Part shown: piece by piece, positions 1 through 64,000 of the stretch
How positions within the stretch are numbered: the stretch's first letter is position 1
How the letters are laid out: every line of letters starts with the position of its first letter
Virus record (IMG/VR): IMGVR_UViG_3300008050_000019
Origin: a virus
Length of the DNA: 64,000 bases
Reading direction: 5' to 3' (one strand)
The notes under the pieces: model-generated
The model's database searches: none
Told to the model about the DNA's origin: nothing
What the model saw: the letters and a program-made list of their open reading frames with translations, nothing else
Program-made: the position numbers and the translations under genes

Positions 1-230
1 TGCTACAGAGCCATCTGGGTAGTATGTTATTACAGCCGGCTTGTTATTGCGGTGGACCACAGAGTGTAACATATAAGTATGTTTTATAACATAACCCTCG
101 AGATGATACCAGATATCTGCGGGCCTATCTCCTGATTGGCATTCAGGGTTATTGAAGTGTGTGATTCTTTCTATTTGCCCAGTTAGGTAGTATTCTTTTT
201 TGGTAAATGGTTTCACATATTTTCCTTGTT

Positions 231-313
231 CCCAGGCTCACCCCTAATAAACCAGATATTTTATCATATAACCCCTTATTTTAATAGGTCCAGTTTATTA
301 GGGGTGAGCCTGG
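231..313. repeat. long-stem hairpin element (family copy 1)
   Basis: 22-bp perfect stem 231-252 / 292-313 (cccaggctcacccctaataaac); 39-nt loop nearly identical to copy 2. Confidence 0.6.
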
Positions 314-465
314 GAACACTGGTTAAACACCTGAATAAAAGATATAATCCTTATTCGATTTCGGTATCAGCTAAGTAAAGGTACATTGCAATTGAGGACC
401 TCACTTTACGAAATTTCTGGTGGATGTGATTCAATACAAACGTCATATGAAACTACTTTCTTAGC

Positions 466-756
466 TTAAGAATCTTCGACCATCTCAGTCGGATACCACA
501 AAGTATCAGGAGGTGAATCATCTTCATCACAATGCCCGACAAGAGCTCGAAAACTTTCGCGCTCAAGGACGCGATACTCAGCAAGATAGCCCTTCTGCAC
601 TTCTGCTAAGCTCAAGAATGCCTTCAACTCAGGAGTTCTTGCCATAGATAATGCATGTGCAATGATCTCTTCGTCAGTTTTCATTAAATTTAACCTCAAT
701 GATCTCTTGGACTCGGTGCAATGACCAGCCAGCTTTTCGTGCTGCAGCTGCTGCAT
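466..756 (-). CDS. hypothetical protein
   Basis: ORF track; no recognisable motif; possible internal start at MKTDEEII. Confidence 0.4.
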   Translation of the reverse strand: MQQLQHEKLAGHCTESKRSLRLNLMKTDEEIIAHALSMARTPELKAFLSLAEVQKGYLAEYRVLERESFRALVGHCDEDDSPPDTLWYPTEMVEDS

Positions 757-916
757 TCGTCAATAAGCCAAAAATGATAGTGTTAAGTAGGGTGGGACTA
801 GATGTAGCCCCAGTGTGGCCGAACTCTACACGTCCGGCCGCAGGTAGAACCGTTTGTTCCGTTTTCATATTAATATTATATAACAAGCATAGAAACTTTA
901 TTACATAATATTAACA

Positions 917-1387
917 TCATTTAAAAAATTCTGAGTACTTTTTTCCGTCTCGGGTAAAATATGCTTCAACCGGTTGACCCGCTCTAGTGCTTCTTGCAGG
1001 ACCAGCCCACTCATAACTGCGGCATACACCATCGTCATAAAATGTCTCGTCTGCAGGTCCATCATCTCTAGAAAGCTTGCCCTTCATATAATATGAAGTA
1101 AAGTGTTTATTGCCGTTGCTATAGAATCCCTCTATTGCAGGACCTCCAATGCGGTGCAGGTGCCCAAACTGTTTGTACTCGCGCCTAAGTATTTCACCAC
1201 TTTTGTACCATATAATGGCAGGACCACCTTCACGATGAAGCTTGCCATTCACTCTGAATTCTTCTCTGTCGAGCCGGCCAACATGATCAAAATGACGCAC
1301 TGCAGGACCACCTTCACGATGAAGCTTGCCATTAAGCTTGTAGGTTTCTCGCTTTAGGGTCCCATCTTTATAAAATGCTTGTTCCAT
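917..1387 (-). CDS. MORN-variant repeat protein
   Basis: ~23-aa tandem repeats of 'NGKLHREGGPA' / 'GHLHRIGGPA' type, consistent with bacterial MORN-variant (G-x-x-H-R-x-x-GPA) repeats; paralogue of 5940..6368. Confidence 0.55.
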   Translation of the reverse strand: MEQAFYKDGTLKRETYKLNGKLHREGGPAVRHFDHVGRLDREEFRVNGKLHREGGPAIIWYKSGEILRREYKQFGHLHRIGGPAIEGFYSNGNKHFTSYYMKGKLSRDDGPADETFYDDGVCRSYEWAGPARSTRAGQPVEAYFTRDGKKYSEFFK

Positions 1388-1395
1388 ATTTAGAG

Positions 1396-1578
1396 CTAAT
1401 GCTTTCTGTCATCAGAAATGACTACGCCCGGGACTTCCCTTTCTCCGGATTTTAAGTTGAATTTGCTTAAAGTGACTTTAAGTCGCCTATCATCAATTAG
1501 TTTTTGTGCTTCCGCATTTGAGATATGACCAAAACATAACGCTGCCGCTATTGAAAAATCACCTGTAGGTATAGACAT
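1396..1578 (-). CDS. hypothetical small protein
   Basis: ORF track only. Confidence 0.3.
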   Translation of the reverse strand: MSIPTGDFSIAAALCFGHISNAEAQKLIDDRRLKVTLSKFNLKSGEREVPGVVISDDRKH

Positions 1579-1592
1579 ATCTGGCCTCTAAC

Positions 1593-1955
1593 TTAGGTCA
1601 TCTGCTTGTTGGGTGAACCAGCGTACTTTGGAAGGTGGACGCCAAAATGGCGCAGAATGGATGAGGGTGACATTAGCCCAGCATTGGGAGCATTAAAGAA
1701 TGATTTCTCAAGCTGCTCAAGCTGCTCATTACTTAAAGTGGTTGAGATATCTGTCCAAGGGGATACGGCTCGGCCCAAGGCAATTGATCTACCAATTGCC
1801 TTGACAAAGATATCACCTGATGAGCAAATTGCAAATCCAACATTCCAAGTTTTTTCACTTACGGGGACAAATGCAATAGTAATCCTACTTGGCTTTGCGT
1901 TAAGTGGGCCTGGTGGCTGAGCAGTAATGCGTCGATAATAAGTTCGGCGTGACAT
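1593..1955 (-). CDS. hypothetical protein
   Basis: ORF track; same-strand tandem arrangement. Confidence 0.4.
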   Translation of the reverse strand: MSRRTYYRRITAQPPGPLNAKPSRITIAFVPVSEKTWNVGFAICSSGDIFVKAIGRSIALGRAVSPWTDISTTLSNEQLEQLEKSFFNAPNAGLMSPSSILRHFGVHLPKYAGSPNKQMT

Positions 1956-1962
1956 AATATTC

Positions 1963-2301
1963 CTATCTCTTCGAGACTAAGCGAAGGATCGCGTTTATTC
2001 CAGCTGTCATTTTTCTGACACCTGGTGGGTTATCTGAGTGTACTTTTATAATCGGTGGTATGAAATCGCTTGTTGCTACTTGCTCTTCTATCCATAAGAT
2101 AACGTCATTGCCCGTGCCATGCACATCATCTCCAAGATCATGATCAAGTGATACTTCACTTACTTTCTCAGTCTTTAATAACTGTATTACGTCTTCTGGC
2201 CAACGACAAAGCGTGTAACCAGGTGGGCATTTACGTTTATCATCAAGGAAAAGTTTCATATCAACCATGTATATGGTATTACGATATGAAACTTTAAACA
2301 C
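1963..2301 (-). CDS. hypothetical protein
   Basis: ORF track; annotated N-terminus overlaps conserved promoter-like motif at 2275-2302, so true start is probably the internal Met (MVDMKLF). Confidence 0.45.
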   Translation of the reverse strand: MFKVSYRNTIYMVDMKLFLDDKRKCPPGYTLCRWPEDVIQLLKTEKVSEVSLDHDLGDDVHGTGNDVILWIEEQVATSDFIPPIIKVHSDNPPGVRKMTAGINAILRLVSKR

Positions 2302-2302
2302 A
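2275..2302 (-). promoter_or_regulatory. conserved promoter-like motif (site C)
   Basis: Transcribed strand TGTGTTTAAAGTTTCATATCGTAATAC, then CATATACATGG with an ATG 7 nt later. Confidence 0.4.
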
Positions 2303-2310
2303 TTTTTTAT

Positions 2311-2976
2311 TCAAAAATAGGCTTTAGGAAATCTTTTTCTACCGTATGCTAACCAAACTTTCTTTACTCGTTCAATCATTTCATCTGTTAAAACAGGATC
2401 TATATCAAACTCTTTCATTTGGTGTCTAACGCTGTCAAACTTCTTGTTTAAGAAGTAAGACGCAGGTACTCTAGCAGTTTTTGCTTGCTTGTAGATGCCT
2501 GAAACAAATGCAGCAACCTCACCCTTGTCTAAAAGATAAGCTTCCGCTTGTTTTAGCGTTTTTCTTCCATGCTCATACTCTATATCCCAACCTTGTTGGG
2601 CAGTATGCTCTAACTCATGTCTAATAATAGATTTCAGTTCAGGAATAAGAAGTTCCATGTCATCAAACATGGAAGTTTGATCATCATGCCAATCTTCCGA
2701 CACATCTATATTTATGAGTATGGACTTCTTCCCGTCATTTGTATGTTGACCATAAGCACCACTTAGCACAGGAGCCTTACCAGGCTTTAATGATGAGGTT
2801 ACCACAACAAAAATCGCATCGACATTTTCAATGTCAGATTTAAGCTTAAAGACATTTTTTTTCTTGAGCTTATTTTTGTATATAACTTTTATTTTTCTGA
2901 CGATTTGCCTTGATATATGTGTCGTTTCATTCTCAAAACGACCCTCAAGAAGGCATTGCTTTAACTCAAAAGACAT
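2311..2976 (-). CDS. hypothetical protein
   Basis: 221-aa ORF, no motif recognised. Confidence 0.45.
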   Translation of the reverse strand: MSFELKQCLLEGRFENETTHISRQIVRKIKVIYKNKLKKKNVFKLKSDIENVDAIFVVVTSSLKPGKAPVLSGAYGQHTNDGKKSILINIDVSEDWHDDQTSMFDDMELLIPELKSIIRHELEHTAQQGWDIEYEHGRKTLKQAEAYLLDKGEVAAFVSGIYKQAKTARVPASYFLNKKFDSVRHQMKEFDIDPVLTDEMIERVKKVWLAYGRKRFPKAYF

Positions 2977-3000
2977 ATATACTATGTATGGTACATAATG

Positions 3001-3369
3001 CTAACTATTGCAATAACCCTCGCAACAAACCAAATCTCCATTACAAATCTCTGGATAAATCTCAGTTGCTAGGCATAGCAGAACGCATTGCGACAGGTTA
3101 CCTGCGTCTGGTGGTCCGACGTCAACTGGATTAGCATCTAATGCTCCAGCGTCTATGAAGCCGGCGTCTATGAAGCCGGCATCAATGAAGCCGACGTCTG
3201 GCATACCCCCGTCATATAAAACTTCTCCAGCATCTGGCATTACACTTGCATCATAAAACCTGGTGGGTCTTTGGGCGGAAATTGCTGAGCTGCATCCCCT
3301 TGACCCACATTCATCACAGGCAGCTAAAGACAGAAGCGCAAGCGCCATAAATAATTTTCGTTTAAACAT
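3001..3369 (-). CDS. lipoprotein with GFIDA tandem repeats and Cys-rich C-terminus
   Basis: N-terminal signal peptide with lipobox (LSLAAC); 'DAGFIDAGFIDAGFIDAG' encoded by a 15-bp tandem repeat at 3146-3200; C-terminal Cys cluster. Confidence 0.55.
   Translation of the reverse strand: MFKRKLFMALALLSLAACDECGSRGCSSAISAQRPTRFYDASVMPDAGEVLYDGGMPDVGFIDAGFIDAGFIDAGALDANPVDVGPPDAGNLSQCVLLCLATEIYPEICNGDLVCCEGYCNS
3146..3200. repeat. 15-bp in-frame tandem repeat (x3 plus partial copies) encoding GFIDA
   Basis: gtctatgaagccggc / gtctatgaagccggc / atcaatgaagccgac. Confidence 0.7.
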
Positions 3370-3745
3370 TTTTTCCTCTAAACCTACTTTTTCCCAACAA
3401 GCGAACGCCTAAATAAGCAATCCCTGCTCTGTATTTGTCAACTTTATCAACCTTAACTAAGATTGAGTAAAAAATTATGTCACATTCTTTTCTAGATAAG
3501 AAATACTCGCTTCCGTCTTTATAAAGTCTGTTATCTGAGTAGAGATAATCATGAGCACATGTACCGATCTTAGCATCAATACCAAGAAAGTTTCTTAGCC
3601 ATTGTGGTCCAGCTGCACCATTCCAAGGAAATTTCTTTGGGATGGTTACTATTCGCTCATCAATGGCCAATTTCAATTCTTTTTGTAGAATAAACTTTTT
3701 ATTATTTAGCTTAGAGTACAAAAATTTTGATGCTACTATCTTCAT
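3362..3745 (-). CDS. hypothetical protein (C-x-H-D motif)
   Basis: ORF track extends to 3751 via a GTG; first ATG is at 3745 and abuts the tRNA at 3749; contains 'GTCAHDYLY' (phospholipase-A2-like C-x-H-D signature, weak). Confidence 0.4.
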   Translation of the reverse strand: MKIVASKFLYSKLNNKKFILQKELKLAIDERIVTIPKKFPWNGAAGPQWLRNFLGIDAKIGTCAHDYLYSDNRLYKDGSEYFLSRKECDIIFYSILVKVDKVDKYRAGIAYLGVRLLGKSRFRGKNV

Positions 3746-3748
3746 ATA

Positions 3749-3822
3749 CACTCCCTAGTGGATTCGAACCACTGACCTTGAGCTTAGAAGGCTCCTGCGC
3801 TATCCAGCTGCGCTAAGGGAGT
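3749..3822 (-). tRNA. tRNA-Arg (anticodon TCT)
   Basis: Reverse complement folds as a cloverleaf: acceptor ACTCCCT/AGGGAGT (A1:U72), D-arm GCGC/GCGC, anticodon loop CTTCTAA, T-arm AGTGG-TTCGAAT-CCACT. One mismatch in the anticodon stem. Confidence 0.6.
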
Positions 3823-4125
3823 AAATTGGCGCCACATTTAAAGCGCCTGCATATAGAATAGAATCATGTAATATACTACCGGGCCTATATACTCCCGGCA
3901 GGTAACCTGTATATGGTAAACTTGACATTGCCACGATTTATTATATGGCGACTTCTAAATGTCATGTGTCAAGCTCATTACATGATAATGATAAAGCTAT
4001 GGCTTTAATGTTCTAAGTCAGCGCATAATATTAACCCTCGTATTAAACTAATTGATTCCTCACGCTCAATCAGACGTTCGGCGTGTCGCAACCACAACAG
4101 CTGGCTAAGTAGCGTACTAGCCATA

Positions 4126-4210
4126 TGCTCAGAGCGGGAGTCGAACCCGCACTCCCATTAAGGGCGACGGATTTTAAATCCGTTGCGTCTACCAATTCCG
4201 CCATCCAAGC
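4126..4210 (-). tRNA. tRNA-Leu (anticodon TAA), type II
   Basis: 85-nt cloverleaf with long variable arm; anticodon loop TTTAAAA; T-arm GCGGG-TTCGACT-CCCGC; acceptor GCTTGGA/TCTGAGC with two G:U pairs. Confidence 0.6.
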
Positions 4211-4414
4211 TAATTTTCATTCAAGGTTATTTATTCCTTGTTAAAATATAATACCACCCTTTGAATTCAAAGATACTGTTATTTTTCATTAATTTAAATC
4301 AGTCAAGCTTTCTTAAACCAAGAAGCAGGAAATGGCATTCCCATACCCACTAAGCCATAATATACAGAACTGGCCTTGGTAGTTCAATCTTTATTATCTC
4401 ACCCATCTGTGTTC

Positions 4415-4720
4415 CTAAATGCTTTTATTCAAAGTAAATTCTGTCTGAGCAGGAAACACGATCGTTTTAATTCTGTAAGACTGATTCTTAAGTGTGTAGT
4501 TAACAACAGATAAACGGCCAGCAGACACTAATTCATTAACAAAGACAATCATTTTGTTTGCATCTAAGCCGCTAGGAAGAATAATATTTTCGTCATTCAA
4601 GTAATGTACTGAAGTGGATGCCAGCACTGTCAGTGTCATGGGTCCTTCTATGGTCACCTTATCAACCAAATAGTTTTTGAAATCGGCCTTTGTAAAAAAG
4701 GTACTCTTTTTTTTGTTCAC
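4415..4720 (-). CDS. hypothetical protein
   Basis: ORF lying between tRNA genes in the tRNA cluster. Confidence 0.4.
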   Translation of the reverse strand: MNKKKSTFFTKADFKNYLVDKVTIEGPMTLTVLASTSVHYLNDENIILPSGLDANKMIVFVNELVSAGRLSVVNYTLKNQSYRIKTIVFPAQTEFTLNKSI

Positions 4721-4721
4721 A

Positions 4722-4795
4722 CGCCTCCTAGTGGACTCGAACCACCAACCTTAGGTTTAGGAAACCTACGCGCTATCCAATTGCGCCAAGGAGGC
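4722..4795 (-). tRNA. tRNA-Arg (anticodon CCT)
   Basis: Clean cloverleaf: acceptor GCCTCCT/AGGAGGC, D-arm GCGC-AATTGGATA-GCGC, anticodon stem TAGGT/ACCTA with loop TTCCTAA, T-arm GGTGG-TTCGAGT-CCACT. Confidence 0.8.
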
Positions 4796-4911
4796 AATAT
4801 TCCAGCCCGGCTTTGAACCAGGATCTCTCTATTACGAGCGCTTTGACCGCTAAAAGATAAGCTAAGTAACCAAACTTCCGCCCATTCTTTTTTAAGCTAC
4901 TGGATTACTGA
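4796..4911 (-). other. tRNA-like remnant / unassigned structured spacer
   Basis: 116-nt spacer between two tRNAs contains a good T-arm (CCTGG-TTCAAAG-CCGGG) and an anticodon-like stem-loop (AGCG-GTCAAAG-CGCT), but I could not close an acceptor stem. Confidence 0.25.
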
Positions 4912-4984
4912 TACGGCTGGGTGGAATTGAACCACCGACGTCCACCTTATAAGGATGGCGCTCTTACCCCTGAGCTACAGCCGT
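4912..4984 (-). tRNA. tRNA-Ile (anticodon TAT, reads AUA)
   Basis: 73-nt cloverleaf: acceptor ACGGCTG/CAGCCGT (A1:U72), D-arm GCTC-AGGGGTAA-GAGC, anticodon stem CCATC/GGTGG with loop CTTATAA, T-arm GGTGG-TTCAATT-CCACC. Confidence 0.55.
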
Positions 4985-4989
4985 TTACT

Positions 4990-5382
4990 TTAAATGCTAT
5001 CTAAAACAGTTTGCATTTTATCTCGTACATCATCGAGCATTTCATCAATGGGGTCCATCTTCGCTCTAAGCTTATCATGCACCATCTCTTTAGCAGCTTC
5101 TTGTACATGGCGATCATAATCTCCAACCATCATGTCAACTATGTCAAGAAAGCGAAATGATTTCCCGTTAATAGTAAGCTCAACAGCAAAATTCCCGCCT
5201 TTCTCTTTTGCATCAAGAGCAACAGCTTCAACAATGCTTCTGTCTGCACTTATTAGGTTAAGAATTATTGTACCATACACGTTTTTGGAAGAACCTAGAA
5301 CGTCAATAGTACTAAAAGATTCTACACCATCTTTGTATGTAACATCAAAGGCTCTTTTAGTTTTACTTTTAATTTCTTCCAT
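4990..5382 (-). CDS. hypothetical protein
   Basis: 130-aa ORF flanked by tRNA-Ile and tRNA-Met. Confidence 0.45.
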   Translation of the reverse strand: MEEIKSKTKRAFDVTYKDGVESFSTIDVLGSSKNVYGTIILNLISADRSIVEAVALDAKEKGGNFAVELTINGKSFRFLDIVDMMVGDYDRHVQEAAKEMVHDKLRAKMDPIDEMLDDVRDKMQTVLDSI

Positions 5383-5401
5383 CTTCTTTCTTTCTTTTAA
5401 A

Positions 5402-5474
5402 TGGGCCCAGAGGGATTCGAACCCCCGACAAAGGAGATATGAGCTCCCGACTCTAACCGCTGAGCTATAGGCCC
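5402..5474 (-). tRNA. tRNA-Met (anticodon CAT; could be an Ile2/lysidine type)
   Basis: Clean cloverleaf: acceptor GGGCCTA/TGGGCCC, D-arm GCTC-AGCGGTTA-GAGT, anticodon stem GGGAG/CTCCT with loop CTCATAT, T-arm GGGGG-TTCGAAT-CCCTC. Confidence 0.8.
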
Positions 5475-5538
5475 GTGTAATTTATTTTATATATTGTATT
5501 GCCTGATTATTATAACACAGTATATTTTCTTGTGTCAC

Positions 5539-5889
5539 TTATTTTTTTCTAAATTTCATTAGTTTTTTGTAATGATGCGCTTTGTGGGCGCAAACTAGTT
5601 TGGTGTGCTCGATTTTATCTTCGTACAAACCGTCAGCCTTCATAAGAAGCTCAAGTGTTACAGTAAGGTTGCTGCCAGAACCAACGCCAGATAGAAAAGA
5701 AGTAAATTTCACCAAGTTTTCTGCAGTTTGGTTAGTAGCTGGACATGAATAGTATGTATTAACTACAGCTTTAAGCAATCCAGTTCGCTGGGCATCATCG
5801 AGCAAGATAATTGGGCCTTTCGCAGCAATTCGAACTGCATAATCTTGCCAAGATTCAATGATCAATTTTGCTGTATTGGTCCACCGCAT
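5539..5889 (-). CDS. hypothetical protein
   Basis: ORF track. Confidence 0.4.
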   Translation of the reverse strand: MRWTNTAKLIIESWQDYAVRIAAKGPIILLDDAQRTGLLKAVVNTYYSCPATNQTAENLVKFTSFLSGVGSGSNLTVTLELLMKADGLYEDKIEHTKLVCAHKAHHYKKLMKFRKK

Positions 5890-5939
5890 ATAGTAATTAT
5901 ATCACGCATTAAATCATTTAACACATAAAGTTTACTGTG

Positions 5940-6368
5940 TTAATACATTGATGTTAGTGTTTCATAATCGCCCTTTGCCAAAAGGTAAAGTCTGTATTCT
6001 TCTTCTGATAGAGAGCGATCATTAATGAAAAACTCTTTATAGGAGCCTGCAATTATAGCAGGCCCATCCGCTCTATGTAATAGGCCATCTTTATAATAGT
6101 GCATGTATATAATAGCTCCACTAATATTAACGTATCGTATACGTGCGGGACCGCCGAATCTATGTTTTAAACCATGTTTATAATAAACTACATCTTTCTT
6201 GGCACCAGACATATAATAAGCTGCGTATGCTGGGCCACTCTCCCTGTGTAAGGCCCCACGTTCATCGACGTACCTACATAAGGTTTCATGTTGGCGATGA
6301 ATAATTTGAGATTTCTCTTTACCAAGCATGTAAATTATATTAGCACAGAAAATTTTCCATTTACACAC
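5940..6368 (-). CDS. MORN-variant repeat protein (paralogue)
   Basis: Repeats 'HGLKHRFGGPARIRY', 'DGLLHRADGPAII', same G-x-x-H-R-x-x-GPA repeat type as 917..1387. Confidence 0.55.
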   Translation of the reverse strand: MCKWKIFCANIIYMLGKEKSQIIHRQHETLCRYVDERGALHRESGPAYAAYYMSGAKKDVVYYKHGLKHRFGGPARIRYVNISGAIIYMHYYKDGLLHRADGPAIIAGSYKEFFINDRSLSEEEYRLYLLAKGDYETLTSMY

Positions 6369-6403
6369 ATGATTAACGTAAGTTCAAGCTTAACAAATGC
6401 ATA

Positions 6404-6865
6404 ATGTTAAGTATAATTAGTAACATGATTATAGTCTGGGAAGTTATAACTGGTGAAAATCATAATATTTTCGCCAGGCAGGAAGATGCTATTTTATTAC
6501 ATGGTATAGTAAAGCATATGGTCACATCTAATGGAAAAGTTCCAGAGGGGTACCCTTTAAGTGTTAATGAAAAGCATATATTTGGTATAGAATCAATTGT
6601 GCTAATGACCAGTGTTGCAAGTGTTTTAGCAGATTGGATGATGAACATAAGCATTGATCAGATTGCTGTCGGGTTCGAGGATGCAGTCTGGCCCCCAGAT
6701 ACTCCTTATGCTGGATACCCAGTTTTCACAGATGCGGAAAAAACTAATATACAGATTGCACGTGCACAAAAAAAGCTGCTTTCATCAATTGATGAAAGTG
6801 AAAGACTTCTTTTATTCAATACAACATTAACGACTGCACAATTATTTGCAACTGGTAGTAATTAA
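6404..6865 (+). CDS. hypothetical protein, translationally coupled to downstream fibre-like gene
   Basis: Stop overlaps ATG of 6865..8523 (TAATGG); only plus-strand gene pair in the window. Confidence 0.45.
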   Translation: MLSIISNMIIVWEVITGENHNIFARQEDAILLHGIVKHMVTSNGKVPEGYPLSVNEKHIFGIESIVLMTSVASVLADWMMNISIDQIAVGFEDAVWPPDTPYAGYPVFTDAEKTNIQIARAQKKLLSSIDESERLLLFNTTLTTAQLFATGSN

Positions 6866-8523
6866 TGGCAGCTATTGATTTTAATCTGCGATGTTTTCGA
6901 GGAAGCGGTGGCGTGCTCGATTATGATACCGCTTCAACTTCATTAATGACAGGTTCGGTCGTCAGTTGCTCAGTTGATATTTATAACCGCAACGGTTCAC
7001 TACTTGCAGGCCCATTTCACTCCATAAGTGGTTCCGTAACGAAGATTTCTGCAGGAGGAACAGACACTTGGACATTTGATCCCGCTCATGCAGACGTTAT
7101 TGCTTCTACTAGATTGTCACGCCAGTTCGACGAACACCTTAGGTTCCGATTCACTGAAACTGTTCCTAGTGCGTCGTCTGTTGCAGATGTATGGGTAACT
7201 GTTAACAATCAAGACAAAATAGCCAGCGATTATCCGAACAAAAAGTTATTTTGTGATGGTTTCTTCGGAGATAATAACGCAAGTTATGCTACTCCAGAAT
7301 TTGGTAATGCTTCAAAGCTCAACCCTACACGCCAAGTTCGTGAAATGAGTGCCATGGCACCAAGTATTGGATCAACCCATTATATGATTGTGAACCAGGT
7401 TTATGGTGTAAGAACAGATACATTCACAGGAGTAACATTCGAGGGTGATCCTCTAGGTGCAATTGTCGCACGGGGTGGAAACACGCTGTCGCTTGATAAC
7501 TGTTACTTTAAGAATATGGATCTTCGCGGATTTCTTGGAGGAACGTACGATGGAACGTTTACTGTTGATGGCGGAAAGTTACAGACGGGCTTTAAGCATG
7601 CAAATGGTGTTTTAACATGCGTCAATGAAGTTGGGCTTGAGGGAGATATTGACCTTCAATCAACTACAATAATGATTGGTGATGTTAAAGGGACCGCCGC
7701 TGTCATAGACTGCTCAGCACCTTTAACAGATCTTATTCTCGGTATCGATAAGGGTGATATTCAATTAGATAATTTGGATTCTGGCATGAATGTTTCTATA
7801 ACAGGTGTCGGTGGGACGTTAAAGCTTCCTGTCGGCAATGCAAATCCAGCCAGTGTTAAGGTGGGTGGGTATATTATCATAACAGATGACTCAGACGTTC
7901 CGTGGGATAATCAAAATAATATTGGCGGCTGCGAAATCACCGCTTCCGTTATTGCATCAAGAACGAACGTTTTGACAAATCTTCCTGCGCAACAAGGGCC
8001 AGGACAGTGGGACACTACAAGTTCGCTGACAACTTCAAGCATAGGAACAAGTGTTTGGAATTCGCTGACGTCCTCATTCAGTACATCTGGATCTGCAGGT
8101 GAAATTCTTATTAATAACTTTTTGCTTGCTGGTGAAACTGCGACGGCGATGTCAGGGACTGCTGCAGGTGTCTGGGATGCGTTAACATCATCATTTAATA
8201 TATCTGGATCTGCAGGTGATGCACTAATTAATAGCTATCTCTTTGCGTCAGGAACAGCAGAGGCATTGTCAGGTACGGCAGCTGATGTGTGGGCAGTTCA
8301 ATCATCATCACTTACCGTACCTGGTTCAACTGGTATGATGCTTACCAATATATCATCTTCTGTTAACTTTATCGAAGGGATAGAGGGCGGAAGGTGGAAG
8401 ATAATTAGTAACCAGATGATATTTTATGGTACTGACAATACGACTGAAATTGCTAGATTTAATCTACTTGATGACTTGGGAGCGCCAACTACAGCGTCGC
8501 CATTTGAAAGAGTAAGAACATAA
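6865..8523 (+). CDS. putative tail fibre / receptor-binding-like structural protein with C-terminal tandem repeats
   Basis: 552 aa, Gly/Thr/Ser/Asn-rich with beta-helix-like 'GGNTLSLDNCYF' segments; three ~40-aa C-terminal repeats (W-x-LTSSF-x-SGSAG-x-LIN-x-L-x-A-x-A-x-SGTAA-x-VW). Confidence 0.4.
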   Translation: MAAIDFNLRCFRGSGGVLDYDTASTSLMTGSVVSCSVDIYNRNGSLLAGPFHSISGSVTKISAGGTDTWTFDPAHADVIASTRLSRQFDEHLRFRFTETVPSASSVADVWVTVNNQDKIASDYPNKKLFCDGFFGDNNASYATPEFGNASKLNPTRQVREMSAMAPSIGSTHYMIVNQVYGVRTDTFTGVTFEGDPLGAIVARGGNTLSLDNCYFKNMDLRGFLGGTYDGTFTVDGGKLQTGFKHANGVLTCVNEVGLEGDIDLQSTTIMIGDVKGTAAVIDCSAPLTDLILGIDKGDIQLDNLDSGMNVSITGVGGTLKLPVGNANPASVKVGGYIIITDDSDVPWDNQNNIGGCEITASVIASRTNVLTNLPAQQGPGQWDTTSSLTTSSIGTSVWNSLTSSFSTSGSAGEILINNFLLAGETATAMSGTAAGVWDALTSSFNISGSAGDALINSYLFASGTAEALSGTAADVWAVQSSSLTVPGSTGMMLTNISSSVNFIEGIEGGRWKIISNQMIFYGTDNTTEIARFNLLDDLGAPTTASPFERVRT

Positions 8524-8534
8524 AGACGTAATCT

Positions 8535-8616
8535 CCAGGCTCACTCCTGATAAACCGGATATTTTATAATATAACCCCTTATTTTAATAAGGCCGGTTTA
8601 TCAGGAGTGAGCCTAG
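8535..8616. terminator. long-stem hairpin element (family copy 2); likely bidirectional terminator between convergent genes
   Basis: 22-bp perfect stem 8537-8558 / 8593-8614 with 34-nt AT-rich loop, between the end of the plus-strand gene 6865..8523 and the end of the minus-strand gene 8652..8960. Confidence 0.6.
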
Positions 8617-8651
8617 AAACAACCATGACACTTCATGATTAAAGGCAGGAA

Positions 8652-8960
8652 TCATTTATAATTATCAATGATAAATTGCTGCTGTGCGTACATCATTGAT
8701 TTAAGGCTACGGATATGTAATTCATATCGCTCTATTGTAGCCTCAACAATCTTTATAGGCGGAATGACGTCAATTTCAACTTCAACTCCCCGATCATATG
8801 CAGGGTCACCTCTGTAGGTGTATCCCTCTATGACATCGTCTATATAACAATCTTCAGATTCTTTGTAAAGAGAGGCATCGCCTGGATGAATCCAAGCATA
8901 CTCCCAGTCGACCGGACCAGAGCGAGAATTAACTTTGTAGCGTGTCCACACTACAGCCAC
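8652..8960 (-). CDS. hypothetical protein
   Basis: ORF track. Confidence 0.4.
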   Translation of the reverse strand: MAVVWTRYKVNSRSGPVDWEYAWIHPGDASLYKESEDCYIDDVIEGYTYRGDPAYDRGVEVEIDVIPPIKIVEATIERYELHIRSLKSMMYAQQQFIIDNYK

Positions 8961-9135
8961 TCATCACGAGTTGACGCAAATCTATCACGGTTTCTATAAA
9001 CCCACGCCTCAGCCTTTCTAACTCTTCTAAGGCCTAGCCAATTAGAAGCATCGTGTAAGCCAAATGCCGATATCCCTGTAAGGGTAAGGATGGTAAGAAA
9101 AATAGTCATAAAATCTCCAGTGAGTTGTTAACTCG

Positions 9136-9384
9136 TTAATGGGCAGCTTTGTTTGGTGCTAATTTGCAACACTGACGTGCCCTGTAGTTAAGGATATGAA
9201 CCCCAAATTTAGAATAAACCCAATGCACGTATGAGGTGGGCTCACCTCTAGCAGCATAGGATGAGGGTGGCAAAGCGTTTCGTAAAAGAACAATAATAAC
9301 ATCACCTTCACTAAAGAAGGCTTGCTTATACATGAACCGTTTCTGGGGTGTGAGGACTGCCCCAACTTCGAATGTATTACTCAT
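9136..9384 (-). CDS. hypothetical protein
   Basis: ORF track; an alternative-frame ORF 9159..9365 makes the frame call uncertain. Confidence 0.3.
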   Translation of the reverse strand: MSNTFEVGAVLTPQKRFMYKQAFFSEGDVIIVLLRNALPPSSYAARGEPTSYVHWVYSKFGVHILNYRARQCCKLAPNKAAH

Positions 9385-9677
9385 GTCATGCCATCAAACA
9401 TAGAAGCAAATTTACTGTAATTTGCAATAACCCAATCACATGAATTAACCCAACCAGCAGGCGTTTCATAAACCTCATCAGCCCAGGGGTTTAAATACGT
9501 CAATAAAAAGATTGCTACGCCATGCTCAAAAGGTATTCCAGCATCTTTCCAGTCACGTTTGTATGAATAGCACTTATCAGCATGGCAACTTACTATACCT
9601 GGACATCGATTAAAGTCGCCGCCAGCTAGACTTAAAAAAGCAGGAAAATTTCTATCGAGCCATTTGTAGTGATTCAT
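9381..9677 (-). CDS. hypothetical protein
   Basis: ORF track; overlaps the 9136..9384 ORF by 4 nt. Confidence 0.4.
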   Translation of the reverse strand: MNHYKWLDRNFPAFLSLAGGDFNRCPGIVSCHADKCYSYKRDWKDAGIPFEHGVAIFLLTYLNPWADEVYETPAGWVNSCDWVIANYSKFASMFDGMT

Positions 9678-9998
9678 ATAAATATATTATAACATCAGAT
9701 GACAGGATACACTTTTATTTTAACGATGAAATTAGCCTGTAGTATGACATGTCAGCTATAACATTAATAATACTACTCTGGTGAATAAAATGTGTTGATG
9801 TTGTGTTCCAGTGAAATGTGCCTGCGGGCTTAATATCAGCAAACAAAAATATAAGAGGTGAATTGACAGGGATAAGATCGTCAGAAGCATGGATCTTATT
9901 TTGAAATAGACCTACCTGTGAGCTATATAAATCGACAGCACTGATTAATACAACAACATCACCAAATTTTAATGGAGCACTTTTACAGTTATGCAAGC

Positions 9999-10487
9999 TC
10001 ACTTCTCCCCCAGGGTGCGCCGGTATCTCTTAATGTCTGTTTCGCGAAGCTCATTGATAATACCACGTTCCTGTTCAGTAATACCCTCAGTAACATCTGG
10101 TACTGGCGCACTTTTCTTGACCTCAGGTTCTTCAATCTCTACGATATATAGCTTAAACTCTCTAACAAGCCTGCTTGACAATTTCGACTTAAGTATGCTT
10201 CCGAGCTTAAGTTCAAGACTGTAACCGACAAGTGCATCGTCATAGTCTGACATAGTTGTTTTATAATGTAAGTGCACAAGTGTGTCGTCATCAAGGTGGC
10301 ACATCTCATCCGCAACATGTTCTAAATGCTTATGCATTGTTAACGTAGACCAAGCGATATTGTTAAGTTCTGATGCTAAATGGTACTTAGTTTTGAACTT
10401 TTTCCGATCTCGAAAATATGAATTGTATATTACGACAGTCGTCACGCCAAGTGAATAAGCTGCGATAATCGCTGGTATAATAAACAT
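9999..10487 (-). CDS. hypothetical membrane-anchored protein
   Basis: N-terminal hydrophobic helix MFIIPAIIAAYSLGVTTVVIY. Confidence 0.45.
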   Translation of the reverse strand: MFIIPAIIAAYSLGVTTVVIYNSYFRDRKKFKTKYHLASELNNIAWSTLTMHKHLEHVADEMCHLDDDTLVHLHYKTTMSDYDDALVGYSLELKLGSILKSKLSSRLVREFKLYIVEIEEPEVKKSAPVPDVTEGITEQERGIINELRETDIKRYRRTLGEK

Positions 10488-10837
10488 TATTCTGATTCCG
10501 TGGTCTTAAGTTGGGCCATTTCAAGCTTGAGCAACCTAAGCTCTTCTTCTACACGGGTCAAGCGGTTAATCATGCGGTAATGTACCTGATGAGGCTTATC
10601 ATCTAACCAATCGCTGATTGCTGACTGCTTGTTCCCGTTACAAAAATGGTCCCAGTAACCGTCCAGTTCTTTAGAAGTAAGATCATCTCCGATGAACTCA
10701 TGCGTAACGTCAGGTAAGCGATCGCAGATCGCTTCCCAAAAAGCAGTCGTCTCGCCGCCGTGCACTCTTAGAAATTGAGACCACAAAGACGTATTTCTTC
10801 GTGAATCCTTCAGCCTAGGGTTTTCTTTAACTGACAT
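10487..10837 (-). CDS. hypothetical protein
   Basis: ORF track; 1-nt overlap with upstream gene. Confidence 0.4.
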   Translation of the reverse strand: MSVKENPRLKDSRRNTSLWSQFLRVHGGETTAFWEAICDRLPDVTHEFIGDDLTSKELDGYWDHFCNGNKQSAISDWLDDKPHQVHYRMINRLTRVEEELRLLKLEMAQLKTTESE

Positions 10838-10849
10838 ATCATTGTTCCT

Positions 10850-11332
10850 TTAGATTATAAGTTTTTCAATGCGCGTAAATTTTTTATTTAGAGCATGTAA
10901 TGCTGTTTCTAAATCTTCTATACACTCGCTATCGAATGCGCCGCAAATGAATAACTGATCAGACAATTTCTCCATCCAAGGTTCCAAAAGAACTAGTTCT
11001 GAATGGGCTCCACTATATGTGAATTTGCTGCCTGTGTGCAGTGTGGTTATGTGACCGTTGACTAAACTTACTCGCTCTGCATCTGTTACTTGCTCGCTGT
11101 TAAAATTCCACCCATACTCATATGAGTGAACCACAGGAGAAAATCCAGACAATATACTTTGACTATCCTCCAACTCAAAAGACTCAAAATTTGTAACGAT
11201 AACATTATCATAATCGCTCGCGATTAAATGTTGATAAACATCAATCAGAACATGGGGGTATGATTTACCCTGTGCTGCCATACACTCAGCCCACATAGCT
11301 TGCATGTGATGTATAATGATTGTTTTTGTCAT
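10850..11332 (-). CDS. hypothetical protein
   Basis: ORF track. Confidence 0.4.
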   Translation of the reverse strand: MTKTIIIHHMQAMWAECMAAQGKSYPHVLIDVYQHLIASDYDNVIVTNFESFELEDSQSILSGFSPVVHSYEYGWNFNSEQVTDAERVSLVNGHITTLHTGSKFTYSGAHSELVLLEPWMEKLSDQLFICGAFDSECIEDLETALHALNKKFTRIEKLII

Positions 11333-12057
11333 TTTAGCTTCTCTAAACCACTCAGGCTAAGGATTCGTTGATCAAATGGTACATGAATAATTTTGCCATT
11401 TACGAAGATCACTGCGATATACCTGTGATGAAGAATCTTATCAAAGAACCACACCTTTCCCTTTCGGGGAGATTTTGTACACCCTAAATAGATAAAGGGA
11501 GTGCCACTCTTAATAGAGAATTCCTCATTGTTATACCCGCGCCGAGATTTACTAGAATAGTTCTCGCCGCTGGGGGTTTTACCATAATATAACTGTTCAC
11601 GAAGCTGGCCAATGGTATTAACCTTGATTGCGTCATTGATCTTAGTCTTTGATCTAAAATCACCACCAGGTGGTGATTTTTTTTCACTACGGCCCAGCCT
11701 ATCGTAATCAGCCAATAGCGTAGCAGCATACTCAGTGCCTTTAGCGTTGATAGAAATTCTATCTTTTTCCCATGTTATAAGATCCGCATATGCTCCACGA
11801 TAAAACTTTTTGTGCGTCGCCCGAGCGCCATAAAAACAACCTTTGTAGTTATAAAATGGCATAGAAGAGCCTGGTGCGTAAATTCCTTGCTGCTTTTTCC
11901 ACCGGCGATACGCATCGGCTATGTCCTTAACCTTTAGAGAAGCTTCTGGACCCATGGTTGCAATGTAGATTAAAAACCATTGCTGCGCCGAAATACCTTT
12001 TACACCTCTCGCAGAATAGACTAAAGAGTATGGATCAAAGTTAGTTATATCAGCCAT
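11329..12057 (-). CDS. hypothetical protein
   Basis: 242-aa ORF, 4-nt overlap with downstream gene. Confidence 0.45.
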   Translation of the reverse strand: MADITNFDPYSLVYSARGVKGISAQQWFLIYIATMGPEASLKVKDIADAYRRWKKQQGIYAPGSSMPFYNYKGCFYGARATHKKFYRGAYADLITWEKDRISINAKGTEYAATLLADYDRLGRSEKKSPPGGDFRSKTKINDAIKVNTIGQLREQLYYGKTPSGENYSSKSRRGYNNEEFSIKSGTPFIYLGCTKSPRKGKVWFFDKILHHRYIAVIFVNGKIIHVPFDQRILSLSGLEKLK

Positions 12058-12100
12058 TAATTAATTTTACCACTTATAATCCGCGATTAGAACTCTTTTG

Positions 12101-12421
12101 TTACTTAGTGGCTACAACAATATTTCGCTTGCATCCTTTATCCCAAGCTCTCATTTTGCACTTGATACTCATATACGCTGGGCATCCAGTTTTTGCTGGA
12201 ATATTTGCATCGCATGTAAGATATCCGTCACCATCGGAATCATATGTTGTGCATGATACTCCCGTGACATCCTTTACACCTAATGTATGAAGATATGATC
12301 TTGCTTCCTTCTCAACTTCAGCTGCTGGCCAACGATTCCAAGTTATATACCCAAAAACCACTGCAGGCACTGGCGTTAAAACTAGAAGTACTAGTGCAGC
12401 TGCTATCACTTTATTTCTCAA
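12101..12421 (-). CDS. small secreted Cys-containing protein
   Basis: Signal peptide MRNKVIAAALVLLVLTPVPAVVFG. Confidence 0.45.
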   Translation of the reverse strand: MRNKVIAAALVLLVLTPVPAVVFGYITWNRWPAAEVEKEARSYLHTLGVKDVTGVSCTTYDSDGDGYLTCDANIPAKTGCPAYMSIKCKMRAWDKGCKRNIVVATK

Positions 12422-12432
12422 AATATTTTCTC

Positions 12433-12693
12433 CTAGGCGCTTGGCCTAATAAAGGCCTTAGGCCTGTTTTTTGTAACAAAAGATGCTTGCTTCCAGCCAT
12501 GGTCTAAACTCCAAACCTCAACAGACTCTTTGTCTGTCACATACATTAAAGAGTCTACATAATCATGTGGTCCGATCGCCCCTTGATCGAGGAACACTTC
12601 ATACATATCAAATGCTCTCTGTAATGCATCCGGCTCAGAGACTGCTTCTATTACATGCCTCTTGTTACCAAAGAATGTTACGTAAAAGCTCAT
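12433..12693 (-). CDS. hypothetical protein
   Basis: ORF track. Confidence 0.35.
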   Translation of the reverse strand: MSFYVTFFGNKRHVIEAVSEPDALQRAFDMYEVFLDQGAIGPHDYVDSLMYVTDKESVEVWSLDHGWKQASFVTKNRPKAFIRPSA

Positions 12694-12829
12694 GAAATCT
12701 TCTTTATGAATGAACTAATTATAAATGCTATATACACTGGATCAATTGCATAAGCAAATGTTAGTAATAACGCTATGTCATATTCCATTGAAATCATTTT
12801 AATAATTTTATCACATTTATAATCTTTTA

Positions 12830-14251
12830 TTACCAAAGATCTTCTGAAAATAAATTTGGCGGGTGAGCCAGACTAAAAATCTGCTTTCCTGCGAGAGCTA
12901 TAATACCTGCCTCTTTACGATCTACGTACGTGCCACCGACTGTAACGAATCCTTGTCTTGGGCCGTGTAGTCTAGTCGTGTCTATACCCTTAGCATGCAT
13001 ATAATGGAGAATATTATGATGCCTGTTAGGCTGCGGAAGTGACCATACTTTTCCCGTCTCGTCTTTCACAGCAGCTTGCTTAATCATTGCAGCGCCCAAT
13101 AAGAGACGGAGCGCGGGCAGCTTTATATCATATTCAATTACTTTACGACGAATGTCTGCACCCACCTTATCTCCTGTAAAATGTGCCATTAACAATGGAA
13201 ACAGCTTCGGTTGTGCATAACTCTTCAGCGTATTAGCTAACTCTCCGCGTGTCCATGTATTATCATATAACACAGAAAAATCTGCAAGTGCATTGTCAAT
13301 GAGTGCCTTGTTTTCTTTGCGCATCTTGCAAATTGCGCTAAATGTTGGCTCGATGAAGTCAACGACTTCCCAATCATGTCCTGCAGCATACATATATGCA
13401 CTTAGCTTCTCTAAAGTGTCGATTTTATGTATTATGCAAAGTTCTTTGATATATTTTGGTGTTGCCTTCGAACGAAGATGGTGAAGTCTCATATACCATG
13501 AGCTTTTGAACTTCATCAATGTTACAGTACCAGCGGGACCTATCGCCCAGCCTACGACACCCTCAGAGTCATCAAATTCTCTGACGTCAGATTTTATCTT
13601 TTGAAGATCACCAGATAGTGTCTCATTGATTACAGGCGTTTTAATACCTGCATCACGAAAAAGCTCATCGCATAACCGAACTTCAAGAGCATCTCCATCC
13701 CATTTTACGCGAGCAAGACCCACGAGATCATGTTCATTGTACTTTATAATAATTCTATTTGAAGGTCCGACATACTCAAAAAGCATTGAACCCTCAGAAG
13801 ACCATGATGGGTCAAGAAGTAAAGGATACTTGGCAAGCACTTTTTCAACGCCCTTAGAAACATTCTCAGCCAGCACTTCACAGCCCCGTGTTCTAAAGTT
13901 GACGAGGCCGTCGATTACTGAGCGGATTATTAATGATCCGTCAAGCTTCTCTGGCAATATAACATTACCTGCAGCATGATAAGTATCAAACTCTTTATCA
14001 AGAGTAGGCCTTTCAGTGTAGTTGAAAAACTTTGGAAACCCAGAGGAAAGTATCGTTCCATCAGGGCGAGTCATGACAGAACGAAGGTGATATTCGTCTG
14101 GACCCCATTCGTGCATCACCTTATGTGGAACAATTACAACAACATCACCGATACCAGGAATGTGGCGGTTGTTTGTATAAAATCTTGACGTATCAATATT
14201 TGGTATATTTATCTTCATCGTTGGACCGAGTATTATTATAACTCGGTCCAA
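12830..14251 (-). CDS. RNA ligase (Rnl1-like nucleotidyltransferase)
   Basis: Covalent nucleotidyltransferase motifs in correct order: motif I 'EKLDGSL' (KxDG, close to T4 Rnl1 KEDGSL), motif IV 'EGVVG', motif V 'LMKFKSS'. A clearer T7-type DNA ligase is present elsewhere in the window. Confidence 0.55.
   Translation of the reverse strand: MDRVIIILGPTMKINIPNIDTSRFYTNNRHIPGIGDVVVIVPHKVMHEWGPDEYHLRSVMTRPDGTILSSGFPKFFNYTERPTLDKEFDTYHAAGNVILPEKLDGSLIIRSVIDGLVNFRTRGCEVLAENVSKGVEKVLAKYPLLLDPSWSSEGSMLFEYVGPSNRIIIKYNEHDLVGLARVKWDGDALEVRLCDELFRDAGIKTPVINETLSGDLQKIKSDVREFDDSEGVVGWAIGPAGTVTLMKFKSSWYMRLHHLRSKATPKYIKELCIIHKIDTLEKLSAYMYAAGHDWEVVDFIEPTFSAICKMRKENKALIDNALADFSVLYDNTWTRGELANTLKSYAQPKLFPLLMAHFTGDKVGADIRRKVIEYDIKLPALRLLLGAAMIKQAAVKDETGKVWSLPQPNRHHNILHYMHAKGIDTTRLHGPRQGFVTVGGTYVDRKEAGIIALAGKQIFSLAHPPNLFSEDLW
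14223..14249. promoter_or_regulatory. hairpin overlapping first codons of the RNA ligase gene
   Basis: 9-bp inverted repeat ggaccgagt / actcggtcc with 9-nt loop attattata, immediately after the stop of 14270..15256. Confidence 0.35.
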
Positions 14252-14269
14252 CGACTAAAGACACATATA

Positions 14270-15256
14270 TTATTCTTCTGTTTCTGGCCCTGTTTCTTCT
14301 ACTTCTGCATTTTCATCTGCATCATGCCAAATGATGCCTGGACAATACCCATCTTTAGCTGCCTTAACATACGTAATGAAAAATCCGATGAACTCTTTAA
14401 GCGCGGATGGCTTTGAATGATGGTTGTCCCTATATCGGTCATATAAGGTTATGCAAAGAGCAATTATCGCAATTATCGCAATTATCGCAGCAATAACCGC
14501 TGTAGACCAGATGATAATTGAAAAAAATGAGGGCCAAGTCATCTTTAAGATAAACGTGTATATGTCAGATCCAAACCGCATAAGTACAAACCCTATGAAA
14601 ATTCCCACAGCTGTACACACAACATAGGCAAGCCCATAGACAATATATCTTGTGTACTTTATGATGGTCATAAAAATGTTCATTCTGGTTGCAGCTGCTT
14701 TTTTAGCTTTCTCTTGTCTTGCTTTTGCTTCTTTAAATGACGCATTTAACCTCTCTTTAAATGGTCCTTTCAAAGCCTCGAAGATCTCTTTATGATCTTC
14801 ATTTTCATCCAGCCATATGTTTAGAATCCGTTGAAGAGCATGGCGGTTTATGACATCTCCGTCTTCATCTAGTTCATGAAATATACTATGGTATGTGTTA
14901 CACCAGCGAAAATCGTACACATTTAACAACCAGTGTATACGATACGCTTGCTGGTTGGTCATTGTACTAAGTTCTTTGATAATGAAATTCTCCGTATTTC
15001 TAGCTGTCCTTAATGCAACGGCAGTTGTGAACCAATCGACGCAGTTCGCAACCTGATCAATCCACCAGAAAAATACATCGCGAATAATTCTTAACATTAA
15101 AACTGCTGGCGACGCTAACATGCAAAATACCGTTAGCCAAAAATATGGACAAAGGTTGCCAAAATTCGGTGGGCTTTTAAAAGTCCACTGCTGGAGTCTA
15201 TGGTGCCAAGCACCTCTTGTCAAATTTACTATCATATAGTGATTCCTTTTGAGCAA
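14270..15256 (-). CDS. multi-pass membrane protein with AII repeat
   Basis: Several hydrophobic segments; 'AIIAIIAIIA' encoded by a 9-bp tandem repeat at 14461-14490. Confidence 0.5.
   Translation of the reverse strand: MLKRNHYMIVNLTRGAWHHRLQQWTFKSPPNFGNLCPYFWLTVFCMLASPAVLMLRIIRDVFFWWIDQVANCVDWFTTAVALRTARNTENFIIKELSTMTNQQAYRIHWLLNVYDFRWCNTYHSIFHELDEDGDVINRHALQRILNIWLDENEDHKEIFEALKGPFKERLNASFKEAKARQEKAKKAAATRMNIFMTIIKYTRYIVYGLAYVVCTAVGIFIGFVLMRFGSDIYTFILKMTWPSFFSIIIWSTAVIAAIIAIIAIIALCITLYDRYRDNHHSKPSALKEFIGFFITYVKAAKDGYCPGIIWHDADENAEVEETGPETEE
14461..14490. repeat. 9-bp in-frame tandem repeat (caattatcg x3) encoding AII
   Basis: Direct reading of the sequence. Confidence 0.7.
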
Positions 15257-15729
15257 TCTGTATATTGTTTTATATCTTGTATTGTCACAGTGTCAACGTC
15301 AGGAAAAACACACGAGACAAGAATTTCTAATGCGTACGCTTGCACGATTGCAATGTGGTTTGCATAACACAACTCGTATCCGAACTCCCACCCTTGATCT
15401 GACATCGAGGGTGACATTTCGCCACAATGATTATTGTCACCATAATAAAATGCATTTAAAACGTTATGTAATGATTCTGACGTTACTACTGGAACCAGGG
15501 GGTTGCCGCAAGTAGAGCAAAATTTTGCAAATGAAGAATAGCTCTTCCCGCAATGCTCTGAGGTTAAATATCCCTCATTTACTTCTAAGTAAGATGAATA
15601 AAAATCCTTCATGAACATACGGAGCATATCGGTGACTGTGTCAAAGCCATCTTGGTGAGTGATACTAAGCTCAGTTATCGCACCAGTCTCCGCGTAGCCG
15701 GGTTTTAATAAAATTTGATGAACTCTCAT
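15232..15729 (-). CDS. zinc-ribbon-containing hypothetical protein
   Basis: 'CGKSYSSFAKFCSTCGNP' Cys pairs; conserved promoter-like motif 12 nt upstream of the ATG. Confidence 0.45.
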   Translation of the reverse strand: MRVHQILLKPGYAETGAITELSITHQDGFDTVTDMLRMFMKDFYSSYLEVNEGYLTSEHCGKSYSSFAKFCSTCGNPLVPVVTSESLHNVLNAFYYGDNNHCGEMSPSMSDQGWEFGYELCYANHIAIVQAYALEILVSCVFPDVDTVTIQDIKQYTDCSKGITI

Positions 15730-15738
15730 TGATTAATA

Positions 15739-15769
15739 AATTATATTACGAATTATTCATTTTAACACA
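15739..15769 (-). promoter_or_regulatory. conserved promoter-like motif (site D)
   Basis: Transcribed strand TGTGTTAAAATGAATAATTCGTAATATAAT, 12 nt before the ATG of 15232..15729. Confidence 0.45.
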
Positions 15770-16088
15770 ATCTATTAATCAATTTGTGTTTAAGCGGAAT
15801 CTTGTTATACCCTGCAATAACGCAAAATTTACCATCTACAAAAACAACAAAGTCATAACGTGACCATTTTTCGTTGTATGATCTTCCTGAGCCTATATAC
15901 ACCATGATACCTACATTAGGTCTGCAATCAGAAAAGAGCTTGTAAGTAGTGGGGATGTACACTTCATCTTCCCACCCAACTAGATCTCTTCTATAGAGAC
16001 GGTGGACAGAGTTACATTCATGTGCGTCAGATTTATTTTGCCACACATTCTCTTGCAGAATGAACAAATCACCAGGTTTTAAAGCCAT
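15762..16088 (-). CDS. small 'GDLV/GDLF-motif' family protein
   Basis: N-terminal 'KPGDLFIL' motif shared with 16135, 47597, 47791, 48083 and others. Confidence 0.4.
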   Translation of the reverse strand: MALKPGDLFILQENVWQNKSDAHECNSVHRLYRRDLVGWEDEVYIPTTYKLFSDCRPNVGIMVYIGSGRSYNEKWSRYDFVVFVDGKFCVIAGYNKIPLKHKLINRLC

Positions 16089-16134
16089 AACTCACCTACT
16101 ATCTCGTAGTTAAAGTCTTCGTCGGCAACACCGC

Positions 16135-16392
16135 TTAATATACAAAATCTGCCGTTAAAAAAACTGTTTCTTCTAAGATAAAGAAATTGGCAGGCGAGCC
16201 CAAATAAAGCATGCAACTTGGGTTCACCAATCTTACGTCCCATGGAAGCTTTGCATATTTTCTGAAGAGTGTATCATGTGAATCATGTGAATTGGGTGAC
16301 ATGTACAGGGACTCCCGTGGTATGAATAAATCGCCGAACTTCAAAGACACAGTCGCACCTTCAGCCCCCTCTTTCGAATTTGCATACAACAA
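16135..16392 (-). CDS. small 'GDLV/GDLF-motif' family protein
   Basis: 'KFGDLFIPRES' motif; overlaps 16341..16661 in another frame, so boundaries uncertain. Confidence 0.35.
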   Translation of the reverse strand: MLYANSKEGAEGATVSLKFGDLFIPRESLYMSPNSHDSHDTLFRKYAKLPWDVRLVNPSCMLYLGSPANFFILEETVFLTADFVY

Positions 16393-16661
16393 ATCCTACA
16401 AGGCTCTATTGGCGCGCACACTCCATCAAGCGTCCACCTTAAAATCTCGATGATATCGCCCTTTTTCGCTAATGGCAAAACACACGTCTCTGCATGCCTT
16501 GTCTCAGTCCGATACCCTTTGAACAAGGGATGCGTTTGTGACGTATTAACACCAATGCTTATGGGCGTCCGCTTTCTCCATAGAATTGCTGCGATATGAT
16601 ATATTTGACCATTCGCTAATGCTAACTGTTTAGCATTTTTATAGATTGATGGATATCTCAT
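16341..16661 (-). CDS. cytidine / dCMP deaminase-like zinc-binding protein
   Basis: 'HAE' ... 'PCRIC' (H-A/C-E ... P-C-x-x-C) zinc-coordinating signature of the CDA fold. Confidence 0.5.
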   Translation of the reverse strand: MRYPSIYKNAKQLALANGQIYHIAAILWRKRTPISIGVNTSQTHPLFKGYRTETRHAETCVLPLAKKGDIIEILRWTLDGVCAPIEPCRICCMQIRKRGLKVRLCL

Positions 16662-17584
16662 TACTTAAAGTCTTTTATGACGCCAGATTTAAGGCCTTGT
16701 GTGAATTTAGAAAAATAATCCTTAGGGTAATCTGCTACTGCATCAATAACATTTTCGTATGCAAATTCTCTCCACCACCCAGACGTTATGCTTGTACAGA
16801 CTTTTGATAGAGCAAGCATCCAAGCTTGTCTCTCAGACAAAACGCCCGGGTGCGGTACCAAGCTTCTTTCGATCGCTAATACTGCTGATTCTTCGATCAC
16901 GGATGCAAGCTTCAGGTCATTCGTTAAAGCATCAAACTTACTCTTATCAACAGCAACCTCTTGCCCATCTTTCTGGAAAAAAGTATATGCAGGGCGATTA
17001 TATAGCTTGACTGCGTCATGAATAGAATCATGGTCGTATTTATAATCAATCTGATCACGATTGAAGAATGCTTTTTTACTTTTATCTAGCGAGGGGAGAG
17101 GGTAGTTATACGTCTCTTTTTCTCGCAATTTTATAAAATCTACGTGTTCTGATTTAACAGTGGCTCCCATCGCCTTCATAAAATGATAGTGATGGACTGT
17201 TTTCCAAAAATGAGGATTATCTTTAAGATAACGATGAGATGACTTTAACGCAAACAGAAGGTCAATGCTTGGAACAAGCCCAAAGTCAGTTTGAAAAGAT
17301 GCTGTATCATTCTTAACAAGAGAATGAAGCATGCGCGAACTCTCTCTCTTAGAGACTAGCTCAAACTCAAGATTAACAGTGCCTTGAACTATCAGATTTC
17401 TCCCTAGGTGCAAATACACTTTTCTTGGTTTGATTGCACTTCTATTTTCTTCAATAAAATATCTTGCATCACTTTCTGTGCCGACAAAGTCAAAATCAGC
17501 ATCGTCTCGAATTTTAAATCTTTGTGATCTTAAAGCAAGGGCACGACTACCAACTAAAATTAGATTAGCAAACTTGTGAGGCAT
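16661..17584 (-). CDS. hypothetical protein
   Basis: 307-aa ORF, no motif recognised. Confidence 0.45.
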   Translation of the reverse strand: MPHKFANLILVGSRALALRSQRFKIRDDADFDFVGTESDARYFIEENRSAIKPRKVYLHLGRNLIVQGTVNLEFELVSKRESSRMLHSLVKNDTASFQTDFGLVPSIDLLFALKSSHRYLKDNPHFWKTVHHYHFMKAMGATVKSEHVDFIKLREKETYNYPLPSLDKSKKAFFNRDQIDYKYDHDSIHDAVKLYNRPAYTFFQKDGQEVAVDKSKFDALTNDLKLASVIEESAVLAIERSLVPHPGVLSERQAWMLALSKVCTSITSGWWREFAYENVIDAVADYPKDYFSKFTQGLKSGVIKDFK

Positions 17585-17849
17585 TCCAACCGCTACTTTC
17601 TTCTAAATCATAAACTTCAATGCCTGTTAGATTTGCAACAAATTTAAGGCTAATCCCTTCGAATATATCGAAGATTGGCGGAGAATGTACGAAACTACGC
17701 TGTGATACTCCTGACTCAAATGGAATCCCGTGTTCATTTGATATTGCAACTGCCTCCGCAAGAAGTAATTCTGCAGCGGCCACTCTATCGTTTATTTGCG
17801 TGCCCACGTCATCTAGCGTTTTTTTGAACAATGCTTGAAGGTTATCCAT
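17565..17849 (-). CDS. hypothetical protein
   Basis: Start codon lies inside the 39-bp palindrome at 17840-17878. Confidence 0.4.
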   Translation of the reverse strand: MDNLQALFKKTLDDVGTQINDRVAAAELLLAEAVAISNEHGIPFESGVSQRSFVHSPPIFDIFEGISLKFVANLTGIEVYDLEESSGWNASQVC

Positions 17850-17878
17850 ATGATTTATTATAAATCATATGGATAACC
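17840..17878. promoter_or_regulatory. perfect 39-bp palindrome (19-1-19) covering a start codon
   Basis: ggttatccatatgatttat-t-ataaatcatatggataacc; contains the ATG of 17565..17849 and sits just after the stop of 17893..18900. Confidence 0.6.
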
Positions 17879-17892
17879 ATTACAACTTATTA

Positions 17893-18900
17893 TTACCAAG
17901 TTTCCCTGATGCGTTTTATTAAAGCTTTTTTGCCCCCAGGGATAGAATTCGCAGTGCTAATCTTCAGATGTTTTCTAGCATATTCGCGCAATTGCTTGAG
18001 TGTAAAATCTTCGAGTGGGTAAATGGTAAACTTAGTCCAGTCTGGTTGAGTTGGCTTAACTACGGGGTGGCCGGCTGGCTGGCTGTGGATATCACTCGGA
18101 CGGCCAAGCTCAAAAGGATCACCACAATCACCATAATCATCACAATCATCGCAATCATCAATGCTCACATCATCATCTCTATATGACCATGTAACAGATG
18201 GCAGTGCTTGTGTATACTCATGCAAAACAGTATACTTACAAACTCTTACTTTCTGGTATGAACAATCATAGGGAACACAAACGACGTCAGCTGGATCCAC
18301 TTCACAGATCAGAATCCTACTTCCGTTACCAAAACCTTCAGCGTATTCAAGCGCGCCGACATGATATCCATAGCTGCATGCTGAGTTTGGGTCATCTGAA
18401 ATCTTGTTTCTGGGCATTTCATTCGTGCAGCCAGGCTTATTAGAGATCGTTTTTGTATGATGGTCAAGATAATCTTGTGTAACAGATTTGTACGCCAAAA
18501 ATGTCCCTTTATCCGTCAGGGGAATATTTTCATGCTCTAAAAATTTATATAGTTGCTCAATAGAGCGGGCGCTTGTATTATTATTCAACCGTATCCAGAA
18601 GTTCATGAATACATCTGGTGATGCGTCGTTCCTTACCATCGAAAGAATTCGTTGAGCCAGCTCAATTGGAATAGCTTCTTTTTTGTAAAGAATAGTATCA
18701 TCATCAGTTACTTCAAAATCACCTGATGCCCAGTTTTTAATTGCACTCTTTGGAGAGGCCAAAGAAAGTGCTTCATCCCAATCTTCTCGAAAGAGTGCAT
18801 CTCGCAATGAAGAAAAGTTATCATCTTCTCTATGTAAGGTCTCTAGTTCACCAGATGGTAATATTAATGTTATGACGTCGTTAGTTATGCTATATTTCAT
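17893..18900 (-). CDS. hypothetical protein with acidic Asp/Cys repeat, downstream partner of the Hsp90 homologue
   Basis: 335 aa; 'SIDDCDDCDDYGDCGD' encoded by a short tandem repeat at 18118-18158. Confidence 0.45.
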   Translation of the reverse strand: MKYSITNDVITLILPSGELETLHREDDNFSSLRDALFREDWDEALSLASPKSAIKNWASGDFEVTDDDTILYKKEAIPIELAQRILSMVRNDASPDVFMNFWIRLNNNTSARSIEQLYKFLEHENIPLTDKGTFLAYKSVTQDYLDHHTKTISNKPGCTNEMPRNKISDDPNSACSYGYHVGALEYAEGFGNGSRILICEVDPADVVCVPYDCSYQKVRVCKYTVLHEYTQALPSVTWSYRDDDVSIDDCDDCDDYGDCGDPFELGRPSDIHSQPAGHPVVKPTQPDWTKFTIYPLEDFTLKQLREYARKHLKISTANSIPGGKKALIKRIRETW

Positions 18901-18910
18901 GTATGCCTTG

Positions 18911-20902
18911 TTATGCTGCTTTTGCAGCGTCCTTTAATAGAATGTAATCCACCCAGTCTGTGATAGTACCCTCATTTACTTCACCAAAACACTTCATCAA
19001 AAGAGGGTAATCCGCAGAAAGCAAAGCTAGATAATCTTCATGTTCTGTTGGGTACACAATACCTTTACATTGTGATAAAAGATATTGAAAATTTGTCCAT
19101 TTCCATGAGATGCCTTTTGTCGCTGCATTTAGATACCTTGATAATATGTGTTCAGCAGGAAGTATAGATTTTGTACTTTTTAACAAAAGTGATGTTGCGT
19201 TTGTGTATCTCCAAGTGCTACTAATACGGTGGTTTTTCCAAGCGATATTTCTAAGTTCATCGATCACTAAAGGGTGCTTTTGTATTTCTTCATAGAAGGT
19301 AGCTCGCCATGCCGAATATGATATACCCTTTACGGTTCCAGGCTTTACCGGCGATTTTTCTGTAGATTTGTACCCGTAAATTTTTGGAAAATCAATGCCA
19401 AGTTTAGCTGCAACTTTCTTGTCTTTATCAATAATATCAAGATAATTTTTCATTTCATGGGGCACAAATCTACACAAAAGAAAGTATACGTCAGTATCTG
19501 CTTGTAGCGACACCCTGGGTATCCAGTTTTCTGATTGCAACGAGTAAACAGCTTGGGGCATAAGACGAAATGCCCTATGCCCATGTTTTGAGTTTGGTAC
19601 TTTCTTTGGTACATCTTTACCAGTCCAAGGTAAAGATGAAATTCTACTAATTGGTATACCTTCGCATCCTTGCTCTGCAACCAGAGATTCCAATTCAGCA
19701 AAAACATCATCTGCCGTGCATCCTGTTGCAGGTCGTAACGTAACAGCACCTGATGGTATCATGTACCCTTTAAGTGCTTTTCTTGTATCAATAATAATGA
19801 TCTGCGTTTGTTTTTTAGGAGGAAGTAGTGCTCTTTTTCCGTTAAAAGTTTTTGCTCTTTTGCATATAAAACTCTTCGGCTTAAAATTAAAGGGCAGTTT
19901 AATTCCAGCATTGCAAAACTTATAATAGAATATTTTCTTCTCCCAAGATGAACATTGAGAATTTTTAACTTTATGTAGTTTTGCTAGTAAATCTGTATAA
20001 AGGGTTGAAATTGTTTTCTTTAGTGCCGCCCTTGTTCTTGGAGTGTATTTTAACTCTTCTCTGTTTGCCGTGAAGTCCACTTCACCTATGTCAAAGAAAA
20101 ACCTGAATCTTGAGTACCAGCCGAAATCATAGTCATTGGTATTCATCACACTAGTAATTTCTTCTGATGAAACTTTGTATGAAATACCTCCCATAACTGC
20201 TTCATTATTGTTGGCCCGGCGTAAAAGTTCTGCTTTTGTACCCTTGAAAGTCACATCATCTAATCTATCAGATATAACGTCAGGGAGATTAAATTTAACG
20301 TTTGCGCTCATGTACTTAAATACATGTCCTGCTTTCAAAAGGAAGGCTCTGTGATCAGCTTGCTTTACAGGAATTGCAATCTCGACGCCTGTTATACCTA
20401 TATCACACTCATCTTCGTATAGCAAGCATAAAATGCCTTCATCTAATTCATCTAATGCAGCATTATATACACGCTTCATACCTTTGTGCCATGAAGTTAT
20501 GTTAAATGATGATGTATAAGAGAATGCAGCTTTTGACCCAATTCCAAGTGTACCAACTTGTTCATTAGTATCACGTTTAGTAGAAGAGCCATAACTAACG
20601 TAAACTCGTATACCTTCCTCTGATAGGCCGGGGCCGTTATCCCGTATCTTTAGAGTCGGTGTTAGTGCGGTTGGTAAGTTAACTTTAATGGGTATGTCTT
20701 CATTACCCGCTTCAGCATTTGCATCCCTAGCGTTAGCCCCATATTCACGTAACACCGCCAATATATTATCTGTATATAACTGATCTCTCATGATACGCAT
20801 CAAGTGTGCGTTATCACCGGCCTTATTAGAAATCTCGAAGCGTATTTCATCGCCGATACCAGTTGTCGTTAATGTTCTGTTTTCTAAATTAACTTTTGCC
20901 AT
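18911..20902 (-). CDS. htpG: Hsp90 / HtpG-family molecular chaperone
   Basis: GHKL N-domain motifs aligning to HtpG in order: 'HLMRIMRDQLYTDNILAVLREYGANARDA' (N box; HtpG [27 protein letters not shown]), 'IRDNGPGLSEEGI' (G1), 'YGSSTKRD', 'VGTLGIGSKAAFS' (G2; HtpG IGQFGVGFYSAF). Middle-domain 'FTANREELKYTPRTRAALKKTI' matches the HtpG catalytic-loop segment '[25 protein letters not shown]'. Length 663 aa is similar to HtpG. Confidence 0.7.
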   Translation of the reverse strand: MAKVNLENRTLTTTGIGDEIRFEISNKAGDNAHLMRIMRDQLYTDNILAVLREYGANARDANAEAGNEDIPIKVNLPTALTPTLKIRDNGPGLSEEGIRVYVSYGSSTKRDTNEQVGTLGIGSKAAFSYTSSFNITSWHKGMKRVYNAALDELDEGILCLLYEDECDIGITGVEIAIPVKQADHRAFLLKAGHVFKYMSANVKFNLPDVISDRLDDVTFKGTKAELLRRANNNEAVMGGISYKVSSEEITSVMNTNDYDFGWYSRFRFFFDIGEVDFTANREELKYTPRTRAALKKTISTLYTDLLAKLHKVKNSQCSSWEKKIFYYKFCNAGIKLPFNFKPKSFICKRAKTFNGKRALLPPKKQTQIIIIDTRKALKGYMIPSGAVTLRPATGCTADDVFAELESLVAEQGCEGIPISRISSLPWTGKDVPKKVPNSKHGHRAFRLMPQAVYSLQSENWIPRVSLQADTDVYFLLCRFVPHEMKNYLDIIDKDKKVAAKLGIDFPKIYGYKSTEKSPVKPGTVKGISYSAWRATFYEEIQKHPLVIDELRNIAWKNHRISSTWRYTNATSLLLKSTKSILPAEHILSRYLNAATKGISWKWTNFQYLLSQCKGIVYPTEHEDYLALLSADYPLLMKCFGEVNEGTITDWVDYILLKDAAKAA

Positions 20903-20908
20903 ATTTCA

Positions 20909-20981
20909 TATGATCAGAGGGACTCGAACCCTCAACATACCAGCCTGTAGTGCTGGGCTCTACCATTGAGCTATGATCACC
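20909..20981 (-). tRNA. tRNA-Val (anticodon TAC), tentative isotype
   Basis: 73-nt cloverleaf: acceptor GTGATCA/TGATCAT (G1:U72), D-arm GCTC-AATGGTA-GAGC, anticodon stem CCAGC/GCTGG with loop ACTACAG (C at position 33 is unusual), T-arm GAGGG-TTCGAGT-CCCTC. Confidence 0.55.
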
Positions 20982-20982
20982 C

Positions 20983-21345
20983 TTACCCTTTTCCGAACCC
21001 TTTCCATTCACCTGGTCTTGTCATAAAAAAGCTAGCTAATGCGGTACCTTCGTCTGGAGCTTTTTTTTCTGGTTGCTTAGGTGTCTCCCGAAACTTGTCA
21101 AAAGCAATATCGATTGCATCCTCTGTTAGATGTGATCCAGTTGGGGGTACTTGCCGTATAAAGTAAGTAACCACATCTACCACCTTTAAATCAGAAATAT
21201 TTCTGTTAGCTACAGCTTTAGTAGCTGCTACCCAGGAATCTGCATCAATGATCTCAGAGCAAAGAACCTCATGCCCACTCAAGTTTTCATAAACAAACCC
21301 CTTATGTCGTGTGTGCACTTCAGCACTGTATATTCCAAACTTCAT
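20983..21345 (-). CDS. hypothetical protein
   Basis: ORF track. Confidence 0.4.
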   Translation of the reverse strand: MKFGIYSAEVHTRHKGFVYENLSGHEVLCSEIIDADSWVAATKAVANRNISDLKVVDVVTYFIRQVPPTGSHLTEDAIDIAFDKFRETPKQPEKKAPDEGTALASFFMTRPGEWKGFGKG

Positions 21346-21507
21346 GTATTATTGTACCTTATATTAATTCTAAGAACACGCTATTTTTTTCTTTTTTTGA
21401 TGAACTCGCTCAAACTTGCATACGCCAAGACACAAAAAAGAGATGGAATTATTATCAAATAAAATATGGCGTAAAACGCATAATCTTGTGCCTTGGCTAT
21501 TATGCGT

Positions 21508-22038
21508 TTAATCATTTGACTTCGAGGCTGCGGCGGGAGTAATGGCTAACAACACAGGTTCGATGCGAAGTCTTTGAGGGTACGTTGTGTATATATATTC
21601 ACCCGTCCATTGGACATAGTTGCCGCTAGCTGTCCAGAAATAAATATACGGTGATGAACTGCCGTATGTCCCTTCATCACCTGGCGCGGGTACCACCAGG
21701 TGGCCATCGGAAGCGTAGTCAGGTGTGACAACACGCATAGTAGAAGTCAGCCTTTTGCTCCCTGAGCTAACCTTTCCCTTGACAACATGGTAAGCGATTG
21801 GTGCTCCAGATTGGCTGAATAGCGTGATATATCCCTGTAGGCCTGGATCTGACGTTAACTCTAAGCGCTTCTTCAAATTATCAACTTCAGCGTTTCCAGT
21901 AAATTTAACAGAGCGTGCCGCCTTTCTTGCCCTCTTTGCCTGGATTTGTTTCTGTGTCGGTGGCGTCCTGTCAGGGACGCATGCCGTGGATGCGCCACCA
22001 AACAACATAATAATTAATAGATTCATAAATCGATTCAT
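21508..22038 (-). CDS. lipoprotein
   Basis: Signal peptide with lipobox MNRFMNLLIIMLFGGASTAC. Confidence 0.5.
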   Translation of the reverse strand: MNRFMNLLIIMLFGGASTACVPDRTPPTQKQIQAKRARKAARSVKFTGNAEVDNLKKRLELTSDPGLQGYITLFSQSGAPIAYHVVKGKVSSGSKRLTSTMRVVTPDYASDGHLVVPAPGDEGTYGSSSPYIYFWTASGNYVQWTGEYIYTTYPQRLRIEPVLLAITPAAASKSND

Positions 22039-22448
22039 AGAACTTCACACTCTTTCATTTCTAGCTTCTCAGGTGTAGATCGACCTTTAAAAATGTTAAC
22101 GTTTGCTTTACGTGAATTTGCATTATACTTTGTAACTAGCATTCTGCACATTTGCTGCATGCCCACAAACTCGACCCTCAGTCTCCGGAGTTCTCCGGCG
22201 TCAGTTTCGGTCTCAATCAATGCACTATGTGCCCTAATATCAGACACTTTGGCTACGAATGACGCATGAACATCAAAAAACCACTCATAGTTTGTAATGA
22301 CATTATCAGTCTCGAATGTCTCGGTAACAACACGCGCTGGTGCTGTTGCCACTGCTCTGGATGCCGATGTATAATCGGTAATTATACCTAACATTCCGAT
22401 AATCACGAAAAAGGCAAATACGTATACTAAAATTCTTGAAATATCCAT
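22035..22448 (-). CDS. membrane-anchored hypothetical protein
   Basis: N-terminal TM helix ILVYVFAFFVIIGMLGIITDY; 4-nt overlap with downstream gene. Confidence 0.45.
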   Translation of the reverse strand: MDISRILVYVFAFFVIIGMLGIITDYTSASRAVATAPARVVTETFETDNVITNYEWFFDVHASFVAKVSDIRAHSALIETETDAGELRRLRVEFVGMQQMCRMLVTKYNANSRKANVNIFKGRSTPEKLEMKECEVL

Positions 22449-22494
22449 TTTACTCCTTAATTTAACCTCATTTAAATCTCAAATAGCAACTAAT

Positions 22495-23673
22495 TTATAA
22501 CCAGTCGCTCTTATCTTGCAAGCCTCTAACTGAGATCGCTACTGGAAACCGAGGAACATATTCTCTATTTGTCAACCCTTGGTAGCGAACAGTAACCATC
22601 TTTCCAATAACGGCATCTGGGTTTTTCCAAATCCATGCAAGCCTATCGAAACTGCCTTCTAATTTTGCTCTGAATGTTGCTCCGCCGCCGTTTGGGCCAA
22701 AATTAGAGCCGGTGGGGGTTTTTAACACAAAAGCACCTAGATGCCCCTTTAAAGCGCCGACGCCCTCTTTAACACCAACGACTTCAAACTCAGCGTCATC
22801 AAATTCTTTACGTTTTAGTAAATTATCTGTGCGTTTACCGCAATAAGGCATATGCGTATTACGAATCATGGTGCCTTCATATCCAGCAGATAGATAACCT
22901 GAATGTAACAATGTTACCTCGGCTTCATCTGGAACAGAGAATTTTGTTTCCACTACTACTACATGATTCGGTACCAGCTGCCCAAGAGCAGCTTTTGCCA
23001 TAAGAAACCTTTTGATAAAAGAGATATCCTGATTTAATGTACCAATTATCGGGCAATCATAAACATGATACTGTACTTGCTTTTGTTTTTCGTAATCAGC
23101 AGGAGTTGCATGCGCGTCTGTTTTTTTAACTGCCTTGATAATTGATTCAAAATCATCTTTTAAGTCATGAGAATAAAGCTCTCCATCAAGCATCGCTTCT
23201 GGATATTTTCGAAAAAAGGGTACAAGTGCCTTTCTGATGTGGGCACAAGCTTCGATAGGTTTTCTGCCCCGTGTGAAAAAGCCATCTTTAGTTGCCAAGC
23301 ATCTAATACCATCAAGTTTTGGCTGTGTAACGCACGGAAACTTAATTTTTCTCTTTTGATCTTCCCACTTCTTTGCGAGTATTGCAGTATACCCAGGTAG
23401 TGCTGCATCAGCGTTGGTGCCGATATCAGTGATGTCTTCAACATACTTCTTTCTGCTCTGTCTCAGAAGATTAGAATTCAGCTCTAGTGTTAGTTGTTCA
23501 TGTTGAGAACGGCCGGCCTTCGGTTTAATGTCTCGTGACGCCGATGTAGTCATCTTACCATTAAGTTTACCAGACACTGTCCAATATTTACACTCATCAG
23601 GTGAATGATGGATCTCCCAGACTTGAGTAGAACCCGTACTGTTAAGTTTAAATAATCGTTTATAAAGCATCAC
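22495..23673 (-). CDS. ATP-dependent DNA ligase (T7/T4 type)
   Basis: Motif I 'KLDGIRC', motif III 'MLDGELY', motif IV 'EGTMIRN', motif V 'LLKRKEF', followed by an OB-like C-terminal domain. Confidence 0.8.
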   Translation of the reverse strand: MMLYKRLFKLNSTGSTQVWEIHHSPDECKYWTVSGKLNGKMTTSASRDIKPKAGRSQHEQLTLELNSNLLRQSRKKYVEDITDIGTNADAALPGYTAILAKKWEDQKRKIKFPCVTQPKLDGIRCLATKDGFFTRGRKPIEACAHIRKALVPFFRKYPEAMLDGELYSHDLKDDFESIIKAVKKTDAHATPADYEKQKQVQYHVYDCPIIGTLNQDISFIKRFLMAKAALGQLVPNHVVVVETKFSVPDEAEVTLLHSGYLSAGYEGTMIRNTHMPYCGKRTDNLLKRKEFDDAEFEVVGVKEGVGALKGHLGAFVLKTPTGSNFGPNGGGATFRAKLEGSFDRLAWIWKNPDAVIGKMVTVRYQGLTNREYVPRFPVAISVRGLQDKSDWL

Positions 23674-23736
23674 TCACCACCCTTTAAAAGAAAAAAAGAA
23701 TCAATAACAATACCCAATGCCGCTTTATGTTCAAAG

Positions 23737-24093
23737 TTACTCAACCTTTTTTCGTTCGCATATATACTTGTAAACAGGGATTTTAATTTGGGGTACACCA
23801 TCCTCAACCTTCCCCGTCACAGAATTGATACAATCGATAGCTCTTTGTTCAGTCGGAATTTCAGAACCATCTATTTTTGATTTAATCGCCAGCCCAGTGC
23901 CGAAACCAAGAAATCCAGTGTCGGCCAAGCTAGTAAGTTGGTGCAACTTCAATTTATTTGTTGATGTTATCTCATATAATAAAGTCAAATCACTCGGTGA
24001 AGATTTTGACGTTATCTTAAGTGATGGACTTACGTCCGTATAGAGCATGTTTCCCATTCCTACCTTCTGTTTTTCCAGGCTGGACAAAACCAC
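23737..24093 (-). CDS. hypothetical protein
   Basis: ORF track. Confidence 0.4.
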   Translation of the reverse strand: MVLSSLEKQKVGMGNMLYTDVSPSLKITSKSSPSDLTLLYEITSTNKLKLHQLTSLADTGFLGFGTGLAIKSKIDGSEIPTEQRAIDCINSVTGKVEDGVPQIKIPVYKYICERKKVE

Positions 24094-24231
24094 CTGTCAT
24101 CGAACAAGCTATATGCCGTGATATCTTTAGAGCAATCATTGAATTCGTAACGAACAAATGACGTATATGCTGAGCCTGCTGCATAACCAGCTGGCACAAG
24201 CACGATGCTAAGCAACATGAATATTATTGTG

Positions 24232-24705
24232 TTATGACGCATTCGGCACCTGCAAAAGAAATGCTTCTACGTCATCAAGGAGTTCAAGATTTATGGCATA
24301 ATACTCGTCACACTCAGGTTCGATACTGTCAACCATAGCATCATAATCGCCACAATCATCGCATGTCCAGTTAACAAACTGTCCATAAAATCTATTATTT
24401 TGATGTTTTTGATACTTTGACAAAACAGAGCAAAGGATAGAGAGGGCTCTTTTTGATGCTGCAGTATTAACTATAGCTAAACCAGATTTAAGTACATCTG
24501 CCCTTAGATGGTATCTATTGTCTATCCACTGTGCCCACCCGCCATTAGTAACTTGGTAATTCATATGCCCAATAGACACTACATACTGATCAGGTATGGG
24601 TAATGCACCAATAAAATCAGTGTATGGCTTGCCTTTTAAATCACCGCTTGACCAACGAGTATGTGCAGTGTCCATTGCTTCCTGCATCTTCCTATAGTTT
24701 TTCAT
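24232..24705 (-). CDS. hypothetical protein
   Basis: ORF track; acidic Cys/Asp segment 'CDDCGDYD'. Confidence 0.4.
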   Translation of the reverse strand: MKNYRKMQEAMDTAHTRWSSGDLKGKPYTDFIGALPIPDQYVVSIGHMNYQVTNGGWAQWIDNRYHLRADVLKSGLAIVNTAASKRALSILCSVLSKYQKHQNNRFYGQFVNWTCDDCGDYDAMVDSIEPECDEYYAINLELLDDVEAFLLQVPNAS

Positions 24706-24719
24706 GGCTGCCTTCTTAT

Positions 24720-25223
24720 CTAGCTTGCGACTGCTGTATCGGTAACCTTGGTGTTGGGCTCGTCGGATGCTTCGGCTTCTGTAAGATGAACGGTCGAAGC
24801 ATCCATCTGTACTTGCAAAGCCTCTTTATCTGCAACAAGCGCTGCGAGCTTTACTTGTTGCACGGTGACGGCCTCCTCAGCACGTGTCAAGACGCCTTGG
24901 CGGTATGCGATTGCTGAGTCAGCTGCAGCAATCTTTTTCTCAAGGGAGCTGGTGCTGCTAGCAGACTTTGCACCAGTGTTGTACTTATCACTCGAATCAA
25001 AGTGTGTGTTATGCCCAACAACCTCCGTACCATCACTTAGCGCAAAGATAGGAAGGCCATTTCGACGCTCCTTGAAGAGCATATTATCCGATGGCTCTAC
25101 GACGCGCGACCCTTCAGTGATACGGCGACTAACTCTTAGCAAAGGACCATCTTCGCGGAGGGACATCTGAGTTAATAGGTTATACGTTTTTCCTGCTTCG
25201 AACTTCATTTTCTTGCCTTTCAT
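24720..25223 (-). CDS. hypothetical protein with C-terminal coiled-coil
   Basis: ORF track; Ala/Glu/Leu/Gln-rich heptad-like C-terminal half. Confidence 0.4.
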   Translation of the reverse strand: MKGKKMKFEAGKTYNLLTQMSLREDGPLLRVSRRITEGSRVVEPSDNMLFKERRNGLPIFALSDGTEVVGHNTHFDSSDKYNTGAKSASSTSSLEKKIAAADSAIAYRQGVLTRAEEAVTVQQVKLAALVADKEALQVQMDASTVHLTEAEASDEPNTKVTDTAVAS

Positions 25224-25294
25224 AATAAGGAATTATTCCTTGAATGTGATTAAATAATATATCGAATAGGACTCAAATTACACAGGTATTTTAA

Positions 25295-25630
25295 CTATTT
25301 TTGTATAATCATCGCAACCATCTGTTTATGTTTGCATTCAGTATGGCGTCGACCAGAAGGGCACGTGCATGATACATTTTTACCGTTGTATGCAACACTA
25401 TACTCACCAAGTGACCCCTTCCAGCTAAACTTAGTAACAGCCCAAGAGCCATTAAGTTCTGGAGCTACAAAATATTCATCCCCATCATGAAGAAAATGAG
25501 GGTTCGCAACATTATGAATAGTCATAGACTCAAGTTTTATTCGGTCTGGAAAGCCAGACCTCTCCTTTCTTAGAGATTGCTTAATTGGCAACATACGAAA
25601 ACCCTCTTTTCGTGAGATAGCCCTCAGCAA
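25295..25630 (-). CDS. SWIM-type zinc-finger protein
   Basis: 'CTCPSGRRHTECKH' = C-x-C-x(n)-C-x-H SWIM signature. Confidence 0.45.
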   Translation of the reverse strand: MLRAISRKEGFRMLPIKQSLRKERSGFPDRIKLESMTIHNVANPHFLHDGDEYFVAPELNGSWAVTKFSWKGSLGEYSVAYNGKNVSCTCPSGRRHTECKHKQMVAMIIQK

Positions 25631-25784
25631 CTGCGCCTAAAACATAATCAAGCGCAGTACTATTACGAATGCCAAGCTCTTTTGCTAAAGCAGCAGCCAA
25701 TGTAAATCTGTTTAATGGGCCTTTTTCTTTTGAAATTCTTTTTAGAGTATCGACATGCTTATCTGGAAATCGTTTTTTTGCCAT
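25581..25784 (-). CDS. small hypothetical protein (possible HTH)
   Basis: 67 aa; overlaps upstream ORF in another frame. Confidence 0.3.
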   Translation of the reverse strand: MAKKRFPDKHVDTLKRISKEKGPLNRFTLAAALAKELGIRNSTALDYVLGAVAEGYLTKRGFSYVAN

Positions 25785-25969
25785 TTAATTCCTTTGTGTG
25801 GAATTAAATTTTATCACGTAAGGATGACAATAGATACATAATTTTATCATAAAGCTTTATTGCTATATCAATTGTATATGGGATACCCCATAAGAGCCCA
25901 AGAAAGAGTGCTACTTGTAGTACAAGTGGACCAAATGCGTAAATTATGTATGCGATTGCAGTTGTCACA

Positions 25970-26776
25970 TTACGCGGCTTCGATCTCTGCTAATTGCTCT
26001 AAAGAGGGCTCTGCGGATTCACTAGTAATATCACCGGCCGCTGCTGCCTTAACTGCGTCTGCAGCAAGTGTTAAGGCTTCACGCTCAATGCGCTTTTCTT
26101 CACGGCGCGCTGAAGCAATCTGGCTCTGAATGTTATATTCACTGGTATCATCTACATGATTGTCGACACCAGCGACTAAAACATCACTATCAAGAATTTC
26201 GCCATCGAGCATTGCTGTTCCTGCAGAAACTTTAAAGATCATACGCTTTGATTTCGCATTTCCTTCATACACTTCGCCGTACCCAGTAAACACAACACTC
26301 GTTTGACGAGGGACATCCATGATGCCATCTCGTAAAGTCTTGCGGCTAAATTGATAGCTGATTAACTGTGTGCCCTTGTCAGGATTAGTTGGTTGAAGGC
26401 CAAGGTTAGCGACGACATTGAATGTATCACCCTCATTGAACTTCTTTTTCTTTGTCTTTGCTTTTGTCTTTGTTGGAGTAATTTGCATAATAGTATCCTT
26501 TTTTGTTTTGGTAAAAATTTTAGGTGAACCAGATATTTTAAGCATCTGGTGTAGAATGGCTAAATGAAATTTGGGAGCACCTTGAACAGGCATCAAAGAT
26601 AATGCCTGAGCGAATAATATATCGATGCGGTCTTTTTTATCAAGAGGGCATGATTTAAGTAATGCTGTAGATACTGGGGTCCCATCATTAACGAGTTGAA
26701 GCGCTTTAGTGATGATTTCTCCAATATCCGTATTAACCATATAAAGAATTATATTACTATAATTCACCTTAGGCAC
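25970..26776 (-). CDS. hypothetical protein
   Basis: 268-aa ORF; Lys/Thr-rich linker in the middle. Confidence 0.4.
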   Translation of the reverse strand: MPKVNYSNIILYMVNTDIGEIITKALQLVNDGTPVSTALLKSCPLDKKDRIDILFAQALSLMPVQGAPKFHLAILHQMLKISGSPKIFTKTKKDTIMQITPTKTKAKTKKKKFNEGDTFNVVANLGLQPTNPDKGTQLISYQFSRKTLRDGIMDVPRQTSVVFTGYGEVYEGNAKSKRMIFKVSAGTAMLDGEILDSDVLVAGVDNHVDDTSEYNIQSQIASARREEKRIEREALTLAADAVKAAAAGDITSESAEPSLEQLAEIEAA

Positions 26777-26779
26777 ATA

Positions 26780-27517
26780 TTAATAATTTTTTGTTGCGAC
26801 GTTTGATCCAGCAGGGGATGGATGGTAAAGTTGTTTTGTGGTGGTTGTGTAACCATAATCGAGGATGACGATTCGACCATCAGGAGTTTGCCCCCATTGT
26901 TCTTCGCGGCTCAAGTCGTCAATGACAAGTTCAGTCGTCTTTAAAAGAGAAATCAAAGATTCAGCAAACGAGAAGCACTCTTCATTACAATATTCAGTGT
27001 AATCTTCTTTCTTTCCGCCCCCCATCAGGCCTTTGACTATAAGCGTAATACTGTATAAGCTTGTCCCAAACCTACTCTCGAAAACGTCCTCAGCGCCTCT
27101 GTCCATTGGACGAACAAGCTCTGCTATTAACCATGAATAATCATCGCTATAGTTTGCAATTTTTGTAGTTAACTGCTTTGTTGCAGGGTTAGTGAAAATG
27201 TCAATCTCAGCTTCATTTTGCGCGATCCCTTTTTTATTGTAAGCAACTTTTAGTACATATCTCGTATTTAAGATGTAAGCCTTACGAGATGACCCTGCAT
27301 CAAATTTCTTTAATGTATTATTAGCATACGCAACAACATCTTTTACAGAAGTTAATGACTTCAAATGCTCTAACCTAAATGGTCTCTTCCGCTCTTCAAT
27401 TACAAATTGAACATATTCTTCCAATATTCCCATATTATGTACATATGGCTGTGCTTGTATGAATTGCCTATTTGAGCGTCTTGATAACTTCTTTTTTCTT
27501 AGCTTCTTTTTCGTCAA
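26780..27517 (-). CDS. hypothetical protein, possible atypical kinase-like fold
   Basis: 'FDAGSSRKAYILNTRYVLKVA' resembles a Gly-rich loop plus VAIK Lys, and 'IVILDYG' resembles the DFG region; weak. Confidence 0.3.
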   Translation of the reverse strand: MTKKKLRKKKLSRRSNRQFIQAQPYVHNMGILEEYVQFVIEERKRPFRLEHLKSLTSVKDVVAYANNTLKKFDAGSSRKAYILNTRYVLKVAYNKKGIAQNEAEIDIFTNPATKQLTTKIANYSDDYSWLIAELVRPMDRGAEDVFESRFGTSLYSITLIVKGLMGGGKKEDYTEYCNEECFSFAESLISLLKTTELVIDDLSREEQWGQTPDGRIVILDYGYTTTTKQLYHPSPAGSNVATKNY

Positions 27518-27791
27518 GAATATTATGCTGGTTTATAATTTCGTCAACCGTTGCATTAATAAAGTTGTGATCAGGTTTCACGTTTAAATTGTTTAATAAA
27601 TTAAATAACAACATCCTCATTAAGCCTTTTCTACATGAAATATCTTCATGTTCCGAACTTGAAACAGTAGCATTTGATTCTCTCATAGCATTAGCAATAA
27701 GAATGCTATGATCTCTTTGATCACCACCAAGAACCCAAGGAATGAACTTAAACAGTGTAGCGATGTCTAATAAAGCTTTGTCAACATTCAT
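27468..27791 (-). CDS. hypothetical protein
   Basis: ORF track. Confidence 0.35.
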   Translation of the reverse strand: MNVDKALLDIATLFKFIPWVLGGDQRDHSILIANAMRESNATVSSSEHEDISCRKGLMRMLLFNLLNNLNVKPDHNFINATVDEIINQHNILDEKEAKKKEVIKTLK

Positions 27792-28093
27792 TCAGCTACC
27801 CATAATTCATTCGAGTCTAATACAGGCAACGAATTAATTGTATCACTATCATATGATGTATACTGATCCCAGCCAAGAGAAATTCTGTAACGAAGAGGTA
27901 CAATTAATAACCCTCTTGGATCTGGTTTTTGGCCAAAATGGCCTGTTGTCTTCGAGTAATTCGAGTTTACTTTGGGGCGATCAAGTTTTGCAGATTTTTG
28001 CTTATTCAAGCCCAGTATATCACATGTTTCATGAGCATGCTCTTTTGTTTCAAAAAAGAGTTTTATTGTTCTTTGTTTTTTCTTTGTTGCCAT
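27788..28093 (-). CDS. hypothetical protein
   Basis: ORF track; 4-nt overlap with neighbour. Confidence 0.4.
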   Translation of the reverse strand: MATKKKQRTIKLFFETKEHAHETCDILGLNKQKSAKLDRPKVNSNYSKTTGHFGQKPDPRGLLIVPLRYRISLGWDQYTSYDSDTINSLPVLDSNELWVAE

Positions 28094-36430: not shown

Positions 36431-36721
36431 TTATACTTTTTTCTTGCGTGAAACCCTTTTCTTTTTTACCGGGGCTGTAACAGGCTTCTGCACCAGTACA
36501 TCAACTAGTGTTTGTTTGGCAGGCTCATGAAGTAACTGCTTCTCTTTAAAATACGCAGAAACCTTAGCTTTCTCTATAAGTGTCAATTCAAGGCTTGCGC
36601 TCTGAAAATGTGCTAGTGCCGATGATATCGAGTCGAATTTTTTTGCACGTATATACGACTCTATGCTCATTTTCTTCCTTAAAAGAAAATCATTAAGTTT
36701 AGTTCCCATTTTGTTCTCCAA
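36431..36721 (-). CDS. hypothetical protein with basic C-terminal tail
   Basis: ORF track; overlapping chain with the next two genes. Confidence 0.4.
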   Translation of the reverse strand: MENKMGTKLNDFLLRKKMSIESYIRAKKFDSISSALAHFQSASLELTLIEKAKVSAYFKEKQLLHEPAKQTLVDVLVQKPVTAPVKKKRVSRKKKV

Positions 36722-36980
36722 TTTGCATTGTGTCTTGCAAAAGTTCAGCTATAGACTTTTGAAAGTTCGGGTCTTGCGCTAATTTTGACGCGTCGCCCTC
36801 TACATTATAATAGTTCATAAGTTTAATAGCAAACTTCTCCATCGTACGTAGAATGCTATTGCGTACAGTAGAGTGACCAATGATAGTCCCAGCTGCTGTC
36901 ATATGCAAAGCTATCATTCTATAATCCATGCAGTCTTTTAGCGAAGTTGATATGGTTGAATACGTACTATCATTTTTCAT
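36699..36980 (-). CDS. hypothetical protein
   Basis: ORF track. Confidence 0.4.
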   Translation of the reverse strand: MKNDSTYSTISTSLKDCMDYRMIALHMTAAGTIIGHSTVRNSILRTMEKFAIKLMNYYNVEGDASKLAQDPNFQKSIAELLQDTMQIGEQNGN

Positions 36981-37155
36981 CTTTCTTTTTCTCGTCTTTA
37001 TTTTTGTTTTCTGGCCAATAACCTTTCTCTTTAAGAACTGACACGCTAAACTTTACTGTTTCAGTTGCTGCGTCTAACGCGACCTTTACAACAAAAGTCT
37101 CTGCTGCCTTTACAGCAAGCTTTTTTGCTAAATCGCCGAAAATAACATTAAGCAC
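36970..37155 (-). CDS. small hypothetical protein
   Basis: ORF track; overlaps the sigma factor stop by 8 nt. Confidence 0.35.
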   Translation of the reverse strand: MLNVIFGDLAKKLAVKAAETFVVKVALDAATETVKFSVSVLKEKGYWPENKNKDEKKKDEK

Positions 37156-37999
37156 ATGAAGCCTTCATCTTCTCTAACTCTTTAGAGGAGATTGGAAACT
37201 TTTTATGATCTTTTGGATTTTCCGTTAAACCAAATCTCATTCTAAGTATCTTTTCTTCTCTAGGGTTTAGTGAGTTTAAAACCCCAGATAAGAGAGCAGT
37301 AAGTTCTTTTTTATTAATTAAATCAAGTGGGGATTCTGAGTCGACGTCTTCTATTACATCTTTTAATGTTCTTGAGTCAGCGCCATCTGAGCCAATGGGC
37401 TTATCAATAGATACCAGCAAAGGAATACCTGAAATTGCTGATTGGACTGTCGTTTCAGTCACCCCTATTATCGATGCAAGCTCGGCGCAGGTAGGTTCTT
37501 GTGCATGCAGTTCAATGAATTCATCACGTGCCAATTGTATTCGAACGTAAACGTCAGTAACCCTACCAGAGGTCTTTATCTGCTTACTTTGTGATGCAAC
37601 TTCGCGCCCGATATTTTGGCGAATCCACCAAGTTGCATATGTTGAGAATCTAAACCCTTTTCTCCAATCAAATAACTCAGTAGCTCTGATTAAACCAATA
37701 TTGCCTGCTGCGATTAAGTCATCAAGACTGCAGCCTCTATTTTGGAACCTTTTTGCTATCGAGACAACTAAGCGTAAGTTAGATTCTATCATCTTATTCT
37801 TAGCTCTTGATTTCTCACTTTTGCTAATTGCTTTTGAAGATTCTATTCTTATTTCGCCATCAGGCTCTCTTGTATATTTAACATCCTCAAAGCCCTCAAT
37901 TTTTTGAGAAAGAATAATTTCTTGTTCTTTTGTAAGCAAAGGTCTTTTACCAATCTGTTTAAGATAAAATCCTACGCCACCACTATCTTGTTTAGCCAC
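37148..37999 (-). CDS. RNA polymerase sigma factor, sigma-70 family
   Basis: Region 1.2/2.1 'YLKQIGKRPLLTKEQEIILSQKI'; region 2.2-2.4 'NLRLVVSIAKRFQNRGCSLDDLIAAGNIGLIRATELFDWRKGFRFSTYATWWIRQNI'; region 4 HTH 'LNPREEKILRMRFGL'. Confidence 0.85.
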   Translation of the reverse strand: MAKQDSGGVGFYLKQIGKRPLLTKEQEIILSQKIEGFEDVKYTREPDGEIRIESSKAISKSEKSRAKNKMIESNLRLVVSIAKRFQNRGCSLDDLIAAGNIGLIRATELFDWRKGFRFSTYATWWIRQNIGREVASQSKQIKTSGRVTDVYVRIQLARDEFIELHAQEPTCAELASIIGVTETTVQSAISGIPLLVSIDKPIGSDGADSRTLKDVIEDVDSESPLDLINKKELTALLSGVLNSLNPREEKILRMRFGLTENPKDHKKFPISSKELEKMKASCA

Positions 38000-38017
38000 T
38001 ATTTCAAATTTTCCTGC

Positions 38018-38476
38018 TTAACCCTTTCTTAAAAGTGCTTTCTTTAATTGTTGCTTTTGCTTTTCTTCTTTTTTTCTTAAAATTTCTCTTGACTTAGCCT
38101 TTGATTTTTCAATATTAGCCTGTAATCTTTGCTGTGTAGATTTTTGTAGTTCAATCTTTGCATATGGTGCTACTTTAACTGCATATGCAAAGATTGCAGT
38201 CTTATCTATAAGAGAAACAAGAGTGTCATATGCAACACGATAAATTTCTTCTGTTTTTTCTATTTCAAGCAACCTTTTTTCGAAGGTTGCTTGTATAGTA
38301 AATGTCGCGTCTATTCTCAGCTGAGTTTGCTTTATACCCTGCGCTTGCGATAGCGCAGTTTGTCTGTAAGAATACGTGTCATTTGTCGCGTTGAATGCCC
38401 ATTGTGACACAAGATCCAAATTATCATCTAATGCTTGTATTTGTAACAATTCTTTTGGTTCTTTTATTCCATACAC
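38018..38476 (-). CDS. coiled-coil hypothetical protein
   Basis: Lys/Glu/Gln-rich C-terminal half; immediately upstream of the sigma factor gene. Confidence 0.4.
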   Translation of the reverse strand: MYGIKEPKELLQIQALDDNLDLVSQWAFNATNDTYSYRQTALSQAQGIKQTQLRIDATFTIQATFEKRLLEIEKTEEIYRVAYDTLVSLIDKTAIFAYAVKVAPYAKIELQKSTQQRLQANIEKSKAKSREILRKKEEKQKQQLKKALLRKG

Positions 38477-38517
38477 GATATGTTAATATTAACATTATAT
38501 TTTTTGCATTTACACGT

Positions 38518-38877
38518 TTATATTTCTTTTATAAAAACAAACACCCTGCCACGTTCATTCCTTAAACCATTTGTGTCTCTAAATTCTCTAGCGACAGAAG
38601 AAGAAATTTCCATCACTATACCTTCATTTTTTGCAAAGATACCAGCAGCATTCTTTGCAAAATCCCTCTTCAGACTAGGGATTTTGCTTAATGCCGATGT
38701 GCCTCGCTTCTTATATAACAATGCATACTTTATTACTTTTTGATGATCACCGGTAGGCATAGGATTACAAATATCAACGTAATTAATCCCATCTATTTTA
38801 TCATCTTCTTGTAAAGAATCATATGCTTCACCCGACGATGATCCAAATGCAATGGAGCAAACTATATTTTTGTTCAT
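38518..38877 (-). CDS. hypothetical protein
   Basis: ORF track. Confidence 0.4.
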   Translation of the reverse strand: MNKNIVCSIAFGSSSGEAYDSLQEDDKIDGINYVDICNPMPTGDHQKVIKYALLYKKRGTSALSKIPSLKRDFAKNAAGIFAKNEGIVMEISSSVAREFRDTNGLRNERGRVFVFIKEI

Positions 38878-39138
38878 TGTTATATTATTCTCTATTTAGT
38901 TTTTAAGTTTAAATTGAGTAATCTTTTATTAACTCGCTTGTATTAGAACCATATGTCCAAATTTGTCCTGAGATCCATTAGCAAAAAATTCGCTAAATGG
39001 CTACTACCATATTATGCGTCTGAGTATCTATTTTGGCGAATTTGAATATCATGGAAAATATACAACTCGAACATGTGCAAGATTAATCCTGCTCTTTTCT
39101 GGATGATTTTATATCATCACTAGGATGGTAATAGGTTA

Positions 39139-39167
39139 AAAATTACGATGAACTAGTAATTCAATCA
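39139..39167 (-). promoter_or_regulatory. conserved promoter-like motif (site B, partial)
   Basis: Transcribed strand TTGATTGAATTACTAGTTCATCGTAATTTTTAACC, in a 283-nt ORF-free gap. Confidence 0.3.
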
Positions 39168-39442
39168 AGTTGTGATACTAACTCAATGTCTATAACTTCA
39201 ATGCTACGAGTTTCACCCATAGGCATCTTTTTAATGAGACCTCTTTTACCATCCCCGTTTTCTTCGTCGACACCTAAAAATAGAAAGTACGTGCCCTTCT
39301 CGATGGGTACTGCTCCTTTAAACCAATCGTATGGGTGTTTTTCCTTTCCTTCATCATTTCCAAAAATAAACCCGTCTGATCGTGAAACTAAATCTTTAAC
39401 TGTCATAACCATATCGCCAAGTCTAAAACTACTTTTTACCAT
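39161..39442 (-). CDS. small 'GDxV-motif' family protein
   Basis: 'FRLGDMVMTVKD' N-terminal motif. Confidence 0.35.
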   Translation of the reverse strand: MVKSSFRLGDMVMTVKDLVSRSDGFIFGNDEGKEKHPYDWFKGAVPIEKGTYFLFLGVDEENGDGKRGLIKKMPMGETRSIEVIDIELVSQLD

Positions 39443-39680
39443 CGCCTTTTTTTGCCTTTTTTAAGAAAAGAATATCTTCTCGTGATATTTTTTCTATTCT
39501 ATTATCTACATAGACGTTGCAGAAGGGTCCATGAGCCCATACATCATAACGTCTATGAAATGTCATGTTTGTTTTACCAGAATTAAAACCCTCTTGTAAC
39601 GAGAGAATTATTCCTATTTTATTTAATGATGATATCACAATAAGATCACCAATTTCATATAAAGTTTTATCTACACACAT
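39429..39680 (-). CDS. small 'GDLV-motif' family protein
   Basis: 'YEIGDLIVISS' motif. Confidence 0.35.
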   Translation of the reverse strand: MCVDKTLYEIGDLIVISSLNKIGIILSLQEGFNSGKTNMTFHRRYDVWAHGPFCNVYVDNRIEKISREDILFLKKAKKGDGKK

Positions 39681-41532
39681 TTGAAAAAATTCCCCTTAGA
39701 ATGTTTGTGTATCGGGACGCATTTAGAGGATATAGTTCTATCAATCTTGCCACATCATTAAAGACTATAGAATCCCATTGCAGAAAGAACTGTGTTTGTG
39801 TTATTATATACATTTCGTATGCATCCCCTGGTGTGCATATACCTACACCACAGTTGCTCGTATTTAGCGCTACATCACTTTCATTGAACCCAGCAACTGT
39901 CTGGGCTGCTTCGTCTGTAATAAGAATGATGTAAGGGTATGCCCCTGTTGATGTTACAGTAGATTCTCTCCAATTGATAAGTGCTGGATTTGTGCTGTTC
40001 GCTAAATCATGAACTACATCGTATGAAGGCTCTACACCTGGATATGATGCGGTAAGATTGTTCAATGCTGCAGAAAATACAGTAAAATCAACGAGATTTA
40101 CTAGTACATTATAATTATCTCTTCTACCAGGAAATACAACTAAACCAAACCTATGTTCTGTCCCTTGAAAGTCTGCAACATAATTACTTATCCCTGCTTG
40201 CAGAGCGAACATAGCTTGTGTCATTGAACCTGAGCCATCTATCACAAAAATTATATCTACCTTATCATGTGGTGTAAGATCCTCATCGATGAGCCCATCA
40301 CAGTCATTGTCAACCCCATCACAAGATTCTTGCTCAGGATAAACTGGTCCAATGCAGCTTGACCAAATGCCTGAAGTGCATGTTCTCTCGCCTAAAACGC
40401 ATTGTCCGATACCAGCCGTAGCAGGATCTCCGCATGCGTCTGTTAACTCATCGATTGTGCCGTCGCAATCATCATCCCAGTTATTACACACTTCGGGCTC
40501 GGTAGCAAAAGAATAACATGTACCCCATACACCATTAGAATCGCATATTGAAATGCCGGTACCGCAATTGATAAGCTCTCCCGTAGCGTGATCTAAGACA
40601 TTTTGTCGGCATACTCTAGCGTCACCGACTGTACATGCACAATCTTCATCGATTATCCCATCACAGTCATTATCAAAACCATCACATATTTCTCGTACTG
40701 GTTTTCTAGCATTACACCCTATCCAGTTGCCCACGTTGCAACTTTCTATACCACTTTCACATGAGGTTCTGCATAACCTCTCAAGCCCTTCATCAATTGC
40801 ACCATTACAGTCATTATCAAAACCATCGCAAATTTCAGGCGAAGGGTGTACAGCACCAACGCAATATGTTTCTTCTGATGTACATATTTGAGTGCCAAGT
40901 TGACACAAACCAACTTCACTTGACGGGCCGCATGAATCTAAAATTTCTTCGTCAGTAATACCATCACAATTATTATCAAAACCATCGCAAGTTTCTGGTG
41001 TCGGCAAAATAACGCCTGTACATTGTCCCCACACACCATGAGTACACCTTTGTTTTCCAGTTCTGCAAACGCTAGGGCTAATATAACTGTCGACAGCTGG
41101 ACCAGTCCAGCAATCCCGTGAATAATTGTCAATTACACCATTACAGTCATTATCAAAACCATCGCAGATTTCTATCCCGCCTGGGTTTATTTCGGCTATA
41201 TTGTCGTTACAATCGTTATCACAAGAGTTGTAGCCATCACCATCACCATCATGTCCTTCGTCAACTAAACCATCGCAGTCATTGTCCAAACCATCACAGA
41301 TTTCATTAACTTGTCCGATGAACCCTTCACAAAATGCCATTTCATTTTTAGCATCGCATGAAGTAATCCCCTTTTGGCAAGTGCCAATAGAATCTTTAAG
41401 ATTATCTGTTATTATTTTTCCGTTATTTATTATACACGGGCGTGGGGACTGACATACTCTCGATAAGTTATCATCTTCACATGCAGCAATAAAAAGCAGG
41501 GAGATAGATAAAAGTATATATTTCAACTTCAT
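39667..41532 (-). CDS. lipoprotein with seven Cys-rich CDGxDNDCDGxxDE (MopE-like putative metal-binding) repeats and C-terminal vWA-like domain
   Basis: Lipobox signal 'LLFIAAC'; repeats 'EICDGFDNDCDG(I/L)IDE' x7; C-terminal MIDAS-like 'DIIFVIDGSGSM'. Confidence 0.6.
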   Translation of the reverse strand: MKLKYILLSISLLFIAACEDDNLSRVCQSPRPCIINNGKIITDNLKDSIGTCQKGITSCDAKNEMAFCEGFIGQVNEICDGLDNDCDGLVDEGHDGDGDGYNSCDNDCNDNIAEINPGGIEICDGFDNDCNGVIDNYSRDCWTGPAVDSYISPSVCRTGKQRCTHGVWGQCTGVILPTPETCDGFDNNCDGITDEEILDSCGPSSEVGLCQLGTQICTSEETYCVGAVHPSPEICDGFDNDCNGAIDEGLERLCRTSCESGIESCNVGNWIGCNARKPVREICDGFDNDCDGIIDEDCACTVGDARVCRQNVLDHATGELINCGTGISICDSNGVWGTCYSFATEPEVCNNWDDDCDGTIDELTDACGDPATAGIGQCVLGERTCTSGIWSSCIGPVYPEQESCDGVDNDCDGLIDEDLTPHDKVDIIFVIDGSGSMTQAMFALQAGISNYVADFQGTEHRFGLVVFPGRRDNYNVLVNLVDFTVFSAALNNLTASYPGVEPSYDVVHDLANSTNPALINWRESTVTSTGAYPYIILITDEAAQTVAGFNESDVALNTSNCGVGICTPGDAYEMYIITQTQFFLQWDSIVFNDVARLIELYPLNASRYTNILRGIFSNVCR

Positions 41533-41948
41533 ATATACTAACGTATATACGAAAAGTACCTATACGTTAATTAACTGTGTGTATCTTCTGTTGATTGCTC
41601 TGTTTTTTTCCTAAGCATTGAAACTACGGTAGCTAGGACAACTGTAAGAGCTAGGAAAAAACTGCCTGTACCAAATTGCCCAATGCCAAATGATATAGCA
41701 GAAAGGATACAATATATAATCATCGCTGGATAAATAATCATAATTCGATCCTAATAATTTTAGATTCTTCTGGTGTTCTATCTTCTATAGGTTCATCATC
41801 ACAGGGTAATGGAATTTGTATATATAACCGTTGTGGTTGCTCTTTCTGCTCTTCGCGAAGTTTGCTTAATGCATCAATTAACCATGCTGGTGTATAATTA
41901 CTCATATTGTGTCCTAATAATATTATTACTATATGTTAACATAGTACA

Positions 41949-42233
41949 CTAGCGACGAGCACTAATTTTACCCTTTATTTCGCCTAATTTTCCAATTATT
42001 ATGATGTTTTGTTCAACAATTCTTTCTAATTTTTCGTCTTGCTTAGCAACGTCTTTTTCCAAATTAGCGATTCGTGCTTCAAGGACTCGCCCGTCTTCTC
42101 TAGAAAGATAATTCTTGGCGCCCATATCATTAACATAAGCAATGGCACCACCAGTTGCTATTACTATCGCAACTATCCAGCTCCCGAAATTCTTAAAGAG
42201 CGTTAGTGTATTATAGGACGTCATCTTGGGCAT
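41949..42233 (-). CDS. membrane-anchored coiled-coil protein
   Basis: N-terminal TM helix 'FGSWIVAIVIATGGAIAYV'. Confidence 0.4.
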   Translation of the reverse strand: MPKMTSYNTLTLFKNFGSWIVAIVIATGGAIAYVNDMGAKNYLSREDGRVLEARIANLEKDVAKQDEKLERIVEQNIIIIGKLGEIKGKISARR

Positions 42234-42492
42234 CTAGTATTTCCTCTATTTCCTCTATTTCCTTTAAAATCTCTTTTGTTTGGCTGCGAGCATGCTGTGT
42301 GGCATTAGCTGTTTGTGGCACATCAATTTGGAGTGTTCTTCTTGCCATCACGTAACTATTTTTATGTTCCTGAGTATATTGGTATGTTTGTGCAATATTA
42401 ATCTGGTTCAACGCTTCCGACTCCGGGTGTCCTTTGTCACATGAGACTATAGGTAAGACAAGCAAGACGATTGTTAGTATTTTATAACGCAC
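42211..42492 (-). CDS. small lipoprotein
   Basis: 'MRYKILTIVLLVLPIVSC' lipobox. Confidence 0.45.
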   Translation of the reverse strand: MRYKILTIVLLVLPIVSCDKGHPESEALNQINIAQTYQYTQEHKNSYVMARRTLQIDVPQTANATQHARSQTKEILKEIEEIEEILDAQDDVL

Positions 42493-42533
42493 TAATATAT
42501 CCTGATAATAAGTAGTAAGCCTTATTGATTTGG

Positions 42534-43199
42534 TTAATTTATATGCACAAAAGAGCCGAATCGGTCTTTTATTAATAGCTCCAATTCGCCCTTTTCAATA
42601 AGAGGATGAATCACAGACAAGTAGCTATCGCCCTTTTTTGTTACTTCATCACTAAATGTTGCAGCATTATTAAGTGTTAACCAATTAAGAGCTAATTTAA
42701 GATCATTGGCATAAGCAGCAGTCATATTGACCGCTTTGCTAACTGATTCTCGTAAACCATGACGTCGCCGTTGTTTCTGTGCTGCAGAACTAGTAGTAAT
42801 AACAGACTCAGCCCAAGCTAATCCAGGTCGTAGGTGTGGAATCGCAATATTCTTAGCCGAAGAAATAGAAATCCACTTTGAAGAAGCGTGCTCGTATTTC
42901 TTTGTATGTGGATTCTTTGATATTTTTGCAGGCTGTATAGTAACACCAATGAACAATATAGTCTTTGTGCCATTATGACTTATCATACCCCACGGAAATT
43001 TTACATTAGAAATGCCAGCTTCTTCTTGTGTTTCTCGGGCTGCTGCACCAAATGCATCTTCTCCAGGGTCAATTTTCCCCTTGGGTAAGTCCCACCTTCC
43101 ATCGTGCGTTTTTAAGCATAGCACATGAGGCTTGTTTTTCAAAAACTTAATAAGTACAATGCCTGCGCTCTTTGTTTTAAACGCTTCTAAAAGGTTCAT
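42534..43199 (-). CDS. Nudix hydrolase
   Basis: Nudix box 'GKIDPGEDAFGAAARETQEEAGI' (Gx5Ex7REUxEExGU). Confidence 0.8.
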   Translation of the reverse strand: MNLLEAFKTKSAGIVLIKFLKNKPHVLCLKTHDGRWDLPKGKIDPGEDAFGAAARETQEEAGISNVKFPWGMISHNGTKTILFIGVTIQPAKISKNPHTKKYEHASSKWISISSAKNIAIPHLRPGLAWAESVITTSSAAQKQRRRHGLRESVSKAVNMTAAYANDLKLALNWLTLNNAATFSDEVTKKGDSYLSVIHPLIEKGELELLIKDRFGSFVHIN

Positions 43200-43212
43200 A
43201 CTTATTAAGTAT

Positions 43213-45031
<1,819 letters not shown>

Positions 45032-45073
45032 GTTACAAACTATAATACATAAATATGCGTGTTTGTATCATGT

Positions 45074-45898
45074 CTAAATTGAATTATGTTGTAAGTTACC
45101 GAACGTTTTTGTGTACTTAGCCCAAGTTGAGTCTTTGGTCATTGAGTTAAATTCGAATCCTACGAATTTTGCTTTGACAACATCCCAAGAAGCATGGCCT
45201 TTAGTTGTTTCAATTTCCGCCCATTCTTCATCAGGTAAAATATGAAACCTGATTAAGGTCTTACAAAGCTCATAGAGTTCACGGGCTTCTTTTCTAGACA
45301 ACTTCTGATCAAAGAGGATAGGATTATTTAACATTGCTTGCGCTGTCTTAGAACCTATCCCAAAAACACCTGGGATATTATCCGACCCGTCGCCCACAAG
45401 CGCTTTCCACTTAACATAATCATATGTAGGAGCCGAAACAAACTCTTTTTTCATGGGATTCCATAAAGTAACGTTATTATACAGTTGCAACAGCTGGATG
45501 AAGTCTGTGTCATTCGACACGACGGTTACGTCATCATTCGGATGTAGTCTGCTAATGATGTTTGATACTATATCATCTCCCTCGTAATTGGGATGCCTTA
45601 AAACTGTAATAGGGAAATCACGTAATATGCTAAAGATTTCATCTTTCTGGCGAGAAAAAGAGTCATATTCTTCACTTTCCATAGGAACACGTGTTCCTTT
45701 ATATTCTTCAAAGATTTCTAAACGCTTTACAGGAACACCTTCACTTGTTAGGTAACAAACGTCAGGTTTATGTTTCTCAATGATGGGTCTTAAGCCCCGA
45801 AAGAAGTTAAAACAAATAGGCCAATTGCCTTTTGAGTATCCGCTGCGGGCGCGGTGAATGAGGTTATAGCCGTCTAAAATTAAAACTCGTTTTCCCAT
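45074..45898 (-). CDS. 5'-3' exonuclease / flap endonuclease (T4 RNase H-like)
   Basis: 'KRVLILDGYNLIHRA' N-terminal motif and 'YEGDDIV' acidic cluster typical of the PIN-like 5' nuclease domain of Pol I / T4 rnh. Confidence 0.75.
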   Translation of the reverse strand: MGKRVLILDGYNLIHRARSGYSKGNWPICFNFFRGLRPIIEKHKPDVCYLTSEGVPVKRLEIFEEYKGTRVPMESEEYDSFSRQKDEIFSILRDFPITVLRHPNYEGDDIVSNIISRLHPNDDVTVVSNDTDFIQLLQLYNNVTLWNPMKKEFVSAPTYDYVKWKALVGDGSDNIPGVFGIGSKTAQAMLNNPILFDQKLSRKEARELYELCKTLIRFHILPDEEWAEIETTKGHASWDVVKAKFVGFEFNSMTKDSTWAKYTKTFGNLQHNSI

Positions 45899-45950
45899 AA
45901 ATTATTATAATTCGAAAGAAAACATTTTTACACTCTTATGTATTGAAGTT

Positions 45951-46289
45951 TTAATCAGCTAGCTTTAGGCCAATGGCAGCACCACGTTTACAAAACGTCC
46001 ATTTAGCGGTGACTTCGCCCCGCTTTAAATAGGATTCAGTCACAAGAGTATAGAAGTCAACCAAAAACATGTGATAATAGTTTCCTCTTAGATCTTCTAA
46101 AGTAAAACCTACTGAGGATCTGCCCTTCGAGTAGGAAATAATCTTCATTGTCGCATCGAACTCGAAGTTCTCTTTCCATGTTACAGGTTCATCACGTCTC
46201 GACTTATGATTATATGCACTTGATGCATTTTTCGCTGCCCCATGTACAACTTGCCCGTCATCTAAAATTGCAACTTTCCATTTTGCCAT
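45951..46289 (-). CDS. hypothetical protein
   Basis: ORF track. Confidence 0.4.
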   Translation of the reverse strand: MAKWKVAILDDGQVVHGAAKNASSAYNHKSRRDEPVTWKENFEFDATMKIISYSKGRSSVGFTLEDLRGNYYHMFLVDFYTLVTESYLKRGEVTAKWTFCKRGAAIGLKLAD

Positions 46290-46322
46290 AATGTATTATA
46301 TCACACAGGAAATTTTAATACA

Positions 46323-46739
46323 CTATCCTTTATACACAAGATCTTGCAGCGATGCGTAGTTGAATCCATCACCCGCTAATCCCTCAGTCTTTTCTTTGAC
46401 CCACTTCCCCAAACCTTGCATAATCATTCTTTTCATTTCTTCGAGATTCTCTTCGTCAGCAGCTCTATCAAACTCAGTGGTATCATGCACAATGTCATAA
46501 GCATCAATTCCCCACCGCCCAAAAATATCCTCAAGTTCAGTTTTGTCTGTTGCGACAGTGATATCATGGTTAAGTTTTTCAATGCCAGCAGCAAAATCTG
46601 TTTTCGCCGAGTCAAAAGTTGAAGATCTGACATCTTCTATTTCTGCTCTAACATCACCCTGATTGTTCGTTTTTGGTCCCCTCATTTTATAATTCCAGAC
46701 CAACTCTTCGTTGATAAATTTCTTTAAAATATCACTCAT
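46323..46739 (-). CDS. hypothetical acidic protein
   Basis: ORF track. Confidence 0.4.
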   Translation of the reverse strand: MSDILKKFINEELVWNYKMRGPKTNNQGDVRAEIEDVRSSTFDSAKTDFAAGIEKLNHDITVATDKTELEDIFGRWGIDAYDIVHDTTEFDRAADEENLEEMKRMIMQGLGKWVKEKTEGLAGDGFNYASLQDLVYKG

Positions 46740-46743
46740 AATA

Positions 46744-47577
46744 TTAACACGGGCTCCTACCTGATGCTGTAATTCTTCTAACTAATGGGTACATTTCACG
46801 AAACCTATTTAAATCTTTACCCCGAGCGTCAAGTCTTGGTGGTCTTCTTTTAAATGGGTATAGTTTTTTTGTTCTACTTAATGGCACGGCGGCTGTAGTA
46901 AAATCATTTATGAATGCATCTCCGACTAAACTGCTTGTGATTTGCTGGGACTGCAATTGCATAACTCTGACTAGCTCTTTTTTATCTTGCTCATCTAGCA
47001 GAATTCCCTCTACGTACTTTACATCTTGATCATGCGCGCATCCAGTTGACCATGTTATACCTAAATCTAGGGTTTCTCTTAAAACCTGTCTATTTGAATC
47101 GTCAATATACGCAAGATACAGCCGATTTGGCGCTGCTCCAGTTCTTGCATCGATGATAAAAGGATCTAGCCCTTTAAAAGGCAGCTCTGTCTTACTTGAT
47201 GCTGTTTTTGTTACAGTATTATAATCAATAGTCAGGATGGTATCAACGTCAGTATTTCTACCAGCGATGCTGTTCCAATAAAATCTAATAATCGGATCGC
47301 CACCGGCATCAATTTCTGACTGAGATGATATTGTTATCGCGGAAATGAACCTGAATACTTCATGAAGTAACTCAATTACTGTTGCTTTTACGTTAAAGAA
47401 ATTTGGGCCAGTGAGCGACCGCTTAACATCTGCGACGGTATAAATCTCCATCTCACGCAGGGGAGAACCTTTGTGGTTTTTTGACGCAAAAATAAATGAG
47501 TCATTCCCGGCTCGAGTGATAACGCATTCATCGACTCGTGCGGATGACGTAACTAATTGTGGAGAGCTAAATGCCAT
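46744..47577 (-). CDS. hypothetical protein (possibly structural)
   Basis: 277-aa ORF, no motif. Confidence 0.4.
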   Translation of the reverse strand: MAFSSPQLVTSSARVDECVITRAGNDSFIFASKNHKGSPLREMEIYTVADVKRSLTGPNFFNVKATVIELLHEVFRFISAITISSQSEIDAGGDPIIRFYWNSIAGRNTDVDTILTIDYNTVTKTASSKTELPFKGLDPFIIDARTGAAPNRLYLAYIDDSNRQVLRETLDLGITWSTGCAHDQDVKYVEGILLDEQDKKELVRVMQLQSQQITSSLVGDAFINDFTTAAVPLSRTKKLYPFKRRPPRLDARGKDLNRFREMYPLVRRITASGRSPC

Positions 47578-47596
47578 TACTATTAAGTATACTACA

Positions 47597-47791
47597 TTAT
47601 AGTTTTAAACTAGCAATTACAGTAACACAGACCTGATGAACTGGAATGTTGTAAATATAGCCATCAATCATAACTGCATGGTGTGGAACAAATCCATAAA
47701 GTGTTTTTTCTACGTAAATACCGCATTCGGAATCTACGTGTTTAGAAAGTTTAAGTTCAACTAAATCACCAAATGAAAAATTTAACTGCAT
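47597..47791 (-). CDS. small 'GDLV-motif' family protein
   Basis: 'FSFGDLVELKL' ... 'YIYNIPVH'; clear paralogue of 47791..48015. Confidence 0.45.
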   Translation of the reverse strand: MQLNFSFGDLVELKLSKHVDSECGIYVEKTLYGFVPHHAVMIDGYIYNIPVHQVCVTVIASLKL

Positions 47792-48015
47792 TATTCACTC
47801 AGCCTAGTCAACAAAACTAAATCTACATCATGTACAGGAATGTTATACAGATTACCTTCAATCATAAGCTTATATTGATCTGCATCAACCCATGAACCTG
47901 TGGAGTATGATTCTTGTACAAAGACGCAGCCACGAAAACGCTCTATATATATACCAAATAACGCCCCGATTCCAACAGGTAATATTCCAACTAAATCGCC
48001 AAAGAAGAAATCCAT
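47791..48015 (-). CDS. small 'GDLV-motif' family protein
   Basis: 'FFFGDLVGILP' ... 'LYNIPVH'. Confidence 0.45.
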   Translation of the reverse strand: MDFFFGDLVGILPVGIGALFGIYIERFRGCVFVQESYSTGSWVDADQYKLMIEGNLYNIPVHDVDLVLLTRLSE

Positions 48016-48082
48016 TTATTTAATTATAAAATATTAAATGAATAAAATACACTCGTTTATAACGCCACTTTAGTCACTCATA

Positions 48083-48322
48083 TCATGATTTATTAATACT
48101 GCTTATAACTTTAACACAATTTCTTGGAGATAAAACCAATATAGGGCCACCAGCAAAGAACCGATACGCTCCGTCATTCCTGCACCCTAAAAAAATGGCG
48201 ATTGTCTGATCACCAAAATGGTTTATTTCAACAAGATCACCAAACTTTAGTAAAGGCGGATATACAACGTCACCTGAAGGGAAGCAGATCGTGCAAGGGC
48301 TACTTATACACCCATGAGCCAT
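48083..48322 (-). CDS. small 'GDLV-motif' family protein
   Basis: 'LLKFGDLVEINHFG'. Confidence 0.4.
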   Translation of the reverse strand: MAHGCISSPCTICFPSGDVVYPPLLKFGDLVEINHFGDQTIAIFLGCRNDGAYRFFAGGPILVLSPRNCVKVISSINKS

Positions 48323-48414
48323 ATTAACCTTCCTGCTTGTCTATACAACATAAAACAATTAACATACATTCACTCTTAGGGATATCATAGATTTCACCAT
48401 CAGCAGAAATGTTG

Positions 48415-51400
48415 CTAGATTTCTCGCTTCACCTTAATATATCTCTCGGTTCTAAACAGTCTATTATTCGTAATATCTGTATCATTATAGAATATATGTC
48501 CGGTTATTGGGCATATATAAACTTGCCCAACGCCAGCGCCACCTGAAGGAGGGAATTCTGCCTGATCTTCAGAGCCGCCCTCATCATCTCTTGGTCTGAC
48601 ATCAGCATTTCTAACAATTTCCCAGGCTTCGTTCGTTTTCCCTAATTTAACTGCTGTTGCAAGAGTTAATTGCGTTGAAGAATCGACGGAAGCAATAACA
48701 TGTTCGTCAGTGATGATGCTACTTTCGACTACCCTAAATAAATCATTTACTGCAAATGATCCAGTCGCAAATGTATTACCTCCTGTGGCAGTAACCTGAT
48801 TTACAGCAGGCCCAGTTGAAAATGATGTTCCTGAATCTTGAATGAAAACGGCTCTGACTATATGGTTTGCCATGTAGTTGGTATCATTAGCAGTCAATAA
48901 CCTTTGATTATCACTATATCCGATATTGTCACCAGCAGCGTTCAAGGCGAAATTACCAGCCATATTAGGTGTTACAGCTGCTGTGCCCTGCCATTGGTAA
49001 AAAGCAAGTTTCCAATATCGTCTGGCACTATTTGTGCCGAATGATCCACTTCCACCTAATAATTCTAAATCAATAACAACTTCGTTAGGTGACGTTGCAA
49101 ATGAATCATTTGCAGCGGAGTCATCATGGAATGCATCGGTTCGCAAGTTCCATGCTGGATGATCTTCATTAGACTGGTACGATGAACGTAGAGTCCAGCT
49201 GCCAGAACCAGCAGCGTCAGTTGCGCTGTATAAGTCCATTTTAACATCTGCATATGTTGCAGCAGGCATTGCTTCCCATGCAAACCCCAATTTTGAAGTG
49301 ATTATATCTGCTTGTAGATCAATACCTGTTTGGAATCCAGCAGTTGTTGTTAATGTCCCGCCACTGCCTCCGATGGTCTGCGTGTTGTTTGTTCCGTCAA
49401 GCAGTAGTCTTCTCTGGTATGCAGCAAGCATTGCTGATGAGCTAGCAGCTAGCACAAAAATGTCATCAGATGTTACTGACGCTAATGAAGCAACATCCAG
49501 AAACCCGCCAACGCACGAATGTGATTCCGCAGTCTTAACAGATAAGGCTTCAGCAAGCGGCGATTCTATCAATTCGGTTTTTTGCGCAAAAATATCATAG
49601 CCCCAAGTAATTTCTTGCGTCGAGTCTTTAACAAGGCCTATTGATACAGGGAATGTGTAATATTCATCTTGAACAAATTCACTTCCACCAGTACCAGATC
49701 CAGAAAATGCTACTTCGACGCCATTTGCAAGTTTCTCTGAGCTAGAGTGTACTAGTTTTGTCGATGCAGCCGCCCTGTGATGAACTCTGCTTCTATACCA
49801 AGTTGATGATCCTGTGCTCCATTGCCATGATGTTGGGGTAGAAAAAACAAGGTCATGCCTTCCTATCGCAGCTCCATTTCTAGGCCTAAATATATATGCG
49901 ACCCCGCTATCATCAGTAAACCAATTGTAGCCATGACATTCAGTAGCCTCAGCCGCCTGCCAAGAACCTGGACTTCCCCCTATAGTACCTGTAGCGTCGA
50001 ATTCCTCACCGATACAGGTCCAGTTAAAGCTAGACACTTCTGATGTACCTGAATTAACAATCTGTATAGTATTATTATCCAAGACGCCAGTCACGACAAA
50101 AGAGCCGCTATTAATACTATTGGAGGTAGTTGACAATACTATCCTTTTACCAACATGATGCTCTGTAAAATCATCGGCTGGAATAACGACTTCTTGGACA
50201 AATTTGCCTCCTATGATCGTTGGTGAAGACATTGATGTTCCAGTGCCTGATCCAGATACAACCTTTCCATTCGGCTCAAGCAAGCCGATTGTTGATGCGG
50301 TGTCTGCAGAGAACCACGCTGCACCACCTGGAGCGACGGACACATGGTATGATACATCAGTCAGGCCATCATCGAGCGTGTCACCATAAAATCCTACGCC
50401 TATGTTATTTGATCCAGACAGCCATGAATCGATTGGGATTCGTGTGATATTTTTTGAAATGAATTGATTATCACCATTCTGTGTTGCAAGCCAAATGTCA
50501 TCGCTTTCTGGATCACCTGTATCTTTTCTATTTATGATAAGCGTGTTAATTGAACCAGACTGGCCGGCGACTCCAGCATTGAGACCTAAATGTATAAACC
50601 CGGCAGCATTGACTTCTGCTGTTGTATGCATACTATAATATGCATGTGAGAAGTCGCTGCCTTGTATGCTATTTAATCTCTGAATTCCTGTTGTATTGTT
50701 ACCTGCTGTCTGTGTAGATACCCAATATACATTTCCGCTTGAATCAACATCAATCAATGTACCATGGTTATTTCTAACCGCACTGGACCCTCTTGGTACA
50801 AATCCTGCTAAACCGCGAACAGAATCACTGTCAATCGTATTAAAATCTGAGCCTGCATCGCTAACTGTTACGACCGAACCACTTATAATCCCCGTCGATG
50901 TAAATACGTCAATGTATGACAATCCATCACGATGTAATGCCCAGACTCTATCTAGCTCTGCTGCGTTAGTATGAAGCCCTGACTTATCAATAGCAATACC
51001 CAGGGTATTATTGCTTTGTAGTCCGGCTACATCATAGATACCGCTTGCAGTTGTCCCTATAACATTTAACACTGCATCACCGGCAGCATCTATCATTATC
51101 AACGCACCTACGTCGGTGCCTGTATCATTAGTATCACCATCACTATCACATGCAAGATATAAATACCCGTTCCGGCCAGGCTTCAAGTCTCTGAATTGGA
51201 CGTTAGTTGGTAATGTGGGAAAAGCTGACAAAGCTTCTGTTGATATTGAGTCGCTTGCATCTTTCCTCGATGGCGTCTCACCAGTAAATCTTTTCCATGC
51301 CCATAGAGATCGTGAAGTTGTTGCATTCGCGTGATCATTAGTGGCCCTATCAGTTACTGTCCACCAAATCTTCCCTGATTTCCGGGGTGATGATCCAGAA

Positions 51401-52311
51401 CCAGCAGCCAAGCCATCAAAGCACATACCTGATATTATACTTGACACAGAGCTTGCGTTTGATGCTTGCGTCGGATAATCTATGACATATGGCACTTGAG
51501 TAGGCGCAGGAGTATCTGTATCACAGAATAAAGTCTGGATGTTGACGAACCCTCGTGATGTTGACGAGGCATTATACCGATCAGATAAAGTTTCAGCAGA
51601 GGTATAGCCGTCAGCCTCCGCAGCACCAGGAGCAAAAGCACCTACATAATATGGTTGTCTTATGAAGTAGTACTCAGCGTCATCACCCGCGCCATTTAAA
51701 TCGCCTGTTTTTGTAGCGAAAATTGAGTAAATATAGTGACCTTCTTCGCCCGTATTGGAGCCAGAAATTGCAGGACTGCCATTAGAGCCAGTGGCAAAAT
51801 CAAGGCATCCACTGCTAAACACTGATCCTACACCGAGCGGTGTAACAGCTGTTTCATTAAAAAATGCCTCACGCCCTGAGGGGTGTCCAAAAACGCTACC
51901 AATCTGCTTGAAATTGATATCGGTACTTGAAACAGCCGCATCGGGTGTCGTTGTAGTTGCCCGAGCGCTGATTCTTCCTTGAGCGTATGCGATCTGCGAT
52001 GGTTGCGCTGGGGCAAGGTTCGTAGTTGTTATGAATCTTCGAAGCCTCATGTATTGGCCTATGGAAGACAGGGCTGGCATTGAATTGTTTAAGCGCACAT
52101 TATAGTAGCTTAACTCTAAAGGTGATGTGCCCGACGCTTCATTTAGAATATGGTCTCCCTTGAACAACAGATCGCCATCGATAGCCACTGTTGATAATGC
52201 AGTTCCAGCAACCAATGAACGAAAAGCTCTTTCTGCCTCGTACTTATAAAGTACATTAGGTTTATAGACCCATGTCCCGTCGTCAAGTTTGATTTTTAAA
52301 TAGCCCTTCAT
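48415..52311 (-). CDS. very large (1298 aa) Ser/Thr/Gly-rich putative virion structural protein (tail fibre / host-specificity-like)
   Basis: Uninterrupted 3.9-kb ORF with low-complexity beta-rich composition typical of phage fibre/spike proteins; no catalytic motif recognised. Confidence 0.45.
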   Translation of the reverse strand: MKGYLKIKLDDGTWVYKPNVLYKYEAERAFRSLVAGTALSTVAIDGDLLFKGDHILNEASGTSPLELSYYNVRLNNSMPALSSIGQYMRLRRFITTTNLAPAQPSQIAYAQGRISARATTTTPDAAVSSTDINFKQIGSVFGHPSGREAFFNETAVTPLGVGSVFSSGCLDFATGSNGSPAISGSNTGEEGHYIYSIFATKTGDLNGAGDDAEYYFIRQPYYVGAFAPGAAEADGYTSAETLSDRYNASSTSRGFVNIQTLFCDTDTPAPTQVPYVIDYPTQASNASSVSSIISGMCFDGLAAGSGSSPRKSGKIWWTVTDRATNDHANATTSRSLWAWKRFTGETPSRKDASDSISTEALSAFPTLPTNVQFRDLKPGRNGYLYLACDSDGDTNDTGTDVGALIMIDAAGDAVLNVIGTTASGIYDVAGLQSNNTLGIAIDKSGLHTNAAELDRVWALHRDGLSYIDVFTSTGIISGSVVTVSDAGSDFNTIDSDSVRGLAGFVPRGSSAVRNNHGTLIDVDSSGNVYWVSTQTAGNNTTGIQRLNSIQGSDFSHAYYSMHTTAEVNAAGFIHLGLNAGVAGQSGSINTLIINRKDTGDPESDDIWLATQNGDNQFISKNITRIPIDSWLSGSNNIGVGFYGDTLDDGLTDVSYHVSVAPGGAAWFSADTASTIGLLEPNGKVVSGSGTGTSMSSPTIIGGKFVQEVVIPADDFTEHHVGKRIVLSTTSNSINSGSFVVTGVLDNNTIQIVNSGTSEVSSFNWTCIGEEFDATGTIGGSPGSWQAAEATECHGYNWFTDDSGVAYIFRPRNGAAIGRHDLVFSTPTSWQWSTGSSTWYRSRVHHRAAASTKLVHSSSEKLANGVEVAFSGSGTGGSEFVQDEYYTFPVSIGLVKDSTQEITWGYDIFAQKTELIESPLAEALSVKTAESHSCVGGFLDVASLASVTSDDIFVLAASSSAMLAAYQRRLLLDGTNNTQTIGGSGGTLTTTAGFQTGIDLQADIITSKLGFAWEAMPAATYADVKMDLYSATDAAGSGSWTLRSSYQSNEDHPAWNLRTDAFHDDSAANDSFATSPNEVVIDLELLGGSGSFGTNSARRYWKLAFYQWQGTAAVTPNMAGNFALNAAGDNIGYSDNQRLLTANDTNYMANHIVRAVFIQDSGTSFSTGPAVNQVTATGGNTFATGSFAVNDLFRVVESSIITDEHVIASVDSSTQLTLATAVKLGKTNEAWEIVRNADVRPRDDEGGSEDQAEFPPSGGAGVGQVYICPITGHIFYNDTDITNNRLFRTERYIKVKREI

Positions 52312-52323
52312 GTGCTGTCCCTT

Positions 52324-52893
52324 TTATAGATCAAGTGTAAATGTTACACGATATTGCACATCAGCTGCTTGAGATGTACCTTGTATAATTGTACTGCTAA
52401 GCAAAGTATAAGCACAGATTCCGTGAATAGCATACTCATTTGCGTTATAAGAACTCAGTGTAGTTAACCCGACGATGTTTATATCTCTGGCAACAGTAGG
52501 CGCAGAAAACTGTACTGTCCTTGTCTGTACGAGTGTTGATGCATCAAGTGTAGTTGTATCTGGCGCTTTTACCTGGCTAGGTGTTTGACTGTCATAAACA
52601 TGCTGTAGTGATGTTCGTGCGACATTTGATGGTACAGTACCTTGGTGGATGAACACTTTGATTAAAGAACCAAATGCTGTCCCGCCGGCAATCATTCGAC
52701 GTGTTTGATCTGTGATCGTATTAGATTGCCACCCACTGTCAAGGGAGTAGTCACCCCTTGTTATAATGGCTTCGCGTATATCTTCGTACTTCCATGTAGG
52801 ATGCATTTTTGATGCTTCATCAATCACACGTTGATCAATAAGTTTAATCCTTGCTTGTCCTTTGATGTTAAATGAATTTACTGTAATCGACAT
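52324..52893 (-). CDS. putative structural protein
   Basis: Adjacent to the giant structural gene; Thr/Ser-rich. Confidence 0.4.
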   Translation of the reverse strand: MSITVNSFNIKGQARIKLIDQRVIDEASKMHPTWKYEDIREAIITRGDYSLDSGWQSNTITDQTRRMIAGGTAFGSLIKVFIHQGTVPSNVARTSLQHVYDSQTPSQVKAPDTTTLDASTLVQTRTVQFSAPTVARDINIVGLTTLSSYNANEYAIHGICAYTLLSSTIIQGTSQAADVQYRVTFTLDL

Positions 52894-52895
52894 AG

Positions 52896-53960
52896 TTACC
52901 CAATAATTATTGAACCAAAGGCTGTTCCTGAAATAAACCGACCTATTCCTTTGCCCCAGGACGTCTGTGTATAAGTATCAACTATAGGTTGTGTTGAACC
53001 AGATTTAACTTGTACTATGCCATATTCACTTACCACCGTCGCAGGCGAAAACATTCCTTTACCGAAGGCTGTCTGTATGTAGTCATCTGTCGGGGGAATT
53101 ACATTAACTGGGCGTGTCTCTACAACAGTTATATTTCTAGAACTAGGAAACATCGAAGAGTTGAATCTAGAGCTTAACCTTGATGTGTTAGCTGCGGGCT
53201 CACTTATACCGTCACTTTCAATCGTGTCAAAAGGCGCTTTTATTTTACCTTCAATCAGCTGCGTCGAATTTGGTCCTTTAAAATTTACTTGCGTAACAAA
53301 ATACTTCGCAGCCTGTGAAGGAATTTCAAATTCATAAATGTGGGGATCAAGTTTCACGAATGGAACGAGTGTGCTATTAAATCTAACCAATTTACCTGTT
53401 CCATGCAATTTTCCATACACATTAAAACCTGCAATATTAAGATTTAGATTCGACAATGATGATGGCAAAGCTCGCCACCGAATCATCATTGTCGAAGACG
53501 GCGTCGGCGACGCCGCAACAGCAATAGCGCTGATGGGTTTTGTTGCATCAGCATGAATAGGCATATTACCGATGACTTTTCCGGCTTCGAGTTGTTTTAC
53601 GCTATCATTAACAGGTGCACTAAATACTGCAAGTTGCAGGTTGTCTATTATAGTGGCAGTCTGAGCGACTTGAGTTGCAGGAGCATCATTTTCATCAAGT
53701 GTAATAAGATAAAGATTTTCATTAAGCACGTAACAAAAGATCCAAGTGCCTTCAATGGGATCAAAGAAAATCTCTGGGCGCTCACCTTCTGCTAAAAGCC
53801 TAACTTCACTCTCTAGTGTACCATTAATATCACGTTGGACAAAGATTGATGTACCAGTAAGATACGGCCTTTCATAAACGTACCATATAATTGAAGCGTC
53901 AGAATTTGATGCGACCGATATTTTTCCTACGTCACTAGTGAATGTTATCTGAGTCGCCAT
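52896..53960 (-). CDS. putative structural protein
   Basis: 354 aa, beta-rich composition; 3-nt gap to the downstream gene. Confidence 0.4.
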   Translation of the reverse strand: MATQITFTSDVGKISVASNSDASIIWYVYERPYLTGTSIFVQRDINGTLESEVRLLAEGERPEIFFDPIEGTWIFCYVLNENLYLITLDENDAPATQVAQTATIIDNLQLAVFSAPVNDSVKQLEAGKVIGNMPIHADATKPISAIAVAASPTPSSTMMIRWRALPSSLSNLNLNIAGFNVYGKLHGTGKLVRFNSTLVPFVKLDPHIYEFEIPSQAAKYFVTQVNFKGPNSTQLIEGKIKAPFDTIESDGISEPAANTSRLSSRFNSSMFPSSRNITVVETRPVNVIPPTDDYIQTAFGKGMFSPATVVSEYGIVQVKSGSTQPIVDTYTQTSWGKGIGRFISGTAFGSIIIG

Positions 53961-54149
53961 ATGAATTATTCAGTTGGAATGCTGCCTTCTCTGTTATAAA
54001 TAAAGACGATACCACATACTTCGCATGTATGCTTTTCATAATAAACATTATTGTCTGCGGGATCTTGCTCGTATGTTATCGTCCAGCGAGTCTGGTGTCT
54101 ATGCTGCCCTCTAGTTGTTTCCATCTACTAACCTACACAAATAAAGTGC

Positions 54150-54178
54150 GTTGATAAATTACGAAATGATATTAACCT
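54150..54178 (-). promoter_or_regulatory. conserved promoter-like motif (site E, partial)
   Basis: Transcribed strand GGTTAATATCATTTCGTAATTTATCAACG, ~30 nt upstream of a short unlisted ORF beginning near 54124. Confidence 0.3.
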
Positions 54179-54620
54179 TAGCGTTTGTTGTTGACCCATC
54201 AGGTAACATAATCTCTGTCATGTTATCGTTTACCGGAATCATTGGTAAAGACATTTGAGCATCAGTTTCTTCGCCGATGTCGTCTATGCTTAAACCATCA
54301 TGCTCAATAGCCTCTTGCGTAGTACCACCAAAAGCCCTTAAAGCAACAGCACTTGTTTTTTTAATAATGCTTGCAATGCCCTTTTTTGCATTATCTACCA
54401 TTGATGCCTGTGCATCAGCGAGCGATAAATAAACAGTACCCTTTATTGTTTCAAGTACTTTGGGCTTAGATTCTTTTTTTGGAACTCTAATGACATGCTG
54501 TATCGTAGTGCCATCAAGAGTCTCACTTACTCTGCGTTCAATGACCTGAACAGGTACAACACCAGCCACATTACTAGGTATAATGAACAAAACTTGTCCG
54601 ATGTTGTAGTTTGCACTCAT
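54159..54620 (-). CDS. hypothetical protein
   Basis: ORF track. Confidence 0.4.
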   Translation of the reverse strand: MSANYNIGQVLFIIPSNVAGVVPVQVIERRVSETLDGTTIQHVIRVPKKESKPKVLETIKGTVYLSLADAQASMVDNAKKGIASIIKKTSAVALRAFGGTTQEAIEHDGLSIDDIGEETDAQMSLPMIPVNDNMTEIMLPDGSTTNAKVNIIS

Positions 54621-54625
54621 TTATG

Positions 54626-54814
54626 CTACCCTTGTTCTCCAGCTTCCCGAGCAAGATCAGAAGAAAGCACAAGAATACTTTCACCAGACGCTCTTTTATA
54701 TTCCGACAGATCAAACTCTGCTAACTTATTTTTTAGCTTTGTTTCATTCTTATACCCACCGTATGTTTCATAAACGCTTATTAATCTATCGATTGTTGTT
54801 GAGTGTAATTTCAT
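54626..54814 (-). CDS. small hypothetical protein
   Basis: ORF track. Confidence 0.3.
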   Translation of the reverse strand: MKLHSTTIDRLISVYETYGGYKNETKLKNKLAEFDLSEYKRASGESILVLSSDLAREAGEQG

Positions 54815-54822
54815 GTTATATC

Positions 54823-55200
54823 CTACATCAAGCCTTTGGCTGATTTTTTCATTTCCTTTTCTGCGACTTTATCTCTAACTGATTGTGAGATTTTTGCACC
54901 AGCAATCGCTGCTTTTGTTAAGGGTTCTAACCCTAAAGCTTCTCTAACATCATCATAAGCTTCCGCTGATAACTTGCTTTTAAGAACTTCCATTTGTGCA
55001 TATTGTCTTAAATCCCAGTGAACGATTGGTAAATCTTCACCGCTAGGACCCGGCTCAAACTGTCCAGTATCACATGCTTCCCATACAAGCAAAAACCTAG
55101 GCATTTGCTCTTTCGGCGGAACATGAATTAAAGGAAGATTTCCCAGTTGCCCATCATCATCTTCTTCATAAGAAATTTCCCATTGCCATTTATTTAGCAT
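54823..55200 (-). CDS. hypothetical protein
   Basis: ORF track. Confidence 0.4.
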   Translation of the reverse strand: MLNKWQWEISYEEDDDGQLGNLPLIHVPPKEQMPRFLLVWEACDTGQFEPGPSGEDLPIVHWDLRQYAQMEVLKSKLSAEAYDDVREALGLEPLTKAAIAGAKISQSVRDKVAEKEMKKSAKGLM

Positions 55201-55230
55201 TAAGAATCGTACAATACTTACTATGTTTTG

Positions 55231-56220
55231 TTAACTAAGCATTGATTCTATTCTATCAATTGCATTTTCATACGCGTGGATAATATCTGCAGATTCTGGA
55301 ACGTCAAGACTATTAAACTCTTTTAAACCAAGCGTCAATGACTCTATCAAGGATTGTAGTTGTCCATCCTTTACTTGCGTCAAAAGAGCGCCCAGGGCAG
55401 AATCTCGTTGATCACCTTCCACGCCTTCAAGGGGCGTGGTATCGATCTTCTTCTTTAGAATACTTTCTGCATCACCAATAGTCTCTGCACCCGAAATTTT
55501 CTTTGCCAATTCCAAAACATCATTCAAGGTTGTATTAATGATACTCTTGATGTCAGAATTTAAGTTTCTTACTAAATTAGAACTTGTTATAGACTTTGTA
55601 ATCTCTTTGTTATTAAGAAGATCAGCAATAGCATCAGATTCAGAAGACTCATGAAGCAGTGCCCTATTAAGACTCCTAGATTCACCTAGCCCGAACGTTT
55701 TCCGAATCTCAGATGTTTTCGATGTTATAGAGCTATCATGGCCCGCAAGTGCATCGATAAGCTCTAATGAAGCCTTAGGGCCAGCCTCGGCGACTTTGAC
55801 GGTAAGCATAGCGATAGGGTTTAGTAGGAATGCGATTAATTCGCCTTCTTTTTTAAAAACCATTCTTGCTTTTTCTATGATTGCGCCATACTTTCTCTCT
55901 ATAGATTGCATACGCTGGTCTTCATTGCTGAAAATGTTTTCGTATCTTGTCGAAAGACCAGGAATGATCAGTGACGGTAACCCTTTTAGTATGACAGCGA
56001 GTGCGGACCGTGCTTTACTGCTTACCTTTGCAACAGAGCCCAGGGCAACCTTCGTTGCGTTTGTCCATGGTTCTATGAAAACTTTCTTAAAATCAGCAGC
56101 ATTCCCTAAATCAACATCACCAAATTCATCGCCGTATTCTTTAACAAGCTTTTTTCTGTCTCTTTCACGTGCATCTTGTAATGAAATGCGTATGCTATTT
56201 TTGAATTGGGTTTCATCCAT
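55231..56220 (-). CDS. hypothetical protein
   Basis: 329-aa ORF. Confidence 0.45.
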   Translation of the reverse strand: MDETQFKNSIRISLQDARERDRKKLVKEYGDEFGDVDLGNAADFKKVFIEPWTNATKVALGSVAKVSSKARSALAVILKGLPSLIIPGLSTRYENIFSNEDQRMQSIERKYGAIIEKARMVFKKEGELIAFLLNPIAMLTVKVAEAGPKASLELIDALAGHDSSITSKTSEIRKTFGLGESRSLNRALLHESSESDAIADLLNNKEITKSITSSNLVRNLNSDIKSIINTTLNDVLELAKKISGAETIGDAESILKKKIDTTPLEGVEGDQRDSALGALLTQVKDGQLQSLIESLTLGLKEFNSLDVPESADIIHAYENAIDRIESMLS

Positions 56221-56222
56221 AG

Positions 56223-57035
56223 CTATAAATAGGCGTCTGCAGGCGCATCTTCCATCATCTTATTTGCAGGCATCATTAATAGCTTCCCTGTTTTATCTCT
56301 CCAATAAGAGCGAACCTTTTTTTCGAAATCATTAAAGGGATAATGGTTCTTAGTTTTAGGGTCTCTTGTGGTAAATTGTTTTCTGTCAACGGGCGGCAAA
56401 GAAAGCAGAATTTGTTTCTTTGCCGCCAACCAATCCTCAGAATTTGGCATCATGTCGGACACGAAATCAAGTGCACCGACAACATTCACACTAAGCTGTG
56501 TAGTGCCACCAAGAATTTGCCAGACTCTTGAGCCATCTATCTCATTGGGTAATGACTGCACAAACATCTTCTTGTTATCAGTTGATAAAAATTCCCTCAT
56601 CCGGGTGCCAGATATGTCATTCTTACCCGTTCTTTCAACAGAGACAAACTCTACGCCAATATTATTATGTAACCACCCGAAATACTTTTCGCGGCTGTTC
56701 ATTGGGAACCTTCGTTGTATATCTATAGGGTCAGAATATACGCTATACTTTGTTGTAAGTTTCTCTTCATTAGCGAACCCGAGTGTTTCGTAAATATGTC
56801 TAATAGGTACTTTTACGAAGCTTACTTTAACATTTTGAGGAAGGTTGGGCATGATACATTCATTCCACACTAACTCCATATCTACTCCCTTAATATGAAA
56901 TTCACCTGGCTTGCATCTATCAGCAAGCGAAACAATAACCTCAACATAATCGTTATCACTAGATGCTAGCTTTATTAGGTTCCAATGCCCTACGTGAAAT
57001 GGTTTACAACTCGCTGCTATTAATCCAATTTTCAT
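56223..57035 (-). CDS. HxGH-family nucleotidyltransferase, NMN/NaMN adenylyltransferase-like
   Basis: 'GLIAASCKPFHVGHWNL' (G-x-F-x-P-x-H-x-G-H) and 'ISGTRMR' (ISxTxxR) motifs of the class-I-aaRS-like cytidylyl/adenylyltransferases. Confidence 0.5.
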   Translation of the reverse strand: MKIGLIAASCKPFHVGHWNLIKLASSDNDYVEVIVSLADRCKPGEFHIKGVDMELVWNECIMPNLPQNVKVSFVKVPIRHIYETLGFANEEKLTTKYSVYSDPIDIQRRFPMNSREKYFGWLHNNIGVEFVSVERTGKNDISGTRMREFLSTDNKKMFVQSLPNEIDGSRVWQILGGTTQLSVNVVGALDFVSDMMPNSEDWLAAKKQILLSLPPVDRKQFTTRDPKTKNHYPFNDFEKKVRSYWRDKTGKLLMMPANKMMEDAPADAYL

Positions 57036-58312
57036 TTTTGTTTCTTTACTCTTTTGAATGCTTTAAAGTCTAGACCGTACTTTTTTCTTACTGCTGTTTT
57101 TCTTGACTGGAGGGTTGTTTTCTTTAGAGAAAGAAGCTCACAAAGTTCATTAAGTGATTGTGAATTATTCCATTGCAGTTGAAAACGCTTACCCTCAGAT
57201 GCTTTTCTTTGTTCATCTCTGCTTCTTTTTAAGAGCTTGCCCGTATTTACGCTTAGATACTTAAAGTCTTTCGCAATCTTTAGTTTAATAACTTTGAGCA
57301 TTTTTTCAATGTGTATATCTCTATCAATAATTTTTCTGTGTACTCTTTCGCATATCCCAGAAACATATCTTCCAGTCTCTATAGTTCCTTTAGGAAATCC
57401 CTCTGATATTGCATAAAAGCACTGATCTTCTTTTAGAGAAAATTTTGCTCTACCATTTTTTGAACTTAGAAATCCTTTAACATCACCGATTGTACTACAG
57501 TCGGTTAACACACTGTTTAGTTCCTCTTCGAAAGCTATAGCTGCAGCTTTTAATGATAGATAATAATCATCAAGATTTTCTTGCTCAGAAGATACAAGAG
57601 CGCATGCTGCGCCGTAATATCTGTCAATGACTACTTTTTCAAGTTGTATATTGTTCTTGACATCATTTACGCCAAGAGAATTAAGGTTTGCATTTTTACA
57701 TGTGTTGATGATACAATTGATCACGCCAGCGCCGGAATCCCACGTCCCCGTTCTTCCTAATCTGTATGAGCTTGATATATCCATATCTTTAACATGAATG
57801 TTTTCGCCGTCGACACAAAAATCGTAAGCGCCACCTGGATCTGCATAGAGTGTATCATTGCTGAATAGCAACGCAAATAACACTTCATATCTGCCTACTG
57901 CGTTACCCGTAGTTTGATTAATGACGTCTGCTAACGGGCATAAACATTTTGGAATAGTATATTCACTAGGCTTGCTTATATCAAGTTCGAGACTCAATAC
58001 ACTTGAAACAAGTTCAGCCGGTGTATGAACAGCAATATCATTAAGCACAAGCAAGATTTTCTCTCTAAGCTCCGGGAAAAAATTTATTCTTTTAGCAAGC
58101 TTCAAAAACAAGGATCTTCTATCTGCATTTATAAATAACTCTTGTAGTTCATTTAAAGTACATGATTCATCATATTTTTTGAAACCTGATTCGTGTAGGA
58201 GAGTTGTTATTGCCTTTATGGTGTCGTCGTTATTTGCTGTGTAACCGATTTTCTCAATATACACTTCATTCTTCCCATTAAAGGATATCGTTATATTGTC
58301 CATTATGGACAA
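57032..58312 (-). CDS. hypothetical protein
   Basis: 426-aa ORF overlapping downstream gene by 4 nt. Confidence 0.45.
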   Translation of the reverse strand: MSIMDNITISFNGKNEVYIEKIGYTANNDDTIKAITTLLHESGFKKYDESCTLNELQELFINADRRSLFLKLAKRINFFPELREKILLVLNDIAVHTPAELVSSVLSLELDISKPSEYTIPKCLCPLADVINQTTGNAVGRYEVLFALLFSNDTLYADPGGAYDFCVDGENIHVKDMDISSSYRLGRTGTWDSGAGVINCIINTCKNANLNSLGVNDVKNNIQLEKVVIDRYYGAACALVSSEQENLDDYYLSLKAAAIAFEEELNSVLTDCSTIGDVKGFLSSKNGRAKFSLKEDQCFYAISEGFPKGTIETGRYVSGICERVHRKIIDRDIHIEKMLKVIKLKIAKDFKYLSVNTGKLLKRSRDEQRKASEGKRFQLQWNNSQSLNELCELLSLKKTTLQSRKTAVRKKYGLDFKAFKRVKKQK

Positions 58313-58344
58313 TTATATTGATTAAAGTAATTAGATATTACTTG

Positions 58345-58959
58345 TTAATACACTAATTTTCTTTTGCCAGTTTCATCTTTAACAGGTTTACCATTGATTG
58401 CATTGATCACCACGGTTTCAACAGAGTGCATTTTCTTTGTTAATTTCGCTACTAGATCAACATATTCCAGCCTATGAAGATGGCCAGGATCAAAAGTAAT
58501 AACAATCTGCATTATTCTATGACCCCCCTTTGTTCTTTCAATAGCACCATTTTGGATGACAGTCGAGATGCCCTTAATAATCCTAATCCCAGTAACAACT
58601 TCTTCGACTTTCATTCCTTTACTTAGAACAAGCTTCGCAGAAGCAGTATCAAGCATCTTTAATGCACCTAAAGCTTCAGAAATCTGTTCATCAGTATCTG
58701 GCTGTCGGTACTTTTTTATTTGAGCCTTAAGGTGCTGGCATGATCTAGCATAATTTGACCTTGCTGCAGTTGCCAGCTTCTGTTGATTTCTTAATCTTAG
58801 TAAACCAGTAAGAATAGACTCCATCTCTTCAACATGTTCGGAAGAACCATACGCAGATGATGTCCCATCAGACAAAGTAACATCTGCATAGTTTTGAGAA
58901 CGCTCAGAAATTACTTGCTCACTAATTATTTTTTTTAAAATTCCAAATTCTAGCTTCAT
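58345..58959 (-). CDS. hypothetical protein
   Basis: ORF track. Confidence 0.4.
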   Translation of the reverse strand: MKLEFGILKKIISEQVISERSQNYADVTLSDGTSSAYGSSEHVEEMESILTGLLRLRNQQKLATAARSNYARSCQHLKAQIKKYRQPDTDEQISEALGALKMLDTASAKLVLSKGMKVEEVVTGIRIIKGISTVIQNGAIERTKGGHRIMQIVITFDPGHLHRLEYVDLVAKLTKKMHSVETVVINAINGKPVKDETGKRKLVY

Positions 58960-58988
58960 ACTCTATCCCAAAGATAAGTATTATCCTG

Positions 58989-59171
58989 CTAATCTTTAAT
59001 CTTAAATTTCATCCAGTGAATCAAATACTTCATCATCTGCTCTGATGGCAGATTAGTACCCTGCATCCATGATACAACTTCGCCAACAGTTACAGCGGCA
59101 CTTGCAGCGAGCTCAGTCAATGTAACATGTGCTGTAACTGTATTTAGTAACTCTATAAACTCTTCTTGCAT
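58989..59171 (-). CDS. small hypothetical protein
   Basis: ORF track. Confidence 0.3.
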   Translation of the reverse strand: MQEEFIELLNTVTAHVTLTELAASAAVTVGEVVSWMQGTNLPSEQMMKYLIHWMKFKIKD

Positions 59172-59210
59172 AGATCATTATAACAATCTATGCAAGAGTG
59201 TATAAAGTTA

Positions 59211-64000: not shown

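Follow-up and report, generated by a model that had tools for sequence, protein, structure and literature searches.

Canonical sigma70 promoters (groups 1 and 2) read TTGACA-N17-TATAAT. ECF sigma factors (group 4) consist of regions 2 and 4 only, and their promoters carry AAC at -35 and CGT at -10. In phage T4, the early promoters depart from the consensus of E. coli, and the middle promoters are used through sigma appropriation, i.e. the remodelling of the host sigma factor by AsiA and MotA; the MotA box, TGCTTtA, lies 11-13 nt from TAnnnT. Extended -10 or '-16 region' promoters carry an additional element, TGn, or T-17G-16T-15G-14 in Gram-positives and mycobacteria (PMC6212719). Jumbo phages of group 2 / 2.2 encode an RpoD-like sigma factor together with a MoxR AAA+ / vWA-metallopeptidase pair and lack a phage RNA polymerase; further features of the group are a gp23-type capsid, a family B polymerase, gp33 and a minimal sigma (Iyer et al. 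2021, PMC7824862). The published signature of leaderless genes is a TANNNT situated some 12 nt ahead of the start codon (PMC3160421).

The stretch of 64,000 nt analysed here (the window) belongs to a 308.6-kb contig from an uncultivated jumbo phage with roughly 40% GC. It fits group 2 / 2.2 (PMC7824862), with an RpoD-like sigma factor and the MoxR AAA+ / vWA-metallopeptidase pair (AAA_5 + DUF2201_N/DUF2201), and no RNA polymerase subunit turned up in the window; genes for the gp23-type capsid, family B polymerase, gp33 and minimal sigma, if present, would lie beyond the window and the flanks covered. For some of the phage proteins, the nearest cellular homologues are those of Myxococcota and Bdellovibrionota. 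The window contains a recurrent motif, which we consider best explained as a sigma70-type bipartite promoter family of this phage; the explanation as a whole, with recognition by the phage's own sigma factor included, has a probability of about 0.5.

A recurrent bipartite motif upstream of genes

A first-pass annotation had described a promoter-like motif family upstream of multiple genes. This family turned out to be larger and statistically stronger than described. In the intergenic DNA of the window, GTGTWH-N16-18-TAnnAT has 16 matches on the coding strand and 1 on the opposite strand, as compared with a mean of 0.52 and a maximum of 3 in dinucleotide-shuffled intergenic DNA. Inside genes, there are 4 matches on the coding strand and 3 on the opposite strand. 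An opposite-strand GTGT-type site in flanking DNA runs in the direction of its own gene. In all, no fewer than 17 window sites, spread over 57 kb, belong to the wider family.

The exact form, TGTGTT-N10-18-CGTAAT, is found 5 times in the window against 0.10 expected, and none of 100 shuffles reached 5. All five copies are in intergenic DNA on the coding (minus) strand, with the T of TGTGTT at 2302, 15769, 36241, 36326 and 36412. The motif is therefore real, though the sequences quoted for it earlier are reverse complements. The gap between TGTGTT and CGTAAT amounts to 13 or 14 nt, i.e. 19-20 nt from start to start, in line with the constant spacing of about 20 nt that had been noted. The TGTGTTAA...CGTAATAT copies of the first list are the family members nearest the consensus. 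Two sites listed as partial, at 39139-39167 and 54150-54178, do contain CGTAAT but have no GTGT at the right distance and a -10 reading TAATTT, and we do not count them as members.

The consensus of the family is (A/T)GTGT(T/A)(A/T), followed by a spacer of 17-18 nt ending in Y-17 G-16 T-15 W-14 A-13 and by TAnnAT; the 'CGTAA' described at first corresponds to the last five spacer bases, Y-17 to A-13. In the upstream box G-35 and T-32 are invariant and -31/-30 are A/T. In the hexamer A-11 and T-7 are invariant, and the discriminator is AT-rich. All five exact-motif sites read TAnnAT in one shared register, and the most enriched intergenic hexamers are TAATAT, TATAAT and GTAATA. The spacer between the GTGT box and the hexamer measures 17 nt in 11 and 18 nt in 19 of 30 sites from the window and from related phages. 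G-16, a column that no search imposed, is present in 14/17 sites (p = 1.8e-8), and also in 8/11 of those absent from the first list; T-15 is equally found in 14/17 sites and G-14 in 4/17, with A preferred at -14 and -13. When the search was anchored on TAnnAT hexamers before start codons, GTGT occupied the -35 zone of 12/32 of them versus 26/483 others (odds ratio 10.5, p = 3.5e-7).

All predicted promoters described below lie on the minus strand. The one at 2273..2302 (TGTGTTT-N-CGTAA-TACCAT) ends 4 nt before the ATG of a cREC_REC gene (1963-2268), which agrees with the earlier distance of 7 nt after CGTAATAC; the one at 15740..15769 (TGTGTTA-N12-CGTAA-TATAAT) ends 10 nt before the ATG of a Zn-ribbon gene (15232-15729), not 12 nt as first given. 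The latter site (T of TGTGTT at 15769) has an inverted partner, TTAAACACA-N15-TGTGTTAAA. The site at 5896..5925 (TGTGTTA-N12-CGTGA-TATAAT, 6 nt from the ATG of gene 5539-5889) can be read as TGn plus TATAAT, which fixes the -10 register. An interval of 5 nt to the ATG is found at 21351..21379 (GTGTTC-N17-TACAAT, gene 20983-21345), 29385..29414 (GTGTTA-N18-TAATAT, gene 29116-29379), 45904..45933 (GTGTAA-N18-TATAAT, 5'-3' exonuclease gene 45074-45898) and 46295..46323 (GTGTAT-N17-(TGTGA)TATAAT, gene 45951-46289). Gene 20983-21345 is followed by tRNA-Val and an rIIA-like gene. The interval is 6-8 nt at 9684..9712 (GTGTAT-N17-TAATAT, TGTTATAAT; gene 9381-9677), 7 nt at 48023..48052 (GTGTAT-N18-TATAAT, gene 47791-48015) and 8 nt at 30621..30650 (GTGTTT-N18-(AGTTA)TATTAT, gene 30265-30612). 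This last site comes directly after a predicted intrinsic terminator (30653..30689, minus strand; 16-bp stem and T run) at the end of the AAA_5/DUF2201/MVP operon; the adjoining strong terminator was counted in favour of the promoter reading. Leaders are predicted for two sites, 30 nt with an AAGGA Shine-Dalgarno (SD) sequence at 25254..25283 (GTGTAA-N18-(CGATA)TATTAT, gene 24720-25223) and 14 nt with AGGA at 41920..41949 (GTGTAC-N18-(AGTAA)TAATAT, gene 41738-41905). The site at 38486..38515 (GTGTAA-N18-TAATAT) lies upstream of a 152-aa gene (38018-38476) that is first in the operon of the sigma gene, and that at 59700..59728 (GTGTTA-N12-TGTAA-TATTAT) upstream of gene 59482-59664.

In the gap at 36172-36430, two copies had been located at 36290-36412. 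Both are present, and a third one, at 36241, had been missed. The three predicted promoters, P1 (36382..36412, TGTGTTA-N13-CGTAA-TACTAT), P2 (36296..36326, TGTGTTA-N13-CGTAA-TATTAT) and P3 (36211..36241, TGTGTTA-N13-CGTAA-TAAAAT), are arranged in tandem about 85 nt apart; conservation is confined to the boxes and the flanks differ. The trio precedes a MoxR-like AAA / vWA-metallopeptidase / Major-Vault-Protein-like operon, and a distance of 40 nt separates P3 from the AAA_5 (MoxR-like) gene (34867-36171) downstream of it. Overall, the genes served are of the early/middle type (rIIA/B, ligases, exonuclease, chaperonin, tRNAs).

The architecture recurs in relatives with a 53-57% identical sigma factor and conserved synteny, as GTGTWW-N17/18-TAnnAT with an ATG 5-7 nt further on. 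It is found at orthologous positions before AAA_5, before the 5'-3' exonuclease gene (GTGT box in relatives L007 and L010) and before the gene preceding sigma, even in relatives whose surrounding DNA shows no similarity. The GTGT box is sparse in some members of the clade (L010, L012 and L013).

Comparison with described promoter classes and leaderless genes

With its two boxes 17-18 nt apart, its TAnnAT hexamer, its AT-rich discriminator and its position and orientation relative to genes, the family resembles canonical sigma70 promoters. The predicted class is a variant of this type in which a GTGT box takes the place of the normal -35 element: GTGTWW has only T-34 and G-33 in common with TTGACA, its G-35 and T-32 are invariant and C-31 is missing. 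A control pattern, TTG[AT][CAT][AT]-N16-18-TAnnAT, showed no intergenic or strand enrichment in the window, a scanner for canonical TTGACA-type promoters gave matches close to shuffle levels, and across the roughly 84 kb sampled the canonical class showed no enrichment. As in extended -10 and '-16 region' promoters (PMC6212719), there is an element at -17 to -13, with a pyrimidine at -17, G-16 and T-15. Yet the key base of TGn, G-14, occurs in just 4/17 phage sites; the conserved bases are G-16 and T-15 rather than T-15 and G-14, and the extended -10 class was rejected.

The ECF class was also rejected, since the candidate cognate sigma factor has regions 1.2, 2 and 3 and the CGT of CGTAAT falls at -17 to -15, outside the -10 element. 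The T4-late element, TATAAATA, was not enriched (7 occurrences versus 6.3 expected). The 3' box had been likened to the -7 element of Bacteroidota promoters, TAnnTTTG, which in the sigmaA class goes with TTTG at -33. This idea rested on two sites (D and E) that are both outside the family; TAnnTTTG occurs 74 times versus 68.2 expected. The Bacteroidota sigmaA class was rejected because of this lack of enrichment and of the use of SD sequences by internal genes.

The short distance to start codons was also found with an unbiased anchor. TAnnAT hexamers before start codons show a peak at 5 intervening nt (10/102 genes versus about 0.7 expected), which puts the first T of the hexamer at -11, and the gap is 4-10 nt in 23 genes. 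The window thus displays the leaderless signature, a TANNNT with its first T about 12 nt before the start codon and no SD. Transcription is expected to start 5-8 nt downstream of the hexamer. In most members this falls on the first base of the start codon, an A, or just a few bases ahead of it, and the first gene of the unit would be leaderless or near-leaderless. The very short or absent leaders that the first-pass annotation had proposed for two sites hence extend to more genes, and most mRNAs from GTGT-type promoters are probably leaderless. Leaderless genes of Actinobacteria and Deinococcus-Thermus (PMC3160421) share with the phage sites a -10 hexamer whose first T is 11-14 nt away from the start codon, without SD. 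Unlike these, the present case concerns a jumbo phage of roughly 40% GC, in which leaderless first genes would be combined with internal operon genes led by SD sequences.

The phage sigma factor and candidate readers of the GTGT box

The sigma-70-family gene reported at 37148-37999 was confirmed by Pfam domains (minus strand; Sigma70_r2 6e-19, r1_2 1e-8, r3 5e-5). It encodes an RpoD-like protein of 283 aa with regions 1.2, 2 and 3, whose best matches are SigA/RpoD/RpoS and which is about 36-40% identical to cellular primary sigma factors. Regions 2.3/2.4 are conserved, leaving the -10-reading region 2 intact. In region 3.0, PVH is replaced by (S/P)GR, in the window by SGR; R stands in place of the histidine (E. 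coli H455), and the glutamate (E458) is not conserved. Region 4.2 is truncated and degenerate: the first helix of the helix-turn-helix (HTH) is deleted, the C-terminus is missing and R584/E585/R588/Q589 are not conserved. PDB alignments end at about residue 261-266, and the AF2 model shows a loop at 257-271 followed by an 11-residue helix. Small conserved genes without assigned function, translationally coupled, are found just downstream of the sigma gene.

Like SPO1 gp28 and gp33/34, phiEco32 and 7-11 gp36 (PMC8948821) and T4 gp55, this protein could make the core polymerase of the host recognise a consensus specific to the phage. It differs from these phage sigma factors in being near-full-length and RpoD/RpoS-like rather than ECF-like or minimal. 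In such a model, TAnnAT would be the target of the intact region 2, and the changes in region 3.0 and the degeneration of region 4 would go with the non-canonical -16/-15 and -35 elements. The match between a sigma factor of this anatomy and promoters with a normal -10, an abnormal -35 and an abnormal -16 fits such a mechanism, though it is no proof of it. What the analysis establishes is the motif family itself, with its bias in strand and position, its geometry and its presence in relatives, together with the domain anatomy of the sigma factor; promoter function and start sites are inferred from the sequence. That it is the phage sigma factor, bound to the core RNA polymerase of the host, which sets the specificity has close to an even chance, recognition of the GTGT class by this factor being plausible but unproven.

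We considered the possibility that the same promoters are read by the host primary sigma factor, as an early/middle class with a phage-specific deviant -35, GTGTWW, while the phage sigma factor serves a class outside the sample. The host factor could bind GTGTWW, since the T-34 G-33 core of TTGACA is kept at the canonical spacing of 17-18 nt, next to a canonical -10, and the predicted tRNA-Met promoter, GTGACA-N18-TATAAT, is nearly canonical. Genes of the early/middle type are also often read by host sigma factors. Furthermore, a GTGT-type site stands at the head of the operon that includes the sigma gene itself, both in the window (38515) and in relatives L007 and L009, which would call either for autoregulation, with a primer, or for a different sigma factor. 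The residues at the positions with which sigma70 reads -35 are S-K-E-K in the window, R-E-L-R in L008 and K-S-N-A in L009; this variation among phages with a common GTGT box makes the terminal helix unlikely as its conserved reader. However, the invariant G-35/T-32 and the A/T at -31/-30 indicate a consistent departure from TTGACA and not degeneracy, and G-16/T-15 without G-14 differs from both TGn and T-17G-16T-15G-14 (PMC6212719). No other class that might be served by the phage sigma factor was seen, nor was a canonical class enriched in the approximately 84 kb, as judged by the TTGACA consensus, from which that of the host may differ. On balance, we regard reading by the host factor as unlikely, though deserving serious attention.

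A phage sigma factor devoid of the canonical -35-reading HTH, with a variable terminal helix, also raises the question of whether something else reads the invariant GTGT. This could be a MotA-like DNA-binding protein of the phage, with the host or phage sigma factor reading just the -10/-16 elements. As in T4 middle promoters, a phage-specific box would then replace the -35 before a sigma70-type -10 in a T4-like genome and serve early/middle genes. The T4-like gene content (rIIA/B, RNA ligase) together with the group 2 jumbo phage features (PMC7824862) would suit such an activator, and so would the conserved small genes coupled downstream of sigma. Yet GTGTWW and its distance of 17-18 nt from the hexamer differ from the MotA box, the phage has its own RpoD-like sigma factor with a degenerate region 4, and no PHROG or Pfam match to MotA or AsiA was obtained among 30 window proteins (64 of 308 kb screened). 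We regard this mechanism as rather improbable, though still a serious rival.

Finally, the inverted partner of the site at 15769 and the three tandem copies (36172-36430) might suggest repressor operators, replication iterons, a translation signal or relics of dispersed repeats, but this is very improbable given that the motif lacks palindromic symmetry, always runs in the direction of the genes, shows a bipartite 17-18 nt geometry with TAnnAT, keeps a fixed, short distance to start codons, is conserved only in its boxes within the trio, is spread over 57 kb, recurs at orthologous positions in relatives without similarity of the surrounding DNA, and has no Rfam family at its sites.

Returning to promoters read with the phage sigma factor, we tentatively propose, at somewhat less than even odds, that a clade of jumbo phages has its own initiation code, comprising a sigma factor without the canonical 4.2 HTH and with a changed region 3.0, a new -35 element (GTGTWW), YGT at -16/-15 and a start at the start codon. 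If this is true, a large share of the early/middle genes of the phage would be expressed from leaderless mRNAs.

Sites of the family and their third element

The first-pass annotation had described a promoter-like motif upstream of multiple genes, and TGTGTT-N10-18-CGTAAT is indeed present five times in the window against 0.10 expected, a count reached in 0 of 100 shuffles. The copies (T of TGTGTT at 2302, 15769, 36241, 36326 and 36412) lie on the minus strand, the coding strand for 104 of the 114 ORFs, and their boxes are separated by 13 or 14 nt, in line with the near-constant spacing proposed earlier. The two copies cited at 36290-36412 were confirmed, and a third, at 36241, occupies the same 36172-36430 gap. 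At site 2302, 7 nt separate CGTAATAC from the ATG, as first stated; at site 15769 the ATG is found 10 nt, not 12 nt, 3' of ...TATAAT. The 'partial' sites at 39139-39167 and 54150-54178 were excluded from the family, since they have only CGTAAT, lack an upstream GTGT box and carry TAATTT at -10.

Allowing up to three mismatches added further sites, all in coding-strand intergenic DNA, where the most enriched hexamers were TAATAT, ATAATA, TATAAT and GTAATA. Their listing revealed a common layout: GTGT(T/A)(A/T/C), 17-18 nt, TAnnAT. Site 5924 reads CG-TGA-TATAAT, and the -10 register of the class first noted is therefore CGTAA followed by TAnnAT, with TATTAT, TACTAT, TATAAT, TACCAT and TAAAAT as hexamers. 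The intergenic bias proposed as a check was assessed in the window with GTGTWH-N16-18-TAnnAT. This pattern gave 16 matches in coding-strand intergenic DNA, against a mean of 0.52 and a maximum of 3 in 300 dinucleotide shuffles of the intergenic segments; 4 more fell in coding-strand genes, 1 in opposite-strand intergenic DNA and 3 in opposite-strand genes. Counting site 2301, masked by an ORF call, the window holds at least 17 members. A TTGACA-like control pattern showed no comparable intergenic or strand bias in the window, and a generic sigma70 scanner found no excess (63, 62 and 68 matches versus 59, 51 and 59 in shuffles). The flanks of the same genome contain a few more sites, one of them on the other strand and co-oriented with its gene.

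Between the two boxes, a third element at -17 to -13 corresponds to the 'CGTAA' first noted. Its columns, which no search imposed, were counted in the window's 17 sites: C in 8 and T in 6 at -17, G in 14 at -16, T in 14 at -15, A in 8, T in 5 and G in 4 at -14, and A in 12 at -13. Conservation of G-16 was significant in the 17 sites (p = 1.8e-8) and also among sites absent from the first-pass annotation (8 of 11, p = 1.2e-4). The element occupies the same place as the extended -10 motif T-17G-16T-15G-14 (PMC6212719) but lacks its key G-14.

Several other resemblances were rejected. The proposed likeness to the Bacteroidota -7 element did not hold (TAnnTTTG, 74 versus 68 expected), nor did one to T4-late promoters (TATAAATA, 7 versus 6.3 expected). 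An ECF-type reading of 'CGT' was dropped because the phage sigma does not belong to the ECF type and these three bases occupy -17 to -15, and CRP-like (TGTGA) and NtcA-like (GTA-N8-TAC) readings because the box is not palindromic. The AR9 and phiKZ promoter classes, read by phage multisubunit polymerases (PMC5312081), do not match, and 'moraphage' (PMC12619734) is a separate lineage, which has neither sigma nor RNA polymerase genes. A search of the window with Rfam returned tRNAs only.

Two further features were observed. Just 5' of site 15769, within the end of gene 15762-16088 (15770-15800, minus strand), the -35 box has a counterpart in inverted orientation (TTAAACACA-N15-TGTGTTAAA), which could be due to chance or form a regulatory palindrome. 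The 283-nt intergenic region 38878-39160 (minus strand), 3' of gene 39161-39442, lacks a family promoter around its 5' end and includes the excluded site TTGATT-N17-TAATTT; its content might be a small RNA or regulatory DNA.

Probable leaderless geometry and conservation in related phages

We used an unbiased test anchored on TAnnAT alone, upstream of the annotated starts of 102 genes. The distance from TAnnAT to the start peaked sharply at 5 nt (10 of 102 genes versus about 0.7 expected from internal ATGs), and 23 genes in total had a gap of 4-10 nt, which bears out the earlier suggestion of very short or absent leaders. GTGT was present in the -35 zone of 12 of 32 start-anchored hexamers, compared with 26 of the 483 remaining TAnnAT (odds ratio 10.5, p = 3.5e-7). 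Only 29 of the 102 genes are preceded by a Shine-Dalgarno core, and such starts are typical of operon-internal genes, e.g. the MoxR-like AAA_5 gene. A TANNNT about 12 nt 5' of the start codon is a signature of leaderless genes (PMC3160421). A terminator with a 16-bp stem (30689-30653) immediately adjoins site 30650. Furthermore, several -35 boxes overlap with the stop of the preceding gene (TAGTGT...), so that the putative promoter spans the entire 32-52 nt gap. Overall, we consider it about 90% probable that these sites are a family of promoters and that their geometry is leaderless.

Megablast with 12 kb found no match in the phage collection, and tblastn with the sigma factor gave relatives of at most 38% identity. 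A sigma-based locus search of IMG/VR retrieved just two distant loci, both without the motif, and a scan of IMG/VR for TGTGTTAA-N11/12-CGTAATAT matched 47 contigs once each, i.e. at chance level, so the phage itself is absent from that collection. Sigma homologues of 50-57% identity were present on long contigs with conserved synteny. In relatives with a 55% identical sigma the exact motif was not found, and only its generalised form is shared. The pattern matched the coding strand 6 times and the other strand 0 times in one related locus, L008, and 8 and 2 times, respectively, in another, L009, with an ATG 5-7 nt further on in most cases. GTGT, which was not imposed, is the leading 4-mer of the -35 zone in the window and in both of these loci. 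The box is kept in several genomes at orthologous sites 5' of AAA_5, of the 5'-3' exonuclease gene and of the gene preceding sigma. In three other loci (L010, L012 and L013) the GTGT box is sparser, and leaderless -10/ATG pairs are still there.

The three tandem sites of the 36172-36430 gap are units about 85 nt apart that can be aligned in their boxes alone (TGTGTTA, CGTAATA, ATAAA), the remainder having diverged; Tandem Repeats Finder called no repeat in 36100-36500. All three are kept in near-identical strains, and in relatives the corresponding position has one GTGT-type site.

The factor that may read the sites

Among T4-like 'group 2' jumbo phages, possession of an RpoD-like sigma is an established hallmark (Iyer et al. 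2021, PMC7824862), and we found no description in the literature of the promoters that these factors serve. The sigma encoded in the window (37148-37999, minus strand; 283 aa) is RpoD/RpoS-like, with about 36-40% identity to cellular primary sigmas. Its region 2.3/2.4 is conserved (GFRFSTYATWWIRQ) and region 4.1 is retained; region 3.0 has (S/P)GR in place of the cellular PVH. In region 4.2, the first helix of the HTH is deleted and the equivalents of E. coli R584, E585, R588 and Q589 are not conserved. The C-terminus is about 20 residues short, alignments to solved sigmas end at residue 261-266, and an AF2 model (pLDDT 88) predicts a helix (246-256), a loop (257-271) and a short helix (272-282).

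A phage sigma that reads the -10 box normally and the -16 and -35 positions abnormally would thus pair with adjacent promoters that are normal at -10 and abnormal at -16/-35. This match in anatomy is suggestive but not proof, and we tentatively give the phage sigma close to an even chance of being the specificity factor. Against it, the terminal-helix residues differ among phages having the GTGT box, the sigma gene itself is located 3' of a GTGT-type site, and GTGTWW retains T-34 and G-33 of TTGACA. That the host sigma reads the family sites is a less likely explanation. Recognition assisted by a MotA-like activator is improbable, and no such protein was found among 30 screened.

Here and in relatives, the stretch from sigma to the AAA_5 promoter (36431-37155, minus strand, in the window) invariably contains two or three genes of 61-96 aa with no detectable domain. 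The first overlaps the stop codon of sigma, and none has Pfam or PHROG matches; they are candidate sigma partners.

Genome context and significance

The window belongs to a contig of 308,593 bp (ena:ERZ27249009:k141_306648), hence a jumbo phage. The source samples are ERZ27249009, SRR5467136 and JGI 3300025133. It contains early/middle-type genes (rIIA-like, rIIB, RNA ligase, DNA ligase, DnaB-like ATPase, Cpn60, NUDIX, 5'-3' exonuclease and six tRNAs) and fits the 'group 2 / 2.2' jumbo phages, which carry an RpoD-like sigma together with a MoxR-vWA-peptidase pair and encode no RNA polymerase (Iyer et al. 2021, PMC7824862). The tRNA genes form a cluster at 3748-5474 (minus strand; Arg-TCT, Leu-TAA, Arg-CCT, Ile-TAT, Met-CAT), with Val-TAC at 20909-20980 (minus strand); of the window's sigma70-like sites, the GTGACA-N18-TATAAT (with TG) that precedes tRNA-Met is closest to the canonical form. 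The gene at 1963-2268 (minus strand) encodes a protein that consists of a cREC_REC domain alone (cyclic-phosphate processing receiver; 1e-26) and lies behind one of the consensus, putatively leaderless promoters. Similar long palindromes occur at 8524-8651 and 28406-28601 (GGCTCACTCCTGATAAACCGG...CCGGTTTATCAGGAGTGAGCC and AAGGCTCACTTCTAATAAAC...GTTTATTAGAAGTGAGCCT), with a third, related one in the left flank (about 11100-11170 of L061); they may represent copies of one hairpin element, terminators acting in both directions, or a small mobile repeat.

The tandem sites precede a three-gene minus-strand operon (30704-36171), also present in three related jumbo phages, which encodes the MoxR-like AAA_5 ATPase (34867-36171), a DUF2201 vWA/metallopeptidase (33433-34866) and an 858-aa Major-Vault-Protein-like protein (30704-33280; MVP_shoulder 4e-19, Vault_3 2.5e-8). 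The nearest cellular MVP homologues, 47-51% identical over the full length, are all from Myxococcota. Those of Cpn60 are from Bdellovibrionota, 'Deltaproteobacteria' and Myxococcota, the closest to GroEL (about 53-55% identity) being in the first two; together these homologies may give a weak hint of the host. The Cpn60/GroEL and NUDIX genes (43213-44874 and 42534-43199, both minus strand) lie just 5' of sigma in conserved order, and four related loci have HSP20 genes in this conserved block. A 621-aa protein (39667-41532, minus strand), conserved in two relatives, combines seven MopE-type putative metal-binding repeats (4e-39) with a vWA domain. A phage protein resembling the vault shell and linked to a chaperone pair may merit separate study.

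The candidate consensus comprises three elements and a fixed leaderless geometry, is statistically robust and is conserved across a metagenomic clade. It is usable as an annotation rule for gene starts and operons in these jumbo-phage genomes, and adds one more case of large-scale, predicted leaderless expression beyond the usual high-GC lineages.

Follow-up and report, generated by a model that had tools for sequence, protein, structure and literature searches.

Small proteins with a shared Gly-Asp start in a GroEL-encoding phage: probable stand-alone SH3-like barrels of an old superfamily

Results

A recurrent N-terminal motif marks ten small genes in the window

The window (the whole stretch of 64,000 nucleotides of DNA that was analysed, from an uncultivated marine jumbo phage) encodes at least ten small proteins that share a hydrophobic-x-x-G-D-[LMV]-[VFI] start (Table 1). 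The explanation that we favor, and hold to be the probable one, is that these proteins are stand-alone SH3-like small barrels from an old, fast-diverging superfamily, and that the motif is a structural signature of the fold. The original prediction listed eight ORFs that begin with xxFGDL(V/F). All eight are present, and all lie on the minus strand (the positions given there are the low ends of the ORFs), but the literal motif was too strict, and the consensus above describes the starts correctly. In the 103 minus-strand genes, the search pattern [LIVMFYW]xxGD[LIVM][LIVMF] had 10 matches within the first 35 residues of a product no longer than 130 amino acids; 5000 within-protein shuffles averaged 0.20 and gave at most 3. 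In the rest of the proteome it was seen twice, with 1.5 expected. The two members beyond the original eight are 9715-10002, which is called as a gene in other assemblies (P0018), and 9136-9384, which aligns poorly with the other members. Within the original set, 39161-39442 is the weakest, and the ORF at 30265 is also open from an ATG at 30612. ORF 48083-48322 had been said to begin with the motif; it actually has a Cys-rich extension of 24 residues in front, which holds a second, partial copy (FPSGDVVY). Such ORFs occur at a density of 1.72 per 10 kb in the window, 1.08 in related phages (1.3 Mb) and 0.2 in T4 (first 50 kb). The motif pattern is real and typical of the phage group.

Table 1. 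Members, candidates and the disrupted homopolymer in the window
Feature	Positions	Strand	Length	Sequence and remarks
Member	47791-48015	-	74 aa	MDFFFGDLVGI...YNIPVHDV; stand-alone SH3-like barrel (predicted)
Member	47597-47791	-	64 aa	MQLNFSFGDLVEL...YNIPVHQV; tandem paralogue of 47791-48015
Member	48083-48322	-	79 aa	LKFGDLVEI at residues 25-33, then barrel (putative)
Member	39429-39680	-	83 aa	MCVDKTLYEIGDLIVI; ..YEIGDLIVIS..KIGIILSL..YDVWAHGPFCNV..
Member	39161-39442	-	93 aa	MVKSSFRLGDMVMT; ..FRLGDMVMTV..GTYFLFLGV..; motif at residue 6
Member	30265-30579	-	104 aa	MKVGDLVNL..., from ATG at 30579
Member	15762-16088	-	108 aa	MALKPGDLFIL...; barrel (predicted), ~45-residue insert after strand 1
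Member, broken in window	16079-16350	-		(V)SLKFGDLFIP, GTG start; tandem paralogue of 15762-16088
Homopolymer with frameshift	16157-16163	-		T7 in window, T8 in three independent assemblies
Additional member	9715-10002	-	95 aa	..LKFGDVVVLIS.., motif at residue 11
Probable additional member	9136-9384	-	82 aa	FSEGDVIIVL at residue 24
Candidate fused domain copy	11332-11550	-		C-terminal ~70 residues of 242-aa protein 11329-12057; FSIKSGTPFIYLG...IAVIFVNGKIIHVPFDQRILSL

The tandem clustering noted in the original prediction was borne out in four groups: 15762/16079, 39161/39429, 47597/47791/48083 and 9136/9715. Start and stop codons of neighbours overlap at 47791/47597, 39429/39161 (where the two genes share 14 nt) and 16079/15762, and the start of 39429-39680 overlaps the stop of a gene for a 621-aa MopE-like protein. 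Because of these overlaps, and of independent gene calls, we regard the members as real genes.

A nucleotide-level origin of the motif (a Shine-Dalgarno-like GGTGAT in frame, or a DNA repeat) or an origin in chance ORFs is hardly credible. GGTGAT resembles the extended anti-Shine-Dalgarno complement, GGT GAT occurs at 7 of 11 sites, and 48083-48322 is uncalled as a gene in one assembly. However, no codon for Gly is more frequent in the genome than GGT (36%) and none for Asp more frequent than GAT (72%), and GGC and GAC occur too. Since the Gly-Asp codons of the motif (GGT/GGC-GAT) follow this ordinary usage and no start codon was found in frame at a plausible spacing downstream of them, the motif is not an in-frame ribosome binding site. 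Flanking codons differ, so that no DNA repeat lies behind the motif. In addition, the coding strand is filled by ORFs that do not overlap, one of the ORFs is predicted to fold confidently (see below), and protein homologues with the same start are abundant in related phages with different DNA. On codon usage and sequence context, a ribosome binding site or DNA repeat artefact was rejected.

One member is disrupted in the window. The original prediction had listed an ORF at 16135, which exists (16135-16350 from its GTG start) but is cut short where a T run has lost one base; the intact gene is 16079-16350. Its N-terminal part lies in ORF 16135-16392 and its C-terminal part in ORF 16079-16243. 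The restored product of 90 aa and the protein at 15762-16088 can be aligned over their whole lengths (E 6e-9), and the protein database holds an intact 103-aa version (P0029). A programmed -1 frameshift at U_UUU_UUA was considered and rejected, since three other assemblies have one T more; a deletion or an assembly error is the simpler reading of the missing T.

Structure prediction points to an SH3-like barrel with the motif in strand 1

The AlphaFold2 model of 47791-48015 was confident (pLDDT 87.1, pTM 0.71) and showed an SH3 meander of five strands, with a partly open barrel, a 3-10 turn before the last strand, and the Gly-Asp immediately before strand 1. In the model of 15762-16088, the core had a pLDDT of 80-86 and the motif (residues 6-11) lay just before and in strand 1. 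Residues 1-10 of the two models had pLDDT values of 92 and 84, respectively, and the model of 15762-16088 had eight PDB chains in common with the top-60 list of structural matches to the first model. The two models cover 2 of the 10 members, and both were built from mixed, shallow alignments of 20 rows that include SH3-like relatives, which could bias the fold result. The barrel fold is thus predicted confidently for 47791-48015 and in the core only for 15762-16088, and both models support the original suggestion that the motif is the start of a small SH3/KOW/Tudor-like barrel. A profile of family c2 from related phages (see below) matched canonical SH3 domains of Pex13, intersectin and spectrin in the PDB (E 0.006-0.5). 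We infer that all ten members have the same fold and a common ancestor.

If the motif were instead a functional tag for targeting, processing or recognition on otherwise different proteins, it could serve in capsid targeting, export, as a protease or degron site, or in recognition by the phage chaperonin. The motif is indeed limited to the extreme N-terminus of small proteins, and 56 of the 87 related phages encode a small protein with the motif start (family c0 or c1) as the next gene downstream of GroEL. Nevertheless, the motif is an integral core strand of high pLDDT in both models, lies internally in 48083 (residue 25) and 9136 (residue 24), opens the internal repeats of multi-SH3 proteins, and is followed by no cleavage-site pattern. 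We therefore consider a functional tag very unlikely.

The predicted barrels resemble known families in architecture

By sequence and structure, the nearest characterised relative is the MIB/HERC2 SH3 repeat (Pfam SH3_15, PF18346). MIB1 (4tse_A) was the top PDB match of the window-only profile (E 0.034), with the member sequence LKFGDLV aligned against LQIGDLVNI and FQVGDLVQV of MIB1. With the mixed profile, proteins composed of several SH3_15 repeats were matched at a summed E of 1.7e-13 (7 repeats), and each SH3_15 unit starts h-x-x-G-D-x-V-x-h, as do the window members. Searches with the individual members were negative: nine members tested gave no SH3_15 match at E <=1 (Pfam gathering cut-off 24 bits), and when single members were compared by hhalign with 17 aligned MIB-type repeats, probabilities stayed below 6%. 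In contrast to MIB repeats, which are internal in large eukaryotic ubiquitin ligases, the phage proteins consist of a single domain each.

Barrels of the Tudor, PWWP, Agenet and KOW types follow the five-strand meander of the modelled members, including the 3-10 turn that precedes the last strand, at 7-19% sequence identity. These domains work inside multidomain chromatin or transcription proteins, and the KOW motif (NusG, Spt5, L24) comprises 27 residues with an invariant Gly and spans strands 1-2. No Pfam Tudor or KOW match was found in the members. Canonical SH3 domains are characterised by an ALYDY-type strand 1, a WW dipeptide and a Pro in the 3-10 turn. The 'NIPVH' of 47597/47791 recalls the IP-x-N-Y-V turn, and the other canonical signatures are absent. 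Pfam assigned no member to SH3_1, SH3_2 or SH3_3, and the one SH3-type match in the window members was SH3_CYT4 (E 0.027), below its cut-off.

The best-documented example of phage use of such a module is MotB of T4, an early-gene product from a 'non-essential' region, whose N-terminal ~45 residues are predicted to form a KOW/SH3-like barrel and which binds DNA and co-purifies with host H-NS (PMC7827196). MotB also has an OB-fold domain, as its second, and is encoded by one conserved gene, whereas the window proteins form a multigene set; no sequence similarity between MotB and the window proteins was found. T4-type 'transcriptional regulator' proteins were among the structural matches in BFVD. 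Foldseek searches of BFVD returned many 52-105-aa phage proteins of the same fold, including 'KOW domain-containing' and 'Hva1 TUDOR' annotations, all of them weak matches (E 3e-3 to 0.09, TM 0.5-0.67) with no detectable sequence relation to the window proteins. Stand-alone small barrels are therefore common in phage genomes. We know of no phage among the matches that carries ten or more copies.

Sequence kinship is clear in two pairs and faint elsewhere

The link between 47597 and 47791, proposed from their common 'YNIPVH', holds over the full length: the two align end to end (BLASTP E 5e-8) and are reciprocal phmmer matches. A search of 5.8 billion proteins found this pair alone and no homologues elsewhere. 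Together with 15762 and 16079-16350, aligned above, they are the only paralogues demonstrable by sequence. The proposal of one expanded family therefore stands for these two pairs and for the common motif and architecture, but the other links are near the detection limit, and by sequence the members do not appear to be one recently expanded family. The remaining members share the motif, the architecture and a weakly detectable C-terminal hairpin block; pairwise and iterative searches found no full-length homology among them.

For the C-terminal block, leave-one-out profiles of the last 45 residues, free of the motif, were used to rank each held-out member among ~380 window ORFs. Held-out members took the significant ranks 1, 2, 3 and 4 for four of the eight independent groups, and two further groups ranked at or above 24. 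Individual ranks of 380 were 2 for 39429, 3 for 9136, 4 for 30265 and 19 for 9715. The test failed for 47597/47791, the confidently modelled pair, and for 39161. The candidate domain at 11332-11550 was the top non-member, or in the top three, in 8 of 8 runs, and residues 170-224 of its parent protein were a weak match of the c2 HMM. A pooled, motif-masked superfamily profile ranked six of the ten members among the first 30 of 390 ORFs (P = 2e-5), with scores all near zero and the members hardly separable from other ORFs.

Related phages carry many such genes

Related GroEL-encoding jumbo phages have many genes of this kind, up to 21 in 20 kb, and one locus (L054) has at least 14 tandem paralogues. 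Iterative searches in these phages merge several clusters into one superfamily, and the best window matches of the related-phage family HMMs are members: 48083-48322 was the top match of c2 and 39429-39680 that of c1 (E 0.014), and c2 matched 39161-39442 at E 0.053 (HMM positions 2-57). In hhalign, members scored 24-28 against related-phage families, compared with control maxima of 13-20. ORF 48083-48322 matched c2 at 84% and c0 at 55%, 39429-39680 matched c1 at 63%, and 30265-30579 matched c2 at 73% over 52 columns. With the motif masked, 48083-48322 still matched c0 at 74% (score 23, control maximum 12.6); the other nine of the ten members had no significant profile match to these families.

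Database searches returned little. Nothing reached significance for the members in Pfam or PHROGs, and PHROGs gave 3 matches for 108 family sequences, all to a single family of unknown function. A mixed profile of the 108 sequences was too diffuse (5 matches), and a 20-sequence profile against 1.84 billion representatives gave 23 matches, mostly its own input sequences. The 1298-aa protein and rIIA of the phage revealed no closer relatives in IMG/VR, GroEL relatives in IMG/VR and metagenomes had at most 48% identity, and MVP-like relatives were distant and had no equivalent small gene. With no closer relatives found, orthologue alignments for the members could not be built. Promoter-like sites around 46.5-48.6 kb were no commoner than in shuffles in a promoter and terminator scan.

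These comparisons bear on convergence, in which unrelated or anciently related small barrels would have arrived at h-x-x-G-D-L-V as a favoured start of strand 1, with no lineage-specific expansion past the two recent duplications. Masked profile comparisons are mostly negative, and iterative HMM searches from each member (window and related loci) grew only for the 47597/47791 pair, the one link that they made within the window; both results favor convergence. On the other hand, the density is ~9 times that of the T4 early region, the genes cluster in tandem, several related-phage clusters merge into one superfamily, and the motif-free profiles place four members in the top 4 of ~380 ORFs. Convergence would also leave it unexplained that a single phage has one fold and one start in 17% of its small genes. 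Overall, we judge convergence unlikely, though the least improbable of the alternatives.

No member adjoins GroEL in the window

In the window, GroEL lies at 43213-44874 and is followed by a gene for a NUDIX hydrolase. The nearest members are 2.7 and 3.5 kb away and none is adjacent; 48083 (c0-like) and 39429 (c1-like) are both within 3.5 kb. GroES (Cpn10), a protein of ~95 aa with a mobile loop that is encoded next to GroEL, starts K-P-L-G-D-R-V-L-V and likewise belongs to the general SH3-like superfold, with a barrel that is partly open. Pfam found no Cpn10 match, and hhalign against three GroES sequences gave at most 13%, confined to the motif. A GroES/Cpn10 identity of the members was rejected. 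It seems a long shot that the small barrels are clade-wide cofactors or client adaptors for the phage-encoded GroEL; if true, they would be a new, very small co-chaperonin or substrate-delivery module, diversified into many copies. The conserved small barrel gene adjoining GroEL in related phages is a testable side lead.

Discussion

We propose that the members are SH3-like barrels nearest to Tudor, KOW and Mind-bomb-repeat SH3 domains, in which the N-terminal motif would be a structural signature rather than a functional site. Strand 1 and the residues leading into it would be made up of the hydrophobic position, the Gly-Asp turn and the pair of aliphatic residues. After a loop of very variable length (4 to ~50 residues) would come strand 2 (x-h-G-h-h-h), then strands 3 and 4, which form a hairpin around a Gly (h-h-h-x-G-x-h-x-x-h), and finally strand 5, reached through a short 3-10 turn. 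In 47597/47791, 'NIPVH' would then occupy the end of strand 4 and the 3-10 turn. The superfamily is likely old, fast-diverging, multigene and characteristic of a clade of uncultivated GroEL-encoding jumbo phages; it would have grown by local tandem duplication, with two pairs still recognisable in the window. Each copy might be a small binding module for a host or phage protein or a nucleic-acid partner, and the variable loops could perhaps set its specificity; both suggestions are tentative. The host-takeover or anti-defence role suggested in the original prediction is conjectural: it could be linked to the general character of small, fast-evolving phage genes, and PHROGs gave no annotated match.

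The barrel genes reveal no new mechanism. They do provide a proposed fold and a simple sequence rule for roughly one in six of the small 'hypothetical' genes in the window phage, and both extend to similar genes, hundreds of them, in the related GroEL-encoding jumbo phages, genes with no Pfam matches and almost no PHROGs matches. Diversification by tandem duplication is usually tied to interaction with changing partners. It appears that, in this phage clade, heavy investment goes into a single tiny, putative binding scaffold that has been diversified in this way.

The Gly-Asp motif in small minus-strand genes

All eight small ORFs of the original prediction are present on the minus strand. We scanned all six frames of the window for [LIVMFYW]xxGD[LIVM][LIVMF] and found 13 matches, all of them in the three frames of the minus strand; 11 of the 13 lie at most 30 residues from the preceding stop codon, with 55-106 residues of ORF remaining. 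The scan added 9715 and 9136 to the members, which are named here by their low-end coordinates. The shared motif noticed earlier was confirmed: in a set of 103 minus-strand genes, proteins of up to 130 aa carry it 10 times within their first 35 residues, whereas 5000 within-protein residue shuffles averaged 0.20 occurrences and never exceeded 3. In the rest of the proteome, 2 occurrences were observed versus 1.5 expected. The motif encodes Gly-Asp by GGT or GGC followed by GAT, the most frequent codons for these residues in this genome, and no start codon was found at Shine-Dalgarno spacing downstream of them. The motif pattern is genuine and operates at the protein level. While the motif is present, its literal form as first written, xxFGDL(V/F), is too narrow, and in 48083 it is located at residues 25-33 instead of the N-terminus. 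Residues 1-24 of 48083 form a Cys-rich extension (HGCISSPCTIC) ahead of the barrel. This extension holds a second, partial motif copy (FPSGDVVY) and may represent a small metal-binding knuckle.

Features of the window and of related loci (L numbers), with member ranks in the leave-one-out search
Feature	Coordinates	Strand	Rank
Member 9136	9136-9384	-	3
Member 9715	9715-10002	-	19
Member 15762	15762-16088	-	1
Member 16079 (restored)	16079-16350	-	46
Member 30265	from 30265	-	4
Member 39161	from 39161	-	not found
Member 39429	39429-39680	-	2
Member 47597	from 47597	-	173
Member 47791	47791-48015	-	203
Member 48083	48083-48322	-	24
Cys-rich extension of 48083	48252-48322	-	
Candidate fused barrel copy, motif-degenerate (residues ~170-242 of a 242-aa protein, FSIKSGTPFIYLG...IAVIFVNGKIIHVPFDQRILSL)	11329-12057	-	
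Possible member without Gly-Asp (MKFKIASLVS...)	29116-29379	-	
Possible member without Gly-Asp (start ..NIGQVLFIIPSN.AGVVPVQVIER)	54159-54620	-	
Likely member (..LCEGDMILR.. at residue 24)	L129 5669-5935		
GroEL	43213-44874		
Six tRNA genes (Arg-TCT, Leu-TAA, Arg-CCT, Ile-TAT, Met-CAT, Val-TAC)	3748-5474 and 20909-20980	-	
MVP-like gene with the DUF2201 and AAA_5 genes that follow it	30704-36171	-	
MopE-like lipoprotein gene	39667-41532	-	
MORN-like repeats	917-1387	-	
MORN-like repeats, just outside the window	L131 15108-16364		
MORN-like repeats fused to N-terminal GDLI barrel	L041 17249-17674		
Tandem SH3-like genes	L054 3849-9156		
GroEL-downstream small genes, examples (loci range L006-L122)	L021 11536-11742; L054 11583-11825		

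Relatedness of the members

Direct comparison relates only two tandem pairs, 47597 with 47791 (E 5e-8) and 15762 with 16079. The latter gene is broken in the window: the ORF at 16135 stops early, and the C-terminus that it lacks lies in a different frame (ORF 16079-16243), with the same hairpin sequence as the neighbouring 15762. The frame is lost at a stretch of seven T (minus strand 16163-16157), where three independent assemblies have eight; this one-base homopolymer difference divides the gene into two ORFs. The restored 90-aa product and 15762 align over their full lengths (E 6e-9), and an intact 103-aa version is present in the protein database (P0029). Although the T run lies in a U_UUU_UUA slippery heptamer (GTT TTT TTA), deletion or assembly error at the run is the simpler explanation.

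Iterative HMM searches of the window and 37 related loci found no further links between members, and among 5.8 billion proteins no homologues of 47791 or 47597 were found but the pair itself. Pfam and PHROG models gave no significant match, the only hints being SH3_CYT4 matches (E 0.027) of two members.

Nevertheless, three weaker lines of sequence evidence point to relatedness beyond the motif. First, the aligned members share an architecture of strand 1 with the motif, a variable insert, x-h-G-h-h-h, an h-h-h-x-G-x-h-x-x-h hairpin and a final h-x-h-h-x-x-L. Second, we built leave-one-out profiles solely from the C-terminal 45 residues, leaving paralogues out jointly, and ranked about 380 window ORFs. 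Four of the eight independent groups were in the top four (estimated binomial probability about 1e-6), which is far beyond chance. Third, members are the best window matches of HMMs of c1, c2 and c5, small-protein families of related GroEL-encoding phages. The hhalign probabilities were 84% for 48083 and 73% for 30265 against c2, and 63% for 39429 against c1, with scores of 24-28 for members against related families versus control maxima of 13-20. When the motif was masked, 48083 alone stayed clearly over controls (74% to family c0, score 23 vs 12.6), and a pooled motif-masked profile was barely informative. The proposal of one expanded family is only partly supported.

The C-terminus of the 11329-12057 protein was within the top three non-member matches in all eight leave-one-out runs. 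The C-terminal half of 29116-29379 matches the c2 HMM weakly. The likely member in L129, about 4 kb past the right end of the window, adjoins a dCMP deaminase gene.

Predicted fold

Structures of 47791 and 15762 were predicted with AF2, each from a 20-row alignment of the window's members and 10 related database proteins; this alignment, common to both models and partly heterologous, could bias toward a barrel. The PDB top-60 lists of the two models have eight chains in common. In both models, Gly-Asp is at residues 6-7, directly ahead of strand 1 (residues 8-11). The suggested SH3/KOW-like barrel is supported for the members tested. The 'NIPVH' common to 47597 and 47791 forms the end of strand 4 and a 3-10 turn, at the position of the 'IP-x-N-Y-V' signature of canonical SH3 domains.

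Profile comparisons gave SH3 domains as well. With the c2 profile, Pex13 (E 0.006), intersectin and spectrin were matched in the PDB through their SH3 domains, and the weak Pfam matches were to SH3-type models in every case. For the profile of the window's ten proteins, the top PDB match was the MIB1 SH3 repeat (E 0.034), and MIB repeats begin with the same start as the window members. A mixed profile searched against 1.84 billion representatives matched only 23 proteins, including eukaryote-type Pfam SH3_15-repeat proteins in which every repeat begins FRVGDRVRV. KOW, CarD and Tudor domains also use this start. Foldseek against viral models returned many uncharacterised small phage proteins of the same fold, all as weak matches. 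The motif probably marks, at the sequence level, where the chain enters strand 1 of an SH3-like barrel.

Phage setting and related phages

The window has a G+C content of 40% and carries nearly all genes on the minus strand. Its genes are typical of a large lytic phage (rIIA, rIIB, DNA ligase, T4-type RNA ligase, MoxR-like ATPase, GroEL, NUDIX hydrolase, 5'-3' exonuclease, sigma factor). Marine metagenome contigs encode proteins identical to the window's, and the longest of these contigs (ENA ERZ27249009, k141_306648) measures 308,593 bp, which makes this a jumbo phage. No DNA-level relative was found among 50,697 deposited phage genomes; the nearest relatives, traced via GroEL, have at most 48% identity in GroEL.

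Several other genes were observed. Major Vault Protein shoulder and vault-repeat domains (MVP_shoulder E 3.8e-19) were recognised in an 858-aa protein; next to it come a DUF2201 metallopeptidase/VWA-like protein and then an AAA_5 (MoxR-like) ATPase, a combination that is unusual for a phage. A 621-aa predicted lipoprotein is rich in C-D-G-x-D-N-D-C-D-G repeats (Pfam Cu-binding_MopE), and the stop of its gene overlaps the start of member 39429. Several proteins have MORN-like repeats (..HREDGPA..).

The related-phage set comprised 117 loci around GroEL genes (1.5 Mb, about 1.3 Mb without duplicates), with 186 distinct small ORFs that have the core GD[LIVM][LIVMF] near the start. These comprise several families, including c0 (MQQGDLVHIPQG...), c1 (M-x-I-x-VGDLV-x-C...KIGIVV...VYYVYF) and c2 (MKPGDLVR...GELGVVLE...VKVL...G..GW....LEVV); iterative search joins six clusters into a c2 superfamily. 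In the freshwater relative L054 (Ga0214923_10003317), at least 14 small SH3-like paralogues (MKPGDLVR...GELGVVLE...GW..LEVV) stand in tandem, and 21 motif ORFs fall within 20 kb. The window has 1.72 motif ORFs per 10 kb, the relatives have 1.08 and T4 (first 50 kb) has 0.2. Among 87 distinct related phages, 56 have a gene of about 70 aa with an N-terminal GDLV start that begins at most 800 bp downstream of GroEL (family c0 in 42, c1 in 14). No similarity of these genes to GroES was detectable. The window's gene at this position is the NUDIX gene.

Discussion

The window proteins probably add new, unannotated examples to a fold class that is very well known. They probably also belong, as divergent members, to a multigene superfamily that evolves fast and is characteristic of this phage clade; two recent tandem duplications remain visible. 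The nearest documented phage use of such a module is T4 MotB. This early protein, whose N-terminal domain is predicted to be KOW-like, binds DNA and is associated with H-NS of the host (PMC7827196). On this precedent, we favour the view that the window proteins may serve as small binding modules for host or phage macromolecules, in which the variable loop after strand 1 would be the likely specificity element. The finding is of value chiefly as a key for annotating a phage clade that is poorly known, together with the side lead at GroEL.

Follow-up and report, generated by a model that had tools for sequence, protein, structure and literature searches.

What is the function of a perfect 39-bp palindrome that lies between two phage genes and covers the start codon of the second one? 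The window, i.e., the whole 64-kb stretch of DNA that was analysed, stems from an uncultured marine jumbo phage for which DNA searches retrieved no close cultured relative. Almost all of its genes are located on the minus strand, and it encodes tRNAs, DNA and RNA ligases, a GroEL-like chaperonin, and a vault-protein-like gene. An earlier note on this DNA had interpreted the palindrome as an ideal operator for a dimeric repressor and, on the RNA level, as a hairpin that terminates the upstream message and occludes the downstream initiation region. The answer favoured here, to which we give an even chance, is that the palindrome would act as a combined promoter and translation gate: a hairpin that masks the start codon in transcripts arriving from upstream, with transcripts from its own promoter being leaderless and translated. 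The genes concerned are the following:

18911-20902, minus strand: rIIA homologue (phrog_612, 3.8e-84; PF13589 HATPase_c_3)
17893-18900, minus strand: rIIB homologue of 335 amino acids (phrog_609, 2.3e-61; PF26926 Phage_T4_rIIB)
17565-17849, minus strand: gene of 94 amino acids, small conserved protein family with the motifs ...EHGIPF... and GWxHSxVC-COOH
17847-17849, minus strand: start codon of the 94-amino acid gene, its sole possible start
16661-17584, minus strand: DUF7275/DUF7277 gene of 307 amino acids (PF23940 at 5.4e-60)

According to these profile matches (phrog_612, phrog_609, and PF26926), the two genes upstream of the palindrome encode homologues of rIIA and rIIB; they had been named an HtpG-like gene and its partner before. 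Judged by its sequence, the 94-amino acid open reading frame downstream represents a genuine gene, with a codon-usage log-likelihood that is usual for genes of this phage and with 69 homologues of similar length (E ≤ 1e-3) in an exhaustive HMMER search. Since an in-frame TGA at 17867-17865 is followed by no ATG, GTG, or TTG before the ATG at 17849, translation can start only at this ATG, which is not preceded by a Shine-Dalgarno (SD) sequence. A structure prediction for the 94-amino acid protein (pLDDT 61, pTM 0.34) was too low in confidence for a fold search. The start of the DUF7275 gene overlaps the end of the 94-amino acid gene by 20 nt, and both are probably co-expressed. In L011, a DUF7275 homologue is likewise preceded by a gene that, by its C-terminal GW..S...C motif (an unscored match), is likely a member of the same family.

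The palindrome itself is exactly what had been reported, a flawless 19-bp inverted repeat with a one-base centre. A repeat search located its arms at 17840-17858 and 17860-17878, each of 19 nt and 100% complementary to the other, with position 17859 as the centre. The placement of the ATG in the left arm in plus-strand coordinates was likewise correct; in gene orientation, 17849-17847 belongs to the 3' arm. The spacing to the upstream gene also agrees, as 14 nt (17892-17879) separate the rIIB stop codon (17895-17893) from the palindrome. The elements within and next to it are:

17880-17885, minus strand: -35-like hexamer TTGTAA, directly 5' of the palindrome
17860-17878, minus strand: 5' arm (in gene orientation), consisting of the promoter spacer and the first 3 nt of the -10 hexamer
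17857-17862, minus strand: TATAAT, the -10 hexamer, forming the apex of the dyad and separated from the ATG by 7 nt
17840-17858, minus strand: 3' arm, comprising the predicted transcription start region, the ATG, codons 2-3, and the first base of codon 4

In the orientation of the genes, the 43-nt spacer and its borders thus consist of TAA (the rIIB stop), TAATAAG, TTGTAA, a single T, and GGTTATCCATATGATT-TATAAT-AAATCAT-ATG-GATAACC. The 3' arm includes the gap of 7 nt that follows the -10 hexamer, the start codon, and 7 further coding bases.

Within the window, the pair of arm 19-mers occurs only once at up to 3 mismatches (0.05 expected from shuffles), and the inner 25-mer of the palindrome is also single-copy. 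By a rough estimate from composition, about 1e-5 palindromes of this kind would be expected by chance in 64 kb. In IMG/VR, the arm 19-mer had four exact single-arm matches, none of them palindromic and all in unrelated contexts, which marks them as chance matches. As RNA, the 49-nt segment containing the palindrome folds with -24.1 kcal/mol (z = -8.3), and as DNA with -16.5 kcal/mol (z = -9.0); in both cases, none of 200 shuffled sequences reached the same value. The hairpin has a stem of 18-19 bp and a 3-nt loop, with the outer pairs lengthening this A-U-rich duplex. Only 5 of the 19 stem pairs are G+C (26%), the centre is AT-rich as well (ATGATTTATAATAAATCAT), and the 3' flank (TTCAAGCATTG) contains no U-tract. 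An Rfam scan returned tRNAs only. Assemblies of at least seven independent samples (L005-L010, L018) contain the palindrome; they were produced by different assemblers and include a 308,593-bp ENA contig (ena:ERZ27249009:k141_306648), JGI contigs, and Logan contigs. An assembly artefact is therefore ruled out.

The key feature, which the earlier note did not mention, is that a sigma-70-like promoter sequence, TTGTAA-17-TATAAT (17885-17857), lies at the core of the palindrome; it matched the sigma-70-type consensus at 10 of 12 positions in a promoter scan. Since sigma-70-like matches in this region are as frequent as in shuffled sequence (30 found, 30.1 expected), the promoter call rests on positional enrichment and not on the match to the consensus. 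Of the 52 TATAAT hexamers on the minus strand, 13 precede the start of a called gene by 4-10 nt, a position in which about 0.55 would be expected. For comparison, 19 other hexamers of the same composition were counted in the same way; the unrelated ones scored 0-3, and frame-shifted overlaps of TATAAT scored 5-6. SD-like motifs precede none of the 13 starts of this TATAAT class, as opposed to 37 of the 83 other starts. In addition, the -35-like TTGTAA fits a (G/T)TGTA(A/T) element that is found 17-18 nt before TATAAT at most other promoter-like sites in the window. The gaps between TATAAT and ATG range from 4 to 10 nt and are centred on 6-7 nt, so that transcription is expected to begin with the A of the ATG or a neighbouring base, and we infer that the genes of this class are transcribed as leaderless or near-leaderless mRNAs from these predicted start sites. 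With its gap of 7 nt and no SD sequence, the focal start has the arrangement of leaderless promoters, whose -10 element and start codon are approximately 5-8 nt apart. At some members of the class (the RNA-ligase gene and a site in a related phage described below) the gap amounts to 12-16 nt, and these would thus not be strictly leaderless.

On these grounds, the following mechanism is proposed. The sigma-70-type promoter would direct initiation to the A of the ATG or to a base no more than 1-2 nt away, yielding a leaderless mRNA without SD sequence that is predicted to begin with 5'-AUGGAUAACC, and the promoter spacer would be shaped to pair perfectly with the initial 19 nt of this mRNA. A promoter of the same class ahead of position 21345 appears to drive the upstream transcription unit, which would extend through tRNA-Val, rIIA, and rIIB. 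A transcript reading through from rIIB would carry both palindrome arms, and the resulting hairpin of 18-19 bp would bury the AUG and leave the 94-amino acid gene untranslated. Transcripts from the internal promoter would start within the 3' arm, form no hairpin, and expose their 5'-terminal AUG. The 94-amino acid gene would hence be expressed only while its own promoter is active, and the overlapping DUF7275 gene is probably subject to the same gate.

Computed accessibilities differ between both kinds of transcript. In the read-through RNA the ATG is paired with a probability of 1.00 and opening of positions +1 to +15 costs approximately 18 kcal/mol, as opposed to 2.8 kcal/mol in the promoter-initiated RNA; the earlier claim that the RNA structure occludes the downstream initiation region is thus borne out in silico. 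The suggested translational coupling to rIIB is unlikely in turn, as the hairpin begins 14 nt past the stop codon and presumably lies beyond the reach of a terminating ribosome. Convincing intergenic U-tract terminators on the coding strand number only about two in the 64 kb, and none is located between 22000 and 17850; this near-absence makes read-through plausible. Predicted in this scheme are the start site, the occurrence of read-through, the translation of leaderless messages by the host, and the effect on regulation. A point against it is that an internal AUG without SD sequence might be poorly translated anyway, so that a hairpin of 19 bp seems excessive. It is further weakened by homologues of the 94-amino acid gene whose starts carry no hairpin and by the class sites with gaps of 12-16 nt.

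A similar geometry recurs at other gene starts of the window. Perfect stems of at least 9 bp whose 3' arm covers the ATG were found at 5 of 96 gene starts, compared to 0.2 in shuffled sequences and 0.59 (scaled) at other ATGs; for stems of at least 12 bp the corresponding numbers are 3, 0.015, and 0.13. Gene starts, and specifically those close to promoters, are thus enriched in start-covering stems by a factor of about 10 or higher. Of the five stems, four are associated with TATAAT promoters, namely the focal stem (19 bp) and those at the starts of the RNA-ligase gene, a 60-amino acid gene, and a 423-amino acid gene, and their arm sequences are mutually unrelated. The further sites, including one imperfect hairpin, are:

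14218-14254, minus strand: RNA-ligase start; perfect 14-bp stem with the loop TATAATAAT, the A of the ATG being the last base of the 3' arm
59164-59197, minus strand: start of the 60-amino acid gene; TATAAT at the apex, ATG (59171) in the 3' arm, gap of 5 nt
58295-58313, minus strand: start of the 423-amino acid gene; palindrome ATTGTCCAT-A-ATGGACAAT, with TATAAT immediately 5' and overlapping the 5' arm
15721-15790, minus strand: start of a 165-amino acid gene; imperfect hairpin with TATAAT in the 3' arm, the A of the ATG being the last paired base

Since the arms differ from site to site, complementarity as such appears to be under selection rather than a sequence recognized by a protein, and on this comparison of arms it is base-pairing, and not recognition by one protein, that appears to be the selected property. 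The same arrangement was also found outside this phage. In a family-level relative (L013, contig SPJK01022676.1), which shares the ligase-x-rIIA-rIIB synteny and has an rIIB protein with 45% identity, a perfect 19-bp stem (TTCTCTCCATAAGCACTAT/ATAGTGCTTATGGAGAGAA) has TATAAT at its apex and the ATG in its 3' arm, at a gene that is not homologous to the 94-amino acid gene. The promoter style of this relative is the same as that of the focal phage. In five other jumbo-phage contigs that carry rIIB (L012, L014-L017), the TATAAT-ATG design is absent, which indicates that this grammar is lineage-specific. That the promoter-centred, start-masking hairpin forms part of a genome-wide leaderless-promoter grammar appears, from these patterns, about evenly balanced between true and false.

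Searches for closer relatives yielded little. Cultured phages gave neither a DNA match nor a protein match to the 94-amino acid open reading frame, and queries of IMG/VR with the 94-amino acid, rIIB, and RNA-ligase proteins retrieved no close relatives suitable for covariation analysis; the nearest rIIB among 5.8 billion proteins is 47% identical. Homologues of the 94-amino acid gene in other phages (L011, L019-L029) have ordinary SD-led starts without a hairpin. The focal hairpin therefore draws no support from covariation, and the element is not conserved in the gene family and represents a lineage-specific regulatory overlay.

The closest functional precedent is found in phage T4, where hairpins at the genes e, soc, 49, and I-TevI sequester the start region in read-through transcripts and transcripts from internal promoters are translated (PMC3014915, section 29). 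As in these T4 genes, the putative promoter of the focal element is located inside the structure and its transcripts are predicted to lack the 5' arm, and a stable helix includes the AUG (17849-17847, paired with P = 1.00). The mobE gene of phage Aeh1 belongs to the same group as the four T4 genes. The genomic setting, a large rII-carrying phage with long co-directional gene arrays, is shared too. The T4 cases differ in having late internal promoters (gp55, TATAAATA) and leadered mRNAs whose SD sequence is sequestered, whereas the focal element has a sigma-70-like promoter and a predicted leaderless mRNA of which only the AUG and the first codons are sequestered, and its -10 hexamer forms the apex of the hairpin. 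With a sigma-70-like instead of a late promoter, the temporal logic would be reversed and expression would be limited to the period in which promoters of the host sigma factor are used. The logic of a hairpin with an internal promoter is known from T4, and the focal element would be a leaderless, sigma-70-type version of it with the -10 hexamer at the apex.

Promoters that produce leaderless mRNAs are also established, PRM-cI of phage lambda being an example. In Deinococcus, a dichotomy between genes with a -10 motif next to the open reading frame, which are leaderless, and genes with a ribosome-binding-site motif was validated experimentally (PMC12340547). The leaderless promoters of the Deinococcus-Thermus group have TAnnnT a few nucleotides before the ATG, lack an SD sequence, and coexist with a second, SD-led gene class (PMC12340547, PMC10491246), which is the same pattern as found here. 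A palindrome that embeds the -10 element and the AUG and that would silence read-through transcripts, however, is not known from the lambda or the Deinococcus-Thermus promoters, and the start site of the focal promoter is a predicted one.

If this interpretation is correct, the jumbo phage and at least one relative would use a simple, reusable grammar in which a host-type promoter stands close enough to the ATG to give a leaderless mRNA and the promoter spacer complements the first codons of this mRNA. Genes would then be translated from their own promoters only and be silenced in read-through transcripts of a co-directional array that extends over 64 kb and is nearly free of terminators. The T4 principle of combining a hairpin and an internal promoter would then reach leaderless transcription units of the sigma-70 type. 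For annotators, TATAAT located 4-10 nt before an ATG, without SD sequence and with a palindrome across both, would provide a signature of early units in marine jumbo phages, and the compact design might be used for synthetic gene insulation. The gene downstream of rIIB, a conserved small protein paired with DUF7275, would be unusually tightly controlled in this phage.

Several other explanations have to be weighed against the combined gate. The hairpin could act mainly on the rIIA-rIIB message, as a stabiliser of its 3' end, as a non-canonical terminator or insulator resembling the PeSL stem-loops, or as an RNase III site, the overlap with promoter and ATG then being a by-product of the compact 43-nt intergenic region. 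The position of the hairpin 14 nt past the rIIB stop codon, with similar spacings at 14254 and 59197, fits this explanation, as does the location of such hairpins at transcription-unit boundaries; in T4-type phages, PeSL stem-loops next to early promoters function as terminators (PMC2839356), and the extended A-U-rich duplex of 18-19 bp approaches the size of RNase III substrates. Against it, a U-tract is absent and the stem has 26% G+C, whereas the clear terminators of this phage possess U-tracts. Moreover, intergenic spacers at promoter sites reach 321 nt and are not forced to be short, so that a 3' arm extending 10 nt into the coding sequence would be a needless constraint if only the upstream message mattered. 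As the main role of the hairpin we consider this unlikely. An effect on the upstream message and the promoter and translation gate are nevertheless compatible and could coexist.

In its strict form, as an intrinsic terminator of the upstream message, the idea put forward in the earlier note does not hold. The element shares with intrinsic terminators a stable hairpin shortly past a stop codon, but its stem contains only 5 G+C pairs in 19, no U-tract follows, and it was missing from two terminator scans; a genuine terminator of this phage at 30689-30653 carries the U-tract TTTTTTGTGTTT. PeSL elements are conserved G/C-rich terminators (GGGG...CCCC) that are located upstream of an AT-rich/-35 region and are repeated with similar sequence (PMC2839356). 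The focal stem, in contrast, is an AT-rich, single-copy sequence without a U-tract that extends across spacer, -10 hexamer, and start codon, and it cannot be assigned to this class. Another repeated hairpin family in the window (227-318, 8534-8617, 28467-28550) looks more PeSL-like.

The palindrome could also be a DNA operator, at which a dimeric or tetrameric repressor of phage or host covers the -10 element and the start site and shuts the promoter. Operators over the -10 element represent a classical repression geometry, and the focal site is indeed dyad-symmetric and overlaps core promoter elements, its perfect dyad being centred exactly on the -10 hexamer of the promoter-like site. The operators of lambda, P22, and 434 and the LexA boxes also place a dyad on a promoter element, but these are imperfect and 14-21 bp long, compared to 39 bp of perfect symmetry here. 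Operators bound by helix-turn-helix dimers typically comprise 14-21 bp in all and are rarely symmetric at all positions, so that the focal site has about twice their size. Furthermore, the 19-mer, a 13-mer, and the inner 25-mer have no additional copies above chance in the 64 kb, the focal site being single-copy, and among the five neighbouring genes no repressor-like gene, and hence no cognate regulator, was recognized. The palindromes at other promoters of this class have arms of unrelated sequence, a pattern that one protein cannot explain. The view of the palindrome as an ideal operator for a dimeric repressor thus was left unsupported by the search for further half-sites, by the excessive symmetry, and by the unrelated arms elsewhere, and we regard this explanation as improbable.

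Alternatively, the palindrome might have no selected function and have arisen by quasi-palindrome correction, i.e., template switching, at a promoter that was already partly symmetric, and then have been tolerated. Templated mutation can generate perfect arms, TATAAT and CATATG are near-palindromic themselves, and homologues of the 94-amino acid gene elsewhere exist without the hairpin. The roughly 10-fold or higher enrichment of start-covering stems at promoter-proximal starts, and the recurrence of the same geometry on an unrelated gene in the distant relative L013, speak against such an origin by mutation alone and render it quite improbable.

The strain variants bear on explanations that act on the DNA level. 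Other assemblies of the same phage are at least 99.9% identical over up to 10 kb. In approximately 27 kb of strain comparisons four substitutions were detected, three of which hit the middle of the palindrome, at one of two adjacent bases: 17859 A>T in L007 and L018, and 17860 T>A in L010. The apex variants read TATTAT and TAAAAT, and both retain TAnnnT. All three palindrome variants fall into the 3-nt loop and the 18 stem pairs are invariant, an invariance that carries little weight given the high identity of the strains. Two Logan contigs start exactly at 17869, which by our own reasoning would be the position of a branch point in a k = 31 assembly graph if both orientations of the centre were present. 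The polymorphism of the loop could reflect a true flip of the palindrome, hypermutability of the loop, or fold-back artefacts.

A supercoil-sensitive promoter would be one way to account for these variants. Extrusion of a cruciform under high negative superhelicity would place the -10 hexamer at the hairpin tips and switch the promoter off, and the apex polymorphism would result from hairpin-mediated strand switching, i.e., a palindrome flip. Horwitz and Loeb (1988) are said to have regulated an engineered E. coli promoter by cruciform extrusion. The perfect palindrome with its AT-rich centre (ATGATTTATAATAAATCAT) and the DNA hairpin energy of -16.5 kcal/mol per strand agree with this possibility, as do the concentration of three of the four strain substitutions on the two central bases, one change (in two assemblies) being an A/T swap of the inversion type, and the contig starts at the expected k = 31 branch point. 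However, short palindromes rarely extrude in vivo, fold-back chimeras formed during library preparation would yield the same k-mer branching and possibly also the centre swap, and the other elements of the class have loops of 9-14 nt or imperfect stems and would be poor extruders. Taken together, regulation by cruciform extrusion is very improbable. Equally little credence is given to a combination of DNA switch and RNA gate, in which the palindrome would extrude or flip in vivo and a one-nucleotide flip-flop within the phage population would tune or redirect the promoter. Inversion of a perfect palindrome would be visible only at the centre base; with the A/T swap, the perfect TATAAT comes to lie on the antisense strand and the sense strand is left with TATTAT.

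Two further candidates were rejected: a pair of DnaA boxes, as TTATCCATA in each arm matches TTATCCACA at 8 of 9 positions but 32 such matches with at most one mismatch occur in the window compared to 25 expected, and a T4 late promoter (TATAAATA) inside the palindrome, of which the sense strand contains only TATAATAA and no exact match. No role is proposed for a mini-ORF (MIYNKSYG*) that begins at 17868 with an ATG of the 5' arm, as it lies in a different reading frame from the 94-amino acid gene and its ATG is enclosed in the same stem as the start codon of that gene.

Across the window, 13 gene starts on the minus strand form a class in which TATAAT lies 4–10 nt 5' of the ATG, a (G/T)TGTA(A/T) element is found upstream and a Shine-Dalgarno (SD) sequence is absent. 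From these sequence features, a number of transcription units in the jumbo phage are predicted to be leaderless. Example sites of the class are as follows:

59182, 58317, 48028, 46300, 45909 and 28882, minus strand: TATAAT-ATG gene starts
28420, 26753, 15745, 9691, 6339 and 5901, minus strand: further TATAAT-ATG gene starts

Two other gene starts, which also lack an SD sequence, were found only 2 and 6 nt past the 3' ends of tRNA genes (window positions 3743–3748 and 20902–20909, respectively):

3748–3823: tRNA-Arg, followed after a gap of 2 nt by a gene with its ATG at 3745
20909–20980: tRNA-Val, followed after a gap of 6 nt by rIIA with its ATG at 20902

Processing of the tRNA 3' ends would leave near-leaderless mRNAs at both starts, in agreement with the leaderless theme of the window.

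A textbook intrinsic terminator, which consists of a 16-bp stem and a 5-nt loop followed by TTTTTTGTGTTT, is located on the minus strand at 30653–30689, and after it come a promoter-like TATATT and then an ATG at 30612. Only a single further intergenic terminator of similar quality was detected (33395–33426), which points to pervasive read-through.

The window also contains a family of long hairpins of about 90 nt, which is present in three copies:

227–318, minus strand: first hairpin copy
8534–8617, minus strand: second hairpin copy
28467–28550, minus strand: third hairpin copy

Their stems follow the pattern AGGCTCAC(C/T)(C/T)CT(A/G)ATAAAC...GTTTAT(T/C)AG(G/A)(G/A)GTGAGCCT, with compensatory changes among the three copies, and RNAfold gave energies of -64.6, -60.5, and -41.9 kcal/mol. 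A search of Rfam with this family returned no match. TATAAT promoters lie downstream of the third copy, in a geometry resembling that of the promoter-early stem-loop (PeSL) cassettes of T4-type phages.

Two further perfect inverted repeats were observed. The first (25 bp; 29183–29207 and 29256–29280; -52.8 kcal/mol) encloses a G + C-rich loop of 48 nt and overlaps a called ORF of 87 amino acids (29116–29379); instead of encoding a protein, this locus may give rise to a structured RNA. The second (15 bp; 38152–38196; CAATCTTTGCATATG...CATATGCAAAGATTG) is situated in a stretch of approximately 700 bp (37793–38517) without any ORF of at least 50 amino acids.

Comparison of assemblies of this phage revealed four substitutions, of which three (in L007, L010, and L018) affect the two central bases of the perfect 39-bp palindrome, 17859–17860, and represent two distinct changes, a swap of the central A/T and a T>A exchange. 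Two Logan contigs (L008 and L009) break within the palindrome, both starting at 17869. The changes at the centre could be caused by a flip, by hypermutable loop bases or by fold-back artefacts. Furthermore, a T present in all five other assemblies covering the site (L005–L009) is missing at 16163 of the window; since this position lies among short overlapping ORFs, the missing base may be due either to a frameshift or to misassembly of the window sequence.

The 94-amino-acid protein whose ATG lies inside the palindrome belongs to an uncharacterised family of small proteins, which share a conserved EHGIPF motif and a C-terminal GWxHSxVC with Cys as the final residue; some members carry an N-terminal extension of about 60–90 amino acids. 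In at least two unrelated phages a DUF7275/DUF7277 gene is located directly downstream of the family member:

17565–17849 and 16661–17584, window: 94-amino-acid family gene and DUF7275/DUF7277 gene
3685–4927, L011 (contig of another phage): the corresponding pair, with a likely member of the family

The window additionally encodes jumbo-phage cargo of an unusual kind:

30704–33280: protein with major-vault-protein shoulder and repeat domains, also encoded on L016, another rIIB-bearing jumbo-phage contig
43213–44874: GroEL-type chaperonin
39667–41532: MopE-repeat/VWA protein

Follow-up and report, generated by a model that had tools for sequence, protein, structure and literature searches.

The gene at positions 39667–41532 (minus strand) of the window, a 64,000-nucleotide stretch of viral DNA (IMG/VR record IMGVR_UViG_3300008050_000019), encodes a phage protein of miniature-integrin design, predicted to be exported and lipid-anchored. 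The molecular anatomy proposed for its product, a lipoprotein with a Cys-rich stalk and a vWA head bearing a MIDAS, is very probably correct, and the protein would act as a membrane-tethered, metal-dependent binding device, with the fold assigned by modelling and structure search and the binding of metal and ligand proposed from it. The best guess for its use is that the head occupies or masks a conserved component of the host envelope, for example a receptor, which would keep more phages from adsorbing or injecting and protect the progeny from debris. As a compromise between anatomy and masking, the best explanation as a whole is offered with a probability of roughly 45%, the masking role by itself being put forward tentatively. 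The gene is divided as follows.

39667–41532, minus strand: MopE-repeat/vWA lipoprotein, complete gene including the stop codon (ORF list)
41479–41532, minus strand: signal peptide (residues 1–17) and lipobox Cys18 (…L-F-I-A-A-C; sequence reading)
40279–41478, minus strand: Cys-rich stalk, residues 19–418 (Pfam, motif search, AF2 model)
39670–40263, minus strand: vWA (integrin I-domain-like) head, residues 424–621 (AF2, Foldseek, profile search)

The ORF, whose ends fall exactly at these positions, starts with ATG and encodes a protein of 621 residues; the alignment A1 and the model m74dbf4ce227a lack Met1, and their residue numbers equal the true numbering minus 1. The N-terminus, MKLKYILLSISLLFIAA followed by Cys18, comprises a basic n-region, a hydrophobic h-region and a lipobox. 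Read by pattern (n-region, h-region and [LVI][ASTVI][GAS]C near the N-terminus), it corresponds to a bacterial lipoprotein, a predicted substrate of signal peptidase II, with MKLK, YILLSISLLF and I-A-A-C18 as the successive elements. The lipobox is kept in 81 of the 85 viral homologues surveyed (identity down to 29%) and in 117 of 121 sequences when the window protein is taken with its 120 closest cluster representatives. Within these 117, position −3 is L, F, I, V or M in 103 and position −1 is G, A or S in 111, position +1 being always Cys. Positions +2 to +6 after the lipid Cys are acid-rich, with K and R almost absent across the family and at least two acidic residues in 96 of the 117 members; the phage protein reads C-E-D-D-N. 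The approximately 46 invariant cysteines could form disulfides only outside the cytoplasm. The lipobox proposed in the sequence-only reading is present, and the extracytoplasmic display on the infected-cell envelope, proposed there too, is a well-founded prediction; it would depend on the host whether the protein faces the cell surface or the periplasm. As judged from the sequence, the infected cell would export and lipid-anchor the phage protein through a Sec-type signal peptide with lipobox, diacylglycerol being attached to Cys18 and signal peptidase II cleaving before it, so that a mature protein of 604 residues would hang from the membrane on its extracytoplasmic side.

The stalk is composed of seven MopE-type motifs alternating with beta-hairpin modules of 4–6 Cys, and contains 43 Cys and 13% Asp. 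The motifs, found at residues 77, 121, 180, 233, 281, 347 and 402 with the regular expression E-x-C-[DN]-[GN]-x-D-[DN]-[DN]-C-[DN]-G-x-x-D, were equally seven by Pfam, where Cu-binding_MopE (PF11617) matched seven stretches with 133 bits against a gathering threshold of 27 (E=4e-39), and the core motif appeared in 0 of 20,000 shuffles of the protein. All seven are supported by Pfam, the regular expression and a comparison of the repeats at the DNA level, and the additional acidic loop by the loop count and the alignment with MopE*.

41254–41304, minus strand: MopE-type motif 1, residues 77–93, EICDGLDNDCDGLVDEG
41233–41250, minus strand: extra DxDxDG loop, residues 95–100, DGDGDG
41122–41172, minus strand: MopE-type motif 2, residues 121–137
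40945–40995, minus strand: MopE-type motif 3, residues 180–196
40786–40836, minus strand: MopE-type motif 4, residues 233–249
40642–40692, minus strand: MopE-type motif 5, residues 281–297
40444–40494, minus strand: MopE-type motif 6, residues 347–363, degenerate, EVCNNWDDDCDGTIDEL
40279–40329, minus strand: MopE-type motif 7, residues 402–418

The DGDGDG loop opens a segment, DxDxDG…CDDxN…P, for which the N-terminus of MopE* is the aligned counterpart; together with the seven motifs it brings the number of DxDxDG-type loops to 8 under a relaxed definition (5 under a strict one). Motif 7 directly abuts the vWA domain. The repeats are old at the DNA level, their identity being 64–83% over about 50 nt, which rules out a recent duplication or expansion as well as an assembly artefact. 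In the AF2 model of residues 20–420 (pLDDT 91) only beta-hairpins are present. The pTM of the AF2 models is only 0.48–0.50, so that they fix neither how long the rod is nor its shape as a whole. No match to the stalk model was found in the PDB with Foldseek at E≤1e-3 (best E=0.12), the best matches above that limit being unrelated strings of small disulfide modules.

Across 64 orthologues (41–51% identity) the invariant positions comprise all cysteines (those of the stalk being invariant or nearly so), the E, C, D and C of the motif, and D432, S434, S436, E501, D540 and E541 of the head; selection is seen to act on precisely the features that make up the proposed anatomy. The 46 non-lipidated Cys are distributed as 43 in the stalk and 3 in the head, both odd numbers, and therefore at least one disulfide must join stalk and head if all of them are paired; up to 23 disulfides could form. 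On oxidative folding, residues 19–418 would form a rod built of small modules, in which the eight acidic loops alternate with disulfide-stapled beta-hairpins. The protein contains 101 D+E against 27 K+R. Since the motif fits the oxygen-ligand DxDxDG calcium-loop pattern, a metal bound by the stalk loops, if any, would most likely be structural Ca2+, and the stalk would represent a compact, repeat-built, probably calcium-dependent and disulfide-rich spacer with no solved structural analogue. An acidic pattern of the same type (C-x-D-x-x-D-N-D-x-D-G-x-x-D) has been described in the Cys-rich region of Teneurin (PMC3278476). Teneurin and the thrombospondin type-3/COMP loops have this pattern in common with the phage stalk, probably together with calcium-dependent rigidity, but the resemblance is at the level of the motif only, with no Pfam TSP_3 match and no Foldseek match to solved structures.

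The strong match to a family named Cu-binding_MopE, in a very acidic stalk, might suggest that the motifs supply the infected cell with copper or some other metal in short supply, in the way MopE serves methanotrophs, and immobilised-metal affinity data suggested that N-terminal residues of MopE* add to weak Cu(II) binding (PMC3423442). Such a supply role is very improbable, and copper or metal scavenging is probably not what the protein does. Residues 95–142 match only chain residues 6–53 of MopE* (2VOV; E=0.028, with profile E=0.0028), whereas the high-affinity Cu(I) site, formed by His132, His203 and kynurenine, lies outside the motif region; the N-terminal ~46 residues of MopE*, in which the matched stretch lies, are disordered or absent in the crystal, and Ca2+ stabilises the protein (PMC3423442). 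MopE/CorA (PDB 2VOV) resembles the phage protein in its PF11617 motif and in the DxDGDG…CxD…P segment ahead of it, but it has one such segment, in its disordered N-terminal tail, and no vWA domain, and its Cu(I) site belongs to an unrelated domain that is absent from the phage protein; no homology to that His-His-kynurenine domain was found. Copper capture is unlikely because the motif of MopE sits outside the Cu site. Furthermore, the motif ligands are all Asp, Asn or Glu, suited to Ca2+, just 7 His and 4 Met occur in the mature phage protein, and the invariant MIDAS head would be left unexplained. Metal capture, one of the roles suggested by the sequence-only reading, is consequently not borne out in the MopE sense. 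PF11617 itself covers only a small region of MopE/CorA, without specificity (PMC6189053), and the name 'Cu-binding' is misleading here, where the motif would most likely act as a calcium loop with a structural role.

The C-terminal domain is, by modelling, a true vWA fold despite its sub-threshold Pfam scores (VWA, PF00092, 22.8 bits against a cut-off of 23.8; VWA_2, PF13519, 22.4 against 27); precomputed PF00092/PF13519 matches exist on several orthologues. The AF2 model (pLDDT 88.7) shows for this domain the complete alternating beta/alpha vWA topology and gave 347 Foldseek matches in the PDB at E≤1e-3, the best being integrin alpha I-domains, CMG2 and the collagen VI vWA (target-normalised TM 0.65–0.73 to integrin I-domains and collagen VI, about 0.5 to CMG2). 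A profile of the 64 orthologues matched the integrin alphaX I-domain with E=1.2e-5, and the MIDAS elements, the first of them recognised by its invariance in the orthologues and the others by profile alignment and conservation, are placed as follows.

40225–40239, minus strand: MIDAS DxSxS, D432-G-S434-G-S436
40030–40032, minus strand: E501, invariant Glu at the MIDAS Thr position
39910–39915, minus strand: D540-E541, end of beta4, MIDAS Asp position ('ITDE')

The DxSxS motif occurs in 80 of the 85 viral homologues. E501 is aligned opposite the Thr of 'GFT' in integrin alphaX, so that the canonical MIDAS Thr is a Glu in the phage head, and D540-E541 is aligned to integrin 'VITDG'. Integrin beta I-domains use Glu at that same MIDAS position (D119/S121/S123/E220/D251 in beta3). 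In this arrangement D432, S434, S436, E501 and D540 would hold a divalent cation, and a carboxylate of the ligand protein would complete its coordination. The head thus resembles the vWA domains of integrin alpha-I/beta-I and CMG2/ANTXR2 in its fold and in its DxSxS…D MIDAS, and beta-I also in the fourth MIDAS position, but sequence identity is 12–18%, and neither an integrin context nor evidence for ADMIDAS/SyMBS is present. The seven repeats and the MIDAS-bearing vWA-like domain of the sequence-only reading are both confirmed, the latter by model, structure search and the presence of DxSxS; by profile search, the repeats stood above their Pfam cut-off and the VWA models fell just below theirs.

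By architecture, and as compared through its published description, the closest described analogue is CglD of Myxococcus xanthus, which is not filed as the same family. CglD is a gliding-motility lipoprotein, beta-integrin-like and exposed on the outer membrane, with many N-terminal calcium-binding DxDxDG repeats, a disulfide-bonded stalk with 46 Cys and, toward the C-terminus, a vWA domain whose MIDAS is functionally important (bioRxiv 10.1101/2023.10.19.562135). The same parts follow in the same order in the phage protein (8 DxDxDG-type loops, 46 non-lipid Cys, MIDAS head). However, CglD is a cellular motility protein of 1130 residues from a high-GC host (the phage gene has ~40% GC), and its Ca-binding half is like COMP/thrombospondin type-3 repeats with EGF-like modules, whereas the phage stalk consists of PF11617 motifs and hairpins with no Pfam TSP_3 or EGF match at E≤1. 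A second likeness, with the domains arranged in the same order, is found in a lipoprotein of a Myxococcaceae MAG (L045 5728–9285; JBGATB010000013.1), with the lipobox FLLAGC, 14 PF11617 motifs and the same hairpin modules, which is 32% identical to the phage protein over 446 residues (E=1e-48). The junction between motif and head is the same in both (K-A-D-V-L-M-V-V-D-N-S-G-S-M in the Myxococcaceae protein, K-V-D-I-I-F-V-I-D-G-S-G-S-M in the phage), and GSAVEQ and AVTDEPDQ motifs follow the DxSGS. This protein is, in contrast, twice as long (1185 aa), with 106 Cys, an extra C-terminal domain, no Pfam VWA match and no detectable similarity in the head past its first motif, and it is cellular, from a genome of 60–70% GC. 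The other cellular relatives, mainly from Myxococcota, have only the stalk in common. A genome scan gave almost only Myxococcota, Bradymonadia and 'Deltaproteobacteria', in agreement with the description of the repeats, in the sequence-only reading, as typical of myxobacterial proteins.

Receptor masking has a precedent in T5 Llp, a phage-encoded lipoprotein that excludes superinfection by binding the receptor FhuA and to which the present protein would be a functional counterpart made of very different parts, and the T5 Llp/Cor family consists, likewise, of phage-encoded exported lipid-anchored proteins that bind a host outer-membrane protein (PMC9586334). The likeness lies in export, lipidation and action on the envelope; Llp is small, single-domain and unrelated in fold, lacking a vWA, repeats and a Cys-rich stalk, and no sequence similarity to the Llp/Cor exclusion proteins was found by PHROGs or by tblastn against 50,697 phage records. 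The size and cost of the present protein stand against masking when set beside the small known exclusion lipoproteins, and so does the conservation of its head across hundreds of diverse phages, exclusion lipoproteins being believed to be usually variable accessory genes. Scans of the protein against NCBIfam, PHROGs and PADLOC returned nothing usable (sole PHROG match phrog_7371, function not assigned, E=0.35), and ORF clustering over 85 loci found no partner gene in more than 19 of them, so that the context carries no functional hint. The same architecture could instead serve as a surface adhesin, the lipoprotein being flipped to the surface so that its integrin-like head sticks infected cells to cells, particles or matrix; in a variant, a host adhesion or gliding function would be taken over, as exerted in Myxococcus by the outer-membrane vWA/MIDAS lipoprotein adhesins CglD and CglB. 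Either would favour transmission of the progeny. This is a possible but doubtful reading. It draws on the point-by-point agreement with CglD, on the fact that stalked vWA heads are typical adhesins, with integrin I-domains and CMG2 as best structural matches, and on the E-D-D-N after Cys18, similar to the SDDDD, SDDFE and QKDDE lipoprotein export signals that drive surface exposure in Bacteroidota (PMC5080379). A weak usage of Shine-Dalgarno sequences (29% of 68 ORFs against 14% background), which is suggestive only, a GC of ~40% and the GroEL, several of whose nearest cultured-phage matches (45–46% identity) belong to phages of Bacteroides and Flavobacterium, would fit a host from the Bacteroidota. 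The Bacteroidota −7 promoter motif TAnnTTTG is not enriched (74 observed, 68 expected), and the GroEL and rIIA comparisons gave no clear nearest host. The whole protein is also very acidic, so that acidity just behind the Cys may be a coincidence, and Pfam TSP_3 and EGF, as noted, do not match the stalk. We know of no phage that encodes such an adhesin for the infected cell.

A periplasmic role, in which a rigid stalk spans the periplasm and the head grips a peptidoglycan component or the opposite membrane, would serve to steady or reshape the envelope while a large phage goes through its long infection cycle, or else contribute to disrupting it. This appears improbable, even though three small genes just upstream on the same strand look spanin- and holin-like (a 93-aa lipoprotein at 42211–42492; a 94-aa protein with an N-terminal TM and a coiled coil at 41949–42233, overlapping the former; a 56-aa protein with two TM segments and a charged tail at 41571–41741), related phages carry the cell-wall hydrolase genes Amidase_2 and VanY within a few kb, and the stalk length differs between lineages as if it were a tuned spacer. 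Only the TM/coiled-coil member of the trio recurs, in one other locus, which weighs against this role, as does the ceiling of 19 of 85 loci for any neighbour. Unimolecular spanins carry a C-terminal TM segment and the phage protein has none, so that it is not one of them, and we know of no case in which phage lysis involves a vWA protein. It is more improbable still that the vWA head belongs to a tail or capsid adhesin whose N-terminus is not a functional signal peptide. The vWA domain occurs in many other phage and giant-virus proteins, some of them annotated as structural (the 'virion structural protein' of Pseudomonas phage PaMx28, for instance), but the lipobox is retained in nearly all homologues, the conserved cysteines in their small knots could not become oxidised in the cytoplasm, the compartment in which virions of tailed phages are put together, no PHROG structural match was obtained, and the neighbours (sigma factor, Nudix, GroEL, exonuclease) are not morphogenesis genes. 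MoxR ATPases usually work with vWA partners, and an AAA_5/MoxR-type ATPase is encoded 3.3 kb away (34867–36171); an adaptor or cofactor role for this ATPase is, however, hardly credible. The ATPase is already adjoined by a canonical partner, the DUF2201 (VWA-like and metallopeptidase) gene at 33433–34866, which leaves the present protein as a second vWA protein, as had been proposed. MoxR is cytoplasmic whereas the lipoprotein carries an export signal, and an AAA-type ATPase cluster with a member in the window, possibly other than the MoxR gene, is found in only 16 of the 85 loci; the role was rejected as gene and ATPase share neither adjacency nor compartment. Around the gene, a scan for promoters and terminators gave results no better than shuffles.

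Exported lipoproteins encoded by phages are small and few in number, and the known ones, Llp, Cor, Ltp and the o-spanins, have receptors or the envelope as their targets; the present one is large, costly and strongly conserved, and its parts are arranged as in an adhesion receptor. If the ligand of its head were a host receptor, as in the masking reading, it would represent a new structural solution to superinfection exclusion. As an adhesin it would let phages alter the stickiness of infected cells, which is relevant to particle-attached microbial communities. In a broader and unlikely formulation, large phages of an uncultured group widespread in the environment would give the infected cell an integrin-like receptor of its own on a calcium-stiffened, tunable stalk and so reprogram what the envelope binds, the cell sticking to neighbours or particles (transmission), or the periplasm being bridged and the envelope held during a long infection. 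Should this be true, the protein would define a new class of phage 'virocell' surface-remodelling factor and an independent phage-borne lineage of integrin-like vWA lipoproteins, which have so far been described only in Myxococcus gliding motility.

Hundreds of uncultured large phages carry the family, and none of the cultured phage genomes searched does. Deposited phages gave no match to the gene with its surroundings (10 kb, megablast), to the protein (tblastn, 50,697 records) or to a 1298-aa neighbour (tblastn), and there is thus no cultured relative from which to borrow function or host; searching the literature by Pfam family name yielded no paper on phages. The full-length orthologues form more than 120 clusters (41–51% identity), and relatives are encoded on 500 IMG/VR viral stretches, with homologues on viral contigs of ~190–281 kb (the largest 281 kb). 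A word-indexed search with the head alone returned 3 proteins only, and an exhaustive HMMER search was used instead. Across the family the stalk varies in length and the head is constant: the same head subtype (…EPSYD…, …TDE…) is carried by short-stalk lipoproteins of ~390–410 aa with 2–3 motifs and by long-stalk ones of up to ~770 aa, and the head would be the constant working part on a spacer of variable length. Surroundings were phage-like in every context examined, including those of three short-stalk representatives, and the window itself carries rIIA/rIIB, DNA ligase, RNA ligase, GroEL, a sigma factor and 6 tRNAs. An identical protein is present in JGI metagenome 3300025133 and on a contig of 0.2–1 Mb.

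The gene under study encodes a protein of 621 residues:

39667-41532, minus strand, MopE-repeat/vWA lipoprotein gene, a single long ORF with an ATG start (621 aa)

As read from the sequence, the protein opens with MKLKYILLSISLLFIAAC, in which a basic n-region and a hydrophobic core lead into the lipobox I-A-A-C18. Seven copies of the motif E-x-C-D-G-x-D-N-D-C-D-G-x-x-D were placed by regular expression at residues 77, 121, 180, 233, 281, 347 and 402, and in 20,000 shuffled versions the core motif did not turn up once. In the Pfam scan PF11617 (Cu-binding_MopE) matched seven stretches with 133 bits (E=4e-39; cut-off 27 bits). The lipobox and the seven Cys-rich MopE-like repeats proposed in the sequence-only reading were thus borne out, the latter also by HMM, and the protein is classed by its sequence among the PF11617-containing proteins. 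The motif-coding DNA segments are just 64–83% identical, so that the repeats are old and kept by selection, recent expansion not being the explanation.

The C-terminal 200 residues score just under the Pfam thresholds for VWA (22.8 against 23.8 bits) and VWA_2 (22.4 against 27 bits). Of the MIDAS-containing vWA-like domain expected there, the fold and the DxSxS signature stood, but the Pfam assignment did not. The AlphaFold2 model (64-sequence alignment as input; mean pLDDT 88.7, pTM 0.48) showed a signal helix, a short disordered linker past the lipid-bearing cysteine, only β-hairpins up to about residue 420 and then a complete alternating β/α domain. All 347 PDB matches of this model at E≤1e-3 (Foldseek) are vWA domains, including the I-domains of integrins αM, αL and αX (TM 0.65–0.73), collagen VI N5, CMG2, factor B and integrin β-I. 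In BFVD one related uncultured-virus fragment was retrieved (29% identity, E=1e-20), the remaining matches being generic viral vWA proteins. At the fold level the model places the protein in the vWA superfamily. The family profile also matched the integrin αX I-domain (E=1.2e-5), with DxSGS opposite the integrin DGSGS, D540 ('ITDE') opposite the MIDAS Asp ('ITDG') and the invariant E501 ('GGGxE') opposite the MIDAS Thr of αX ('GFT'). Integrin β-I domains carry Glu at this last position (E220 in β3). On the basis of the integrin alignment and of a Glu as in β-I domains, invariant metal ligands can be assigned to all five MIDAS positions.

A word-indexed search yielded more than 5,000 matches as a consequence of the repeats. 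Full-length orthologues make up the top 120 clusters (41–51% identity, 81–100% coverage, 584–663 aa), on contigs of up to 210 kb. In an alignment of 64 orthologues drawn from these clusters, with residues in true target numbering, Cys18, essentially every Cys of the stalk (residues 19–418) and the E/C/D/C skeleton of each motif are invariant, together with D432, S434, S436, E501, D540, E541, C561, C566 and C620 of the head (residues 424–621). In the IMG/VR scan, 500 viral stretches were found to code for relatives; of the top 80 (29–50% identity, contigs up to 281 kb) nearly all reach the end of the vWA domain. Among 85 viral loci a lipobox-type N-terminus is present in 81 and DxSxS in 80, and the Cys count is mostly about 45–60. 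The motifs, the conservation of lipobox and cysteines, the vWA fold and the MIDAS residues are established by computation.

An exhaustive HMMER search of 1.84 billion representatives with the head alone gave only 181 clusters at E≤1e-3, most of them proteins of about 580–740 aa with a C-terminal head. A second group comprises lipoproteins of about 390–410 aa with two or three MopE motifs, in which the signatures …EPSYD… and …TDEE… are kept; the three representatives checked lie in phage-like surroundings with DnaB, RNA ligase, ThyX and HNH genes. Since long and short forms have the same head, this is the constant element, and the length of the stalk varies. No match was obtained by tblastn among 50,697 deposited phage records. 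A scan of one genome for each of 185,579 prokaryotic species gave, as its best 80, relatives of the stalk alone (27–43% identity), most spanning query residues ~45–420 and none extending past residue 528. Almost all belong to high-GC Myxococcota, Bradymonadia and 'Deltaproteobacteria', in agreement with the earlier remark that such repeats are typical of myxobacterial proteins. In its distribution the family is phage-specific. A literature search on PF11617 found no paper placing it in a phage, and we rate a phage-borne integrin-like vWA lipoprotein as new, although integrin-like vWA lipoproteins as such were already known. The family is of interest for being widespread, strongly conserved and costly without a functional explanation.

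Among cellular proteins, a lipoprotein from a Myxococcaceae MAG (JBGATB010000013.1, 5728-9285) shares the lipobox, MopE motifs (14) and, at the same junction, a DxSGS domain, which also has GSAVEQ and AVTDEPDQ motifs; beyond these its head is too diverged to be aligned. In Sandaracinaceae and Bradymonadia MAGs (loci L070, 3794-7339, and L010) the domain order is reversed: the MopE repeats come after a signal peptide and an N-terminal vWA-like start with DxSGS (FLVVVDNSGSM). Shuffling of the stalk and vWA modules has therefore been a repeated event in Myxococcota.

The stalk modeled alone reached a pLDDT of 91 and had no significant match among solved structures in the PDB (Foldseek, best E=0.12). 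The part of MopE* matching the target is limited to chain residues 6–53 and falls within the N-terminal ~46 residues, which the crystal lacks, the Cu(I) site (His132/His203/kynurenine) being in another domain (PMC3423442); homology to MopE/CorA was rejected on these grounds. Others have noted that the PF11617 HMM covers a small region and lacks specificity (PMC6189053), and the teneurin Cys-rich region has been compared with the same short acidic pattern (PMC3278476). Each motif contains D-N-D-C-D-G-x-x-D-E, the DxDxDG pattern of calcium loops, of which five strict and eight relaxed copies are present, including DGDGDG at 95–100. The mature chain has 101 Asp+Glu and 27 Lys+Arg, and both His (7) and Met (4) are few. 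We conclude that the motifs most probably serve as structural calcium sites, putative as these are, and MopE* is itself stabilized by CaCl2 (PMC3423442). Metal capture, suggested earlier for the MopE-type repeats, is unlikely given the position of the MopE* match outside the Cu(I) site, the scarcity of His and Met and the calcium-loop character of the motifs.

The protein would be exported by Sec, lipidated at Cys18 and then cleaved by signal peptidase II, and would fold oxidatively outside the cytoplasm. With 43 of the 46 non-lipid Cys in the stalk and 3 in the head, parity demands at least one stalk–head disulfide if all are paired. Ca2+ would stiffen the stalk, and a cation in the MIDAS would capture a carboxylate of a ligand protein. 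The final membrane location depends on the host. The enterobacterial rule of inner-membrane retention is tied to Asp at +2, and is mostly inapplicable here because only 13 of 117 family members have this residue (Glu in the target); the +2 to +6 segment of the family is acid-rich, like the Bacteroidota lipoprotein export signal.

The window is a tailed-phage genome segment of about 40% GC, in which one strand holds nearly all ORFs of ≥100 aa. It has six tRNAs and genes for rIIA, rIIB, DNA and RNA ligases, a sigma-70 family factor, Nudix, GroEL and a 5'-3' exonuclease. At the DNA level it resembles no cultured phage. A protein identical to the target is present in JGI metagenome 3300025133 as well as on a contig of the 0.2–1 Mb class, and the source is therefore a jumbo-sized uncultured phage. 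An SD-like 4-mer at -20 to -4 precedes 29% of 68 ORFs (≥100 aa) against a background of 14%, and the upstream regions are rich in A/T and poor in C. The two top phage-labelled GroEL matches are Acinetobacter phage records (48.9%), and several of the nearest cultured-phage matches come from Bacteroides and Flavobacterium phages (45–46% identity). Weak SD usage, GC content and GroEL matches are compatible with Bacteroidota, but the -7 motif TAnnTTTG is not enriched in the window (74 against 68 expected), and such a host is thus a lead only.

Other genes of the window (all on the minus strand)
30704-33280, homologue of eukaryotic major vault protein (MVP), 858 aa (Pfam MVP_shoulder 3.8e-19, Vault_3 2.5e-8)
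33433-34866, DUF2201 protein with VWA-like and metallopeptidase-like domains (matches phrog_1314)
34867-36171, MoxR-type AAA_5 ATPase (phrog_1297)
37148-37999, sigma-70 factor, group-1/2-like, 283 aa (regions 1.2–4, region 1.1 absent)
41571-41741, 56-aa two-TM protein with charged C-tail, upstream of the target
41949-42233, 94-aa protein with N-terminal TM segment and coiled coil, overlapping the next gene
42211-42492, 93-aa lipoprotein, lipobox I-V-S-C, upstream of the target
43213-44874, full-length GroEL (TIGR02348, 633 bits)
48415-52311, 1298-aa ORF, uncharacterised, the largest gene

We take the protein to be a lipid-anchored, metal-dependent binding device engaging a conserved envelope ligand. 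Its leading use may be receptor masking or superinfection exclusion, to which we give a probability of about one in three, by analogy with T5 Llp, a phage lipoprotein that binds the receptor FhuA (PMC9586334) and the nearest functional precedent among phages. Adhesion, second in rank, is a tentative possibility that draws on the closest described architecture, CglD of M. xanthus (MXAN_0962), a lipoprotein exposed at the surface that combines twelve DxDxDG repeats and 46 Cys with a Cys-rich stalk and a MIDAS vWA domain needed for gliding (10.1101/2023.10.19.562135); CglB is a further vWA lipoprotein adhesin. The likeness to CglD is one of architecture, drawn from the published description alone, and with no TSP_3 or EGF signal in the Pfam scan the target was not filed in that family.

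Gene context does not help in assigning a role: no neighbour is conserved in more than 19 of the 85 viral loci, GroEL being the commonest. The three genes at 41571-42492, none with a database match, look like o-spanin, i-spanin and holin, although here the lipoprotein gene precedes the others; their position directly upstream prompted a third reading, a periplasmic tether or a part in lysis, to which we give a slim chance. A role in the virion is unlikely in view of the conserved lipobox and of cysteines that could not oxidise in the cytoplasm, and so is one as MoxR cofactor, since the ATPase already has DUF2201 as its adjacent partner and the target would be exported. The DUF2201 gene beside the MoxR gene confirms that the target is a second vWA protein besides the MoxR partner.

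In another viral locus (L001) a gene following GroEL encodes a counterpart of the 94-aa protein (34% identity). On a marine TARA scaffold (L006) the gene of a 161-aa lipoprotein (MKNYLLILSTLVLSSC…; 6513-6998) lies immediately upstream of the MopE/vWA lipoprotein gene, suggesting that in some lineages exported phage proteins are encoded close together. No GroES was seen adjoining the window GroEL, the sigma factor scores far under every NCBIfam equivalog cut-off, and the 1298-aa ORF has no match in Pfam, PHROG or, by tblastn, the 50,697 deposited phage records. The phrog_1314 label 'HNH endonuclease' looks wrong for the DUF2201 protein. Directly downstream of the MoxR/DUF2201 pair, in transcription order, lies the vault protein homologue, whose residues 464–806 match rat MVP (PDB 2qzv_A, E=5.7e-10). 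Phage MVPs were reported in a 2023 preprint (10.1101/2023.11.10.566534), and the position of this one next to a MoxR-vWA chaperone pair may merit attention.
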